Assembly: GCA_037379345.1 (NCBI GenBank)
Contig: CM074519.1
Location: forward strand, 18,254,103 to 18,318,102
Length of the DNA stretch: 64,000 nt
Origin: Perna viridis
Taxonomy: Eukaryota
Direction of reading: 5' to 3'
Shown: in pieces, positions 1-64,000 of the stretch
How the letters are laid out: the number at the start of each line of letters is the position of its first letter
How positions within the stretch are numbered: the first letter of the stretch is position 1
Translations under genes and position numbers: made by a program
Notes under the pieces: generated by a model
What the model saw: the letters and a program-made list of their open reading frames with translations, nothing else
What the model was told of the DNA's origin: nothing
Databases searched by the model: none

Positions 1-635
1 TACTTGTGTATCTCATTGTCAATTTCTTTGAATCGATCACTGTACTTATACATTATAATGTATCACAAATCCTTGTAAAGGTACACTAAGTACAAAATCA
101 TCATGTCATTGAAAATGATTGACAGTTACACCTTTGAAATGTACATGTATGTGATTGATGGGTTTGTAATGATTTTAGGGGTGATAGAGTTACTTCCCTT
201 TGATATATTTTTTTTCGAATTTCCTATTATGAAATAATATAGATACAAAAAACAAAAACAAACTAAGTTTGGGTTTTTATTATTGAAAATAAAAGACAAT
301 TTAATGCTAGTATTCATAATAAGCCCATAAGTTATTTTGCAGAAATTTATTAGAAAGATGAAAAATGAGAGATTGAACTTATGTCCAATTTTACTGTATG
401 AGACCTGAAAGAGTTAAAACCCTGAGAATTAAATGAATTGCATATGTAAAATTCAACAATTGATTTTTCAAGTATTTGTAAGAATTAGATTTGAAGAATT
501 CCACTGTGACCTTTAAACTGTCATGACACAGCATTGTGATGTCAGCCTATAAATCTGAAAACTAAGATTATACTGTGACTTTCAGTACTCACTATTTATG
601 AAGTCTGTAATAATTAAGTGACATCATTTTTGCAG

Positions 636-753
636 ATTAAGACCATTAGATGTAGCATTTATGAAAGCAGTTCACCATAAAGTCAACATAGTACCTGTAA
701 TAGCTAAAGCAGATACTCTTACAAAACAGGAAGTTCAAAGGTTGAAAAAACGG
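636..753 (+). CDS. SEPT2: Septin gene 1 (SEPT2/Sep1-like), internal exon with G4 motif
   Basis: tttgcag acceptor, CGG|gtaggt donor. Encodes (G)[39 protein letters not shown] with septin G4 AKAD, closely matching SEPT2 [29 protein letters not shown]. Upstream exons lie outside the window. Confidence 0.96.
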
Positions 754-882
754 GTAGGTATAGATGTTGTTAAATGACTACTAAAATATTATAGAAATGT
801 ATTGTAAAGTTAGGTTTTTATGTAAATAATATGGCTTTAGGGTTCATTTTAGTTATTTTACCCCACCCCGTAGAAGAAGGGA

Positions 883-1312
883 ATATATACTGAATTTTGC
901 ATGTCAAAATCTGTATTACATGAGGTATCAACCCAAGACTCCTAAATCATCCCAAGGGCCATCAGCCCACGAGTTGATAAAGGTTGAGGGTTGATACCAT
1001 ATTTGATACTGATTTTGACATGTCATGTGCATTATATATTTTGACTATACGTATGGTTTGTTGAAGGGGTGTGAAATAAGGTATGTGGTATAGGTCTATG
1101 GGTGTAATATAGGGTATATGATATAGGTTAAATGATATCATGGCTTAAACAAAACACTTATAATGCATATACATATATATTTTAATCTAAATATATGATA
1201 TATACTGAATATTACTTGTCAAAAACTTGTATCACATGCTGTTTCAACTCGAGACTCCTTTATCACCCCAAGGGCCATCAGCCCACAGGATGATATAGGT
1301 TAAAGTTTGACA
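883..1312. mobile_element. Two adjacent copies of a short hairpin MITE (about 900-1022 and 1198-1312)
   Basis: catgtcaaaatctgtattacatgaggtatcaaccc pairs with gggttgataccatatttgatactgattttgacatg. Both copies share cccaagggccatcagcccac. Confidence 0.75.
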
Positions 1313-1590
1313 TAGGGATGCTGTATCATGGGATGCTGTTTCGTACTCATATGATATAAACTTGTTGCAGAATAAAAAAAGAATTTTTCTTATATCATGA
1401 TGGAAAGAAGGCATGTCACTATTGAGTCATTGACACAGATTTCTTGTTTATCTAAAATTACTTCTTTTCAAGTGTATTCTGATTTGTTTTACTTTATTGT
1501 GATGGTTTAAAAGTCAATTTTTTTTGTAATTTATAAGGACAACTTATTGATGATTGTTAGATTGCTCACCAATGGCGTAATCTTTTTCAG

Positions 1591-1692
1591 ATAATGGACC
1601 AAATAGATGAGTATGGAATCACTATTTATCCTTTACCTGACTGTGACTCAGATGAAGATGAAGACTACAGGGAACAATGTCGCCAGCTCAAG
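1591..1692 (+). CDS. SEPT2: Septin gene 1 exon (acidic region)
   Basis: ttttcag acceptor, AAG|gtataa donor, phase 0-0. IMDQIDEYGITIYPLPDCDSDEDEDYREQCRQLK carries the group-2B SDEDED motif. Confidence 0.96.
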
Positions 1693-2103
1693 GTATAATT
1701 TCAGATGCTTAAAAACTGGGTGAGGTGCTCAGCTTATTTCTCATAATGTAACCACTTTAGGTACAATGTCCAGTGTGTGAACAAATTGGAAAGCTTCAGC
1801 TTGTGTTGCCAGCTCGTGATGCAATGTTTGATGTTTAAAAAAAGGGGGAGGGGTTCAGCTTATAGGTGACATTTTCATATTCTCAAGGCAGTATGTCTAA
1901 TGTTTGATAAGGATGAAGTGGAAGGGGTTCAGTTAATGTATCATGATATTTCCCACCCATGGTATGCTACAGTTCACAAAAGGGAGATTATTTAGATGTT
2001 TTTTATAACAAAATTGTTAACACTTATGGCACAAAAATCAGGATATTTTCTGTGAGAATGTTTTTATTTTCATTATTTAAACTTGACATGTACTTTATTA
2101 CAG

Positions 2104-2249
2104 GAAGCAGTGCCTTTTGCAGTCATTGGAGCTAACACCGTGATAGAGGTTAAAGGTCGTAAGGTTAGAGGTAGAATGTACCCCTGGGGTGTTGTTGAGG
2201 TTGAAAATCCAGAACACTGTGACTTCATCAAACTTAGGACCATGCTCAT
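2104..2249 (+). CDS. SEPT2: Septin gene 1 exon (septin unique element)
   Basis: ttacag acceptor, AT|gtaagt donor. [49 protein letters not shown]. Confidence 0.97.
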
Positions 2250-2615
2250 GTAAGTTCAGGGGTAAAAAATTAAACTGGACCTCACAATGTCAATTATTTG
2301 CTCTTCCTCTTTGAGAGAGAGCATTAATATCAATACAGGCAGACAAAACTTATGGTACTAAAAGGTTACTTATTAACAAAATATAAAATATTTGTTTTCT
2401 TTATATTTTTCAAGAAGAATAGAAAAGCAAAGCTGCTAAGATTTCATAAATTCACCATTTAAAAAATTATTTTATTATCATCAAATTTCAAAGTTAGATA
2501 TTGCTACCTTTTCTTTTTTATTAGGCTGATTTTTCTTACTACATATTTGAAATTATTTCACATTGACCTTAAAATCCCATTTGTTCCAATAAAACATTTA
2601 TTTGGCATTTTACAG

Positions 2616-2714
2616 AACCCACATGCAAGACTTACAAGAAGTGACTCAGGAAGTACATTATGAGAACTTCAGAGCTGACAAACTTGCCAGTGGTGCTGCA
2701 GTCAAGAAAGTCAG
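2616..2714 (+). CDS. SEPT2: Septin gene 1 exon (end of GTPase domain)
   Basis: tttacag acceptor, AG|gtatgt donor, phase 2-2. [32 protein letters not shown]. Confidence 0.96.
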
Positions 2715-3577
2715 GTATGTAATTCGTCACATATTTTTTAGCTTCATATACCTAATGTTGCTGATGGTATATACTCCTTTCAAAAGGCTATTGCCTTTAA
2801 ATCTCTGTTTTTGTTTTTCACAATTGTGCTTCTCTGGCAGTTGATGTATTTTATGGTCAGCTATATTTTGTTTTTTCCAACCTTTGTTTGTTATGACCTG
2901 TGTTTCAAGAGACTTTAGTTTGTGAGTATCAATAGTGATATATTGACAGAACTGCTAACCCTAACTATTTTAGCATTAATCTTCCAATTTTTCCATTAGA
3001 ATATGTCGTAAATTTTTTTTCATGGTCATGAGTGTTTCAGGTTTTTAAATAAGTAAAATAAGCCTTGCGGTCTTTTCAGTGTTTGCCAGTTATGTATTTT
3101 CCATTTCCAAATGAACCTTATGGTTTTTGATTGAACTGGCGTGCGTAAAACACAAATGTTTGCTCCTCACAAAAACTTCTAACAGACCCCTGGCCTTTCT
3201 ATATATCTTAATTTGAGGTTGGCAGCTCTGTATTGAAATTAAGTTAGTGCAGTTTTATATTATCATTATAAATTGAACCCTATTATTTTTGAACGATTTT
3301 ATTTAACCCTACACAATGAAGGAGGTTACGAATTTTTTCTTTAATGGATTGTCTGTCATTCTGTTGGCAAATACCAAAACTTCAATTTACAAATTTGGTT
3401 TGTTACCAGTGACTATGCTCTGCACAGTTTCACATTTTCTGACTATTCTAAGCTTCATCTGTAAATCTGTTTATTTCAAGACGGCACACTGTTACTATCT
3501 GTGTTTGTCCTTTTGATTACAGTGTTTTCATTACAATGTATTTGCTTTTAAACGTAATAATACTTCACAATTTGCAG

Positions 3578-3607
3578 AAGAAACCGTGGTGAAGAGGTTG
3601 TCGAGGA
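3578..3607 (+). CDS. Candidate 30-nt cassette microexon of septin gene 1
   Basis: tttgcag acceptor, GA|gtaggt donor. Phase 2-2, matching the flanking exons. Purine-rich, inserts R-RNRGEEVVE-D. Three TGCATG motifs downstream. Confidence 0.7.
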
Positions 3608-6303
3608 GTAGGTCTCATTTAAATATTATGCATATTCATTATATCATTTCATGCATGAATGCATTCATTTGTTGTAGAGATAGGATCATATTCTTTTAGA
3701 TCTTATAGAATGAGAACCAGTTTAACAAGCAAACAGGAACCCAGGTCTGCATGGGAATCACTGAGTTGTCCCCATTTAACTAAGCCAAAAAACATTGCAT
3801 GTTTGAAACCTTAAAAAAAACACAGATTTTATTTGTCTCCCCATGAACACAAAATAAACTGCACACTTTAACCCTTCTAGTGTTGGCTTATAACTTTTAA
3901 CAAAGTACAGTATATTTCATGTGTGTTTGAAGGTTACACTTAATAGCTTAAAGCAAAAAAGGGAAGCAACTTTTGGGCTAATTCGCACTAATACAAGACA
4001 GTATTAAGCTGTATTGCAATCATGGTGTGTTTTGAATTTATCTTCTGTTAAATACTTTGATAAGAAACTGAAATCAAGGTAGCGACTATTTTTAGAATGC
4101 CAGCAAAATACCAGTAGCCTACAGTGAAAATTTCTGTTTTGTCTCCGGTAGAGTTTTTTATTTATAGTTTAGTAATGCTTGCATCTTATTCATACATTGT
4201 ATAAATTAATTCATTTTAAATCATTTTCAGAGTTTACTTTGTAGTTTTATAAATTTCTGTGTCTGAATGAAATATAACAAGTAGAAGTAGACTTAATGAT
4301 TGCAAAAATAGTATTAATTTATTATGCATTTTGGTATATTTTTATTCCATTTTCACGAGACTTATGTGTTGTTTTTTTTTTTCTTTCTTTTCTCTCTCTT
4401 CATTGTGTCCCCATGTGTGAATGTGGTACTGTATTTATTTATGGTAAGCATCCTGTGACTTTGTAGTGTGTAGATGTATTGTTTACTTTCTCTGTCTTTT
4501 CTAGTCAGCTGATCAATGTAAAAATCACATGATCTTGTAGATCACATGACTTTTGATAGATGTGTTAGAAAGATCACTCATGCATTTTTAGATGTCAACT
4601 AAAGTCACTATAAATTTTTAGTTGTATGTGTCTGTGCTAATTATTCATAGCTACCATAAAAACTATTCTCACCTTTTGTGCAAACACTAAATATTATTTT
4701 AGCTAAGGTAAATTGAAAAAGGGTAGGACTATGATACATTTGTGCTATTTTGTCATGTATCAGTTTTTGATGCCTCATACCTGTTGATCTTAGGAATAGT
4801 CCATTTGGGATAACCATCATTTGTCGTGTACTATATCTTTTTAAGGGGGAATAACTTTTGTTTTACCTTGACCAGCTGTTTAATATTTTTGTTATCATAT
4901 TTTATAAAACTGTTATTATTTCTTTGACTTGATTTAACCATTTTTGAAATCTTTGTGTATTCATATAGAATTAATACCATACTAAACAGAATTAATTTTT
5001 TTATAAGTGTGTGAGTGTGGCAATATTTTACCCATTATAACATAATCCTCTCTTTCTCTTTGATTTTCAGCTGCATTATAGAAAAATATTCTAGGCAATG
5101 AATTTTTTTTAATTAACAAAGATAAAATATTTTAGGAATTTGATCTGCTTCAGTATAGTGTAGCTTAATAAAATTGATAGCCAATTTCATGATCATTCAC
5201 AAAGTGGTATATTCAAAACAGAATAAAAACAGAAAACAACACATGCAGAGCGACCTTCTTGAATCCCGACCACAGATGTACTAGACTTGCTTATAATCCA
5301 AATCACTCTAGAAACTTTATATTTAGTTTGAAGTAATTGGCATTTATACTTAACTGAAAGCCAGGTCTTGTACATATGAATTGCAATGCAGGTGTTTATA
5401 TTCATTGTACGTTTTAATACTTATAGTTATGGAATAATACATTTAGGACTTGTAAAAATATGTGAGGTTGTGTGTTGAAAAAGAAACATCAAAGCAATTT
5501 TTTGTTCTAAAATTATATGCTTTTCATTTGAGAAAGCATATGGAACATATGTTCTATTAATTCACCTTTTTCATGAATTATTTTGTTAGCCCTAAACATT
5601 TATTTACAAAAACATTTGGTATGTTGCAATTTATCCTGTGTAGGGATTAAGTTTTACCAGAATCACTGATTTTTCGCCGATTTCACATAGTGAAATTCTG
5701 GGTATAGTATGGTGAATGTCTGGCGGGTGGGCAGTGGGTGGGGAAATTATTGTCATAAAACTATTTTCAACAACTGCTTATCACAGTCTCTTGATATTTG
5801 GTATTCAGCATTAGGTAGAGGTCCCATATTGTGGGATGAATCAGGCTTCTTGGACATCTACTTCCAGTTTAAAGAAATTCAGCCATTTCTGTTTTTGACC
5901 GATTTTTACTGAAGAATGGCTAGTTACCTCAGTATTTACAATTAGATGTGATTTGTATTTGAGTTTCAGTTTGTCAATGTGCATGGTCTTTAGTATTTCG
6001 TGACACCTATAATATCAATCATTGACCAGAATTTCTAAGCATTCTTTAGTTACCTCACATGCTACAGCATATTTTTTAAAGACCCATTTTAGTGCATGAG
6101 ATATTGCTCAACTTAATTTATTTTTCTTTACATAAAAATAGATATTTTACCATTTCTTACTTATTTTGATTGTGTGTGCCTATGAGTTTTATGATTTTCT
6201 GTTTTGGTTTTAATAGATGTAGTCAAGTTTGACCTTTCAAAAAATGATGAATTGTATCATGAAACTTGAATGATTTTTTAATAAATATTTCCATATTTTT
6301 CAG

Positions 6304-6373
6304 TAAAAATCGTCGCCCTGAAAGTATTGTTGGTGATGACAAAGAGAAACAGCTGGCTGAGAAGGATGCTGAG
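6304..6373 (+). CDS. SEPT2: Septin gene 1 exon (start of C-terminal coiled coil)
   Basis: tttttcag acceptor, GAG|gtgtgt donor, phase 2-0. KNRRPESIVGDDKEKQLAEKDAE resembles SEPT2 KDQILLEKEAE. Confidence 0.92.
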
Positions 6374-6945
6374 GTGTGTACAATTTCAGTATATGACTCT
6401 TCTCTTTTTTTGAAGAATTAAGCTTGGGCTAAATTTGGTTTTCTGTCCTTCCATCCAAGATTTGTTTCTAGTGGTGCATAACTTCAAATTTTTATCTTCA
6501 AGTATTGAAGAAATTTGCAGAAGCTTAACTCTATGCAAGAAAGTAGAAAGACTCCAAATTTTGAAAGTCAGCAGGTCAAATGTCATGGTCAATATTACTA
6601 AAATAGAGAAGAAAGGTGAAATTAATAATGTGTCAAAGAGACAACAACTTTTTCTACTGGAATATGGAAAAATATCTGAAGGCAGTCTATGGGCTTCCAA
6701 TATACTAAAAGTATGTTGTGATACAAAAAGATTTCAGTACTTTGTAAAAAAGGGAAAGATACATTAGAGTTAACTACATTTTCTATATATAACAAAAGGA
6801 ATGTGGATAATGCATAAAGAAGCATCCAGATGTAAACATTAAAATTGTATCTGAAATTTAGAGCAATATGGGACAGATGTAAATCATACCATGATCTAGT
6901 TTCTATTGTTTAGTTTGCATCACATTTTTTTCTTTATCTCCACAG

Positions 6946-7059
6946 CTGAGGAAGATGCAGGAAATGTTAGCACGAATGCAGGCTGAAATGGAGGCTCAGA
7001 AACGTATGGCAGGAACACCAGGAAAACAAAATGGTGGCATCAATACAGCTAATGTTTAA
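6946..7059 (+). CDS. SEPT2: Septin gene 1 last coding exon (coiled coil and stop)
   Basis: ctccacag acceptor. LRKMQEMLARMQAEMEAQKRMAGTPGKQNGGINTANV* resembles SEPT2 LRRMQEMIARMQAQM. TAA at 7057-7059. Confidence 0.95.
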   Translation: MRKMQEMLARMQAEMEAQKRMAGTPGKQNGGINTANV

Positions 7060-7061
7060 AA

Positions 7062-8256
7062 GTAAGTCAGGCAGTCGGGATGGCAATAATCCACTATGAT
7101 GGGATGTTTTATTGATATCTGCACAAAGGGAGATAAGTGCATTAAATATTGCTCAACTAACTTTATTTTCCTTTACAACTAAGTTTATTACAAATACATT
7201 GTATAGAGAACATGCTAGTTACAAAATGTTTCATAATGCTAGTTACAAAATGTTTCATAATCTAATGAAAAATATTACAAAAAAGCTCTTAAAGGCTCCT
7301 ATACTAAACATTGTGGTACAAAACTCTCCACTCTTTGGCAGATGTATTGATATCTATATTACTTCTGTTTATCATGTTATATGTGATTTTTTGCCCCATT
7401 CAACAAGTATGTTGTGTATTTGAATCATCCTGTTCATTTTAGCATTCATCAGAATTATGTCCAAATAAATTATTATCTCGGTTCCCAATGGATGGTATGA
7501 TTTCGAAAGTGTAGTGCATTACGCTATGAATATGTCCTATAAATATCCACTTTGTTGTAATAACATAGAAATTGTTTATAACATAGCTAAATATATGAAT
7601 ACAAGGAGAAAAAAATTTTGTGGCATATTGTTATTGTTATGAAGTCATAACAGTTAATTATACATCATTTAACACAAACAGCTAAGAATTGTAAATTTTG
7701 TTGTTTTTCTTACTTACTTACATCGAAAAAACTATGTCGACACCCAAGAAACATTATATTTTCACATATGATTAACTATGTAATAATGAATGTATTCAGT
7801 AAATATGAAATTGTATCTTGGGTGTGGACACCATTTTGCCAAAAAAGTGACCAAAAAGTACAAAATTGACAGAATATCAAAATATTGGTTAACTTATAGC
7901 AATTTGTCCACTCATATCAAATTCTTGATATTTTCTCATTTTTGATGGATTCAAATCTCCAAATTTAAAATTGAATCTTTCAACACATTACGATTAATTG
8001 TAAGTAATATTTGGGGCCAATAAGAGCTTCTCCTTTGGTATATTGATTTTTATGGATAGGGCATCTGTTTTTAGTATTTCAGTTGCTATGCAGTGCCAGC
8101 TTCTTGTTTCCCTCACAGAATTGCGGTATAAAGGAGGTATATCTCAAAGATCTGGATGTGTATACTGGTTGAGTTAATGGTAAATGGCTTTACGAATAGA
8201 TATTTCGTAATTCTCTCAAAATTTTAAAATTTTCTTTTTATTTTTTAATTTTGTAG
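7062..8256 (+). other. Probable 3' UTR intron of septin gene 1
   Basis: AAA|GTAAGT donor 2 nt after the stop codon. Strong T-rich acceptor ttttctttttattttttaattttgtag ending at 8256. Confidence 0.6.
7212..7259. repeat. Perfect 24-bp tandem duplication
   Basis: atgctagttacaaaatgtttcata x2. Confidence 0.95.
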
Positions 8257-8948
8257 GATATTTCCAGTAATGAGGAATGAACTTGAGAGACAAGGTCTAA
8301 CAGCTGACATTATGGTGCTTCCAGGCTACAGTATAGAAAACTAACATTAATTTTCGAGTTGGAATGGCAGTTTTATTATTGCTAACAAGTTTTTCCACCT
8401 GACTAAATATTGCAACAGTTAATAAATTTTGTATTCATTCCTGTACAAAGTAAATATAAAATGCCATTTGTCAAAAATTTATATTTATTGTAAACAGTTG
8501 CAATGTAATTTTTTTATTGTGTTTTTTGTTGCTGTTTGCTTTTGCATTTTTTTATTTGTTGATGATATGGGTTTTGTGTACTAAGGGAGATAACTGCAAT
8601 GTAAGCAAAAAAAAAAAAACATTGTATGGATATAATGCCTTATCATGGCTGGTAGATTTAAAATATTGTTTTTGACAAAAGATCTCGCGCTTACTCCAAA
8701 TTCTATTGCAATTTCACATGATCTAGTCAAATTAACTTGCCCATTACAAGCTTGTGAATGACAAATCTAATGAGGTTTTATTATAACTGGTGGAATTTTC
8801 AATTGTTGTTTCAGGTAAATCATTTAAATGAATTTATGTAGTATTTGATCAATATTGGTTTTAATAATTGAAGATTTATGAAGGACCAAATATATTTTTA
8901 GGAAGAAATATTTTTATTAAGGTACATTGTGTTACTAGTTTCAATTAA

Positions 8949-9333
8949 GTACCATTCTGTGCAAGAATCAGGCAATGGGAGGCACATCATAATTCTGAAT
9001 TTGGTCTTTTTCTCCTATATATTCAATACATCTAGAAAAAAACTTAAAAGCATTTTAAATTTATCCTAAAGTGTCTGTGACGTAGATATTTTTTGACCGC
9101 TTATATAAGGAAAAGTTTGGGAGAATTTTCCCACCATTTTTCCATAGTGCATTTAAGCTAAAACTAAATTTGTCCTGTCATTATTTTAAAAAGGCAAACT
9201 TTACTAACATTTTGATAGTTATTTCTGGAGGTTATCAAGTATAAATACTTGGTTAATGCAGTAAAATCTCAAGGTTTTTCCCTTCATTTGCCACACTGTA
9301 CACATTTTGCCTGATTCTTAGACGGAGAAGTAC
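8949..9333. mobile_element. TTAA-flanked non-autonomous DNA transposon, family F
   Basis: TTAA|GTAC...GTAC|TTAA, with subterminal inverted aagaatcaggcaa / ttgcctgattctt. A close relative lies at 17318-17552. Confidence 0.75.
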
Positions 9334-11140
9334 TTAAAGCTGGGTCCATGTAACTTAAGCACATCAATCAAATACATTTAGTCTTATTTACAAGTATTCA
9401 TATTTTAAGTATTAGTAGAACATGTATAGATTCATTGTATGGTGTAGTTTTTTTTTCTCTCATGGACGACTGTAGTTTTATTTTCTAACTTCATTCAGTT
9501 GGTATTGTGATAAAACTATTCTATTCTCATAGTTATGACTTCCTTTTTTTTTCATCAGATTCCACTATGGATGTTTGATGAATCATATAGAACACTTTGC
9601 CTTTAAAATGAAGTAAATTTTAATTCTGTCAATAGCTGAAATACTCTGAAGGTATCTTTATTCGTAGGTAATGCTTTTGATGAATTAGAGTAAAAACATC
9701 AGTTTGTAGATTCTTGAATTTTGATTTGTAAACTCCTTACAAGTGAAAGGGAAATCTTTTCTCGTTGGGAACAAAATTTCATGGTTTGCCAAACCCATGA
9801 AACATTAAAATTGGTAACCCTGGAACTATATTACTGTCAGAGATGGAACTTTTTGGTAATAGGGTTTTTTTCTTGTTCCTTGATGTAAAGTTGCTGCTTT
9901 GCATTAGCACATCCTTATGAAAATTTGGTGAGATAAGTTGTTACTTTAATAGCTTCATGCTCCCAACCAAATATAATATTAGACATTGATGAATTTGCTG
10001 CTGTAAACATATTTAGATGCCATAGTAGACATTCCCTCTGTGTAGTATGTTTCTGTAATGTTTTGTTTTTGCATCTCTTGTCATATCTATTTTTAGGCTA
10101 CCGTAATATAGTATTTTACTTTGCTTAATGATAGGGATACTTCATTTTAAGTGCATTTTCAATTCTTTTAGAAACTCAAGATTTCAAGACTATCTAATTA
10201 CTTTGAAATAAAAACTTGTATTTAGTTTTTTTCATTGTTATTTGGTTCATGGAAAATGATGATGAGGTCTGCTATTTTCTGGCTCATTACCTTTGAAAGT
10301 CAGAGATTTTTTGTATCAAAACTTTCAATATTATTTACTGATCTCTGAAAAAATAACCACCTGACTTATCCCTGTATTTTTCTATAGAATCTCATTTATG
10401 CGCAATAATTTTTATATCATATTTGTAATTATTCCATGTGTAAAGTGTTTATTTATAAGTGTCCTTGTGTAGAAATTATGTATGTAGTCAATGTCATAAG
10501 TACACTGTTACACACTTATAGTGTGCAAATTTTTGCTGGTCTTGTGCTAATTATGATTTTTTAGCAAGGAAATTTTATAAGGTTTTTCATTTTTTTGCTA
10601 ACTTAAAAGGTTTGACAAGAGGATTACACATGTCAAAAACATGTTTTTTTTTGGTAAGAATGTAAATCCACCATTTTAAACCTATTGCATTATGGGTAAA
10701 TGAAACATGCACCTGTATTATCTAAGTCAGTTTTTGGTTTACCAAAACAGTTAGTACAATCATGGTAACTGTGGCTCTTGTTTACTTTTACAACAAATCA
10801 TACCTTTCAATTTTAAAACCTATTAGTGCGGCTGCTGACTTTGATATTGCAATCAAGCATTTTATGTATATTTTCAATGGAAAATTATGAATATATTTGA
10901 ATTTTAAGCTCAATCTATGCACAATGATGCACCTTTCAGTTTAGTAAGCAGGGAACCATATTTTTTTAGGCAGATTTTTTTTAGTGACCAATTTAATGGT
11001 AAAAATCTGTATATATGACAAAAAAATCTGTCAAACCAATTCTTTGTTCCACCTTTGACCAGACCAGAATGTTATTAACTTGCTTTTATATCGTGAAACA
11101 AACAATCAGTTATATTGATTTATACATACATACATTTGAA

Positions 11141-11146
11141 AATAAA
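11141..11146 (+). terminator. Candidate polyadenylation signal (alternative at 10207-10212)
   Basis: AATAAA followed about 20 nt later by CA and gtgttccagtgtttt. Confidence 0.35.
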
Positions 11147-11246
11147 ATAATTACATTATTACAAGTGTTCCAGTGTTTTATAGTCCTGCTGAACAAGTTT
11201 TGGAACTCATTAGCCTGAGAAACACTCTTTTGATTTGAATCATCTT

Positions 11247-11420
11247 GATGGCCTCTCTGGAGCTGGGTCGCCTTGAGTGCAGGAGGTCGTGGGTTTATTG
11301 CCCAGCTGAGTGATGCCAAAAACCTTAAAAATAGCTGTCACTGCTTTTCTGCTAAGTACACTGCATATTGGAGATAGGGTGAAGACTGGTTGGCTCAAGA
11401 GTCAGCATAATAGGTTCTTG
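11247..11420 (+). mobile_element. Degenerate tRNA-derived SINE (Meta-domain type), 5' part
   Basis: tRNA-like head, then ccaaaaaccttaaaaatagctgtcactgcttttctgctaagtacactgcatattggagatagggtgaagactggttggctc. Homologous to 50871-51373. A 3' fragment lies near 11810-11850. Confidence 0.65.
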
Positions 11421-12907
11421 CATGAGTGAAGATTAAAGATCGGGTTATCTTTCAAGAGTTTGAGAAATAAAAGTCTTTTTGGTGAGTAGAGCGTAGTGGG
11501 ACGAGTAAAAAAAAAATCAAGAATTTCTCTAATGATTGAAATATAACCCAATCTTGGATCTTCAGCAAGTGTAAGTACTTTTTTCTTCCATGAAAACATT
11601 TATATTTTTTTCACTTTTCCTACAGAGGGCCGCCATTTCTTAAACCATTTTATATAGTGTCATTAAAATTTCTTTTGCCTTTGTTTTGAAAACTCTTTGA
11701 TGCTGCCACTTTTAAGACATTTCATTGGTTAAGAGAATGAGGTAAGACACACATACTTTACCTCGTCTTACAAGGGTAGTCTCAACTTGTAAAGGGACAT
11801 TTATGGAAGAATAATGTGTCTGAGTTGTTATTTCTGTGAGCTAGCACAAAAAAAAATATTAGAGAAACTATCTTAAAAGTTTGTCTATAGGTTTTCTTGT
11901 GTTGAGATGACTTCATAACATTTTGTTACTTGAAACAGTTATTGTTTCACGAAAATGCAAGTAGCATTATTTTCTTTTGTTTATGTGTGAATATCAGCTA
12001 CAAGTTAAGAGAAATACTACGTTTTTCTTTGGAAAATATACATCACAGCCACTTGACAATATACTGCATGAAAAAAGATTATTGTTTGATGCTTTTAAAG
12101 GGAGATCATCAAATGTTCACATAGAGAGCTGTGTATCGTTTTATCAGCTTTTGGCTATTCTCTGTCAACAAATGTGGAAGGATTTTAGAACTTTCCATCA
12201 CACCTTTGAAAAAATTTTTAAATACCATTTTCAGGTCAGATCATCAAAAAATGTAGAACACATTTACATCATGAAATAAACTTCATTCATATGTTTTACT
12301 GTGTGTTGCAGATGGTTGACTTCCAAGTTTAGAATATGTTTTGTGTAACCTTTCTCACACTGCTCATGTCTGATAAAAATGGTACTGAATACATAAGAAG
12401 CTCAGGTACTCAAGCATATATGGTGTTGGATTCAGTAATTTTTATGTGAATGTAAGGCAAATGGAATATGTTTTCTGATACATGAGTATGATAATTATAA
12501 ACAGCAGTTTCCTGAATAAATAAAATGTGTTCATATTTTTTTTTAAAATTTGAGCTTCATGCAAAATTTCACTTTCTCATATTAGTTTTTTATGTGTGCA
12601 TTAAAAGAATTGAGAAAAAATTACTTCATTTTTTTCCCATTATTATAAATAAGAAGGTATGCAATTTTGCAACTGTGGAAATTTTGCAGAAAATGAGATC
12701 TTGAGTTTTGTGAAAAATCCTACAATAATAGTATTAAAAATTCCATGATGCAAGTTTTTTTTCTTATTGTGAATCCATTTTCAGTTAGTCATATTGTTTG
12801 CAATAAAGTGAAGATATTGCAATAATATTAGAATTGATAGTAGTTTAAAAATATGTTAAAAACAAACAGTTTCTTAGATCTTTCAATTTTTATAATGGAG
12901 ATATTAA

Positions 12908-13672
12908 GTAGTACTCCAGATAAGAATCATGCAAAATGTGATTCATGGTTGGAAAATTTTTTATTTTATTTTTGATAATTTATTTAAAATGCATAAGTAA
13001 ACAGAAAATATTATATGGCTTTTCATAGAACACTTGTTCATAAGAGTTAAAAATTATATAGAATGCACTGTAGAATTCAAAGTTAAGGGAAATAACTCTG
13101 TACAGTCCTTGAACCGATCCGCACGATGATTTGATGGATCGATGATCATTGACTGATTGATCGCTGATGGATCAATGACCAATGACCGGTGACCGATCTG
13201 ATCGCAGTTTTGTTATGTAAAATGACGCAAGATCTGTTTTAAATTAAAGAAATGTAAAATAAAAGTATAAATTAATGTTTATATCTATTACATGATGTAA
13301 ATATGTGTAAAATTAATAAAGAAAACAACAAAAAATAGTAAAATACATTGAACGCTATGTGGTCATGTGATGCGATCACCAGTTAAATGAATCGGTTTGA
13401 CGGATCGATGACTGACCGGAAACTGATTGGTGATCGATGATCGTTTTGCACGGATCGGTTCAGGTACTGTAAATGAAACTAAAATACAATAGAAAGTGTT
13501 AGATTTTCACTGTAAATTATCTCCTAAGAACAGACAGATTGGAATGAATGGTTATACATCTCATTATATAGACCCTTAAAACAACTTTATAACAATAATA
13601 AAAATGTGCAGCCTTTTTTTTCAGGTGAATCACATATTACAGAATTTGCATGATTCTTACAAAGACTGTTAC
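12908..13672. mobile_element. Family F element carrying a nested MITE
   Basis: TTAA at both ends. Inverted aagaatcatgcaaa / tttgcatgattctt. Reverse-oriented relative at 30950-31425. Confidence 0.8.
13103..13469. mobile_element. Tc1/mariner-type MITE with GATC-rich subterminal repeats
   Basis: TA|cagtccttgaaccgatccg ... cggatcggttcaggtactg|TA. Miniature relative at 62857-62927. Confidence 0.85.
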
Positions 13673-16198
13673 TTAAGTTTACATACAAAATTAATGGTCA
13701 TATCCCATAGAATGTTAGCTTTTATGTTATAAACATACTAACTTTTTTTCCCAGATTTCAACTTAAAAAAACTTGCCAAGTAATATTTTGGACAAAACAG
13801 TGAAATAAAAGATTTGCATTTCTTTACTTTAAAACAGGAAATTTTAGTTTTGTTTGCTTTTTTTAAAAGTTAAGATTTATATTTAAAAGCTTAATTTTAA
13901 TTTTGATATAACAAGGAAATAGATATTAAAACAGTTCAATCATGATTTTGCCCACAGGAAATTGACTCTCATATTGCAATAAGAAAAACAGGAAGATTAG
14001 AAAAGGTTTAATGAGCCGAATGTAGTGAATTCTGACTGTCCAAAGGTTGCTGAAGGTAAGATTGTAACTTAAAGAATAGATTTTTTTTTTGTTAGTTTGG
14101 TCCATTATGGAGTTTAGTAGGTCTTGCAGTAGATCTTTATTCATTCATGGATACTGAGTAAATCCAATATTTCAGGTTTAGCAGAGGTGAATTCTTGGGT
14201 AGAACCAAAATGTTAGATTTAGCAGGGGTGAGAGTAGAGCAAAGTGCATATTTAATACCTCTACTCAAGGAGTGAGTTGTATGTTGAAATCGCTTTGATT
14301 GTCAATCCCACCCTCCTTCAAAATTTTGTACAATAATTTGGTTCAGAATTGTTAGGTTTATTTCAAATTTGGTTGGTGTATATGGAAAGGGCATATGTTG
14401 TAAACCAATAGGTTAAAATAATGCAACTATGTCTCATCGGTATTCAGCCATATCTTTATCCCAACATGCAGCCCAGTGGAAAATGCAGAAACGTTCACGA
14501 TTGGTGGATAATAAAAAAGATATTTTCATGAAAAAATTGTACGAACAGTAAGGAACCAAAAGTATCGAATTTGAAAGCTAGCAGCCCATATATGTGTATT
14601 TTATGGAGCACTTGTGGCTTAGGGTGGCTACTGAAAAAATGATGTTTGAAAAAGTATCCCCCTTTTTGAAACTTAATTTACGGGCAGAAACGCTGCATGA
14701 CATGGTGGTTTTTATATCAAAATTTAAAAGCTATATGGGTGTATTTTAGCAGCATTGCGTTAGATTAGAGAAATTTCACCCAGATCTATTTTAGAGTTTA
14801 GTGGAAATAATGACCACCCCATTCAGAAATTGCATTGTGAATAATTGTGCTCTTGTAAGCCAATATGTTTGCTGGTGTATATCAACTTCCTGTTCTAGTG
14901 GGGGTATATCTAGCATGACAGTGTGTGCAACTTCAAGTTTTTTTAAAAGTCGTGGAGAGCAAACAAATACTACATGCACAAATTTACATTTATCTTCTAA
15001 TTTGGAGAAGGAGGTCAAGGATCCCAAACTAGCTCTAAATCATAAAATGTCATCTTGTTTTATGTAGATATAGGTTGCAGCTTAAAGCTATGAACTATGA
15101 GAAGAGCTTATCATTACTCCTTTTTCTAAACCTGGAAAATTTATTTTTTGTGTAAAAAATAATGTGCACCTGCAAGTTTTTTTATGAGCCACTGCCATTC
15201 CACCTGAAATCCTGGATCATCCCCTGCTGTTTTATGCGAGGTCACATTTCTTCAAGAATTCAGTCCATCAATTTCAATGCTATCTTTGATTCCAGGTGAA
15301 TACCTGCATTTGCCATCCCCACCCCGCCAACCACTCCCCTCCCCCATGTACAGGAACATAGCCCAAATCTAAACATAATCTGAAGTTCTGTTGCACTTGT
15401 ATTGGTTTCAATGTATACCCCAAAAATGCTCAGATGGGGGATTACTATTATTTTTTTGTACCTACTTTAATCTGAAATCCTTGATACAGTGTTCCTTGGA
15501 TGAAGTTCTTCAAGCTTTTCAAGCCTTTCATAATATTAGCTATCTTTGATAAACAAGATCCAGGGAAATGTAAAACCTATGTTCGACAAACCCTGCATAG
15601 ACAGGGACTTAATGAAAACTAAACATCCTCAAACGTCCTTTTATATCGGTGACAATGTCAGGTGTGGATCCGAGGAAATGCAGGCTAGGAGAACACAGCC
15701 CCCTAAAAAAAATTGGGAAAAATCCTGAATTCACCCCTGCATTACTTTCAAAATTTGGGGAATGCAAATTACTTTGGAAACTAGATAACTTATTTAGTCA
15801 CTAAGTTTATAGGCATGTTTTTCTTTGTATGAATTTTACAATTCTTGTTTGCTTTTTAGGTGTTTCACATGTGAAGTCTCAGCTTTTCTTGTACTGCACA
15901 TGTTTTGTTTGTATTAGGAAAATACTTCTTTCTTTTGTTAACAAGGAGAAAGAGGGCTGTTGAAATGTAGAATGCGAAGTTATGTAATTTGCATTTTGTT
16001 TTCAATCAATCTACTCTGTGCAGTTTTCAATTCACCATTGTCAACAAAATTGTATTGTAATAATCTTTTAAGAAAATTTTTTGAAGAAGTTGCAAGTTTA
16101 ACCAGGAGAATAGTGAAATAAAATTGTCATGAAAGTTTTATGTTTACCATGCTTATTTCTTTAAACTCCAAGGAATAATACCGTTTTTTTTGCCAAAC

Positions 16199-16590
16199 AA
16201 ATTGCAGGAAGAAATTGGGTCTTCTAATTTTGAGGCCTGGTAAGGGCATACTGAATGGTACCAACTGAACCAATTCCTTTTGGTGATAGCTCATTTCAAA
16301 ATAATCAAGTATAAGTGTATGATAAATCAGTGAATAATTGAGGAAATTATATCTCATGATTAGTTTATCTGATTACTGACGTGTTTTTCATGATTTAGAA
16401 TTCAGGCCCAAAAAAATTGCTGGAAGAAATTGGGTCTTCTAATTTTGAGGCCTGGTAAGGGCATACTTAGAAAGATACCAACTGAACCAATTCCTTTTTG
16501 GTGATAGCTCATTTCAAAGTTATCAAATATAAGTGTATGATAAATCGGTGAATAATTGAGGAAATTATATCTCATGATTAGTTTATATGA
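16199..16590. repeat. Recent tandem duplication (about 175-bp match, about 215-bp period)
   Basis: ggaagaaattgggtcttctaattttgaggcctggtaagggcatact...gaggaaattatatctcatgattagtttat occurs twice with few differences. Confidence 0.92.
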
Positions 16591-17959
16591 CCTCTAAATT
16601 TCAAGCCAAATATTTCCTTCTTCCTCTTGGATGAGTATACTGGTGCATGTGAATTTATGGTACATGCTTCACAATATTCTCATACAGGCACTTAAAACCA
16701 GAAATTATAAAACAATGATTTTATCCGTTTTATTATATAATATGGTGTTCTGCCACAACATAACTAAACACACTTCTTTCCAGTCATTTTTCTACCTTTC
16801 TAAATGATGCCGGTGCCTTTTCACGTGGGAAAAAAATGCAACGAACCAAAATTTGGGACGTTTGACTTTGTCACTGTCAGTTTAAATTTTCACGATTTCA
16901 TCAAAGTGCTGTTTAAGTCCATATTTTTATGACGATTTTTTCCATAAGAGAAAACATTTTTTCCATTACTACTATGGAAGATTGAATGATACACAGAAAA
17001 TATTTTTTTTTTTTAAATATTTGGCATGTTTGTAGAGAATGTAGGGAAAAAACTTTAATTTTCAATTTTTGAAATGAATTTCAGTTGTAATTCATTCTTA
17101 AGGAAGAACATCATTTGCATGCAGATTGCTGCTCTTTTTCCCTGTGTCTGTTACGAGTATTTTCTGCATGCAACTTGACTGAGGTTTGCTATTATGTTTT
17201 GATATTCTGATATTTTTAAAAGGGAGATAACCAAACTTAACCATCACAAAAATATACTAGTTACTGTGTACCTTTTTGTCAAATTGCTTCCATTATTTTT
17301 AGTTTTGCTTACTCATTGTAAGAATCAAGCAGTGAATGTCACATCATTTTTCTCAATTTGGTCTTTTTGCCTAAAAAAATATTTAATACATCTAGAAAAC
17401 AACTGAAAAGCTATTTAGATTTATCCTGAAGCATCTGTGACAGATGTTTTTGACTGATTTTATAGGGAACGATACAGGAAAATTTTCCCACCATGTTTTC
17501 CATAGTGCCACATCTTATACACATTTTGCCTGATTTTTAGATAGAGAAGTACTTAAAACTTCCGATTCGGGTGTTGTTGTACCTTTAACAAAATAACTGA
17601 ATGCTGTGAAATAATCAAATTTTCAGGTTTAAGATGTGGTTAGTCCACAAATTCTAATTTAAAACTTAAGGTCAAATTTCCAAGAAAAACTGTGATAATT
17701 TACATAAACACACTTTTAAAAAAAAAACGACTAAATTAACACCCATTAAGATGTGCGTATAAATATTATTATATAGACAGCAGTGTTTTATCAAATGTTC
17801 CCAGTGTAATTAATTTTGATTATTCTTACTGTGAAATAAATTTGGTAACTTCACTCTCAGACTTACTCCTATCATAATTCCACATTTTGTATATCAATCC
17901 GCCAATCATAGAATTTAAAATTAATGTTGAAAATGTCGATAAATTATGAAGAAAATCTA

Positions 17960-18150
17960 TATAATAAATAGGATAATCAATTGGTTATCATGAATAATCA
18001 AAATATAATCACTTGTGTCAAGAACGCTTGAGGATTTAACTTGTGTGTGGAACAAGTTCCGCACACTTGTTAAATCCAGGCATTCTTTGGCACTTGTGAT
18101 AATATTTTGATTATTCGCTCTTTCCAATTAATTATCCTATTTGTATTATA
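17960..18150. mobile_element. About 190-bp imperfect palindrome (foldback MITE)
   Basis: aaataggataat...gaataatcaaaatat...ggatttaac...ggaac|aa|gttcc...gttaaatcc...atattttgattattc...attatcctattt. Confidence 0.8.
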
Positions 18151-19067
18151 TCATGGCATCTTCAACACAGCTATACTGAGTAGTCTAGGGCACTGAAAGC
18201 CACTTTAATTCATAATTAATGAGATTTAATAACTACAAGAATGATGCTGCACACATGACCACCTCTCTGATATTGGTACTCTAAAAATGAGTTTTCTATT
18301 GAAAATTCAGTTTGATTGCCTATACACCTTAAGTGCTAGTTGTACCACTTGGCATCACTATGCAGCATGGTCATAATGGTAATTAGACATGACTACCTGA
18401 AATAAATATCATGATTATGACATCCATTTATTTCCTTGATCTGACTAGACCCCTCACTCAGGTAATGACTTTGGACAGTAAGGTGTGTTTGATAGCTGTG
18501 CTGTTTATATTATGATCAACCAGAATTCTCGCCCAGGAATGACTTGGGACATTTAGGTGTGTTTGATCGTTATACTATTAACTGTATACTGTATTTTTTA
18601 AGTGCCCCTTTTTATGGTTGTTCATGGTTTTACTACTTTACCACTTTCTCTGTCCAATTATTTAAGAATGCTTGATTGGACTTTGATAGTTTTTCAGTAC
18701 AAAGATGGATTGAATGATTTCATTTTTTTTGTTTTCTGATCTTTTCTTAGAGTAAGGCACATGTAGGGGGTAGACAAATAATGTGCTTTAGCCCTGTTCT
18801 TTATTATATTAACCACACTTCAACATGTTCCTTTACTGTGGAAACTGCCCTAGTAGTCTGGCCAGCCAAAATTTCAAACTAAAAAAATGATTCCACCTGG
18901 ATGTCGAAAATATCATTTCCTGTGGTAAAGGAAAATGGTTATAAATGTCAGTGAGGCTTATTTAAGGTTATGGAATCGCTTTGGAATGTATATAAAAAAA
19001 TACCTGATGAAGAGCTGCCGTGCTACTAGGTATTATGTTGGGATACCCTTTAAGGCATGTAACTGTT

Positions 19068-19561
19068 AAATTGGTGTGGCCTTAACTTTAAGATATACCA
19101 ATACAAATTAGTGTGGCCTTGACTGTAAGATAAACCACTACAAATTTTTGGTGTCCTTAACTGTAAGATATACCACTACAAATTGGTGTTGCCTTGACTG
19201 TAAGATATACCACTACAAATTGGTGTGGCCTTAACTGTAAGATATACCAATACAAATTGGTGTGGCCTTGTCTGTAAGATATACCACTACAAATGTTTTG
19301 GTCTGGCCTTGTCTGTAAGATATACCACTACAAATTTTTAGTGTGGCCTTGTCTGTAAGATATACCACTACAAATTGGTGTGGCCTTAACTGTAAGATAT
19401 ACCAATACAAATTGGTGTAGCCTTGTCTGTAAGATATACCACTACAAATTGGTGTGGCCTTAACTGTAAGATATACCACTACAAATTTTTGGTGTGGCCT
19501 TGTCTGTAAGATATACCACTACAAATTTTTGGTGTGGCCTTGTCTTTAAGATATATCACTA
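19068..19561. repeat. Minisatellite, about 13 copies of a 37-40 bp unit
   Basis: Unit aaattggtgtggcctt(aa/gt)ctgtaagatatacca(c/a)tac, head-to-tail with no spacers. Confidence 0.95.
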
Positions 19562-19964
19562 AGCTAATTTTGCTCAGATAAACTAAGAAGGTACATTGCC
19601 AAAGCCTTTGAGGCAGAATTTCAAATGTATGACATAAGAATGGTATTCAGTTTTTTTAAATTATCTTCAGTCTTTTTTCAAGGAATACAATTTACATGTA
19701 TTGTATTGTAAAACACATAATTTCAAAATACTTTATGGAAAAAGCTATTGATGTAACCTATTCAACAATATGAAATATAGTTATTTAAATAAGGAAGGAT
19801 TTTGTTTACCACAATCTTATATATTACTTAAAGCTGCTGCATTGATTTATGTATTGTAAAGATATGTCAAAATGTTAGTCTTGAGTTTTTGTCAGGGGTC
19901 ATCCATGATGATCTAAACATTTGATTAAGGTATGATCACCTATTAACAAAGGTTTTTCAAAGTA

Positions 19965-20514
19965 CAATGAAACCTGCTTTAACTAAACCAAGATACAGGA
20001 AATTTGTCAAGTTAAAACAGACATCTTGTAATTGTTCATTTTTGTTTGAACACTTAAGTGTAAGAATTTGTAAGAATCAGGCAAAACTGGAAAAAAATCA
20101 GAAACATGCATGTCAAAATCCCACTGATCTAACAATATTATTTCACTCAATGATGCTTTATCTAATTCAAAAGACCATTATTTGATCTCTGCATCACTGG
20201 ATTTGCTCAGAAATTTTCAATAGAATGTTAGAAAAATAAGGTTTTTGACAGAGTTGTCTGCCCTTTAAATGTTCATTTTCAGTGCATTTCAATGAAATTA
20301 TAACTCAATTTGCCTAAGTGGTATGGAAAATCTTGTCTTTTTTCCTTTGAATCTGATGTTTTAATAATTATATTACACTTCTAAAATGATGGTTTTTTCC
20401 ATATCATGTTTCGCCCACTGCCTGATTCTTACAGAGACTGACACTTAAACACCTGTCTAAAGAGAACAAATCCATTAATACAAAAATAGAGTTTGGTTTA
20501 GACAGGTTTCACTG
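19965..20514. mobile_element. TA-flanked mariner-type MITE (family D) with nested family F element at 20058-20444
   Basis: TA|caatgaaacctg ... caggtttcactg|TA. Inner element TTAA|GTGT...ACAC|TTAA. Confidence 0.7.
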
Positions 20515-21902
20515 TAATAAAATTCAATGTTAATGAAATTACAATACCATTCTAGTTTCCATAATGCACCACCAGAACCATAAAGTAATATATGTGTGGC
20601 CTTAACTAACAAATCTACTGTAAATTTACCACCTGGCTTTCTGTAAGGGAAATGTTATATCTTAATTAGTGAATTACACCATTTCCCTTTCAGGTGAGTT
20701 GGCATTTTCTTATCATTTCTTATTTAAAAACTATTAATTTTGAAATAATTTGCCTGTTTTTTGGCCAAAAAGTCACTTCCAGCTGTGCTTGATTAAAAAT
20801 GAATATTAAAGTTCAAGCATTTTTATTTACAAAACAAAAGAGTAGAGTTTTTAAGTGTTACTATAATTGTTGATTTATTTTCCTGGCCATATGTTCATGT
20901 TCAGCTATTAATGTTATGGTTTTAGGCAAGTTTGAAATCTGGATGTCCTGCAATGTAGAAATTTAGGATTCATAATGGGGAAAAGGTGACAGGTGAAGGT
21001 CAGTTGAACTCAGTGTAATATTATGACCTCACCGTCTTTTTCTTGATTAAGGTTTCCTCTATAAACGTAGAGATTATTTTTTACAGTTTTGACAATTTTT
21101 TTACCATGAGACCCATAAGAAACTTCAAATTGTCTTTCCTGTATGCTTTTAACTATAGTTTTTTATGTTTGCTTATGCTTCAGTATTTATTTTTTTTTAT
21201 TGTGGTAATCCTCTGAACATGATGCATTTATAGTCTGGATAATATAAGCATTTAATTTTTCCACATTTCAGCTATTCAAGCTATTATAAGAAAATATTCA
21301 AAAGAATAACATTTGCCTGTAGACATACTCTGAAATTACCCCTTTTATCTTGAGAAGTGTTCTTGAGTTACTTCCCTTTGATATTTTGTGATACAAAAAG
21401 ATAAATGAAGATCAGCTGTTTTGTACACATCCTGTAATACAAGGGCATGAAGTATTTATCTTATCTATGAAAATGTCAATAACTGTCAATCACTGCATGT
21501 TATACTGATACCTGCAATTAAATTCAAACCTATGACAAAGTTTCATATCTGTTCTTGAGGATTGCTATTTTGTTACATAATTGTATCATGAAAAAATGTG
21601 ATTGAGTTGAAACAGCATCAATTAAAAAAAGTCTTCTTGAATTTTCAGCCTTTCTTCAGCAAGATTTTTCTAAAAAATGCAAAATTTAACTGCATTTCTA
21701 TAGATGTATACAATAATTTCCGAAATAATGGTTATATTTCAAGGCTATCAGGAAGGAAATTTCGAAATTTAACTATAATTGAGACTTTATAAATTAAGAA
21801 GTCAATTTATGGTACAGAAATAATCTGTAATTCTCTGTTATGCTCCATTTTCTTATTGTTTCTTGCTTTGGAGAAAAAAAATGTTTTTCCTTTACTTGTA
21901 TA

Positions 21903-22232
21903 GGATATGTAAGTCTCGTCATGTGACTCCGTGATTTTATGAGAATGGGTCCTCGTCTACCATTCAAATGCATGGAGATTCGTCATTAACACATCAATGG
22001 GTTCAATATTAAAAGCAATTTTTTTTTATGTGTAATAATACTCATAAAAAATGACAAATATCTAGTTCTACATAATAAAAATGTTAAGAAAAGCATAAAA
22101 TAGAAGATTTTGCATTGTGATTGCAGCGTTTCGATTTCCCGGAAGTAAACAATAAAATGCAGATCGGTCTTCGGATTTCAATACATTCTACATCAGAAGG
22201 GAAACTGAAACCAGAATGAGACTTACAAACCG
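21903..22232 (-). mobile_element. 330-bp MITE, family E (4-bp TSD)
   Basis: TATA|ggatatgtaagtctcgt ... atgagacttacaaaccg|TATA. Inverted homologue of 50156-50485. Confidence 0.8.
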
Positions 22233-22577
22233 TATATGAATCAAAGTCTTGTTAGCTATGGCCAAAACCATTTGAAATGCTTCACAAATAAAAACTGCTA
22301 GTTTTACATGGAAAATGATGTACTACTATATTATTTATTGTACTACAGACAAATTTTTTCTTGTTTTAGTCTGCATTTAATTAACCTTGCCAATATTAAC
22401 AATTCATGCTTAAAATTGTAAAATGGAGCATGACTCAGAAACCATTGATTTAGTGTTAATTGCCTTAGCACATGCAGAATAAAACATGCATTGAGGCATC
22501 CTAAAGGTATATTTTACATCCTGTCCTGTCTGGAAATTAGATTTTCATTTAAGTGGACTAGTACAATTATCTTCTAG

Positions 22578-22608
22578 AAAGGAGTATGATGGACACTTGA
22601 GAAAACTG
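22578..22608 (+). CDS. Candidate upstream exon of septin gene 2 ((R)KEYDGHLRKL)
   Basis: cttctag acceptor, CTG|GTAAGT donor. The only open frame is phase 2-0, compatible with the ATG AG|gtaaga donor at 11737-11741. Confidence 0.35.
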
Positions 22609-22910
22609 GTAAGTGAATGCTTGTTTACCTATTTGGGAAAAATTGGGAGGGGATGTCGAAATGGTAAGACATTACTGGTAAGTAAATGCTTGTGTACCTA
22701 ATGAATTCGTGAATTTTGGAAAATATTTTGGGGGGTAGGGGGTGAAATCGTAAGAAAACAAGAAAATTGGTAAGTGTATCATTAATATATTAACCTAATG
22801 AATTTGATTATTTTGGAAAAAAAGTGGTTGAAATGGTAGAAAACTGCTAAGTGAATGAGTGTATACTGAATGAATTTGATAACTTGGAAAAATAGAGGGG
22901 GGGGAGGGTG
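22600..22910 (+). repeat. Degenerate tandem repeat (4 units, about 70-90 bp), each with a splice-donor-like core
   Basis: aactggtaagtgaatg / actggtaagtaaatg / aattggtaagtgtat / aactgctaagtgaatg, each followed by ttggaaaa and a G-rich stretch. Confidence 0.7.
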
Positions 22911-22975
22911 TTCAATTCATACACAGTTTTGTGTCTATTCGGGAAAAGATGGGATGATACATTATCCATTAGGAA

Positions 22976-23178
22976 TACTGTAAACATATTTATTTTTGTG
23001 GTTTATCATTTTCGCACATTCTGTCAAGTGAACATATTCAAGGATATCAATTTTCGCAGTTTCATTAGCGCTATACAGTGTTAAAAATCAATTTCGCATG
23101 TACTATTTGTCATGGTTTTCTTTCCACTGCGAAAATAGCAAAAATTAGTACACCGCAAAAATCAGTACGTTTACAGTA
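22976..23178. mobile_element. TA-flanked MITE, family A (other copies 27372-27581, 50659-50854, 56059-56439)
   Basis: TIRs tactgtaaacat...ttttgtggt / accgcaaaaatcagtacgtttacagta. Interiors are homologous across copies. Confidence 0.85.
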
Positions 23179-24252
23179 TTTACGTAGTTATCACTGAATA
23201 AAGAAAATGGATTGATGCTAATACAGCTAGTAAAACGATACGCTTCAGGGGATAGATGTGTTCTTCTTTTGATATTTAACTAAATGACCATTACTGGACA
23301 ATTACAAGACAATTTAACTTTGATATTAGTCAATAGGTATTTAAATTTACTTTTAATCTTATTGCCCTATATTCCAAGTTTCAAGTTAATTTTCGTAAAA
23401 AATTTAAAAGTACATTTTTCAACATTAAACCCCAACAAACAAACAAACAAAACATTTTTCAAAGATGTTCTCCTTATTGTCTTTTACCAGTATATTTTCT
23501 TTCAGAATTCCATTCGCACATTTAAATTTTTAATTATAATACCATTGATAGTAAAGGTTATTTCACAAGTCTTTGGTAGCTATTCAAACTATCACATTTC
23601 TCCTTTTGTCGTTAATTCTTTGTAATTTGAGTAAACTAAAACATGTTGTTTTAAACTCCTGAACAGATTCCAACAACAAATTGATCCAACACAGTAATAT
23701 TCCAGATCCCTGTATCGGCAGTTACTTTTCAGTTCTCTTGTCTTTTCAATGAAAAACAACTGGTCCTTGGTCCCTCTTTTAGCACAAATCATGATCATAC
23801 ACAATCATTTAAAAACCCATGAACAAACCAAACAAAAATATGGCCATTATTTCACAAGAGCCAGCTTTAGGTTCCCCTTTTTGAGTAAATGACAGTACTT
23901 GACTAAATATTTATTGCCCATTTCCTCCCATGTACTTCAACAAGTTTTGTGTAAATGTTTGGCAATTGAATTATTGCTCTATCAAACATGTTAGTTTTTC
24001 ACTTCCATTTACATTTGCCTCTTAATAGTCTTTACATATTTGCCTCCTTTTACAATAAAAAAATCCTTCACAATCCAAATGGATGGCTTTCTCTTACAGA
24101 CAAGTCACTTATAGACAAGTATTTGCTGATAATTTTAAATTACAAACCAAGAGCTTCCAGTTTTCAACTTCTGTGCATAGTACTAGTGTTTTCCAAAATA
24201 TTCAACAATTTTGAACTCCTGTTTTGGCTCAACTGCTTCATTACTTGTCCTC

Positions 24253-24480
24253 TTATGTAGTCCTTGCTAAGATATCAGTGAGTCTTTGACTGTTATTTTG
24301 ACACAACTCACTAAGTTGACTCAACTCTTCCTTCATGGTTAAAATCTGGTCTTGTTGTTGAGCTACAATGAATATCAGTACCACTGTTAATAATCCGGCC
24401 AAAAACTTAGGAATGTCATCAGCATTCTGGTAAAATATCAACGAAAATAATCCAAGTCCGAAAATCATATCCAGTGCCAT
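24253..24480 (-). CDS. 75-aa ORF: two hydrophobic segments plus coiled coil; small membrane protein or 5' end of a decayed gene
   Basis: aacaATGG start context. Hydrophobic MIFGLGLFSLIFY and FLAGLLTVVLIFIVA, followed by heptad-like QQQDQILTMKEELSQLSEL. Confidence 0.35.
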   Translation of the reverse strand: MALDMIFGLGLFSLIFYQNADDIPKFLAGLLTVVLIFIVAQQQDQILTMKEELSQLSELCQNNSQRLTDILARTT

Positions 24481-26576
24481 TGTTAATGATAATTAACTTT
24501 TAAACACCAACCAGCACTTTGACTTCTAAATTTTAAATGTCATAAGCGCAGGTAATACCATATGTTAAAATCTGGTTCCATATGTCAAAAACTTTAGATA
24601 TATTTTAAATTCTGGTTCCATATGAGTTAACCAAAGTTTGTTTAACAAGGGTTGTCTATAGAGACAGAATACACAAAACTTATTACATCCAGCCTGATGA
24701 GAGTTTTGACATGTAGAAATGATTAAAATTCTTTTTATGGATATTTTGTGCTATGGGCCCTACATTGGTCCTATAGATTTAATGCATTTCTTTTCATTAA
24801 ACAAATAATCCCATGTAATGATTTAAAAAAGATTTTTAATATTTGGAGGAAAAGTTATATGTTTATTCCCTTTAAAATTTTTGTTATAAAGCTGTTTTCA
24901 TTCCTATTGGAAATTAATGATTTTATGGTGTAATAAATCATTATAAAGGCTTCACTTTATAAGGCAGGGTGCCTTTGAGTCTGTTATTTCAGGTTGTCTG
25001 TATGTTTAATTTTTGTGAACTTTAAAATACTTTTTTATGTTAAGCTTAATATTCTCCTCAAGAATGTTATCTTTTTTTTCTGAAGTGACAGCTTCGTCAA
25101 AGCTTTAGTAAACATTCTTTTCTTCATAGCTGTTAACCTTTTGAACAGTTCATGTGGATGACTCTCCCCCACTGACTCTCTCTCATGAGGGAGATTTTTA
25201 CATAAAAGCATCTTTTTTTTGTGTAAAAATTCAGCTATTTGGTATTTTTCACTGAAATTTTTGTAATTTTAACCTAAAACATCCCACAAAACTATCATTT
25301 TTTATATGTGAGATTTTAATTTTTCATTGATTTTGTAGGAGTTTCCACCTAATGTTGGTATGGTTAACAAGTTATATGACATTTTATTTTAATTGAAGCT
25401 TTGACTCAGAGATTTAAAATGCCAAGACGTGAACTCATTGTGAAAAAAATCAGAGACTAGCAATTTGTCCTAACAGGACCATACAGTAAAACCTGACCAG
25501 TGACATTCCAAGGAAGAGCAAAATTGTGGTCCCCTAAAGGGTATTAGACAGATGGTATTTATATACTGTGAAAGTACTTTAATTCGTGGATACCAATTGT
25601 CGGGATTAGGGACGAAACACAAGTTCATTGATTCTTGAATTCATGGTTTTGAGGTTTTCATTATACACATCAATGGAAATCTTATCATTTGGAACCAAAT
25701 TTCATAGTTTGGTCTTCCCTTGAAAAGAAAAATTTTGTTCCCATATTTCCTGGTTTCTTGGATTATCCTTATTCCTTTCCAGGCAACACAAACAACATAT
25801 TAGTTTCTTCAATTTGAGTTGGTTTTAGGGTTGGGTCAATATTTGAATAGATTGCCAATATTACCAGTGCACTTCAAAAAATTAGGAATTAGTCTTATGT
25901 GAAGGCCATGCAAAAATTCAAAATAGATTTTTCCCTGACAGGATCTAATCTTGTTCTGCATGTATTGTAATTGTTCCAGTTAGTTAGCAATAATCGGTAT
26001 AACAAGATCAACGCCACCTATTGTTTAACTTCCTATTTGTTGTTGTTTATGGTTCGTTATTTTGTAAGTTACGGTGACTTACCATAAAACAATCATGTTA
26101 CGTAACACCCTAGATGATAAGATTATCACCATTGTATGGTATTTTGGGTTTTCTGATTTTTTATGCATTTAAAGGGAGATAACTTAAAGATTTAGTAGCT
26201 TTTTTGTCTTATATAGTTTTAGGTATACTAGCATCTTTAGTTCTTGTCTATTATTTTGTATATGTGTCCTTCTGCTTGTCTGTTTACTTGAATGTATTTC
26301 TGTCTGTCTGTGTGTCTGTCTATCTGTCTTGTGTGTATGCAAATGTCCTGTAAGTACACCTTCTCCTAAACCACTAAATAGATTATGACAATTTCTAACT
26401 ATGTTAGATATCACATTTAGATGATGAAAGAACCCTTTGGGTTAGAAATTTTGTATGTGGTCTTAGGTTGATTAAACAGTCACAATGTTGCACTGATATC
26501 TATGACAGTTAATTTTGAAAAAAAAACAAAGAACAAAATAAAAACAAAAGCTATTAGACTTATATTTGAATTTCAG

Positions 26577-26673
26577 GTTTAATGCAGTTGTCTCCCTTTA
26601 GACTGAGTTATGTTTCCTGGACTGAAACCAACAACACTGGCTTCTCATGGCAGGAGAGATTTCAGGAGCAGAG
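26577..26673 (+). CDS. Candidate upstream exon of septin gene 2 (ATG 26610: MFPGLKPTTLASHGRRDFRSR, phase-1 exit)
   Basis: tttcag acceptor, GAG|gtaatt donor. Joins exon 28024 in frame. Confidence 0.4.
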
Positions 26674-26980
26674 GTAATTGGAAATATTAGGATATATTTT
26701 TATAGGAGAATGAAATCGAAGATAATTAAAAAAAAAAAAAAAAAAGAGATAGGAAATGTGAAAAATGAACTCATAGTAGGGTCCTCTTTGGGGGAATTTA
26801 AATGTATGTCTTATGTTTATTACCTTTTAAATGATATTAAAAACTGTAGTTAATCTTAAAAAAATGGGTTATAGTTCTTCTATTAAAAAGTAAGGGGTTT
26901 TTGCCACAGACTCTTTTGTGTTAAGCCGATGAGCATGTGTAACATTTACGGAACTTCTTGGATAAAATATTTTCCTAGTG

Positions 26981-27125
26981 GAAGAGTAATCAGGGGAACC
27001 AAGATACTAGCAGATATCAAAGAATGCAACCCAGGGACAAAGACCAGACATGGAAAACAGACAAACACAACAAGGAACATTAAATAACCAAAATAATACA
27101 TAGAAAAGTAAATGAGGAACTCGGA
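26981..27125 (-). mobile_element. 3' fragment of Penelope-like element
   Basis: Reverse complement matches about 62010-62165 (catgtctggtctttgtcc...ggttccc...gattactctt). Confidence 0.8.
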
Positions 27126-28023
27126 AGTGTATATTGAACATGATCCATGCATACTCACAAACTATCCCACTGTTAATATCAAAGGGTCTATACTAATATA
27201 ACATGGACAGAGTATCTTTAACTCAATTATACAATTAAAACATAAGACATACAGCCAATACAGAAAATAATACTTTATCCCTGTCTCTTAAAAGTGAATG
27301 TCATCAGAGTGTAAACTAAATTACATTGTTCCTGGATGTGGAAAAATTATTTCAAAAAGACACTTCTTCGATACTGTAAATGTACTAATTTTTGCGGTGT
27401 ACTATTTTTCGCTATTTTCACCGAGAACAGAAAACTGCAAAAAATAGAACTCGCAAAATAATTTTTAATATTAACGCTAAACCTTTTATTAAATCGCGAA
27501 AATTGATACCCCCAAATATGTTAGCTTGACAGAATATGTGATCATTAGCAACTGCTAAAATTAATATGTTAATTTACAGTATTTGAGAGCAAAATATCAA
27601 TGCAAGTGTGAAATTTAGTTTTTGCATCTCTGTCAAGTAAAAAGAAAGATAAATGAAGAACAAATGATTTTATCAAAAAATATTTTTAGATTGAATTATT
27701 TAGATATAAATACAAAAAAAACCAATCATTTATGTTGTAAATTCAAGTATGCTGTACATATAATTTAAGGTTGATTGATTGATTGTTCTGGTTTAATGCC
27801 CGAGCAGCAAAGGAGTATCCTGTCATATTAAAGCAGCATTAGAATCATATTAAGTAAGCATAGAATAAAGGACTCTTATTTGTAGTAGACAGTCTTTACT
27901 TGTTCTTATTGCAAACAGGTTCCACAATACATGGTGTGTTTACTACTATTTCTAAATTTGAGGATTAAAAAAAATTTTAACTGTTTCAAGGGAAATAACT
28001 ATCTGTATTTCAAACAATTTCAG

Positions 28024-28070
28024 ATTTGATTGAGAGAATCAAGGAAGAAACAGTGATGAATTGTGAAGAT
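28024..28070 (+). CDS. Candidate upstream exon of septin gene 2 ((D)LIERIKEETVMNCED)
   Basis: tttcag acceptor, GAT|GTGAGT donor, purine-rich, phase 1-0. Runs in frame into EEDEF at 58691. Confidence 0.55.
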
Positions 28071-29303
28071 GTGAGTATTTCACTGCTATTAATATGGTTT
28101 AAAGGGATAAGACCATGACCAACACCATTTTCATTTTTTTGTGAAAATTTCAAATGAAAATCTCAAAAGCCCGTAATTCTCCTGGCATGCATTATAATGC
28201 TGGAGTGGTAAAAAACCTTGCCATTAATCAGATTTTTAGGAATTTGTAACTAAATGAGTACTGACATATTAAATATATAGACGTCCCATTAAGAAAGCAT
28301 CTGCCTTTAAGCTATGAGAACATTGAGAACTACCAAGTCTTGTAAGCTACATTGTTAAAACATATATTCTCATTCTTCTGTTGTGTCACAGTTTGACCAT
28401 AGACATTTAGCAATTATGTTGAATTTATTTTGCCTTATCAAATATACTTACCGGTAGTCAATGTAATTATTTTTTCTATAATTAGAATCTTTTATAAGAT
28501 TGTGCTTAAACTTGTACAAATACCAGATATAAACATATAGTCTAACTTTAGCAAAGTATCATTAGTAATATGGGTGGAGGAAGGTAATTTAGCAATGTAA
28601 AATAATTATAAAAGATAACATGCTTCTCATCTAGATTTAAATAATCCTTGGGTGTAGCCATGAAATACTTAAATTTTAATGAATAAAAATGATGATGGTC
28701 TGAGTATCTGTCCATAGTATTTCTGAGTGTGGATTTACAAACCCAATTTCAAATAAAGCCCAATAGGAGCATTGTAGTGTAATCAAATGGTAGGCTAACT
28801 GAAAGCTTCTTGCCTATTTTTAGACAGTGCTTAAACCTGTACAAATACCAGATATAAACATACAACCTATGAGTGTATGGAGGTAATATTGCAATGTTTA
28901 AGAAGTATGAAATATAAGAGGCTTCTCACCAAAGCTTCAATTAGCCTTGGGATGAATCATGAAATAGCTTGAATTTTAAAATATAAAATGAAATGATGAA
29001 TATCATAAATATAGTTAGCATTTTGAAAGTGGATTCTCAAGCAGAAATGAGAATCTAGGTTCCATATAAGTTCCATATAAAGCCCAAATAGGTCCAAGGC
29101 AGAGTCTTGTAGGATAATCAAAGAGATAGGCTCCATGAACAGCTTCAGTAAAAAGCTGTGTAGAGCTGATGTTTATTATTGTACCAAACCAATTGAAAAA
29201 TTGTGTATTGTATGGTATCTTATCGTATCTCCTGGGCCTTTTCCAGACATTGCTTAAACAATATATAAACATGTATGTAGCAATATAGCTCTAGAGAAGT
29301 ATA

Positions 29304-29500
29304 AACAGGCAAATATTTTTCATGTGAAATTCTTGTTAATGAAGCTTCATATGAAATTCACATGTAATTCACATGAATTTCACGTGAAGGCTCGATTCAC
29401 CTGAATTTCATGTGAACTCTGTCAAAAAGGTTTATATGCTCAATTCAGGTGAAAATTGTGTGAAATTGGTGTGCAAATATGTGAAATAATCTTGCCTGTG
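29304..29500. mobile_element. TA-flanked MITE with internal ttcacatgaa-type repeats
   Basis: TIRs acaggcaaatatttttca / tgaaataatcttgcctgt, TA on both sides. Confidence 0.7.
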
Positions 29501-29850
29501 TACCATTAGCAATATGCATGGAAGGTAATGTTCTATTGCAATGTAAAATGAAAGATCCAAGACTTTTCACCTAAGTTTTATTTAGCCCTGGGTTGAACTA
29601 TGATATAACTTAGTTTTATTGAATAAAATAAAACAAAGATGTATAGCCAGAGATGTTGAATGCATTTAGTGTTTCACGGAAAGTGGGTTTACAGGCAGAA
29701 TATGAAGATCTAGGTTCCATGTATTGCCAAAGTATACCAAGGACAGAATCTTATAGGGTAGTCAAAAGCCCCTGATCTATTTTAGACTGCACTTAAAACT
29801 GAAATGACTCCAGACATGAACATACAACTTTGCTGTAGAGAAATATAGTA

Positions 29851-30128
29851 CATACCTGTCTAAACTTAACCCTTGATTACATGGAAACCTGTCTAAACTT
29901 AACCCTGGGTTAACTGGAAACCTGTGCTATTCAGCGATCCTATGAAGTCCATTCATATCATTTTCAATGGAAACCTGTGTTACTAAGGCATTCTATGAAG
30001 TCCATTCATATCATTTTCAATGAAAATCTGTGTTACTAAGGATTCCTATGAAGTCCATTCATATAATTTTCAATGAAACCCTGTGTTACTCAGGCATCCT
30101 AAGAAGTCCATTCATATAATTTTCAATG
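29851..30128. repeat. Tandem expansions inside a family-D-like element (33 bp x2, 53 bp x4)
   Basis: acctgtctaaacttaaccct x2. tatgaagtccattcatatcattttcaatg recurs at 53-bp spacing (29941, 29994, 30047, 30100). Confidence 0.9.
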
Positions 30129-30949
30129 TATTTTGTATTGAGTGAACACTTGCCTTAAATGAACAAAACTGACAGTCAAAAATGGTTTCTGTTTTTACCA
30201 GTTTCAATCTAATAAAGTTGGAGTATGGTTACCAGTCTTCACAACTAACTTTCCAGTTCACAGGCCTGAAACACATTTTTCAAAAATTTTTATATAGTGA
30301 CTGTCAGCCAGTTGGCTTGTAGTTGTTAAAATTACAGGTCCACCTCCATTTTGAAAAGTCTTGGGCCTTGGACTACTGCTTAATAGTGAAGACTGTGGTT
30401 ACAAGTATTGCAGTATTCCAGGTTAATAATTATATAAGATTTCAGTTACCCTTGGGTTGATCTATGAAATTGGTAAGATTTGGTTTGATCTATGAAATAG
30501 CTAAGATTTGGGTTGATATATGAAATAGCTAAGATTTTAATGAACAAAACTGGTGAAGTTTGTGGGTATTGTTACCATTAATTGTGAATCTAGGGTTTAT
30601 ATAAAGCACCTTTAGGTTTAGGAAAGATTCTTTTCAAGTAGCAGCAGGGATAGGATCCCTATAAGCTACTGTTCTATTTCCAGACTGTGCTTTAACTTCT
30701 ACAAACACAAGATATAAACATGTAGCATTACTCTAAAGTAATGTCATTTGTTTTTTGGGTGGAGTAAATAAGTATAGTTGATAACAAGTTTCTCACCTAA
30801 GTTACAATTAGCCTTGGGTTGAACCACGAAATAGCTTAAGTTTTGATGAAAGAAAAAAAGAAAGTGTTTCTCAGATGAAAAGACTATATAGAGAATGTAT
30901 AATTGCACTATTTTTAGTATTGAATAGAAGATTTTTTTTTAGAATGTAA

Positions 30950-31425
30950 GTAACAGTCTTTGTAAGAATCATGCAAAATCTGAAAAATGTGATACACCCC
31001 AACAATTAAAGGCTACATATTTTTATTTTTGTAATTAGGTTGTTTTATGGGTCTATATTGTGAAATGTGTAATTATTCATTCAAATCTGCCTGCTCTTAG
31101 GAGATAATCCACATTGAAAATCCAGTAGATTCTATTGTATTTTAGTGCCATTTACAGAGTTATCTCCCTTAATTTTGAAATCTACAGTGTATTCTATATA
31201 ATTTTATCTTGTAAGAGCACGGGTTATATGAAAAACCACATGTTAATTTCTGTTTACTATGACATTTCAAACAAAATATTGCCTGAATATAGCTGAAATA
31301 TTGCTGCTCGGGCATTAAACCCAACAAACAAACAAACAAACAATCAAACAAACTATCAAAAATAAAAATATGTAGGCTTTTTACCCATGACTCACATTTT
31401 GCATGATCCTTAGCTGGAGTCCTAC
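30950..31425. mobile_element. Family F element (inverted relative to 12908-13672) containing a SINE 3' tail at about 31270-31353
   Basis: Both ends match 12908-13672 in reverse complement. Insert atagctgaaatattgctgctcgggcattaaacc(caaa)n. Confidence 0.75.
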
Positions 31426-33079
31426 TTAACTGGGCTGATAGAAAGTGAATGGTTTAAAGACAAAGACCCAGTAGGTGTGGTATAGAGTTCTTTTAGGGAG
31501 TCACGGCCACAACCTTCTGGGAGTTCCTAAGCTTTAGAATTTCAAAATATGATATCATGTAACTTTCTATTAGAATTCATATCAGCATTTCATTTACTAC
31601 CAGTGATATATGAGGATGTACTTGTATCAATTCCCAATTTATTTAGGCTTTGTATTTGGAATGTCCTTATTGAACCATGACTAAGCATGACTAAGCATAA
31701 ACTTGTTTTGACCAGTGGCCTGTTGGGTCCTGAGAGTAAAAGGGGGGGGGGTGAGAGAAAGAGTGTTGGGACGTGAGAACTAGGGACATGGAAACTGTGG
31801 GTAATGTATGTTTGGATTTCTACACTGAAGTAAACAAAATTGGAATATAGGGGAGGGAAGTGGGAACTGCATGTACAGATGTGGGGATCCAGGATTTCAA
31901 GTTAGATGGGCATGGATATAATTAAAGGCTGGGCAAAGCAAGCCAAAACAATTTTGGAGATAGAATTTGTGAAAAGTCAAGATATTATGCAAACAAATAT
32001 TTGTTTCTCATTTTTAGGGGGGGGGCATATGCCGCACCTGATGCATGTCCTCCACACACTTCCTTGTATATTAGGCTGTGACACCAGCAATTTGGATTAT
32101 TTAAAACAGCGAAATTTTGTCTGCCCCTATTTATAGCTAAAAAATATTTTGGCACAATTTCTGAGACTAGATAAAGAGGTATTAATCATAGGCTACCACT
32201 TTTAATCTGATGATAGATGTTCATCAATTGATAGACAGATCTTGAAAGTTCAGATACCAAATTCAAAGTTGATATTCTGAACTTGAAAATGTCAGTAATA
32301 TCTACTTGTTTGAACCCAAAAGCGATCCACCCAATGTGGTATCTTAATAGCCAATACAACTACTACATAGCCTATTTTACTAATGACAACACCTTGTTAA
32401 ATATTTTCACTTCAGATACCATATACAAACCAAAGCCAATTATTCTAAACACGTCAATCCAAGTATAAATTGTTTTATTCATGATAATTGAATCCTATTA
32501 TATTGGGCAATATACTAGATATTAAAGGGCTTTGATTAAGCGTATAGGTTTCATGTTTGTCGATATTTTTAATTTTATATTATAAAACATAGAGCGATGT
32601 GAACACATGTACTTGAAGCACATTATTTTTTTCAGATACTTTAGTTTTAGGTATATCTTTTATCTTTAAGTAACAAGACTGTTGTCAATAACAAGTATTT
32701 TTGAAAATTTAGATCTAAAAACAAGATTTTATATTGTCCTTGAAAACTACGGAAATGAAATGATTTTCAGTTCTGTAAATGTATTAATTTTCATGGTTAC
32801 TTTTTTTTCTTCGGTTCAGTCATGTGAATATACTCACTGGTATGAATTTAGTGATTTAAAAAAAATGATCATTATCATCATAATAGAATTAAAAAAATAA
32901 TTTTGCTATACTTTTTTTTTGCATTTCTCAGTCCATGACAAATAGTGCAAAAATTAATTCACTGCAAATATTAAAGGAACTAAGATAAGAAAATCAAGTA
33001 GTATGAAATTGAAGAAATAGGACTTTTATAGTTAACACTCTTATTTGGTCATAAATAGCTAAGTATAGATAAGGCTTAA

Positions 33080-33291
33080 GGAGATAGACCTAGGGTAAGG
33101 GACATAATTCTTGAAATCACAGCTATGTTTGTATCATATTCAATTTCACCAAAGCCTTTCAAGCTTTCCTTTGAAACAGAATGAAATCAGTCCAAGTTAC
33201 TTTGATGCTCACATGAGATTAATGTAAAATGCTGAATACCTACATTTCAATGATTTGTTAGAATTGTGTCCCTTACCCTAGGTCTACCTCC
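33080..33291 (+). mobile_element. Kolobok-like MITE, family C (copies at 44049-44238 and 62241-62453)
   Basis: TTAA|ggagatagacctagggtaagggaca ... tgtcccttaccctaggtctacctcc|TTAA. GG..CC termini with a TTAA TSD fit Kolobok better than piggyBac. Three similar copies. Confidence 0.85.
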
Positions 33292-33899
33292 TTAAGAGGG
33301 GTTAAAAATACTGTCCACTCTTTGATTTCAAAGTAATGGCTAAAAATAAGTATCACATTTAAAGTATGGGTAAATGGATTGTACATTTACTAGCCAGAAA
33401 CAAGTTAAACTTGATGTAGTTAAGTTAAGCTGAACTTTATTTACAAATTTTTGGCACAGACTAAAGAAGGGATATTTATAATAAACAAACTTTGAGTTTA
33501 AGAGTTGATTTGGCTAATTATCAAGAAGATTTGACATATTTTCTCCCAACCCAACTCTTAAAGTTTCTTTCAAACATGTCTACATATGGAGCTTATTATC
33601 TTCAAGTTACACTGTGGAACCTGTATTGTCCAAACCATATATAAATTTGAAATCAGTCTTAATTTGACATCTTCAAAAGTTCCTTAGTAGTTGAACCTAT
33701 GAAAGTGGGGTGAATAGTTTAGGGAGGATAGCAGCTCCATCTTCCTACTTCCCTTTCCTCAATTTTACCTTCCCAACCTTATTTAAAATTAAAAAAGGAT
33801 AGCAAAACCAAAAATAAAACATTAATGGAAATTGATTAAGTGATACCCAGCCATGTAATGTTAAAAAAAGGGGGATGGTAGAATGCTTAAAATGGCTTA

Positions 33900-34120
33900 A
33901 TTGAAAACTGCAATTTTGGATTTCACTGAATATTAAACTGCATTTAATGATGCTAAACAAAAACTGTGTGAAGTTTAAAAAAAAAACATTGATGTTATCA
34001 AGTTATCCTCTGAAAATCATTGGGGACGGACAGACAAACAGAAAGATTGATGGACATGTAACTTTTTGCAGGATATCATGTAATACCTTGCCATGTCTTG
34101 TGGTGGGTTACATAAACAAA
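33900..34120 (+). mobile_element. Helentron/HINE-like non-autonomous fragment
   Basis: ggacggacagacaaacag microsatellite, then a short imperfect hairpin and A-tract. Similar reverse fragments near 26270-26440 and 36590-36780. Confidence 0.45.
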
Positions 34121-36194
34121 ACAGAAACAGAAAAACCTCCCACATTATTCCTAGTTCCTGTGTCCCCTAATTACCAACCGATCATACCGCTTCACTTCAA
34201 CATCTCACCACCACCCATCCACCCCCCTTACTCCTGAGTTTTCTACCCCTAGTCCAAATATTAACCAAACACCTTCCTGAAATGAACTACACACTAAGTC
34301 CTAAAAATGTTGAATTTAAGGCAAAAAAATATCTTAGATACTCATACCCTCCTGACCCATTTTTTTCACACTCCCCGAAAAGTTTTATTTTGATTTTTTA
34401 CCCAATTTAGGTCAATCTCTTTCAAATTGACAGCATTTTTCACTTAAATCGAATAAAATTCACCGCCCATCCCTAGTTTTGATAAAATGTTGGATGAGAA
34501 TCTGGGAATTTTTTTATGATGGCCTAAACTGGGTTTCACTGTATCTATGATTTATGCCAGAAATTAGTTTTACTCTAAATTGATAGGGGTGGGGTCATCA
34601 GAGTTAATCATAAACAATTTATTAGCATTATAAAAAGATATATACTTTTGCTTTCTTTGGAACAGTTGTTTTTAAACACTTTTTATTTATAGACAATTTA
34701 TTTGGATTATAAAATAGATATAATCGTTCATATCTATTGAACTGTTGTTCTTATATAGAATTTTGATATGAATTGGCTGAGAGAATATAAGCATAGGATT
34801 AAGTATTGATTGTGTTCTGTTACAAATGTTTTTTTTTATTTGTACAATGAAATCTGAATAGAAAGATTTGTTTTGTGTCAACATGTATACTTTAAAAGTG
34901 AAAAATGAGGAAATGGTGATAAAATCAGTGAAATTAGAGAAACTATCTAAAATTAGGATGTAATGAAGTTTCTGGACTATAATTTTCTTTTCTAAAAATT
35001 TAAGTCTATAGGATAGGCTGACAATAGATTTTTTTTTAAACATTCTTGACTACTCTTTCTTTGAAAAGACAGAAAGTGTGGACAAGAGGAGAAACTGATT
35101 TGCATGTTTAAAATGTGTGGGATGAAGTGATAAAAAAAGGAGATAAAATTCAGAAGGTGATCAACAGACTTGTAAAAGATAATCATATAGAACATACACA
35201 TTTTGAAAGTTTGTAACTTTAAACTTGACATACTCAAGGAGAAAAGTTTTAACTGATAGTTGATAATTCTAAAATTTAACAGAACATTGTTTTAGACAAG
35301 GAAAAGTAACCACACTGAACCGATTACTTTAAGAAATTCAAATACGGTAATGAGGAAGAAACTTGTCATGTGATGCAAAACAATAGCTTATTATTTGGAA
35401 TAGAAATCTAATTGTAAAAACAAAACATGAATACCTATACCTTGAAATAGGGATAAAAAGTTGATAAACTGAAGGGAAAAATATATCAAAAGTGCAAAGT
35501 ACTTTGTATTACCAACCCTTGAAATAGATTTGATATTTGACCTAACTGAGTGATCTGTTTAGGAAATGCTGGGGAAAACAAGTGTTTTTATATAGAAATT
35601 ATTTTTTCTTCGAAAAAAAGATGTGATGACTGATTAACTTTAAACTAAGGAATTAGGAAGACATAGGGAAAACAGAGTTGAATTAAGAGGAAAAACTATT
35701 TATATCTGTAGGCCTTGAAATACATGTAACCAAATTTTGTGTAAAGGAAAAAATGGAGACAAATCAATTTGCAAATAGGAAAACAATTGTGTGACTAAAG
35801 TACACATGAATTTGAATGAATATATGTAATATTTTGGCTAACCAATATTTCTTGTGAAGAAAAAAAACTAATTTGAAGAGAGAAAATGAGTGATTAAAGG
35901 ATTAGTTACTTCAACTGACCATACCTTAAAATTAATGAAATATTTTGATTAACCGAATTTTAACCAAAGGATAGGATAAAACGATTGACTAAGGAATAAA
36001 AAACTATAAGTATATCTTAATTTGAATGATGGAGATTTGATACAGATGTTACACCTTACAATAAACAAGTTGTGTATTGGATGTGTATTGGGGATGTTAA
36101 TTAGAAAAGATGAAAGGACAGGTGTAATATTGTGGTGATATTAGATGATCTAAAGGTTATACCATTGGCAATTAGTGTTTATAAATAATAAACT

Positions 36195-36227
36195 ATGGCA
36201 GGAAGGAGGAGGAAAACTATATCAAAG
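36195..36227 (+). CDS. Candidate alternative first coding exon of septin gene 2 (MAGRRRKTISK)
   Basis: aactATGG start context, consensus AAG|GTAAGT donor, phase 0. Preceded by about 1.4 kb of purine-rich, UTR-like sequence. Confidence 0.65.
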
Positions 36228-36800
36228 GTAAGTCAGACACATAATCAATTATAGGCTTACGCTCGTAGGAATTAAAACTTATATTCCCGTATTTTTTTCT
36301 TCAATACAAAACTAAGATATTGAAAAATTTTGCAATAATCAGTTTATATATAAAATATAATAATGTGTACATACTATTTTTTGTGGGTACCAATTTTCAT
36401 GGATATCGTGGATAAGGTAAACCACAAAATTTGATTCCCAATGAAAAGGATTATTTAATTTATATGGTATGACAAGGTCATCAAAATCACAAATTCAAGA
36501 ATCAACGAAATTGTGCTTTTCCCTTAAACCACGAAAATTGATACCCAACGAATATAAGTACTTTCACAGTAATTGCTTTTGATATCCAATTTACTTCCAC
36601 TTAATGACGGGTTGGAATATTGAAATTACTTTGTCAGTCCGACAGTCAGTCCATCATTCTGTCCATCCTAAAATGAACCAATTGAGAAAATTTTCATCAC
36701 AAATATCTTGACTCCCACTGACCAGATGGATTTCAATGTGGTTTGGGGTGTACTTAGATGGATAATCATTTATGATTCCCAGACTAGTAAGGTTATATCT

Positions 36801-36942
36801 AGAGGCAGATCCAGAGATTCTCAAAAGAGGCACCCCCTGACTGGCCTAAGAGAGAGCCCGGCTCTGTCATAGCTCAGCAATTTTCCATATAATCAACTAA
36901 TTTTTCCTGACCTAAGGCCCTCCACCCTTGGATCCGCCTATG
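36801..36942. mobile_element. Short GGATCC-type MITE (hAT-like ends)
   Basis: gaggcagatccag ... ttggatccgcctatg inverted ends. Related remnants at 15659-15739 and 43465-43610. Confidence 0.5.
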
Positions 36943-38803
36943 AACTAGCACAGTAAAAGGTGCATTAATGTTTTTAAAGCCATGATTGTATACTTGTATA
37001 TTCTCTGAAAACCATATCTTGTCTGTTGAAGGGAGATAATTTAATGAAACTCAAGAACTGAATAGATGGTACAGATATTTTGAAAAGACATGACCTTGCA
37101 TATATATATATATTATAATCTCACGGAGATTTAGTTATGAATAGATAATATTAGAAGAAATATATGACCTTGCATATCATAATTGTACAATGATGAATTT
37201 AATGACTGAGATATGTTTTAAAAATGTGATAGACATGATTATGATTATATTTACTCCATGTTTTGCATGGTTTCTTTGTTCATGATCATGGTCGTTGACT
37301 GTTTAGATAATCAACAGTACAAAGACCCAAACAATTTTGATTTTTAGCTCAGATCATGTTCATTTACCATAGAGGAAAGTACACAACAGACAGGCCCTTC
37401 CATTGTAGCTGTGAGCTATGTCTTTTTCTTCTTTTTTTTGTTAGTGGGAGGAGGGCCGTGATGGGCTGTGGCTGGATGGAGTGGGTATACACAACTCCCC
37501 TCATTTCATACCAAGAAACAGTCAATCAAATATTGTGATTTGGAAATAGCATGTGAATCCTTTCAAATTCTGCTTTAAATTTACACCCCAAAAGTAAAAG
37601 TAATACTTAATTTAGAATATCTTTGAAAATCTTCTTATTTCCTTTAATTGGCCTACTTTTAGTGTTTGCTACTCATAAACATTTCCAAAGTGGTGGGTGG
37701 GAAGCCTGGGCCTTTGAACAGTGTTCATAGATAAAAAGTAGTCTGGAAGGAGTATAATTCAATTTATAATCCTGTTAATTTGTTATTTAGTACTGTATTG
37801 TTAACACATGTACAGGTATATTTACTATTTTTCTACATTTTCTGGAGATAATAGAATCCCCCCACCCAACATTTGATCAAATGCCACTTAGAATTTATAA
37901 GCATCAAAGGGAGATAATACGATAAAATAATGCGATAAATATCATGGATGAAATTTGAAGCATAAAATGCAATTACATATGTCATGACCATGCATAATCA
38001 AATCCATGTAATATTTCACACAAATTATTCTAATGAACCAAAATTATGCTCTAAGCTGAATGTAAAGTCCTTATTCTTCATCCAGAATTAATTATTTTAT
38101 AGTCTCTTATTTATAGGAGGTCAGGAAAATAATCTTCTTAAATATAGCTGTATTTGGAATTTTAAAACTTTAATTATATACTTGGTGAATGTGTGAAATA
38201 GAAATATTTTATTTATGGCTGTTCCCTGGTCATATTTTTAGGACATTCATACACCAAGGTTGTTTTTAGTATAAATTCTCATGTTTCAATTCAAAGTCAT
38301 TATGAATGACAGTGTGGAGACTCACCACTAAGAGTCAGCTGATTAGAAAATGTGAAAAACTTTTGGCAATGAAAAATTAATGGCATCGCTGAACCAAGAC
38401 AAAATTAATTGATGGATCTAATATTGACAATTTCTATAAACTGTTTTGACGTTTGCCAAGCTAGACATCTGGTCGTCAAATAAAAGACCAAGAGACGAAC
38501 CAATAATCAATACAGACTCCTGATGCTAGGTCATAGGGATGTTTATTCCTATAAACTTATTATATTGAACACAAGGCATCTAATATTTACGGCATTATTG
38601 TTTCATACTGATGATTTCTCTACATGGAAATTAACATCTTAATTCAATAGATTGTACCTCTATGGAATGTTTAAATGGTGTTGCGCTGAGGCTGCAGATT
38701 TAGATGTATTAGTTCTTTGTTTTTCTTTGTGTCTGAACCTCTAAGGATGTAGTCTCTATGGTTGGACATACCTTCTTCTTAATATAAAGCAAGGACACTG
38801 AAG

Positions 38804-38830
38804 ATGTTTAATTCTCGTTCTTCTGAGTGT
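38804..38830 (+). CDS. Candidate alternative first coding exon of septin gene 2 (MFNSRSSEC)
   Basis: aagATG start, TGT|GTAAGT donor, phase 0. Confidence 0.45.
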
Positions 38831-39009
38831 GTAAGTATATAGCTGCATATGTGTGTCTTCCAAAGTTGTCCTAAATAAAGGAGGAGGGGGGTCCTAAGAT
38901 ACAAATTGGTCTTTTATTGAAATGCTTTATAATTTATTGTTTTCTTCTACTATGTTATGTTTTCTCCATATATTTTGATGTTTGTTATGTCTATTTTATT
39001 TGCTGTTAG

Positions 39010-39042
39010 CTAAACAAACCTTGTTGGGAAGGATGGAATAAG
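39010..39042 (+). CDS. Candidate 33-nt microexon of septin gene 2 (LNKPCWEGWNK)
   Basis: About 110-nt AG-free T-rich tract, tttgctgttag acceptor, consensus AAG|GTGAGT donor, phase 0-0, open frame. Confidence 0.6.
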
Positions 39043-40748
39043 GTGAGTCGAAATACTATCTCCAGGGATGTCATTTGTAGGTGGCTGATGAATCTTCCCT
39101 TTCTCATGCCTGTCGTACAGATATTTTATTTTTAAGTAATTTATAAAAATAAGATTTTGACACAATTTTTCCTGTTGTTTTTGCAGTTTTCTCTAGATCT
39201 ACTTTAAAGGCTTTAAAAACCATACCTGATCTTAAGAATAGTATAGTTGCTGATTGAGACATCTGATTTTTACATTGTCAGCCAATCCAATTACATAATA
39301 CAGGATTCATGTATCAAAAATAAGTCTCCCAACATCTTGCAAAAGATCAAATTTATTGCATGTAAGTTGTTCAAAACGTACAAGTAATGATCATGCAAGA
39401 ATAAAGCCAATGGAACAACATCTAAGGGGAGATTACTCTGTCTGACTTAGTTTTTAAATTCTCTATAAATCATTTGCCAGATTTTATACATCTCTTAATA
39501 TCTATGGACCAGTTCATTATGGATTTAAATATCTTTCTCTAGATTTGAATTAGCCTTATATCATCACAAATCCTGAAGCTATAGTTTACAAAGGTTAACA
39601 GTTTGAATATTTTTTCTCGTTTTTCTTTCTATTTGTTCCATAGTGTGGAACAGATTCATGTGGTGTATCATCAGATAGCTGATAGGGTGTTTATGACACC
39701 ATGATATACATTTTAATAGGTTTCATTTTACCTAATAACAATTGTTGATGTAAAATTAGTTGCTCATTTTTAAAACACTTAAGATATAATGACATGTTTG
39801 GGTAGACAGACCAGTGTATTAGACCTGTACTTAGTTGGCCACTTTTGACAGCTTGATGTGGCTGTTTTTTTCCATCATTATTCTGTTGTCATTAAATTTG
39901 CTGTAAAAATATTTTTGTACACCTATAGTAAAGTAGTCCTTGGCAAGAAAACTTACGTTCAGCAGGGTTTCAGTGCATGCAAACATAACAGTGATTATTT
40001 TCTACAGTATTTAATTTTCATCCTTAGGCACCAAATTTTTTCTTTACTGGGGGCAGGGGCTGGGTGTCCTGGGATAATTTTGAAGAAAATAAAATCATTC
40101 CAAATTTGACCAATTTTTTTTACTCAGCAGTGGACAGAAAAACAAAACTATGATTCAAAATTTACCCATTACCTGACAGTGTAGATTTTCAAGTACATTT
40201 TTTTTACTCTGGCTGCTGGTGAAAAATGATAATTTTTTTGGCAATTGTGTGAAAAGATTTTTCTACCTGAACATAAAATCACAGTCCCCCTTACTAGAAG
40301 AAAATGGTCTGGATTATTTGGGGGTCTGTTTTACAAAAAGAAAAAAATACAAAATATTTTAGGTCATCATTCTTTCATCCTCCTCCCCACAATTCATTTT
40401 TTTCCAAAGAATTATATAACAATGCTATAAAGTTCCAACACAAAACATTTTGTTCGAAAAGAAAATTTAAGTTCAAACTGTAACATGTACTTTCATTTTT
40501 GGCATAGTTTCTTTTGAAGCAAAAATTCGGTAGTTAAATAAAATACCACTTATCAGAAAATTATATGTCTTACTAAATATACTTGCTTCCTTTAGTTATG
40601 AAGATAAATGGCCATCTATAGAAGTAGTCTTCAACAAGTCTGACCTATTATTTATCAGTTCATTGTACTGACATAAATGTTTTACCATGCAATTATTTTT
40701 CCAATTTGGGTGGAAGTTGAATAAATGCTTGAGATTTTGATGGAAATT

Positions 40749-40838
40749 TAATGGCAGGGGAATGAAATGGCTGTTTTTGTTATTTTAGATGGGCATATAA
40801 TGGAAGGGGAATGAAATGGCTGTTTTGTTATTTTGATA
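40749..40838. repeat. About 42-bp direct duplication
   Basis: taatgg(c/a)aggggaatgaaatggctgtttt(t)gttatttt x2. Confidence 0.85.
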
Positions 40839-42957
40839 TATTGTACCTGATGGTGATGACTCTATTATGAAATTGTATTCTGTTTTTTGTTGTCCAATTG
40901 GCTGTCAGAAGACTTTACAAATACCCTAAAGTTGTATATAATGGGTACATGTGATTAATTTCAGCTGTTAGAACATTTAAATTACCACATATCAAACTTT
41001 TCAAACTTTTCAGACTTATCTATTTGACATGTTACTCCATTACAGGACCGTCATTAACCACTTGACCATGGCATTAAATCGTTGAAACTTAATGTGAAGT
41101 GGAAAATGGGTTTCTGTTAGTAGTACTTTATAGGTATTAGCACTGTTAGATATTCCATGCTTTGAAATAACAGTCTAGTTAAGTATCATAATTAGTCACT
41201 TGACCAAGAAATTGAACCCTACCAAATATCTTTTTCTTTTTAGATAATAACTTAAAAAGAATTAATGTTGTTGATGTTAGAAATTAGTCCCTCTCAGAAT
41301 TCCCAAGTTTTGCATACTCAGGTACCTCCCATGGTAGGACTATTTGTAGCCCTTAATAAATGAGTATACAGACCTCTAAAATATAAATTTGGACCCTTAG
41401 ATATTCTCAACTTATGCATAAGAATATCTCCCTCAATTATAAAGTACTATCTTGATAAGTATCTTTTTTTTTACCAGCGGGCCAAAATGAGCAATTTGTA
41501 TGATTTTCTTGTATTCTTAAGTGGCTATAATTACTGCCATTTTTGAACTTATTTCAGTGGACCAGGTCGCCATGAGGCTTGTGCTAAATACAGGCACTGG
41601 TATTCATCATCAAATACAGATAATTTTATAGCTTAGTTATTTAGACAAGTTTTTTTGTTTGCAGATAAAAAACATAGTCTTCACAAATATTCAAATAACA
41701 TAAATCAAGATGTTTGTTTGTTTTTTTTTGTGTTTTTTTTTAAATTTTAACTTGCTTTTTATTTATTACAAGGATACTGAATACTGGTATGATGATTATA
41801 TTCCATTGAAAAACATGAGATAAAAAATGTTACAAAATACATAAATTTCAATAAATAACAAAAATTGATGTGTATGGATCTATGAATCTACTATAAAATG
41901 TAACAAATTAAACTTATGTGAATTTTTTCTTATCTTTACTATTGAAGAAGTTACAATATAAATAATCTCCCCATATGGCATAGGTGGAACTGGAAAGGGT
42001 TGATGGTGGTGGGGGTGTGTGTGCATTTACTGGGGTTCTTTAAGCTTGAAAAGTTTGCTTGATTGTATACAGATAACATTTGATATCACTTTAGGGCCCC
42101 TCTACCCTTAGGCCAGCCAACAGAGCCCATTTTTCAGAATTTTTGGATATGTCACTTTTAGTATATATTATACTACCATTTTGTGATTGATTTAAAGGTT
42201 TTGTCACCATACTGATTTAGAAATGCATTCTGATCGCATTAATTCCTGATTAACTAATTTGAAATGTATGAAAAAATTACATTTATTATCTATTGGAAAT
42301 ATGAAAATTTATGGTTTTAGTATTACTGTGTACGGAAACCACAATATGATATGACCGAGAAATGTCACTCAAAATCGTAGTCATTGTCAATAACTGAATG
42401 TTGTGAGTGAAACCATATTAGCAAATGATACATTCATAAAGATTTTATTTTGACAATTACTATTATTGATATGCACAACAAATAATAAAAAACTACAATC
42501 ATTCAGCTCCTGTGTAAATAATCAAGGACAATTTCTAGCTTGCAGGAACTAGAAGTACTTCAGGAACACCTATTAATGAATTAATTAATTGGTAACATTG
42601 AAGTTTCTTCTGGTTCTTTTGTGAATCTGGTGGGTATTTGTTCTAAGTCTGGTGCATAGTTCAGTTACAATTATTATGAGCAGGTATAGATGGGTCTAAG
42701 ATGTAACATTTCTAAAAGTTCTATAAATTTTTAGTTTGAAAACCATTTTGAAAGTTGCATCATTAGAATCAAGAAAAAAAGACAAGATTTTCTGTATCAT
42801 TTGGTAAATTGAGTTATAATTTCATTGAAATGCCCTGAAAATTAACATTTCAAGGGCAAACAACTCTGTCAAACACATAATATTTCTAGCATTCTGTTGA
42901 TGATTTTCTTAGCAAATCGAGTGATGCATAGATGAATTAATGGTCTTTTCAAAAAAT

Positions 42958-43163
42958 GTAAAAGTACTTTAATTTGTGGATACCAATTTTCGTGGATTAG
43001 GGAAGAAACCCAAGTTCGTGGATTCTTGAATTTGTGGTTTTGAGGTTTTCAGTATACACATGAATGGAAATCTTCTTTTCATTGGGAAGCAAATTTCATT
43101 GTTTGGCCTACCCATGAAAACCACAAAAATTGGTACCCAACAAACAACAATACTTTTACAGTA
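42958..43163. mobile_element. TA-flanked MITE, family B (others 25564-25744, 36370-36571, 56209-56409, fragment 9709-9820)
   Basis: tgtaaaagtactttaatttgtggataccaatttt ... aattggtaccc...tacttttacagta. Interiors are homologous. Confidence 0.85.
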
Positions 43164-43923
43164 GAGAAAGCATCCTTGAGTGAAATTGTATAATCAGAGT
43201 GGTGAATGTTTGACATGCATGTTTCTGGTTTTTCCCATTTTGCCTGATTCTTACAAAAAATGAATAATTAAGCTTTACTTATGAGCAGGTATTGGTGAGT
43301 CCTGCTATCTTTAAAAGATCTATGAATGTTTAAGGGTTACCATTTTGTCTTTAAAATGTAATGAATGTCTATAAAAATAATTTTAAAAAATAGCTCCATC
43401 ATTTGTCTCAATTTTTTTTTGATAAATAAAAGTCAAAGGTTTGCACAATAAAGTATACACAATCCATGGGAAAATCCAGAAATTTTTAAAAGGAGTTTAG
43501 TCTATGATTTTCTCATTTTTGCCAAAATTTCCCAGAATTGTTAAAATTTTCCAATGATTTGGGTCAGGTTCCAACTTTCAGACTACCAAGCCCCTGGATT
43601 GACCACTGCATTTAAAGAAATTTTAATGATAAAACAGAATTATTTAATACAGTCAAGTTTATTCCATTAATTTAGTATGTCATTGACAACTAGGCACAAA
43701 CTAAAGCATATGATATTAACTGTTCATCTGAAAACAGATGCAGGTATGATAGCCTAACTAAGCAAATTTATATTTAAAATTTTTAGTATCTTCCTGGTTT
43801 GGGCCATTCTCAATTTCTGAGAATCTCTTACCTACCATTACACTACCAGACTATATAGATTACCGACAGGATTTATTAAAAGGAAGGAAAAATTAAACTT
43901 TTTATCTTAACATGATATAAAAA

Positions 43924-44290
43924 TACAGTAAAACCTTATCTAAACCAAAAGCCCAAAAATTGGTTCCATTTAGACAGGTTCAGATGTAACCAAAGTTCAA
44001 AATACATTTAAATTGATTCAAAGGAACTTCCAAAAGTGTCTTGCTTAAGGAGGTAGATCTAGGGTAAGGGACGTTTTGTATCATATTCAATTTCACCAAG
44101 CCTATTAAGCTTTCATTTGAAATAGAATGAAATCAGTCCAAGTTACATTGATGCTTACATGAGATTGATGTAAAATGCAGAATACAAATGTTCCAATGAT
44201 TTTTTAAGAGTTGTGTCCCTTACCTTAGTTCTACCTCCTTAAATAGGTTTTCAGTTTATTCAGGTTTTGCTTTAAACATATTTCCCTGTA
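43924..44290. mobile_element. Family D MITE with nested family C element (44049-44238)
   Basis: tacagtaaaacc ... tttccctgta host. Inner element bounded by TTAA at 44045-44048 and 44239-44242. Confidence 0.7.
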
Positions 44291-44599
44291 CAATACAGAT
44301 TTATATAATAAATGCTAAAATGCAATAATTTTAATGACAGTGAAGGATTTTTTTCGTCCTTCAAAAATAGGTCAATTTAGTCTTTATATTATCCCATCTC
44401 TAAATTTGATTAGCAATGGTATAATATGAAAAGGAAGATACAATGTACTATAATGTATCCTATCAAGATGAAAAATACAATCAAGTTGAACATGATTAAA
44501 GTAGTTGTACATGATCTTTATCAATATTAGTTATACAATTAACAATGGTGAAACATATGTTACATGTACTGTATATAGATCAATACTCAAGAAACACCT

Positions 44600-45000
44600 G
44601 TGTAGGGATCTTGATGTACTGGCCCTTAAAATGATCAGGCAGAATATTTTTTATTTCATTTAGTTTGATTATGTTAAATGTATATTGGTGATCAATATTT
44701 ATGAACTTATAAGGTGGGGTGACTCTGATGTACTGGTCCTTGTTATGATCAGGCAGAAAAAAATAATTTTATTTGGTCAAGTTTGATTACGCTACATGTA
44801 TACATATTAACTACCAAGAACCATGTATGGAAGGGTGTCTCTAATGTACTGATCCTTGTTATGATCAGGCTGAAAAACTTATTTTACTCAGTCAAGTTTG
44901 AATTTTTTACATGTGTACATATATCAACTACAAAGAATCACATAAGGACGGGTGTCTCTCTGATGTAATGGTTTAGTAATGATCAGGCAGAAAACTTGTT
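44600..45000. repeat. Degenerate tandem repeat, 4 units of about 116 bp
   Basis: atgtactgg..ctt...atgatcaggcagaa recurs at about 44613, 44727, 44844 and 44962. Confidence 0.8.
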
Positions 45001-45558
45001 TTATCTTTCAAAATTTTGTTAGGGCTGATATAAGGGCTTGTCATTTGTTGTGAATTTAAGTTAGATTGTCACAGGTTATTATATAAGTTTATGCTGAGCA
45101 TAACTGATAATGACTAAATCTAATTGATGTTTTCCCCACTTTTTTGTTGACAATGGAGAACTTTGTATGTTTGAAATTTCCCATTTTTTCCTGCCAAAGG
45201 CAGATGCAGATGCAGATGCAGAAGTTAGAAAAATAATGAACAACAGGTTATTCTCGAGGTAGTAGAATTACTTGTGAGTAACTAAAATGGATACAGTTCC
45301 AATTTAAAAGTCCAGAAAAACAATTAGACTACTTCTACACCAATGCTTTGCAAGAAAAAAATAATTTGTTTTATAATTAGGTCAATATATTATAAATCAT
45401 AATAAAATGAATGTAAAAAGAAGGGATTAAATAAAAAGATAAGCCTATTGATAAAAACAACTAAAAAATGAATAAAAGTGGTCATTGAAGGGTCACAATA
45501 TCTACTGTACAACAGCTGTTTTCAATTTATGATGTACAGGGAGATATACCTAAACTGA

Positions 45559-45890
45559 CACCTGTATATTAACTGTATAAATTTTGTGCACCAATAAGGT
45601 TTTATGTCCCAAACCCCATAACCTTAAATATACATACATATACATACAAGTGCCTGACTCTTACATTGACTGGTACAACAGGAGGTTCAACTTTACTATC
45701 TAATGCCTAATATTTATATTGACTGGTAAAACACCTGAGGAGATGTATTTCTTTAATGACTGATTAATGAGGTAATACACCTTTAGGACAGGTAATTACA
45801 GGCTGTTGTGGTCATCATTTGTTACCTGTTACACCTGAATGATCACCTGTTTTGTACCTGTCCAATATATGTCATTGAAGTCTTGTCAGT
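45559..45890 (+). promoter_or_regulatory. Cluster of CACCTG/TACCTG boxes plus Inr-like TCAGT; candidate promoter of the giant-exon isoform
   Basis: CACCTG at 45559, 45732, 45832 and 45844. CAGGTA at 45789. TACCTG at 45823 and 45855. TCAGT at 45886. Confidence 0.35.
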
Positions 45891-46843
45891 GATCATATGG
45901 TCAAGCTGTTAGAGTCTTTCATTAAAAAATATTTTTCGAGGATGTAGATTTCATTCTTGTTGATTGAAAGGTTGGTTTTTTTTTTTCGAGGACTGCATTG
46001 GGAGTTATAACCCTCTTTCTGAGGTCAAATTATGGATGGTCCTGAGGAGGCATGAGAGGTCAGTTACAGTTTCTAAGAATGATTTTCTCTATTGAAACAC
46101 TTTGTGAGTCTTTGAAAGTGCTCTTCAAAGAATTTAAGAAAAACAGATTGAAATAAACAATTGTTGTAGTTGCATCAAGATATAAATTGTTTATGACACT
46201 CTTGATGTAGACTTGAATAAAGATGAAAAGGATTTTTATGCAAATGCCAGAAGGAGTAATATAACTATTTAATAGGAAACATATACCAAAGTGTTTTTTG
46301 AAGAAAAACTCAATTTGACGGAGATGAGATCACTGTATATTAATTCAATTTTTTTATGACATTGGGGTTTGAAATTTGACACCCTTGGCGTGAGTATAAT
46401 AGAATATTGAGATATATAATACTTCATTTATTACACATCTTGTTGTACATACTTATTTTCACCCAAAAAAAATGTATTTTGACGACATTGTGTGAATATG
46501 GCTTAAATTGGAATAAACATAGTTTGCCAGTTGAATACATATGGAGGAGAAGACCAGGTGACCAGGAAACATGGAGTTTTAAGAAAGCTTGTCCTGATTT
46601 TGTTTATAAGTACTTGTAATATTTTTGCACGAAAATCAGTGACTTCAGACTAATCTGACTTGAGGATATTGTTTGATATATGGGTATTTTATTGAAGTGT
46701 CAAAAAAAGCGATTTCTTTCTCAGATAAAGTCATCAGAATATTGACATATACAGTCGTAAGGTAAAAATGTTGCACTTTTATCCAAAGCAAAAATTCAAA
46801 ACAACATTTGAATGTAAACCACTGAGGAAGTTTATTAAAATGC

Positions 46844-48730
46844 ATGACTTTTGACTTGACTAATTACCATAAAACTGTTACAAGTTTGACAGCGGTAATT
46901 AATCACAAGATGGAAGAGCAAAGAAAAACGGGATTTAAAACACCATTAAAATTCCTTTCCATAACACGATCAGCAAGTTCGGATTCAAAATTGGCCTTAC
47001 CAAAAATATTGGATAGGCCTTTGAACAAGAGGCTTTTAACGCCACGTGCAATGTCTATGTCAAAGGCAGATCATTCGCCAAATGGAATAGAAACCAAAGA
47101 TGACATTGATCAAGTTAAATATAGAAATGCAACGCTGACAACTCCGCAACGTCCCATGTCCATGTTTGTTTCAGCAGGAGCAGACCCCAAGACGAGATGG
47201 AGAGATAATGCGACAGACAGCAGGTACCCGCTACTTCTATCTGTTTCTTCAGAAGGACAACTAAGTCCCAGTAGAGATGTGAATTCAAACATTAAAGAAG
47301 GTACTAATACTGAAAGTCAGAATCTACCTCAAGAGGTCAAAGTGCATAATCTTGAAAACAACCTCGATAGCAATGCAAATCCTGGAAATGAAATGGAGGA
47401 GCTTAAATATCTACCAAACCCAACTATTTCTGGATGTACCAAAGACCTCTTGTCTCTTGAGAAAAGCAGAGAAACTGATGTTTCTGTTCAAAACAGTGCT
47501 TCACATTTGTCTTGGAATAGTACAAGTGCCCAAGGAGTTCCACATGGATTAAGGGACACTCTTTATCAAACTGAGGTAAAGGATAATTCAGGTTCAAGTG
47601 ACCACAGCAACACTATTGTTTCAATGCCAACCAAGCCTATATACTATAATGTTCTCCCTGTGTGTTCTAAAGAGGAAGCTGTTTCACTTCACCCTAAAAG
47701 GGAGATAACTGAAAATGTGATAAAAAGTGAAAGAACTGCAGTAAGTGAAGAAAGTACAAATTCAAATGAGGGATTTGATAAAATAAATGCCCCTGTTGTG
47801 GATATAAAAGATAAAAAGGGTGAAAATAAAATTAATTCTATACAAAACATGAAAGAAGATGATTTGGTAACAAAACCTAAAGTTAAAGAGGAGCATCCTC
47901 CTCCTAAATCCTCTTTGACGGCTTTAAAGAGAATGTCAGGTGACTTTGATTCTGGGTTTGTATTTTCTCCAAGGACAAGGGCTCTTCTGTCTGAAAATGA
48001 GAGATCTAATGCTAGTGGTATAGAGGAAAAACCCAAGTCAAGTTTCTCTTTAATGTCAAGATCAGAAAAGTTACGGAACAAACTGAGAAGTTTGTTGTCG
48101 GATGATAATGGATATTTGCCAAAAAAGGATACATCTCAAAAGAATAACTGTAAGCAGGAGACTTCTACAGAGAATTTTGAAATGGCGAAAAATGCAGTGC
48201 TAAAATATGAGTGCAATTCTGACCTCCCCAATAAGGTCAAGGATGAAAGTAGTACCTTGACCTCTAGAGAAAAGTGTCAAATTAATGTATACCAAAACCA
48301 TCCATCATTGTCTGAAGACAAAGTGGCTAAAATGAGCTGGAAATCACAGCCAGATCTATTGACTGATATTAGAAAGGACAAATTGTCCTTTACATCAAGT
48401 GAAGTTGTTCAGAAACCCAAGTCTAATTCTTTCAGTGAAAATAAGGAAATAGGAACTTTGACCTCTTATTCAAAAGCTGAAGAACAGAAGAAAGATAATA
48501 TTGATGGCCTTCAAAAAGATATGACCTTGACCTTAAATACCAGTGTAGAAAAACCCAAACCAGATGCCTTTGGTGATGTTAAAAGGGATATGACCTTAAA
48601 CTTTGATGGCAATGCCAGGCAAAAGAGAACTAATGATCCTTTATCCCCAATAGATTCATTATTGACATCACCAACACGGCCTGCCAGACGTCGCCATAGC
48701 AGAAGAAGATACTTCAACCCCAAGACACTG
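46844..48730 (+). CDS. Giant alternative first coding exon of septin gene 2 (about 629-aa Ser/Lys-rich disordered N-terminal extension)
   Basis: Only long ORF in the window (640 codons). It ends 11 codons after a CTG|gtaata donor at 48730 (1887 nt, phase 0), in frame with the acceptor at 58691. The start could be Met 46844 or 46910. Confidence 0.75.
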
Positions 48731-50155
48731 GTAATATTTATCTCACAAAATTTTTTTAGCATATGATTATCTCATGCTAGGGATCTGGCTTACATATATA
48801 TATACCCATGAACATTATTGCCAAGCTTTGGCTGTTTTAAGATGGAGTTTTCATTCGAATATTTTCTCATTTACCTGAAGAGTCTAATGCCACTTAAGTG
48901 ATCTATGTTTCTGACCCTATTATTGAGATATAATGGGAACACACTGTGATATTTTTTTTAAACTGGATTTCCAATCAGATGTTTTCTCATTAGGCTAGAG
49001 AGTCTAATCCCACTTGAGTATAGTATATAAATAACTTCAAATAACCTCAATCAGGTGTGCACCATGGCCATTGAAGTTATTTCATATAGCATGAAAAAAT
49101 ATAATTTTAATATCAAAGTTTAAGGAGAAAATCAGCAAAAAAGGGTTAATGACTTCACAGTCACATTACACATTTTGGTCTATGAGATGATGGACAAAAT
49201 TGTTTATCAATGCATTCAGGAAGTGTGTTTCATCTGAAATTAAATTATTAGAAATTAACCCATAGAAATTTTCTTTTTCTGAAAGGCTTGTAACAGATGG
49301 TCAATTCACAAAATTAGTTTATTTGATCTCTGTAAAAAGAAAATGTATTGGTATAGAAATCTTCAGTGTGTTTCTTATTCTTAAGCTAAAAAATGAAAAT
49401 GGAAAATAAAAGATCTAGACAATTTTGATAAATGAACAATACGTTTTGATACTCAAGTCATGAACTTGGTTTTGACAAGTGCCCTGATGAATTGCTAATA
49501 ACATTGACTTGAATAAGGTTAAATAATGAATCTTAAATTATTGTAATTTGATGTTTGGTCACACACTTTATCATACTGTAGTCAGCATCTGTTATTTAAT
49601 TGATTTGAAAACCACAAAATTCAAAATATGAACATTGACAAAAATGGAGTTATTATTATTCTAATTTTGATTTTGCAAGAGTTATTGTTCTTGATTCGGT
49701 TTAATTTGGTTGATTTTAGTGGGTGATAAATGTATGTTTTTTCCAAAAGTGCAGATCTGAATATGGAAATAATTATCGTAATGGGAAAATATAGCTTATG
49801 TAGACTGAAAAACATTGTTGTTTTGTGGGGTTTTTCTACACCATGAATCACTTTACCATTGGCAGAGTCTGAAATTTATGTGGACTGGTACTTAAAAACT
49901 TCTACAGGGTGAACCTATGAACCTTTTCATCATCCCTTATAGAAGTAATCTCCCTTTATTGATGTTTTTTTTAACATTGCCATCTTTAAAGATGTCTTGT
50001 TTACCTTGTAATTTAATGTGTTGGGCCAGTATCATTGACAAAATCCTCGACAGGAAAATAAAAAATGAAAAGAAAAAAGGGAAGTGCTGGGAAACCTTTC
50101 TAAACCAAACCCAGAATAATTCAAAAACCTGTCTATACCAAACACCTTTTTTATT

Positions 50156-50485
50156 GGGTATGTAAGTCTCGTTCTAGTTTCATTTTCTTTACCGGAATTT
50201 CCAATGTAGAACGTATTGAAAACAGGAGACCGATCTGTATTTTATTGTTTACTTCCGGGCACTCGAAACGCTGTATAACAATGCAAAATTTTCTAGTTTA
50301 TGTATTTTCTTACTTCATTTATCATGTAGAAATAGTTATTTGTCATTTTTATTGATATTTTTATACAGAAAGTTTTTTGCCCTTAACACTGAACTCTTTA
50401 AATGAAAAATCACTATGCTTTTGAATGGTAGACTAGGACCCATTCTTGTGAAATCATGGGGTCACAAAACGAGACTTACGCACCC
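50156..50485 (+). mobile_element. 330-bp MITE, family E, nested in a family D element (about 50086-50600)
   Basis: TATT|gggtatgtaagtctcgtt ... aacgagacttacgcaccc|TATT. GGG termini with a 4-bp TSD are Sola2-like (inference). Confidence 0.82.
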
Positions 50486-50870
50486 TATTTCCTTTATAAC
50501 AATTTGAGTATATTTTTAACCCTGACAAATCAAACACTTGTCTAAACTGAACTGATTTTAGAGTGTATAAGGAGTTTGTTTTAGACAGGTTTTTCCTGTA
50601 TATATATTTTTAATCTATTGTCCTAATATAAGATGGAGGTCAAAATTGATTACCTGATTACTGAAAACATATTAATTTTCGTGGTTACTAATTTTTGCAG
50701 ATTCTGTTAAATAAACATATTCATGGGTATCGATTTTTTCCGTATCAAAAGATGGTTAGGCATATATAGTGTTAACAATTCATTTGCGGGTACTATTTAT
50801 CATGATTTTCTGTTCACCACAAAAATTGGTACACCTTGAAAATATGTTTACAGTGATTACATTTATATAC

Positions 50871-51373
50871 CAGGGTGATCTTATGGTAGTGATGCTCCCT
50901 TCAAGTGTGGGAGTTTTTGGGTTAAATTCTCAGCCAAGTCATACCAAAACTTAAAAATATGTAGCCACTATTTCTTTACCTCCAAGCATGCACAATGAAG
51001 GAGATAGGGTGATGATGTGGTGGCCTGAAGTCAGATAATGTGCTTAAATAGGGCGACATGCCTACCCATGTGTAGTTTCTTTCGTGCACTAGCACCACAT
51101 AAATGTTTAGAAAAATTATAGTAAACAGTTAAGCATGTTCACAATGCCCATCATAGCCACATATGCATACTTTATAAAAGTCAATTCCTTATGCCATAAA
51201 AGAGCATCCACGATAAGATAAGGAAATGCAATCTGACCAAGGGAGCACTGAAAAATCCAGCTCAGGATACCGGAATAGTACAAAGCAGAGTCTATTTGAC
51301 TGATGAAACTTTCTTGTCCTGAAATTCATGCAGTATCTGGCATAGGATTTTGCACCACAATCAATCAATCAAT
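50871..51373 (+). mobile_element. Near full-length tRNA-derived SINE (Meta-domain type as known from bivalves)
   Basis: Degenerate tRNA head, gtcataccaaaacttaaaaat Meta-like core, gataatgtg...gggcgacatg...ctagcac...tagtacaaagc body, (caat)n tail. Confidence 0.7.
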
Positions 51374-54300
51374 TTAAGCCGAAATACTGAAATTTTTTAA
51401 AAAAATTCTGACAATATCATTTGTACCTTATAAGGGGAGATAATTTGTTAGGAATGGATTATAGTATTTTGACATTTGACAGTACATGTATATATTTTAT
51501 TATTTCAACAGATGTTTTCTCATATTGATTTTATGTTCCAATGATAAAAATGATAGAAATCTATTTTTAATTTAAAACTGAAGGCTTTCTTGAAAATGTT
51601 AATGTTGTTTAATTAGTCTTATCAATCAATTCAAAAATGACTCCCTAATAACAATATCTGACCAAACAAAACTTTTTTATAATTTGTTTTTAATTGTTCT
51701 GTTGATCTGAAAAGTTTCAAGTTAACTGGTGCAAAACTGATGCCAGTCCACATATTTCTCAGAAGTACTTTTGATGTATAATATACCGGTTGAGTTGACA
51801 TTTGATTTGACAACAAAAAACATGTCTTTTGCATAGTTATTTAACCTATCTTAAGTGGGTCCTATGGACATGACTTTGTCACTGTTCATGACACAGTATT
51901 ACACTTATACAACATACATGTACCTCACGTAACATGCTGCCACATACACTGTGGTAGATTTGTCACAGGACAATAAATCTGATAGATTTATACTGATGTT
52001 TCATCATGTAACTGTTTGATTTGACCTAAAACCTACATAAACTTGTAATGAGTCTTGTTTGATGATGCAATGCTTCCAAATCAAAGGTGTTCATGAGTGA
52101 TTTACTCATAAAATATAGGAGATACCATGAATGGCAGTTTAACTGTATTATTACAGGGCCGTACCATGTTTTCTAAATTGGTGTGCAAAGTGATCACTGA
52201 TTAGCAATTTTGCTTGGTTGTCTGGTATGATTTCTCTTTAATCACAGGCTAAGATTTAAATCAAAGTGTTTTTTTTTTTGTTTTGTTTTTTCAAAAGGGG
52301 GTTCGATCACACCCGTCGCACCCCCCTGGCTACAGCCTTATGTTATCTCGTCTTTTAGTTTTCTTTACACATTTTGAACTAGTTTTTTTTTCCTTGTTTT
52401 TCCCCTTTATTTTTATCTATAAGTCTTAGATTTTGTGCTTTGGATTTTACTTAAACTTCTGTTACCTTAATGAATATAAAGAGGGCAATCATAGATTTGA
52501 TGGTCACAAATTACTGCTTACTGCATGACTTAAAATGACATACTAATTAAACTCAATTTGCAACTGTTTGATATATGATTACAAATTGTAATTTTAACAT
52601 CTGATCCGCTACGAAAAAATGTATACCATCCATCAAAAGTTGCTCTCTATGGATATTACAAGGAATGTTGCCTTAAAATTTCATTTTCAACTCATTTCTT
52701 GGATTGTGTTGATGGTCACAGACAGTGGTATACTGCATGACTCCACTGTTGCCAGTAACCTCAATGTGCAACTGTCTAATACATGATCTCCACTCAGAAT
52801 CTTGGGTAATTTCCATTCTGATGCAACTGTCAAATAAAACTGAAAACTGCAATTAAAATCTTAAAAATAGCAATGGTAAAAAACATTGGCCACCAATTCA
52901 GATGTTACAGGGAATATCTATGTGTCCTTAGAATTCCATTTTCAACTCCATTTACAGAGAAACAAGTAACCATAGTAACCAAATATACAGACAATGGGTT
53001 GCCTTTGGCTGACATTTCCATCCCGGTAGGGTTGTTGTCTTTTTGACATATACACTATACTTATTCTCGTTACATGTTACTCCAGCAGTGCTAAAGGTTG
53101 TCTGGCAAGCTATTTTCTGACTTGGTGCCATCATTGGGTTATACAGGCACAGAATTTCAGGACGTTGTAGGAGTAATTACATGTATGTCTAAAAATCGTT
53201 ATTTTAATGTTTAGATTCTCTTATACTTTGGTGTTAAAGCTATGAATGAACATTTCTTAAAAATATTCAAAACTGTCAAAGGCTTAAAAAACATATTCCT
53301 ATACTTCGACCAATATGACAATATTATTCATGCATAAAATGTACATGCATATTAAAAGCTGATTTAAGAGCCAGACAATTCATCTGTCAAATTTTGATAC
53401 TGTTTCCATGGAAACATGAATACAAATTCATTTTTTCTGAACTTGAGCTTGAAAGTTATGCAACTTTTCATCAGAACATAAAACATTGTCTGTTTTTTGT
53501 TGTTGTTTTCTCAGTTAATCATGACACATGTATTAAACTTTTCATTGAAGGAAATACCCTTTTTTGTTAGGATCAAATTTTGTGCTTTCTCTGGAGACTG
53601 AAATTGAGCAAACATTCAGTTGAGGCCCTTGAAAATCTTGCTTATTTATCTTAAGATTCTCCTCAGTTTTGAAGTAGTTTCAATTTTTTTATACTCAGGT
53701 AGAGCAGGATAAAACAAAACACTTTTTTGACATAAAAGTAAATTTTTGAATAGAAATTCAATTATTTTGTATTTTTCACGGAAAATATAGTACATGTACA
53801 TGTAATTTTAACCAAAAAAACTCCCACAAATCTGTTCCCTAAATGTGGAAGGGGTTAACAGGTATATAAAGATGTAGTTCCAATCGAGAGTTACGCCGTA
53901 AAATATCAAATCTCATTTCAGACTTTTTTTCAAAATCCATGCATGTGTAATATGGTGACATTGTGGCAGAAAAAGGGACATATTTATGAAGTGATTAGAA
54001 AGCTGTTTAATCATAAGTAATCGGTCATTAATCTGTCATCTGTTCAATATCTGATCGATGTAATACCAGCCCCCCGAGGGGTCAGGTCACTGTGAAACAT
54101 TAACATATTTTTTTGTACTTTAATGCCCTACTAGTGCAAAATGGGGATTAGCAAATTTGGGTGTAGATTTTTGGTAAGATAAAATAATTATGGTCAAGAA
54201 TTTTATTGTTTGATGTTTATGTAACTATATGCCATGTCCTGTTTTGGCAAATGCTAATTTAGAAAGTGCATGCTGTATATATTCAAAAAAGTGTCTTAAA

Positions 54301-55349
54301 AGTGTGTTTTTATTATTTTGAAAAAGGAGTGAAGAAGGTATTACCTAATGTCATGCTCAATCATTTTTTGTTTTAGTTGTAAATTAAAGTTTTTGCACAT
54401 TAGCATGTTCTTAATAGTACATTAGGTTCAATTTGTGCATAAAGTTAGCCTTGCACTATTACACAAAGTAAACGCCTTTAGTACTGTGGTCATATGCATC
54501 CTAAAATGTAGAATATTTGTCAAGATAAAAGAGATCTTTTTCTACAATGAAGCTTTCCTTGATATAGAACTGTAGTATAGGGCAGCAATTTACATAATGT
54601 GTGAACCGTAGTAAAAATTCTACAGAATTCCTGCAGGACAGTTGAATAATGTAACCGCAAGTTTTTTTTCCTGTTACTTTTTTAACATACATGGAATATG
54701 AAAAATTCTACTGTAATAATTCTGTATTTTCCTGCACATAGATTCCTGTAATTAATATGATTTTCAATTCAAGTCCCTCTCTCAATTGTCCCAAGTCTGA
54801 AGTGTCAGTTTTTGGTCAAGATTCTTTAGCTGTTTTAGGACTGAAGTACTTTTAACTGGAAATGAGAGATGGCTAGGCAAGTTTCACTTACACAGCTGAA
54901 ACCTATTGAATCCAATTGCTTGATTAAGTAATCCACTACTTCCACCATTCAGGCACTAAACTCTCATTGATGATTTCCAGGTACAATCTAACACTTATTT
55001 TGATTCTGTCCTCCCAGAACCATTTAGATGATGACCTGAAGAAATTGATAGAAAGTTTTATATCTCTGGGCATGCTCTGGCCCATAATGACAGTTGACAC
55101 ATTCCATTTGTGGCCTATAAATCTTTGATCTGCTTGATAATTAGGTTCATTTACAGATTATTATGGTTATATTATTGTTAAATTGTTATTTCTACGGGAG
55201 ATAACTCTTTGTGGTTTTATTATTGTTATTTTAAACTGATTGGCTAGCTGATAATCTAAAATCAATGTCATAAGATGGTCAAAGTAATTAAATTTTAAAT
55301 CTATGTAAACATGAAATCTCTTTCAACTTACAAATGGTTTCACCAATGA

Positions 55350-55850
55350 CTTCTATGATTGTTGATCTGTGGTCTACATTTTGTGGTTATGCAGGACCTG
55401 GTCAGATATGTAGTCCAGTTCAATTACATCATTGCAGGCTTTACTCTGGGCCTGTAATCAATATTTTTATGGTTATGCAGATTTGTTTCATACCAATAGC
55501 CCAGGTATTGTTGATTATGCAAGATTTGTTCTGATCTATGGTCCTCATTTCATGGATATAAAGGAGGTATTTTGAACTGTAGACTGTGGTCCACATTACC
55601 ATTGTTTATGAAGGAGTTGTACTGAATCTGTGATCTACATTTCTATGGTTATTAAGAGGTTGTTATGAAGGAGTTGTATTGGACCTGTGGTCTGTGTTTC
55701 TATGGTTATTTAGAGGTTGTTATGGAGGAGGTATATTGACCTGTGGTCAACATTACTATGGTTATAAAGAATATTAAGAGGTTGTTAAAGAGGAGTTGTA
55801 TTTGACCTGAGGTCATAATATTGCCATGATTTGAAGCATTATGTTATACC
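55350..55850. repeat. Degenerate tandem repeat (about 45-60 bp units)
   Basis: Recurring ctgtggtctacatttctatggttat...gaggttgttatgaaggagttgta. Confidence 0.75.
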
Positions 55851-56058
55851 TAAGGTCTTCCTTGTTATGGATATGAAGAATCCATTCTTGACTTTTATAG
55901 TTCCGCAGGATACAATTTTCAGAACTGACTGAACCATTGTGTTCTAGGTTTAGGTTTATGGTATAATTAAATCATACAATGCAGTAAGTGAAGCATATAG
56001 AGAACAACTACTACAAGGGTACACTGGTTTCTTGATATTGATATGGATCAGGGATAAT

Positions 56059-56439
56059 TACTGTAAACATACTAATTTTTGTGGATTCTATCAAGTGAAC
56101 ATTTTTATGGTTTCAAAAAATGATAAGTGTTCTGTAGTGTTAAAAATTAATTCCAAGCGTACTTTTTATATGCTTTTCTGTCCGCCACAAAAAAAGCAGA
56201 AATAATTACTGTGAAAGTACTGTTATTCGTGGGTTACCAATTTTTTCGAGGTTTTAGTTGGTGGGCCAAACCACGAAATTTAATTGCCAACAATAAGGAG
56301 ATTTCCATTGATATTTATAGAAAAAAAATCAAAACCACAAATTCAAAAATCTTCTGTTTCTTCCCTAATCCACGATAATTGGTATCCACGAATTAAAGTA
56401 CTTTTACAGTACACAGCGAAAATTAATACCTATACAGTA
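56059..56439. mobile_element. Family A MITE with nested family B MITE (56209-56409)
   Basis: Inner TA|ctgtgaaagtac...gtacttttacag|TA splits the host's aaaattagTAcaccgc region, which is intact in the 22976 copy. Confidence 0.85.
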
Positions 56440-56984
56440 TTACCAGTTTGGCTGTATTTGAGCAATAACAAAACAAAAAACAATATACAAGGAAGCAAAC
56501 ACTTAGTGGAATTTCATTCAATAATTTTTCTTAAAACTTCACATGTTCCACATCAAGAAAAATAACTTGACAATTGTGAAATAAACAAATAAATTCCAGT
56601 CAATTTACATGAATTTTTTCGTCAACAAATATGTCAAGCATTTTATTTACAATGTCAACTGTCACATCTGACAAGATATAAACACGAATAAGATGTTCTC
56701 GTCCACGTAACTCGTCGGAAACATGTCTTTAATTAGGGTATTAATGGATGACCATACAAAGCCGAACGTTGTCATTTTGTTGACCATTTATGGCGAAGAA
56801 TACTGTCATTTCATTGGTCATTTATGGCAGAGGCTTTATTGTTGAAAGAGAGCCTGAGGGAATGTTTAGTCCAATGTTTAATAAATTGTCTCAGTAAAAT
56901 TTGTACTGTTACTACAATGAATTCTCAAAATAGCACTGCCAAAGAGAATTAATCATCTCTAAAAAGAACTGACCTTTTCATATG

Positions 56985-57270
56985 GTCCTTTTTCACCACA
57001 AAAAAAAATCGTAAGTGTAAAATTAGAAAAGTGATATATGATGTCATAGAAGATCAAAGTATTGAGACTCCATTACTTACAACTGATTTTACTCTTATGA
57101 TTTTTTGTGAAAATTACGGACCACTGGTCCATATAACGTAAAATCTTAAGAGTGAAATTAGTTATAAGTTATTAGTTATAAGTTATGACGTCATAATAGA
57201 AAATGGCATTGTATTGTCATCGCCCAAGATTAATTTTATGCTTACGACTTCTTGTGAAAAAGAATCCAGT
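56985..57270. mobile_element. MITE remnant(s)
   Basis: tttcac..tcgtaagtgtaaaatta pairs with taattttatgcttacgacttcttgtgaaa. Confidence 0.6.
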
Positions 57271-58690
57271 GCACTTTTTCACTGGAAAATAAGGCACATG
57301 GTTTACTTCTTACTTTTGGTTTAGAAGTCAAGAATGTTTCACAAAAAAAATGTAGATCATGGTGTGTCAAGGTCACTAATACTAATTATAGATATATATA
57401 TATTATGGTCTCTTTAATAGTGGCACAGTTTAACATTTCCCCATAATTTACCAACAGGTGTAAAATTTGTAAACAAACTCACTCAAGAAAAAATTCAAAA
57501 TCTGATAAAAATGATAAATTTTCTTGGCGCTGGGCCATCTTCCCTTTGTTATATATGTTTACTATATCATCCTTATTTAAGTATAGCTCCACCCAAGAAC
57601 CTTGCTGACAGTGGTTTATCACCTATTTACAGCCAGATGTGTTTCAAAATCTCTTTAAATAACCCCTGCAAAGTGTGTTTCCATTAGGAATGCTGTATTT
57701 TGTGAGATATGTTTGACTGGCTACAGTGTAAAATGAGCTGGAAGTTTTTAGCATGAATTTTCCAGAAATTTATCATTGTGGAACTAAATTGAAATTTAGC
57801 TGTAAATATCTGCTTAACTCAATTTTCATTGACATTTTGATTGTTAACATTGTCTATTAGGAATTCTGAAGGTTTTCCAGTCAAAATAATTTTGTCATAA
57901 AGATATGCATGAATCCTTAATTATCGGCTTATGCATAATTCTTAGATGGACCTGTACTTAAAACTGTTTTAACCATGACAAAACTATTAGAGCTATGCCC
58001 ATTATACACCAAAATAACAATTATGATTGTAGGAATTGTGTTTTAAGATGTTGAATACCAGTCTATGTGGTTATTAAATGTAAACCATAACAAAGCGACC
58101 CAGCATGGACATTGAAGGCTTATATGGTCTACAGAAAGTGCAGTTGTGCTTTTATGGTGTTTAGATTAAGAATTTGGGTTTGTAGGGCAGTGTTCTGAAT
58201 GATGAACAAAACTTTGAAATTATACTACTTTGTTTAGGTATAGGGCTTGATACTTTGAGCATAGACATTCAGGGGCCAATTTTTTCTACATTCCCAGTCA
58301 TGAAATATCTACTAAATAACCTCCACATGATTTGAAACAAACAAAAAATAGCAGTTTAAGATGTCTGGACACAAAATTCACACATGGAATGTTTATCCCA
58401 AACTTAGTGGAAAAATTTTCAGGTTAAATGTGCTTTTACAATTAAGGCAACAATAACATTCTTTTGGTTCTTGATATCTATGCCTGGGGCAAATTACAAT
58501 AATTTTTTGTCTGCATGTCTGTTCACCTATCCATTTATTTCTGTCATCAAGGCTTGGCACCACATAATTGCTCTCAGCACTACCTCAAGTACTAATTGAC
58601 TGGGTGCATCTTACTTCTTTGTCTGTTTATCTTTCCATTTCCATATGCTTTGGAGGTTAATTTTTACTTTTATATTTTTTAACTTCTCAG

Positions 58691-58784
58691 GAGGAAGATG
58701 AGTTTATAGGATTTGCCTCCCTTCCTGACCAGGTCCACAGAAAGGCTGTGAGGAGAGGATTTGATTTCAGTCTTATGGTGCTAG
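58691..58784 (+). CDS. Septin gene 2 (SEPT2-group, Sep4/SEPT4/5-like), first common core exon
   Basis: ttctcag acceptor (phase 0), G|gtgagt donor. [31 protein letters not shown](G) contains the alpha0/polybasic region of group-2B septins. Confidence 0.95.
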
Positions 58785-60499
58785 GTGAGTAGCATCTAAA
58801 GTATGCTTTAATATGAAAGTGCTTGCCCTTTCCAAAATGCAACCATGGTTGATCATGGTTGTCATCATTGATGGTTTGAAGTGTTTTGCACCATTGTCAA
58901 CCATGGTAACTATAGGTGACCATGGTTAACTATGTTTTAACCCATGTTTGAATATTCAAAATGGCAGGTGTTGATAGCAGATAATTATTGTAGTTTATTC
59001 TCTTGATTTAGACAGACTTTAAAGAGAAAATAACATCTATGTACATGTATTAGCAAAAAGAAGCAAGATTGATTTCAGTAAGAAAAAAAAATTGTACTGG
59101 GATGGTTTATTGCAAAATATATGTTATATTCTGTCTTATATATATACTGCTATTTCATGTTAATATCATTTTTGTTCCTCTCCATGAAAATAATCGTGTT
59201 TTAATTTATATTATTTCTAAAATAAAGATTTCTAAGCATTTTATAAACTGTAACAATAGACTTTCTCTTCTTTTTACTGATTTACACATCTGATTAAAAA
59301 TTCTGTTAATGTAATTGAAAATGTTACAGAGTAGATTTTTAGTCTTAGCATCTACCAGCATTGTACCTAATAAGGATTCATTAGATTTCCTTTCTTGAGA
59401 GAAGAGAACTTATATATAATACTTAGCAACCAAGTTCTGCTAGAATCCCATTGGTATAGAATTTACTGGTCTAATTTGGCAGATTTAGAACACTCCAATG
59501 TATTCCATTCAGTTATATAACTTACGTAGAACACCTATAAACAGTTAAGCCAGGCTTTATTGTTGTTTTATCGATTCCGCTAGATGTAAGGCTGAATGTG
59601 TCATTAAGATTACACCAATTGATATGTTTCTGAATACAAATGAATGTAAATTATGTATTTTTACATTCCTTAGTCATACAGCAATAAGACAGATTTCTTG
59701 TCATCCATTGTACTGGTAATTCTCAGAGATGCAAAAGTTTGATCTGAAGCCTTGATCCTTATGTATGGGTTTTTTTATGGATGCATTTTTATGTGCATTG
59801 TTCTTGAATTATTTGCATGTGTAACATTGCTAGGAATATTTTATTGCTCTTTTAGTGGGCTGTTAATATAGGATTATTGCAATAACTAGATGAGGTCATA
59901 ATCATCATCATTGCAAAAGCACTAGGTATAGTAAGTACTGTAAAAAGATCTACCTCGTTTATATCCCACCACATGAAGTGGCAGAGTATTTAGGTATGTG
60001 AACACCTCCAAGATGAAAACTTGAGAACGGATAAATGAATTTTTTTTAAAACTTTGTACAGTTGTTTAGTACCATGAAATACAGGCTTAGTTCAATTTTC
60101 AGCAAACTCTGAAATTTTTTTTTTTCAAGGCCATTTTGAAAATTTTGCCATCTCCCACTTTTCACCATTACATGGCAGGGTATCAGTTAATGTTCCAGTG
60201 AAGCCCAGTTTTTCATATCTTGGATTAAAACTATAATAGTATGTGCCCCCCCCCCCTAAACTGCAATATATGAGATGTCCAATACTTGTAAATAATGTCA
60301 ATGTCTTTGAGTTGTGTAGAACTATATTCTCAAATGTTTATGAAAGGCAGAGGTGGATTCAGGCAGGGGCATGGACAATATCAGCTTCCTATTTCAGGGG
60401 TCTTTGCCAATTTTCAGTATGTGGAGTATGTGGATTCAAAGGGAAAATTTTCATTAATGGTGCAGTATATTGAATTTACCAATTGGCTTTTTTTTGTAG

Positions 60500-60586
60500 G
60501 TGACTCAGGTTTAGGAAAGTCTACACTCATAAACAGTTTGTTCCTTACTGATCTCTATAAAGACAGACAAGTGCTTGGTACTGCAG
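60500..60586 (+). CDS. Septin gene 2 exon with G1 P-loop
   Basis: ttttgtag acceptor, CAG|gtaatg donor, phase 1-1. [29 protein letters not shown]. Confidence 0.97.
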
Positions 60587-61528
60587 GTAATGACTGAAGC
60601 AAGTTTGTATCCCTACCAACTTTGGTTCTTTATTTATTGTCTTCTGCATACAAAAACGAGGCTCTGCATAGTACAGTGAAACTTGTCTAAAATGAACGCT
60701 TAGAATCTGAAAACCAGTCTACACCAGACACATTTCAAATTGCTTCGTATCACTTAAGTAGCAGTCTTTCTGAAAATCAGACAGAAGGTGATTGCAATAG
60801 TAATGTTAGAAATTTCATTTTATTTAGATTCTAAGTCAGACATACCTTTTGCTGTAGGAAGACAGTGCAGTTTTTTTTTTCTAAATTTCTTGTGGCAGTT
60901 TTATTGTGGCAAAAGTAAAGTATCTTTTTTGGTCATAACTAAATGACAAAATTACAATTTTATATGCAGCGATTTCTTAATTTATAATGTTTCTATCAAT
61001 GTATCAAAACAATCATGAATTAGAATAGAAATAGAAAATTAACCATAATATAACATGAAATAAAACATTAATGAAGATGGACTATTTAGTCTACTTAATG
61101 ATACAAAAACTTATCATTGTGATTGTAGAATCAATTAGCCATTGAAATGTACATCTACTTCATTTATATATAGAGATAAAAGCAGTGCACTGTCTTGACA
61201 TATTACTTCAACATGGTTGAGGCTTTGAATTGTGGGAAAATGAGAGGCTGTGTTGAGCATTTTCATTGTTTCAAACCAAATTTGTATATTAATTTTGTTT
61301 TCAAGTCAGTGCTCTGTTATTCTCTTTATACTTCAAAAAAAAGAAAGAAAAGAAGAAATAACATTTTGGGCAAGAAAAACAATGTTTTATTTAAAGCAGG
61401 CGACTTCCTAGCAACTTCGATATACTGTAACGTTTATATGTCAGAACAGAAAATTATGGATGGTCATTCATCTATCATTAAAAAAGATATTTTTAAATGC
61501 TGATAATATGAATCTCAAATTCAACTTC

Positions 61529-62166
61529 ATATCAGCCTCATATCTTGACCTCCACTTAGATATGGATGGTAAAGAAAAAGTATTGACCAAACTTTACGAC
61601 AAACGTGATGACTTTTCATTCAGAATTATCAACTTTCCTTTCATCTGTGGCAACATCCCTTCAGCACCTGTGTATGGAGTGTTCATATCACAACTCATAC
61701 GTTATGCCAGAGCTTGCCGAAACTTCAGAGACTTTTTGTATTGCTCTAGAACTCTAACAAATAGGCTTCTGGAACAGGGTTATGTTGCTACAAGATTGAA
61801 GTCATCACTACAGAAGTTTTACGGTCATCATCATGAACTTGTATCCATCTGCACCATGAAAACTGATTTATTCATGGGTCGTAGTTTTCCTTTCCTCGTT
61901 TGTCTATCCCGGACTTGACTTTTTATGAGCAACTCAGCGGTGTTTCTGGACAAGCAGAGGGCGCTTACCCTACCAGTGCACCTGGTCCATGCTCCCAGTT
62001 TTTAGTGGAGTCCAAGTTGCTCATTTGCTTTTGTTACTTTGTATGTATGATTTTAGTTACTTTATGTTCTTTGTTGTGTAATTCTATTTTCCATGTCTGG
62101 TCTTTGTCCTTGGATTACATTCTTTTGATTACCTCTATAACCTGGGTTCCCTTGATTACTCTTTCA
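61529..62166 (+). mobile_element. 5'-truncated Penelope-like retroelement (RT C-terminus/thumb plus 3' region) in an intron of septin gene 2
   Basis: SASYLDLHL...TKLYDKRDDFSFRIINFPFICGNIPSAPVYGVFISQLIRYARAC...LLEQGY...LKSSLQKFYG is a typical PLE RT C-terminus. No endonuclease follows. Confidence 0.85.
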
Positions 62167-62700
62167 TAAACTGAAGAAAATCAGAAATTTCATCAGATTT
62201 TTGAAAGACAAGCATTCTCAGTAACTATTTATTAATTTAAGGAGGTAAACCTAGGGTAAGGGATATAACTCTTGAAACCAGGAATATGTTTGTATCATAT
62301 TCAATTTCATCAAAGCCTATCAAGCTTTCATTTTCAAACAGAATGAAATCAGAACAAGTTACTTAGATGCTTATACGAGATTGATGTAAAATGCTGAATG
62401 CAAACATTCCATTGATTTGTAAATGTTGTGTCCCTTACCTTAGGTCTACCTCCGTACATTGGGAGATTACTCAAATTCATATAGAATTAAGACTAGTGGT
62501 CGATTTCATAAAAATTGAAAATATATAAAAAATCAGTGGTATTAAAGTAAAGATGTCACAATACGTTTTCTATAATGATGTAACTTACCAGAAGGTTTAC
62601 ACTTAAGAATGTTTACAAAATCGATGGCATTTTCCCATTTGAAAGACTATTGATGGTATGATACAATGTAGGTATAAAAAAATATTAAACTTCTCTTTAG

Positions 62701-62824
62701 ATTTGGTAGAGAGGACTGTAACTACAGAGAAGAAACAGTTGGAGATAGAGGAGAGAGGGGTCAAGGTCAGACTGACGATCGTAGATACTCCAGGGTTCAA
62801 TGATGCAGTTAATGCTGACGAAAG
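62701..62824 (+). CDS. Septin gene 2 exon with switch I and G3
   Basis: ctctttag acceptor, AG|gtatgg donor, phase 1-2. [41 protein letters not shown]. Confidence 0.96.
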
Positions 62825-63496
62825 GTATGGTGAAGATGATATTGTAAATGTGTATTTGATCCGGGCAACAATCGGTGATTGATGACTGATCGCAATTTTT
62901 GTTGCACGGATCAGTTCAGGTACTGTATTTATTTCTTATGCTTTACTTGAGACAGCTGGAAAATTAAGGAAAACATTTTTTGTATATTTGAAAATAATTC
63001 AATATGATTTGTATGAAGCCTTTTGGGCAAGCTTGGTTATTTTCCATAGACTAACTTTGTACTGTGACATCATAAGCATAGATGTTTCACAGTCTAAAAT
63101 TTAGATTCATGGTTCATGAAGCATAAACAGCTCTAAAATTGGTTATTTCCCATAACTTGGTCAAAAATTAAAAAAAAAAACAATCTTTAATGAATTTCTC
63201 AGATATTGCCTTAGAAAATTGAGAAAACTTAACAATATTCTTATTGTTGTTCATGCTGTGACAAATTTTTCAAATTTAGAATTTTTCCCATATCAGAACA
63301 AAAAATATTCAAAAATTATGCTCCAAAAGTTTACAATATTCTTATCGTTTTTGATGTTATTACAGGTTTTTAAAAAAGTAATTTTCGTTTTTAGGTAAAA
63401 GCTTCTCGATACCAAAAAGAATAGAATTTAAATAATTTTGCTCAAAGAAATTATACTTTGCAGGATTCACTAAGTTTTGTTGCTCATGATTTTCAG

Positions 63497-63631
63497 CTGG
63501 CGGAAGGTAGTGGAATATGTTGACTCACAGTTCCAGTTATATTACCAAGCTGAAAGTGGTTTGAACAGGAAAAATATCCAGGACACACGTATACACTGCT
63601 GTCTTTACTTCATATCTCCATACGGGCATGG
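63497..63631 (+). CDS. Septin gene 2 exon; gene continues beyond the window
   Basis: ttttcag acceptor, GG|gtatgt donor, phase 2-2. [46 protein letters not shown]. Confidence 0.96.
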
Positions 63632-64000
63632 GTATGTAGGTCCTTGAAATTTCCAAAATGATTCTGTAAAAAGTAATATTGTGTATTCTTTGTTCTAATA
63701 TGACATGTTTCAAAGTTTTTTTTGACTTCATCTGCAGTAAAACGTTGATAAACATATAACCAATGTCGTAGACTCATGACAATTTTTTTCCCCAATTTTA
63801 ACGACATCACAGCACCATTTTGTGCAACACTTAGGCTACATCTTTTTTAAATTATGAAGGAACTAGTCCTGTTAAAATAGAATGCTCAGGGTAAAATAAT
63901 ACAACATAAAAAGCCTGCCTATAGTAAAAATAATGATAAAATGGAGTTTCCATGATTTATTTCTTAAAAAGATTGTTTTAAATTTACCTATACTGGTATA

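What the first reader, a model, noticed from the sequence alone, without database searches (positions are those of the whole stretch)
11737..58784. Array of alternative N-terminal exons feeding one septin core (variable N-terminus / constant core design)
Seen: the first core exon of gene 2 (58691) has no Met and a phase-0 acceptor. At least five upstream modules exit in phase 0 and read through into EEDEFIGF. (A) ATG AG| 11737-11741 plus 22578-22608 gives MRKEYDGHLRKL. (B) 26610-26673 plus 28024-28070 gives MFPGLKPTTLASHGRRDFRSRDLIERIKEETVMNCED. (C) 36195-36227 gives the polybasic MAGRRRKTISK. (D) 38804-38830, with or without 39010-39042, gives MFNSRSSEC(LNKPCWEGWNK). (E) is the 629-aa giant exon. 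Known: vertebrate SEPT9 and SEPT4 diversify N-termini by alternative promoters, and the N-terminus next to alpha0 influences NC-interface, membrane and cytoskeleton binding. Inference: this invertebrate septin may use tissue-specific promoters to swap basic, acidic, Cys/Trp-rich or very long disordered heads. C, E and the 39010 exon are strongest; A is weakest. Short ATG-to-donor matches can occur by chance.
Basis: partly seen in the sequence, partly recalled or inferred. Interest (0 to 1): 0.8.

Follow-up and report, generated by a model that had tools for sequence, protein, structure and literature searches.

The report
Alternative first exons of mussel septin
A mussel septin gene of the SEPT4/5 type puts about four different N-terminal heads (37, 11, 9 or about 607 residues) on one shared core through alternative 5' exons; Mytilus gene annotation already shows the same layout, so this is a sound but fairly ordinary gene-structure finding.

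Summary

**Well supported**
- B (26610-26673 plus 28024-28070) matches spliced mRNA contigs of a related mussel exon for exon and Mytilus isoform X2.
- E, the giant exon, is joined straight to the core in Mytilus X1 proteins. One RNA run here has a contig with about 1.8 kb upstream of the acceptor. The conserved start is the second Met (46910), giving 607 aa, not 629.

**Supported by conservation only**
- D1 (38804-38830) equals Mytilus X4, with the same donor, the same relative position and a conserved single-copy upstream block.
- C (36195-36227) sits where the Mytilus X3 exon sits and shares upstream sequence with it, but the peptide differs.

**Not supported**
- A and the 39010 exon show no conservation. 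ATG-to-GT mini-ORFs are very common here (869 in 51.5 kb).

Two RNA runs lack the giant exon yet express the core with only 182-199 nt upstream, so first-exon use differs between samples.

Verdict: partly confirmed, and a new member of a known kind (Mytilus X1-X4, vertebrate SEPT4/SEPT9).

The parts
13908..14055 (+). Non-coding leader exon (exon 0) of the B-type transcript, with donor AAG|GTAAGA. The 5' end is approximate.
   Evidence: The first 138 nt of the 5'UTR of a related mussel's spliced mRNA contig (L002) align here and nowhere better in the window (SW score 36 against a window-wide p99 of 29). That contig then continues at 26577. The support is moderate and cross-species only.
26577..26673 (+). 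Exon B1: acceptor ...TTTCAG|, ATG at 26610, 21 codons plus 1 nt, donor GTAATT.
   Evidence: L002 and L003 mRNA contigs align at 85% over 26575-26673 and then jump to 28022. The Logan protein P0245 is 100% identical over these 21 residues. Mytilus X2 proteins begin MFPGLKP.... The segment is conserved at the syntenic place in M. edulis.
28024..28070 (+). Exon B2: completes the 37-residue head and leaves in phase 0, donor GTGAGT.
   Evidence: L002 and L003 go from B2 directly to 58691. The match to P0245 is 14 of 16 residues. It is conserved at M. edulis L010 ~10905-10950.
36062..36128 (+). Conserved non-coding block 70-130 nt upstream of the ATG of C; promoter or 5'UTR of the C-type first exon (inferred).
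   Evidence: The M. edulis X3 exon plus 260 nt upstream finds its best local alignment in the whole window here (score 43; next unrelated 31; p99 31). The reverse test agrees. The block is single copy in the genome.
36195..36227 (+). Module C: ATG plus 11 codons (basic head), donor GTAAGT. It is the positional counterpart of the Mytilus X3 first coding exon.
   Evidence: It lies 2.6 kb upstream of D1; the M. edulis X3 exon lies 1.9 kb upstream of X4. The DNA partly aligns with the upstream part of the M. edulis X3 exon. It is one of only 5 mini-ORFs with a GT[AG]AGT donor. The peptide is not conserved and the exon itself scores barely above background (27 against a p99 of 26). There is no RNA evidence in this species.
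38405..38590 (+). Conserved promoter-like block upstream of D1, with CCAAT-type and TATAAA-like motifs (read by eye).
   Evidence: It is 75% identical over 173 nt with M. edulis L010 22296-22468, which lies the same distance upstream of the X4 exon. It is single copy in this genome.
38804..38830 (+). Module D1: ATG plus 9 codons ending ...SEC, donor GTAAGT. Orthologue of the Mytilus X4 first coding exon.
   Evidence: M. californianus X4 begins MMFRSEC, and a Logan mRNA protein of another relative begins MFEC, before the same core. The exon with the same GTAAGTAT donor is found in the M. coruscus and M. edulis genomes at the syntenic place, differing by an in-frame 9-nt indel.
45747..45861 (+). 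Conserved non-coding block about 1 kb upstream of the giant exon with a donor-like ACAG|GTAATT. It may be a leader exon or promoter element of the giant-head transcript (inferred).
   Evidence: blastn matches to M. coruscus (L001 9007-9105) and M. edulis (L010 28463-28572). There is no open frame into the donor (read).
46910..48730 (+). Module E, the giant exon: 607 codons from the conserved Met (an in-frame, weaker-context ATG at 46844 would add 22), donor KTL|GTAATA, phase 0.
   Evidence: It is 43% identical to M. coruscus SEPT4, where the exon end is joined directly to EEDEFIGF; the same holds in M. edulis and M. galloprovincialis X1. RNA-like runs X1-X14 hold 55-97% of its words. The X1 contig has about 1807 nt upstream of 58691. 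In M. coruscus the upstream ATG runs into a stop. No Pfam family matches.
58691..58784 (+). First shared core exon, with no Met: the common phase-0 acceptor for all heads. It carries the conserved basic stretch HRKAVRRG.
   Evidence: GT..AG joints in one transcript contig in each of four runs. It is 97% identical to P0245.
60500..60586 (+). Core exon 2, with the P-loop GDSGLGKST.
   Evidence: Joints; boundaries and translation; PF00735 match.
62701..62824 (+). Core exon 3, with DTPGF (G3).
63497..63631 (+). Core exon 4. The gene continues beyond the window to about 70.3 kb (L011).

Best explanation
Gene 2 of the window is a septin of the SEPT2 subgroup (named septin-2, -4 or -5-like in relatives). 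It lies in a mytilid mussel genome and spans about 56 kb, from roughly 13.9 kb of the window to about 6 kb beyond its end. Its 363-residue core starts at an exon without a start codon (58691). Translation start and N-terminal head come from one of four mutually exclusive 5' modules, all leaving in phase 0. (1) A non-coding leader exon near 13.9-14.06 kb, then B1 and B2, gives a 37-residue mixed-charge head (about 400 aa in total). (2) C gives an 11-residue basic head (about 374 aa). (3) D1 gives a 9-residue head ending SEC (about 372 aa). (4) The giant exon E gives a 607-residue low-complexity head that matches no Pfam family, with a conserved start motif and a basic RRRxSRRR motif just before the core (about 970 aa). 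Shown: B and E structure, shared core splicing, and sample-dependent use of E. Inferred: C and D1 are used in this species, and each module has its own promoter. Also inferred from general septin knowledge: SEPT2-group subunits sit at the ends of the septin rod, and the N-terminus lies next to helix alpha0 at the NC interface. Swapping heads would therefore tune polymerisation, membrane binding or partner recruitment without touching the GTPase core. Modules A and the 39010 exon are chance ATG-to-donor matches.
For: - Core: PF00735 matches exon by exon; GT..AG joints 58784>60500, 60586>62701 and 62824>63497 in contigs of four runs.
- E: the M. coruscus protein joins the giant exon end to EEDEFIGF; M. 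edulis and M. galloprovincialis X1 do the same. The X1 contig has about 1807 nt upstream of 58691, and runs X1-X14 hold 55-97% of the exon's words.
- B: spliced mRNA contigs L002 and L003 of a relative (85% nt identity) are collinear with 26575-26673, 28022-28071 and 58691. P0245 is identical over B1. Mytilus X2 has the same head.
- Sample-specific use: X21 and X22 hold 0.00 of the giant-exon words, yet carry core contigs of similar depth with only 182 and 199 nt upstream. That fits B2 (47) + B1 (97) + part of exon 0. The X2 contig ends exactly at 58691, as expected at an assembly-graph branch.
- D1: Mytilus X4 and a Logan mRNA protein carry the same head type. The exon, its donor and an upstream block are conserved in two Mytilus genomes, and the block is single copy.
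- C: syntenic with Mytilus X3. Order and spacing B, X3, X4, giant, core are 0 / 10.8 / 12.7 / 19.5 / 36.4 kb in M. edulis and 0 / 9.6 / 12.2 / 20.3 / 32.1 kb here. The upstream block is the best hit in the window.
- Donor strength: C and D1 are 2 of only 5 mini-ORFs with GT[AG]AGT.
Against: - No junction read or contig of this species was seen for C or D1.
- The letters of the 182-199 nt upstream parts in X21 and X22 were not shown, so assigning them to B is an inference from length.
- The peptide of C does not resemble Mytilus X3, and the exon itself scores at the edge of background (27 against 26). A TATAAATA lies only 7-14 nt before its ATG, so a start site there would exclude the ATG.
- Exon 0 rests on a modest cross-species alignment (36 against a p99 of 29).
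- The runs are only guessed to be RNA, although their intron-free GT..AG joints argue for it.
- Separate promoters were not tested (no CAGE or 5' RACE data).
- All functional statements about the heads are inference.
Confidence: 0.6

Rival explanations
1. One reading: at least five modules including A (11737-11741 plus 22578-22608), and D with the optional 39010-39042 exon, all feed 58691.
For: The strings, donors and phases exist as described. A2 and D2 have good acceptor and donor dinucleotides.
Against: A1, A2 and D2 score at background, and at non-syntenic places, against the M. edulis and M. coruscus loci. None of the Mytilus or Logan isoforms carries such a head. A1 lies upstream of the inferred start of the gene (exon 0 near 13.9 kb) and A2 lies inside its first intron. 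869 phase-0 ATG-to-GT mini-ORFs exist by chance in this interval.
Confidence: 0.04
2. Only two heads are used in this species: B (short, general) and E (giant, sample-specific). C and D1 are sequence relics or chance matches at orthologous places and are not expressed here.
For: RNA contig evidence here is compatible with just two upstream forms (about 1.8 kb and 182-199 nt). The peptide of C is not conserved.
Against: D1 keeps its ATG, frame, the final SEC codons, the GTAAGT donor and an upstream single-copy block at 75% identity, in a lineage where intron sequence is otherwise unalignable. X3- and X4-type mRNAs exist in several relatives. The X2 contig breaks exactly at the acceptor.
Confidence: 0.2
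3. The heads are alternative, but they are not driven by separate promoters. All transcripts start at the leader exon near 13.9 kb, and B1+B2, C, D1 or E are chosen by mutually exclusive splicing.
For: B1 is clearly an internal exon with an acceptor and an upstream leader. No start-site data exist.
Against: C, D1 and the giant exon have no convincing polypyrimidine-AG acceptor just upstream of their ATGs. Conserved promoter-like blocks lie 70-400 nt upstream of C and D1 and about 1 kb upstream of E. The 5'UTRs of X3- and X4-type mRNAs of relatives (254 and 141 nt) do not resemble exon 0.
Confidence: 0.12

Closest known systems
Mytilus septin-2-like / 'uncharacterized protein' gene with RefSeq isoforms X1-X4 (M. 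californianus XP_052072558-62; M. edulis XP_071179497-99; M. galloprovincialis XP_076107778-79) and M. coruscus 'SEPT4' (833 aa)
   Same: Orthologous core (83-85% identity over the four core exons in the window). The same four head classes lie in the same genomic order and spacing, and all join the same EEDEFIGF exon in phase 0.
   Different: This is a different mussel lineage. The giant head is only 43% identical and longer (607 aa against about 530). D1 has three extra residues. The head of C is basic and unlike the Mytilus MD.TKV.. head. These isoforms are database predictions; two literature searches found no paper describing them.
Vertebrate SEPT4 and SEPT9 N-terminal isoform families (alternative 5' exons)
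   Same: One GTPase core with variable N-terminal extensions from alternative 5' exons. SEPT4 orthologues in fish and birds are annotated with many X-isoforms, including heads of about 480-580 residues (proteins of 832-902 aa). SEPT9 isoforms with distinct N-terminal extensions differ in filament arrangement and partners (PMC3484102 and bioRxiv 10.1101/566513, titles and abstracts listed).
   Different: No sequence similarity between the mollusc heads and the vertebrate heads was detected. SEPT9 belongs to another subgroup and sits at the centre of the octamer, whereas this gene is of the SEPT2 subgroup, which sits at the rod ends (from my own knowledge of septin architecture).
C. elegans unc-61a
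   Same: An invertebrate septin in which an upstream alternative start site adds an isoform-specific N-terminal segment with its own function (PMC10690161).
   Different: The unc-61a head is a predicted transmembrane helix. None of the heads here contains a long hydrophobic stretch, judged by eye.

Membership tests
Septin GTPase family (Pfam PF00735), SEPT2 subgroup (SEPT1/2/4/5-like) | Septin-type G domain detected by the family profile | tested here: met
   PF00735 matches above cut-off on successive exons of gene 2 at window 60487, 62706 and 63495 and beyond. Orthologues carry PF00735.
Septin GTPase family (Pfam PF00735), SEPT2 subgroup (SEPT1/2/4/5-like) | G1 P-loop GxxGxGKST, G3 DxxG and G4 AKAD motifs | tested here: met
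   [13 protein letters not shown] and IAKAD are read in the exon translations.
Septin GTPase family (Pfam PF00735), SEPT2 subgroup (SEPT1/2/4/5-like) | Basic stretch at the alpha0 position before the G domain, and a C-terminal coiled-coil extension | tested here: met
   HRKAVRRGF lies in the exon at 58691. The C-terminal exons at 69333 and 70188 (window plus L011) encode a ...QRMQEMLAKMQAQLQ... segment like that of the orthologues. Helix and coiled-coil character are inferred from sequence, not modelled.
Septin GTPase family (Pfam PF00735), SEPT2 subgroup (SEPT1/2/4/5-like) | Closest relatives belong to the SEPT2 subgroup | tested here: met
   Best database hits are named septin-2, -4 or -5(-like) across molluscs, arthropods and vertebrates, at 59-78% identity. 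No phylogenetic tree was built.
Alternative-first-exon N-terminal isoform array (as in Mytilus X1-X4, vertebrate SEPT4/SEPT9) | Two or more mutually exclusive 5' coding modules, each with its own ATG, spliced in frame to one common acceptor | tested here: met
   Shown for B and E: cross-species mRNA, orthologous proteins, and contigs with about 1.8 kb versus 182-199 nt upstream of 58691. D1 is supported by conservation. C is supported by position only.
Alternative-first-exon N-terminal isoform array (as in Mytilus X1-X4, vertebrate SEPT4/SEPT9) | Differential use between tissues or samples | tested here: met
   Giant-exon words are present in X1-X14 (55-97%) and absent in X21-X24. The core contig depth is similar in X1, X2, X21 and X22 (40-59). 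Sample identities are coded, so the tissues are unknown.
Alternative-first-exon N-terminal isoform array (as in Mytilus X1-X4, vertebrate SEPT4/SEPT9) | A separate promoter or transcription start for each head | not testable with these tools
   The only evidence is indirect: conserved single-copy blocks upstream of C, D1 and E. CAGE or 5' RACE is needed.
Alternative-first-exon N-terminal isoform array (as in Mytilus X1-X4, vertebrate SEPT4/SEPT9) | Junction reads in this species for every claimed head | tested here: inconclusive
The loose-end table was filled by a repeat at 61.4-62.6 kb, so the letters upstream of 58691 were not shown.

The most novel reading that the evidence does not exclude
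The four-head array is an old, conserved regulatory design of the mollusc SEPT4/5-type septin. The giant mytilid head would then be an expansion of an ancestral first exon of about 40-45 residues, whose basic end (RRRLTRRI.Y.P.K type) is still seen right before the core in gastropods, oysters, pearl oysters, unionids and octopus. That basic, serine/threonine-containing motif next to alpha0 would act as a phosphorylation-controlled switch of membrane binding or end-to-end polymerisation, used only in the tissues that transcribe this head.
Probability: 0.2. Interest if true: 0.5.

Novelty: new member of a known kind. Interest (0 to 1): 0.3.

Why it matters
This gives a corrected gene model for a septin locus that automatic annotation truncates in at least one case (the M. 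coruscus model lacks the C-terminus, and its gene range covers none of the short-head exons). It shows that the variable-head, constant-core design known from vertebrate SEPT4/SEPT9 is conserved in mussels in both exon order and spacing. SEPT2-group subunits cap the septin rod, so heads of 9 to 607 residues at that position are natural variants for testing how the N-terminus affects polymerisation and membrane binding. The principle is known, however, and the isoforms are already predicted in Mytilus RefSeq, so the value lies in annotation and comparison rather than in a new concept.

Tried and rejected
A high-copy repeat at 61.4-62.6 kb filled the loose-end table, so only the lengths of the upstream parts were obtained.
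2. Proteins of this species itself are not in the protein collection: the giant exon found only relatives at up to 43% identity. Its own isoforms therefore could not be read there.
3. A look-up of M. californianus X3 (P0231) failed, because only the longest product of a gene is on record. The M. edulis X1 locus was used instead.
4. Logan contig L012, which carries a giant-head ORF that reads through the donor, has unalignable flanks and said nothing about the leader of the giant-head transcript.
5. phmmer and a mytilid profile of the giant head against 133 other heads found only Mytilus. The resemblance of the start motif and of the basic end motif in oysters, pearl oysters, gastropods and octopus is by eye only.
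6. Pfam finds nothing in the giant head or in the 31-residue core exon alone.
7. The 5'UTRs of X3- and X4-type mRNAs of relatives do not align significantly to the window.
8. A 22-nt match of exon 0 inside the M. edulis locus was judged uninformative.
9. The conserved block at 24293-24499 was first considered a leader exon or enhancer of gene 2. It turned out to be a minus-strand ORF.
Exons were searched or compared one by one, exon joins were translated only locally to check frames, and isoform lengths are sums of exon lengths.
11. The search of earlier findings gave nothing by place, and by word only two first-reader notes on this window.
Full report
**Setting.** The window is G000:C9:18254103-18318102 of a 723 Mb genome in 46 contigs. 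The septin profile PF00735 matches two tandem genes on the plus strand. Gene 1 has its last G-domain exons at window 600-2700 and its coiled-coil end near 6943-7059. Gene 2 has core exons starting at 58691 and running beyond the window. The closest database proteins are from Mytilus and unnamed mussel transcriptomes: 83-90% identity over the core exons and 43% over the giant exon. I therefore take the organism to be a mytilid outside the genus Mytilus; this is an inference.

**The observation.** The exon 58691-58784 starts EEDEFIGF, has no in-frame Met before its last codons, and follows an AG. In one transcript contig from each of four runs it is joined through GT..AG introns to 60500-60586, 62701-62824 and 63497-63631. 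Those runs are therefore RNA in practice, although their record only guesses so.

**Chance level.** Between 7200 and 58690 there are 869 ATG-to-GT phase-0 mini-ORFs of up to 25 codons. 18 have a GT[AG]AG donor and 5 have GT[AG]AGT. A bare ATG-to-donor match means nothing here. C and D1, however, are two of the five with the strongest donor.

**E, the giant exon.**
- The 629-codon stretch has no Pfam match.
- It finds M. coruscus 'SEPT4' (833 aa, 43% identity), in which the end of the homologous region is followed directly by EEDEFIGF. M. edulis and M. galloprovincialis X1 proteins (890-896 aa) show the same join.
- All of these start at MEEQ(K/R), which corresponds to the second Met here (46910). 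In M. coruscus the upstream ATG runs into a stop and a 2-nt indel separates it from MEEQ. The ATG at 46910 also has the better context. The head is therefore probably 607 residues.
- Fourteen RNA-like runs from four studies hold 55-97% of the exon's sampled words, and four others hold none.
- In run X1 a 4086-nt contig carries about 1807 nt upstream of 58691. That matches the giant exon spliced at 48730, although the letters were not shown.

**B.**
- A Pecten orthologue used as query returned many mollusc isoforms. Mytilus 'septin 4' / 'septin-2-like X2' proteins (399-403 aa) start with a 37-residue head nearly identical to B.
- A Logan protein (P0245) is 100% identical over B1 and 14/16 over B2.
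- Its mRNA contigs (L002, L003; about 85% nt identity to the window) align to 26575-26673, then 28022-28071, then 58691 onward. The predicted exon boundaries are therefore used in a relative's mRNA.
- The alignment starts at an acceptor (TTTCAG|, exon from 26577). The first 138 nt of that mRNA align best in the whole window to 13908-14055, which ends in AAG|GTAAGA. B1 is thus an internal exon behind a non-coding leader exon about 12.5 kb upstream.
- Runs X21 and X22 lack the giant exon, yet have core contigs of similar depth with 182 and 199 nt upstream of 58691. B2 (47) + B1 (97) + 38-55 nt of the leader fits those lengths, but the assignment is an inference.

**D.**
- M. californianus X4 (369 aa) begins MMFRSEC, and a Logan mRNA protein of another relative begins MFEC, before the same core. 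D1 here reads MFNSRSSEC.
- The exon with the same GTAAGTAT donor lies 9.9 kb (M. coruscus) and 6.8 kb (M. edulis) upstream of the giant exon's start codon, against 8.1 kb here. It differs by an in-frame 9-nt indel.
- A block 215-400 nt upstream (38405-38590) is 75% identical to M. edulis and single copy. It contains CCAAT-like and TATAAA-like motifs.
- The optional 39010-39042 exon has no counterpart in either Mytilus genome or in any isoform.

**C.**
- Mytilus has a fourth head class, X3: M. californianus MDCTKVNT, M. galloprovincialis MSKMDPTKVKN, and MDTVKIKV in another relative.
- No such peptide exists in the window.
- In M. edulis the modules lie at 0 (B1), 0.9 (B2), 10.8 (X3), 12.7 (X4), 19.5 (giant) and 36.4 kb (core). 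Here B1, B2, C, D1, E and core lie at 0, 1.4, 9.6, 12.2, 20.3 and 32.1 kb. C therefore occupies the X3 slot.
- The M. edulis X3 exon with 260 nt upstream finds its best local alignment in the entire window at 36062-36128, just upstream of the ATG of C (score 43, next unrelated 31). The reverse test agrees, and the block is single copy.
- The pairwise alignment suggests that C corresponds to the upstream part of the M. edulis exon, with a donor 24 nt earlier.
- This is positional orthology with a diverged peptide. It is plausible but unproven, and the exon itself is at the edge of background.

**A.** A1 and A2 score at background and at non-syntenic places, and no isoform carries such a head. 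A1 lies in the intergenic region upstream of the leader exon, and A2 lies in the first intron. I regard A as chance.

**Reading.** Gene 2 is a SEPT2-subgroup septin. It has the P-loop, DTPG, AKAD, a basic stretch before the G domain and a C-terminal coiled-coil-type tail, and its best hits are septin-2/4/5-like. Four alternative 5' modules feed the acceptor at 58691. Use differs between samples. In run X2 the core contig stops exactly at 58691, as expected when two upstream paths meet in an assembly graph (inference). That each module has its own promoter is inferred from conserved upstream blocks. By general septin knowledge, this subgroup caps the hetero-oligomer and its N-terminus lies at the NC interface next to alpha0. 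Different heads should therefore modulate polymerisation, membrane contact or partner binding; none of this was tested.

**Comparison and novelty.** The same design is annotated in Mytilus (X1-X4) and, with other heads, across molluscs: Argopecten X1/X3, Pecten X1, Ostrea X2, Haliotis, Littorina, Babylonia and Octopus. It parallels vertebrate SEPT4 and SEPT9 and C. elegans unc-61a. Two literature searches found no paper on mollusc septin isoforms. This is a new member of a known kind.

**Side observation.** The basic end of the giant head resembles an RRRLTRRI.Y.P.K-type motif that precedes the core in gastropod, oyster, pearl oyster, unionid and octopus isoforms. Profile searches do not support homology of the heads beyond Mytilidae.

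**Limits.**
- One read-laying run and one run search were available.
Joins were translated only locally to check frames, and isoform lengths are sums of exon lengths.

Noticed in passing
window 24253-24480 (minus strand): A 75-codon ORF on the minus strand inside the first intron of gene 2, with two hydrophobic stretches followed by a charged tail. Its DNA aligns to M. edulis about 4 kb upstream of B1 (72% identity over 207 nt by blastn), with a conserved donor-like site on the minus strand. It is single copy and has no credible Pfam match. It is probably the first coding exon of a small nested antisense gene.
   Followed up: partly
window 61400-62600 (intron of gene 2; ORF 61460-61918): A high-copy repeat. 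Thousands of short contigs from all four RNA-like runs pile up here, with summed depths up to about 1.8e5 and many variant letters, so a transposon family is abundantly represented in those libraries.
   Followed up: no
window 11228-11374: A repeat that also occurs, inverted, downstream of the M. coruscus orthologue (L001 45688-45834; 71% nt identity). It looks like a shared short interspersed element rather than part of the gene.
   Followed up: no
L001 37939-37989 (M. coruscus): A coiled-coil exon of the ...QRMQEMLAKMQAQLQ type lies 2 kb beyond the annotated end of the M. coruscus 'SEPT4' model. That model (833 aa) is therefore truncated at its C-terminus, and its gene range covers none of the short-head exons, although the MMFRSEC exon lies 9.9 kb upstream.
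   Followed up: partly
P0002-P0007; L012 2500-2816: Several Logan ORFs of relatives (454-467 aa) read through the giant-exon donor into the intron and stop after about 10 codons, as the window's own ORF does (46844-48766). These may be unspliced RNA, DNA in the libraries, or a real short product of the head alone; which one is undecided.
   Followed up: partly
window 600-7059: Gene 1 is a tandem paralogue of gene 2, at about 50-65% identity to the gene 2 orthologues over its aligned exons. The intergenic gap to gene 2's inferred leader exon is about 7 kb.
   Followed up: no
window 48670-48730 and heads of P0018, P0024, P0025, P0142, P0145, P0150, P0165: A basic motif with Ser/Thr (RRRxSRRR here; RRRLTRRI.Y.P.K in other molluscs) immediately precedes the shared core in one isoform class of bivalves, gastropods and octopus, whether that head has 40 or 600 residues. 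It looks like a basophilic kinase site; this is a guess.
   Followed up: partly

Follow-up and report, generated by a model that had tools for sequence, protein, structure and literature searches.

The septin gene in the 64-kb window of Perna viridis DNA (by the window we mean the whole stretch analysed) has three alternative starts, one of which is a giant first exon. Comparison with related sequences suggests that the bulk of the ~600-residue head encoded by this exon is likely a predicted-disordered, fast-changing spacer. The exon ends in a basic RRxS motif, and we propose, with about even confidence, that this motif would work as an electrostatic patch, controlled by phosphorylation, next to the interface at which septin rods join.

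The only large open reading frame of the window runs from stop to stop over 46826-48766 (646 aa); the next longest has 168 aa, and the chance expectation of a frame this long is ~1e-18 at the base composition of the window. The interval 46844-48730, which the sequence-only reading had singled out as an uninterrupted frame, is the ATG-to-donor part of this ORF and is open throughout. It ends as described at a phase-0 donor (GT at 48731), and the septin core placed ~10 kb downstream begins behind an AG acceptor at 58690/58691, after an intron of 9,960 nt. The claimed head of ~630 aa was right as to the ORF but not as to its start: the mytilid relatives in the alignment all begin at the residue that corresponds to the second in-frame ATG, 46910, and not at 46844. 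This gives a head of 607 aa and a predicted protein of ~970 aa, close to the proposed isoform of roughly 1000 aa. The stretch upstream of 46910 is covered by contigs of runs X6 (46455-46704), X2 (46478-47208), X10 (46559-46855), and X1 (46776-46929). Two differences were each seen in a single contig, G>A at 47046 in X10, which hits the arginine of RAMS, and C>A at 47529 in X6; depth is low, and they may be alleles or errors.

Table 1 Features of the septin gene in the window (coordinates in window positions)
Feature	Position	Strand	Basis or distribution
Short isoform, first coding exon, phase-1 donor	26610..26673	+	tblastn with Mytilus short heads, E 1e-8
Short isoform, second exon; head end near-neutral to acidic	28024..28070	+	joined to 58691 in 4/4 runs
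Third alternative 5' exon; its 11 codons give the basic MAGRRRKTISK	36195..36227	+	joined to 58691 in 2/4 runs
Likely 5' UTR of giant exon; in-frame upstream ATG 46844	46455..46909	+	unspliced low-depth contigs
Giant alternative first exon, coding part; head of 607 aa, disordered by prediction; phase-0 donor	46910..48730	+	ORF, contigs, orthologues, disorder prediction
N-terminal island; KTPLK at 46937-46951 is a complete proline-directed site of the form [ST]Px[KR]	46910..46969	+	14/20 residues invariant, 5 mytilid rows
Mytilid island with TPxR, RPxS (flagged earlier as RPMS), KTRWR	47090..47300	+	mytilid alignment
Mytilid island with KPIYY, VCSKE, LHPKRE	47630..47704	+	13/20 invariant in block 263-282
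Degron-like string DSGFVFS	47948..47968	+	ESG in Mytilus, absent from second mytilid lineage
Terminal module: S-P sites 48644 and 48668, basic patch 48677-48709, RRxS serine 48698-48700	48644..48730	+	common to molluscs
First core exon common to the isoforms, with acidic stretch, FIGF, and polybasic region of alpha0	58691..58784	+	contigs, homology
Core exon with P-loop (G1)	60501..60586	+	contigs, homology
Core exon with G3	62700..62824	+	contigs, homology
Core exon; gene runs beyond window to ~70280 (coiled-coil exons)	63498..63632	+	contigs, homology

At least half of the words of the giant exon were present in 20 of the 24 sequencing runs listed, which come from six studies. None of the 20 is on record as RNA and 14 are guessed to be RNA, although the exact removal of GT..AG introns argues for mRNA. 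A 4086-nt contig of run X1 covers 46924-48729, 58690-58781, 62699-62822, and 63495-63631 with GT..AG joints, and the loose end before 58690 in a contig of run X2 is the end of the giant exon. With these two contigs the junction 48730/58691 was seen in two of six runs mapped (X1 and X2, from two studies), which bears out the claim that the exon is spliced onto the septin core. A contig of run X6 ends at 48729 and has 31 extra letters, consistent with the junction. No read-through past 48731 was found among the contigs listed; together with the lack of a transposon or viral match described below, this means that the exon stands. We regard the existence of the long-headed septin isoform as practically certain, and a minor intronic polyadenylated form may occur beside the spliced main form. 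Within one study, the fraction of exon words present was 0.97 in X1 vs 0.00 in X21, where missing words (as in all of X21-X24) are no proof of absence. Contig depths for head and core (X1 56/56, X2 ~7/59, X6 ~7/23, X10 ~5/63) are unsuited to ranking the isoforms.

Two shorter 5' exons share acceptor 58691 with the giant exon in contigs from four runs. For the short isoform, homology and the GT/AG phase point to a join from 26610..26673 to 28024. The 11-codon exon at 36195-36227 has no counterpart among the Mytilus short-isoform heads listed and may be a second route to adding a basic patch. Further downstream, an intronic repeat at 61412-62330 holds a frame of 168 aa, and contigs similar to it are very numerous in each of the four runs. 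It matched no Pfam family at E 0.01; we take it to resemble the C-terminal fragment of a retroelement.

The sequence-only reading had also warned that automated annotation could take the exon for a separate orphan gene. Head-only ORFs from unspliced contigs do exist (P0003-P0008, P0299), as predicted, whereas RefSeq in Mytilus joined the head to the septin as isoform X1, though under the name 'uncharacterized protein'. That such head-only ORFs (with P0337 a further case) read past the same donor would fit a stand-alone single-exon orphan gene, a transposon, or a viral ORF, yet spliced contigs carry the head onto the septin core and an 810-aa spliced form (P0142) shares a cluster with the head-only ORFs. 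A Pfam search of the head, taken to E 1, found no family, its first 147 aa match the genome once, and the orthologous position is occupied in Mytilus, all of which argues against a transposon. Splicing, the single genomic match, and the lack of a Pfam family refute an orphan gene or transposon origin as the main reading, to which we give next to no weight.

Long heads are also present on septins of other bivalves, but outside the mytilids their sequence no longer aligns with the window head. A search with the head returned 7 of 7991 candidates, namely six head-only ORFs and the 'SEPT4' protein of Mytilus coruscus (833 aa), which has a septin domain. The orthologous gene and head, with the same start, islands, and junction, are represented by Mytilus californianus XP_052072557.1 (889 aa) and M. 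coruscus CAC5386141.1 (833 aa). Over the first 400 head residues, identity to the Mytilus isoform X1 models, which bear no functional name in the databases, is 46%. The P. viridis head is ~80 aa longer (607 vs 527), with an additional stretch of low conservation and a DMTL motif in two copies. This motif, DMTL(T)LN, occurs twice here (48518-48538 and 48587-48604) and once in other mytilids, which suggests internal duplication. Long isoforms with a septin domain measure 833-896 aa in Mytilus, 791 in Pinctada, 639-648 in oysters, 694 and 888 in scallops, 597-599 in unionids, 757 in Mercenaria, 756 in Dreissena, and 730-803 in Mya. The RefSeq and GenBank long-head models covered four Mytilus species, Pinctada, two oysters, two scallops, two unionids, Mercenaria, Dreissena, and Mya. 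The long isoform type is already modelled by RefSeq in Mytilus, oysters, scallops, and clams. Those of Mya and Dreissena are called septin-9-like and peanut-like (P0325, P0318). A profile search for distant homologues of the head gave three matches in 1.84 billion representatives, all of them mytilid head sequence, and an ESM Atlas search with the Mytilus head gave no usable match, a result that shows neither absence nor novelty. No published description of a molluscan long-headed septin isoform was found in a literature search run without most subscription journals.

The core to which the head is joined is a SEPT2-group septin of the molluscan and insect Sep4 clade, and not a SEPT9, as judged by sequence comparison. 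Against PDB structures, the Mytilus orthologue scored 463 bits with SEPT2, 383 with SEPT7, 273 with SEPT9, and 258 with SEPT6. A 38-row tree placed the window core with mytilids (100/99), then with molluscs (95/98), and in a clade with insects (89/96, drawn open); the tree has no Drosophila sequence, two outgroup rows are long branches, and it does not settle the root or the placement of vertebrate SEPT4/5. Krill, priapulid, brachiopod, and annelid sequences also fall into this clade, for which we assume the name Sep4. Beyond the window, exons at window coordinates 68401-70280 match the C-terminus of the orthologue, the coiled-coil region, at 74-82%. The genome has at least four septin loci. 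Just upstream, in tandem and in the same orientation, is another septin of the SEPT2 group, of the canonical SEPT2-like kind (G000:C9, ~18245650 to window position 7035). It has the same exon layout as the giant-exon gene, with which it forms an old tandem pair, and in the 38-row tree it pairs with a partial rodent SEPT2. Two further loci, L005 (G000:C10) and L006 (G000:C5), served as outgroups.

Composition and predicted disorder of the head agreed with what had been claimed. It is rich in Ser, Lys, Glu, and Asn (S 12.9, K 10.0, L 8.7, N 7.7, E 7.2%), with a FoldIndex of -0.08 vs +0.08 for the orthologue's core, and AlphaFold gave a pLDDT below 50 for 517 of 629 head residues on an alignment of only five rows; both predict a disordered head. 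The net charge is +10 (pI 9.0), with +7 in the first 50 aa and +6 in residues 573-622. A full-length AlphaFold model of the Mytilus orthologue (mean pLDDT 43, 699 of 889 residues below 50) was poor even in the G domain and is therefore silent on docking of the basic patch.

The head had further been described as rich in short linear motifs with many S/T-P sites. The motifs named are indeed where they were placed (DSGFVFS, RSAS at 46967, RAMS at 47045, RPMS at 47150, and KSQPDL at 48341), but the claim of richness failed: measured against 5000 shuffles, RxxS occurs 4 times in the head vs 4.27 expected and S/T-P 8 times vs 7.66. Only [ST]Px?[KR] was above chance (6 vs 2.17, p=0.016), as one of 13 patterns tried. 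Five aligned mytilid rows agree at 137 of 611 positions, and the conserved islands comprise the first 20 residues, 83-150, 263-290, and 595-625. Motif conservation in the orthologous exons was mixed: KTPLK, TPxR, RPxS, KTRWR, VCSKE, SPID, and RRxS are kept, whereas RAMS, SPNG, SPSR, and KSQPDL are not. RAMS, found in no other mytilid, and KSQPDL, not aligned in other mytilids, were rejected. The pattern [KR][ST]P[LF] lies within the first 20 aa of 10 of the 14 long bivalve heads. The spacer would not be inert, because the KTPLK, KTRWR, and VCSKE islands are as invariant within mytilids as the terminal patch.

DSGFVFS had been flagged as beta-TrCP degron-like. It fits the consensus DSGx(2-3)S/T, and a phosphodegron of this type would make the isoform short-lived. 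Mytilus retains the block SGxVFSPRTRA, while DSGYHS occurs in Mercenaria and ESGVIS in Mya. However, the aspartate is a glutamate in all three Mytilus rows tested and the block is missing from the second mytilid lineage, the strict pattern occurs in 2 of the 14 long heads with a 2-12% chance in each, and its single occurrence here vs 0.06 expected is borderline by shuffling (p=0.058, 5000 shuffles). The degron is unsupported as a conserved feature, and we consider a short-lived isoform of this kind improbable.

The terminal basic patch, in contrast to the named motifs that were lost, was found where it had been claimed and is conserved across molluscs. Heads were scored for [RK][RK]x[ST][RK] within their last 24 residues. 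The pattern was present in 12 of 14 long bivalve heads; these rows are not independent and include that of the window, three from Mytilus, and two from oysters. It was also present in 15 of 27 heads of gastropods and cephalopods and in 1 of 4 heads of annelids, brachiopods, and priapulids. It was found in none of 22 short bivalve heads, 33 insects, 5 echinoderms, and 114 vertebrates. Both scallop long heads have the basic patch but failed the pattern. In every positive row, the S/T of the pattern lies 13-16 residues before the [FY][IV]GF of the core, a spacing that spans bivalves, gastropods, octopus, and Owenia. The basophilic kinase consensus RRxS/T is kept at the homologous position; the pattern was written after the sequences had been seen, so that the shuffle fractions (1-3%) flatter it. 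A profile of the mytilid head without its last ~30 residues matched 6 of the 219 septin heads, all of them mytilid, with the next best at E 0.15. When these residues were kept, the profile next reached Pinctada (E 0.0013) and gastropod heads, in each case through the terminal motif.

The basic end is also present on shorter heads. It occurs on heads of 242-611 aa in 15 long bivalve forms and of 41-171 aa in 17 non-bivalve rows (chosen for carrying the end), and the scallop version is seen in one Pecten model whose head has 55 aa; the protein starts of long- and short-head models are predictions. Since the basic end sits on short heads in gastropods, bivalves likely enlarged an old short exon upstream of the motif. 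Among the three starts of the P. viridis gene, the net charge of the last 24 head residues is +8 with the giant exon, +5 with the 11-residue exon, and -1 in the common short form.

Known septin structure gives the position of this patch a possible meaning. According to 10.1101/569251, human SEPT2 and SEPT5 cap the hexamer and leave the NC interface exposed, and according to PMC7201284 the alpha0 polybasic helix packs into the NC interface next to a polyacidic region and has been linked to membrane binding. For sperm, PMC11648301 places septin polymers under phosphorylation control (SEPT12 by PKA, SEPT4 by GSK3). In the proposed mechanism, the choice of first exon would set whether rod ends bear an extra basic patch, and this patch could bind acidic membrane, tubulin tails, or the acidic region of a neighbour. 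RRxS corresponds to the consensus of basophilic kinases of the PKA/Aurora type. Such a kinase acting on the RRxS serine would weaken the patch, as would proline-directed kinases acting on the nearby S-P sites. The ~570 residues upstream would likely serve as a spacer that grew in bivalves and contains some docking islands particular to individual families. The earlier description of the isoform as phospho-regulated is hereby narrowed to one putative basophilic S/T site, whose distance to the core is fixed, and to three or four candidate proline-directed sites that are conserved, leaving aside general motif richness. An arginine cluster with flanking S-P sites is generally typical of regulated import signals, and the patch might instead be a nuclear or nucleolar import signal or bind nucleic acid without any switch at the interface. 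The near-fixed distance of 13-16 residues suggests a structural relation to alpha0, and we think an import or nucleic-acid role has little chance of being correct.

A likeness to SEPT9 had been suggested from its long N-termini, and the head might on this analogy bind or bundle microtubules or actin directly. The two share an isoform-specific, disordered, basic N-terminal extension from alternative 5' exons (SEPT9 i1-i3), and the mildly basic P. viridis head bears charge at both ends. A precedent comes from SEPT9_i1, in which, according to 10.1101/2021.04.06.438596, a 25-residue isoform-specific basic motif suffices for microtubule targeting. If the partner of the patch is tubulin, this reading overlaps with the electrostatic patch that we prefer. 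Nevertheless, the core is not of the SEPT3/9 group. The position in the rod also differs, as SEPT2-group subunits are terminal and have a coiled coil. The Bai-type SEPT9 N-terminal repeats given in PMC3871440, K/R-x-x-E/D and R/K-R-x-E, were not enriched over expectation (10 vs 13.3 and 0 vs 0.39) and were rejected as a feature of the head, where the Pfam search likewise found no family. The SEPT9 likeness was thus not upheld, and a head acting as the SEPT9 N-terminus does is in our judgement unlikely.

The parallel to vertebrate SEPT4 fared better as a matter of layout. A turtle SEPT4 isoform of 1274 aa carries both DUF4655 and Septin domains (P0405), so that here too a very long 5' coding region is set on a SEPT2-group septin, as the sequence-only reading had put forward for the human gene. 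The vertebrate head is likewise annotated apart from its core in a DUF4655-only horse protein (P0352), which is misnamed SRRM1-like. We take the DUF4655 head to be C17orf47, in keeping with the title wording 'SEPTIN4 (C17ORF47)' in the references of PMC11648301. The vertebrate gene differs in having further exons between head and core and in lacking the molluscan basic motif. DUF4655 (PF15548) matched neither the window head nor five bivalve long isoforms, with P0352 (828 bits) and P0405 (73 bits) as controls, and BLASTP of the head against the horse and turtle DUF4655 proteins gave E 6 or worse; DUF4655 homology was rejected on these grounds. With no similarity between the heads, the resemblance is probably convergent and not homologous, although signal may be lost in disordered sequence.

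The head could still be the counterpart of the long vertebrate SEPT4, a germ-line form that would build a ring like the sperm annulus. Stop codons in exon 1 of human SEPTIN4 (R69, R241) abolish the annulus, as stated in PMC11648301, and the shared layout and the difference in exon presence between X1 and X21 (a weak hint of tissue-specific use) would agree with such a role. The missing DUF4655 match in the bivalve heads and the wide presence of the exon across listed runs and studies speak against it, and we rate a germ-line counterpart as quite unlikely, below the SEPT9-like role. The electrostatic patch at the rod end remains our preferred reading. Insect septins of the Drosophila Sep4 type would share the clade of the window core, and Sep1, Sep4, and Pnut of insects are placed in group 2B in PMC1931588; insect heads lack the terminal motif.

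In the literature surveyed, the worked-out cases of septin N-terminal isoforms are mammalian SEPT9 and SEPT4, and such isoforms steer filaments among membranes, actin, and microtubules. That the exon is already modelled in related genomes lessens the surprise, and the point of interest is narrower but better supported than first proposed. The comparison narrows a 600-residue head to one ~30-residue module beside the polymerisation interface, common to bivalves, gastropods, and octopus, and it corrects the names 'uncharacterized', 'septin-9-like', and 'peanut-like' for these isoforms. As one gene supplies three natural variants of differing charge, the switch idea is directly testable. More tentatively, and with somewhat less confidence than we place in the patch itself, we suggest that molluscs may share an old, undescribed, kinase-controlled basic exon held at a fixed distance from alpha0, which would switch rod-end polymerisation or the capture of membranes and microtubules, and which would have been inflated to 240-610 residues in bivalves and be convergent on the SEPT4/C17orf47 design.
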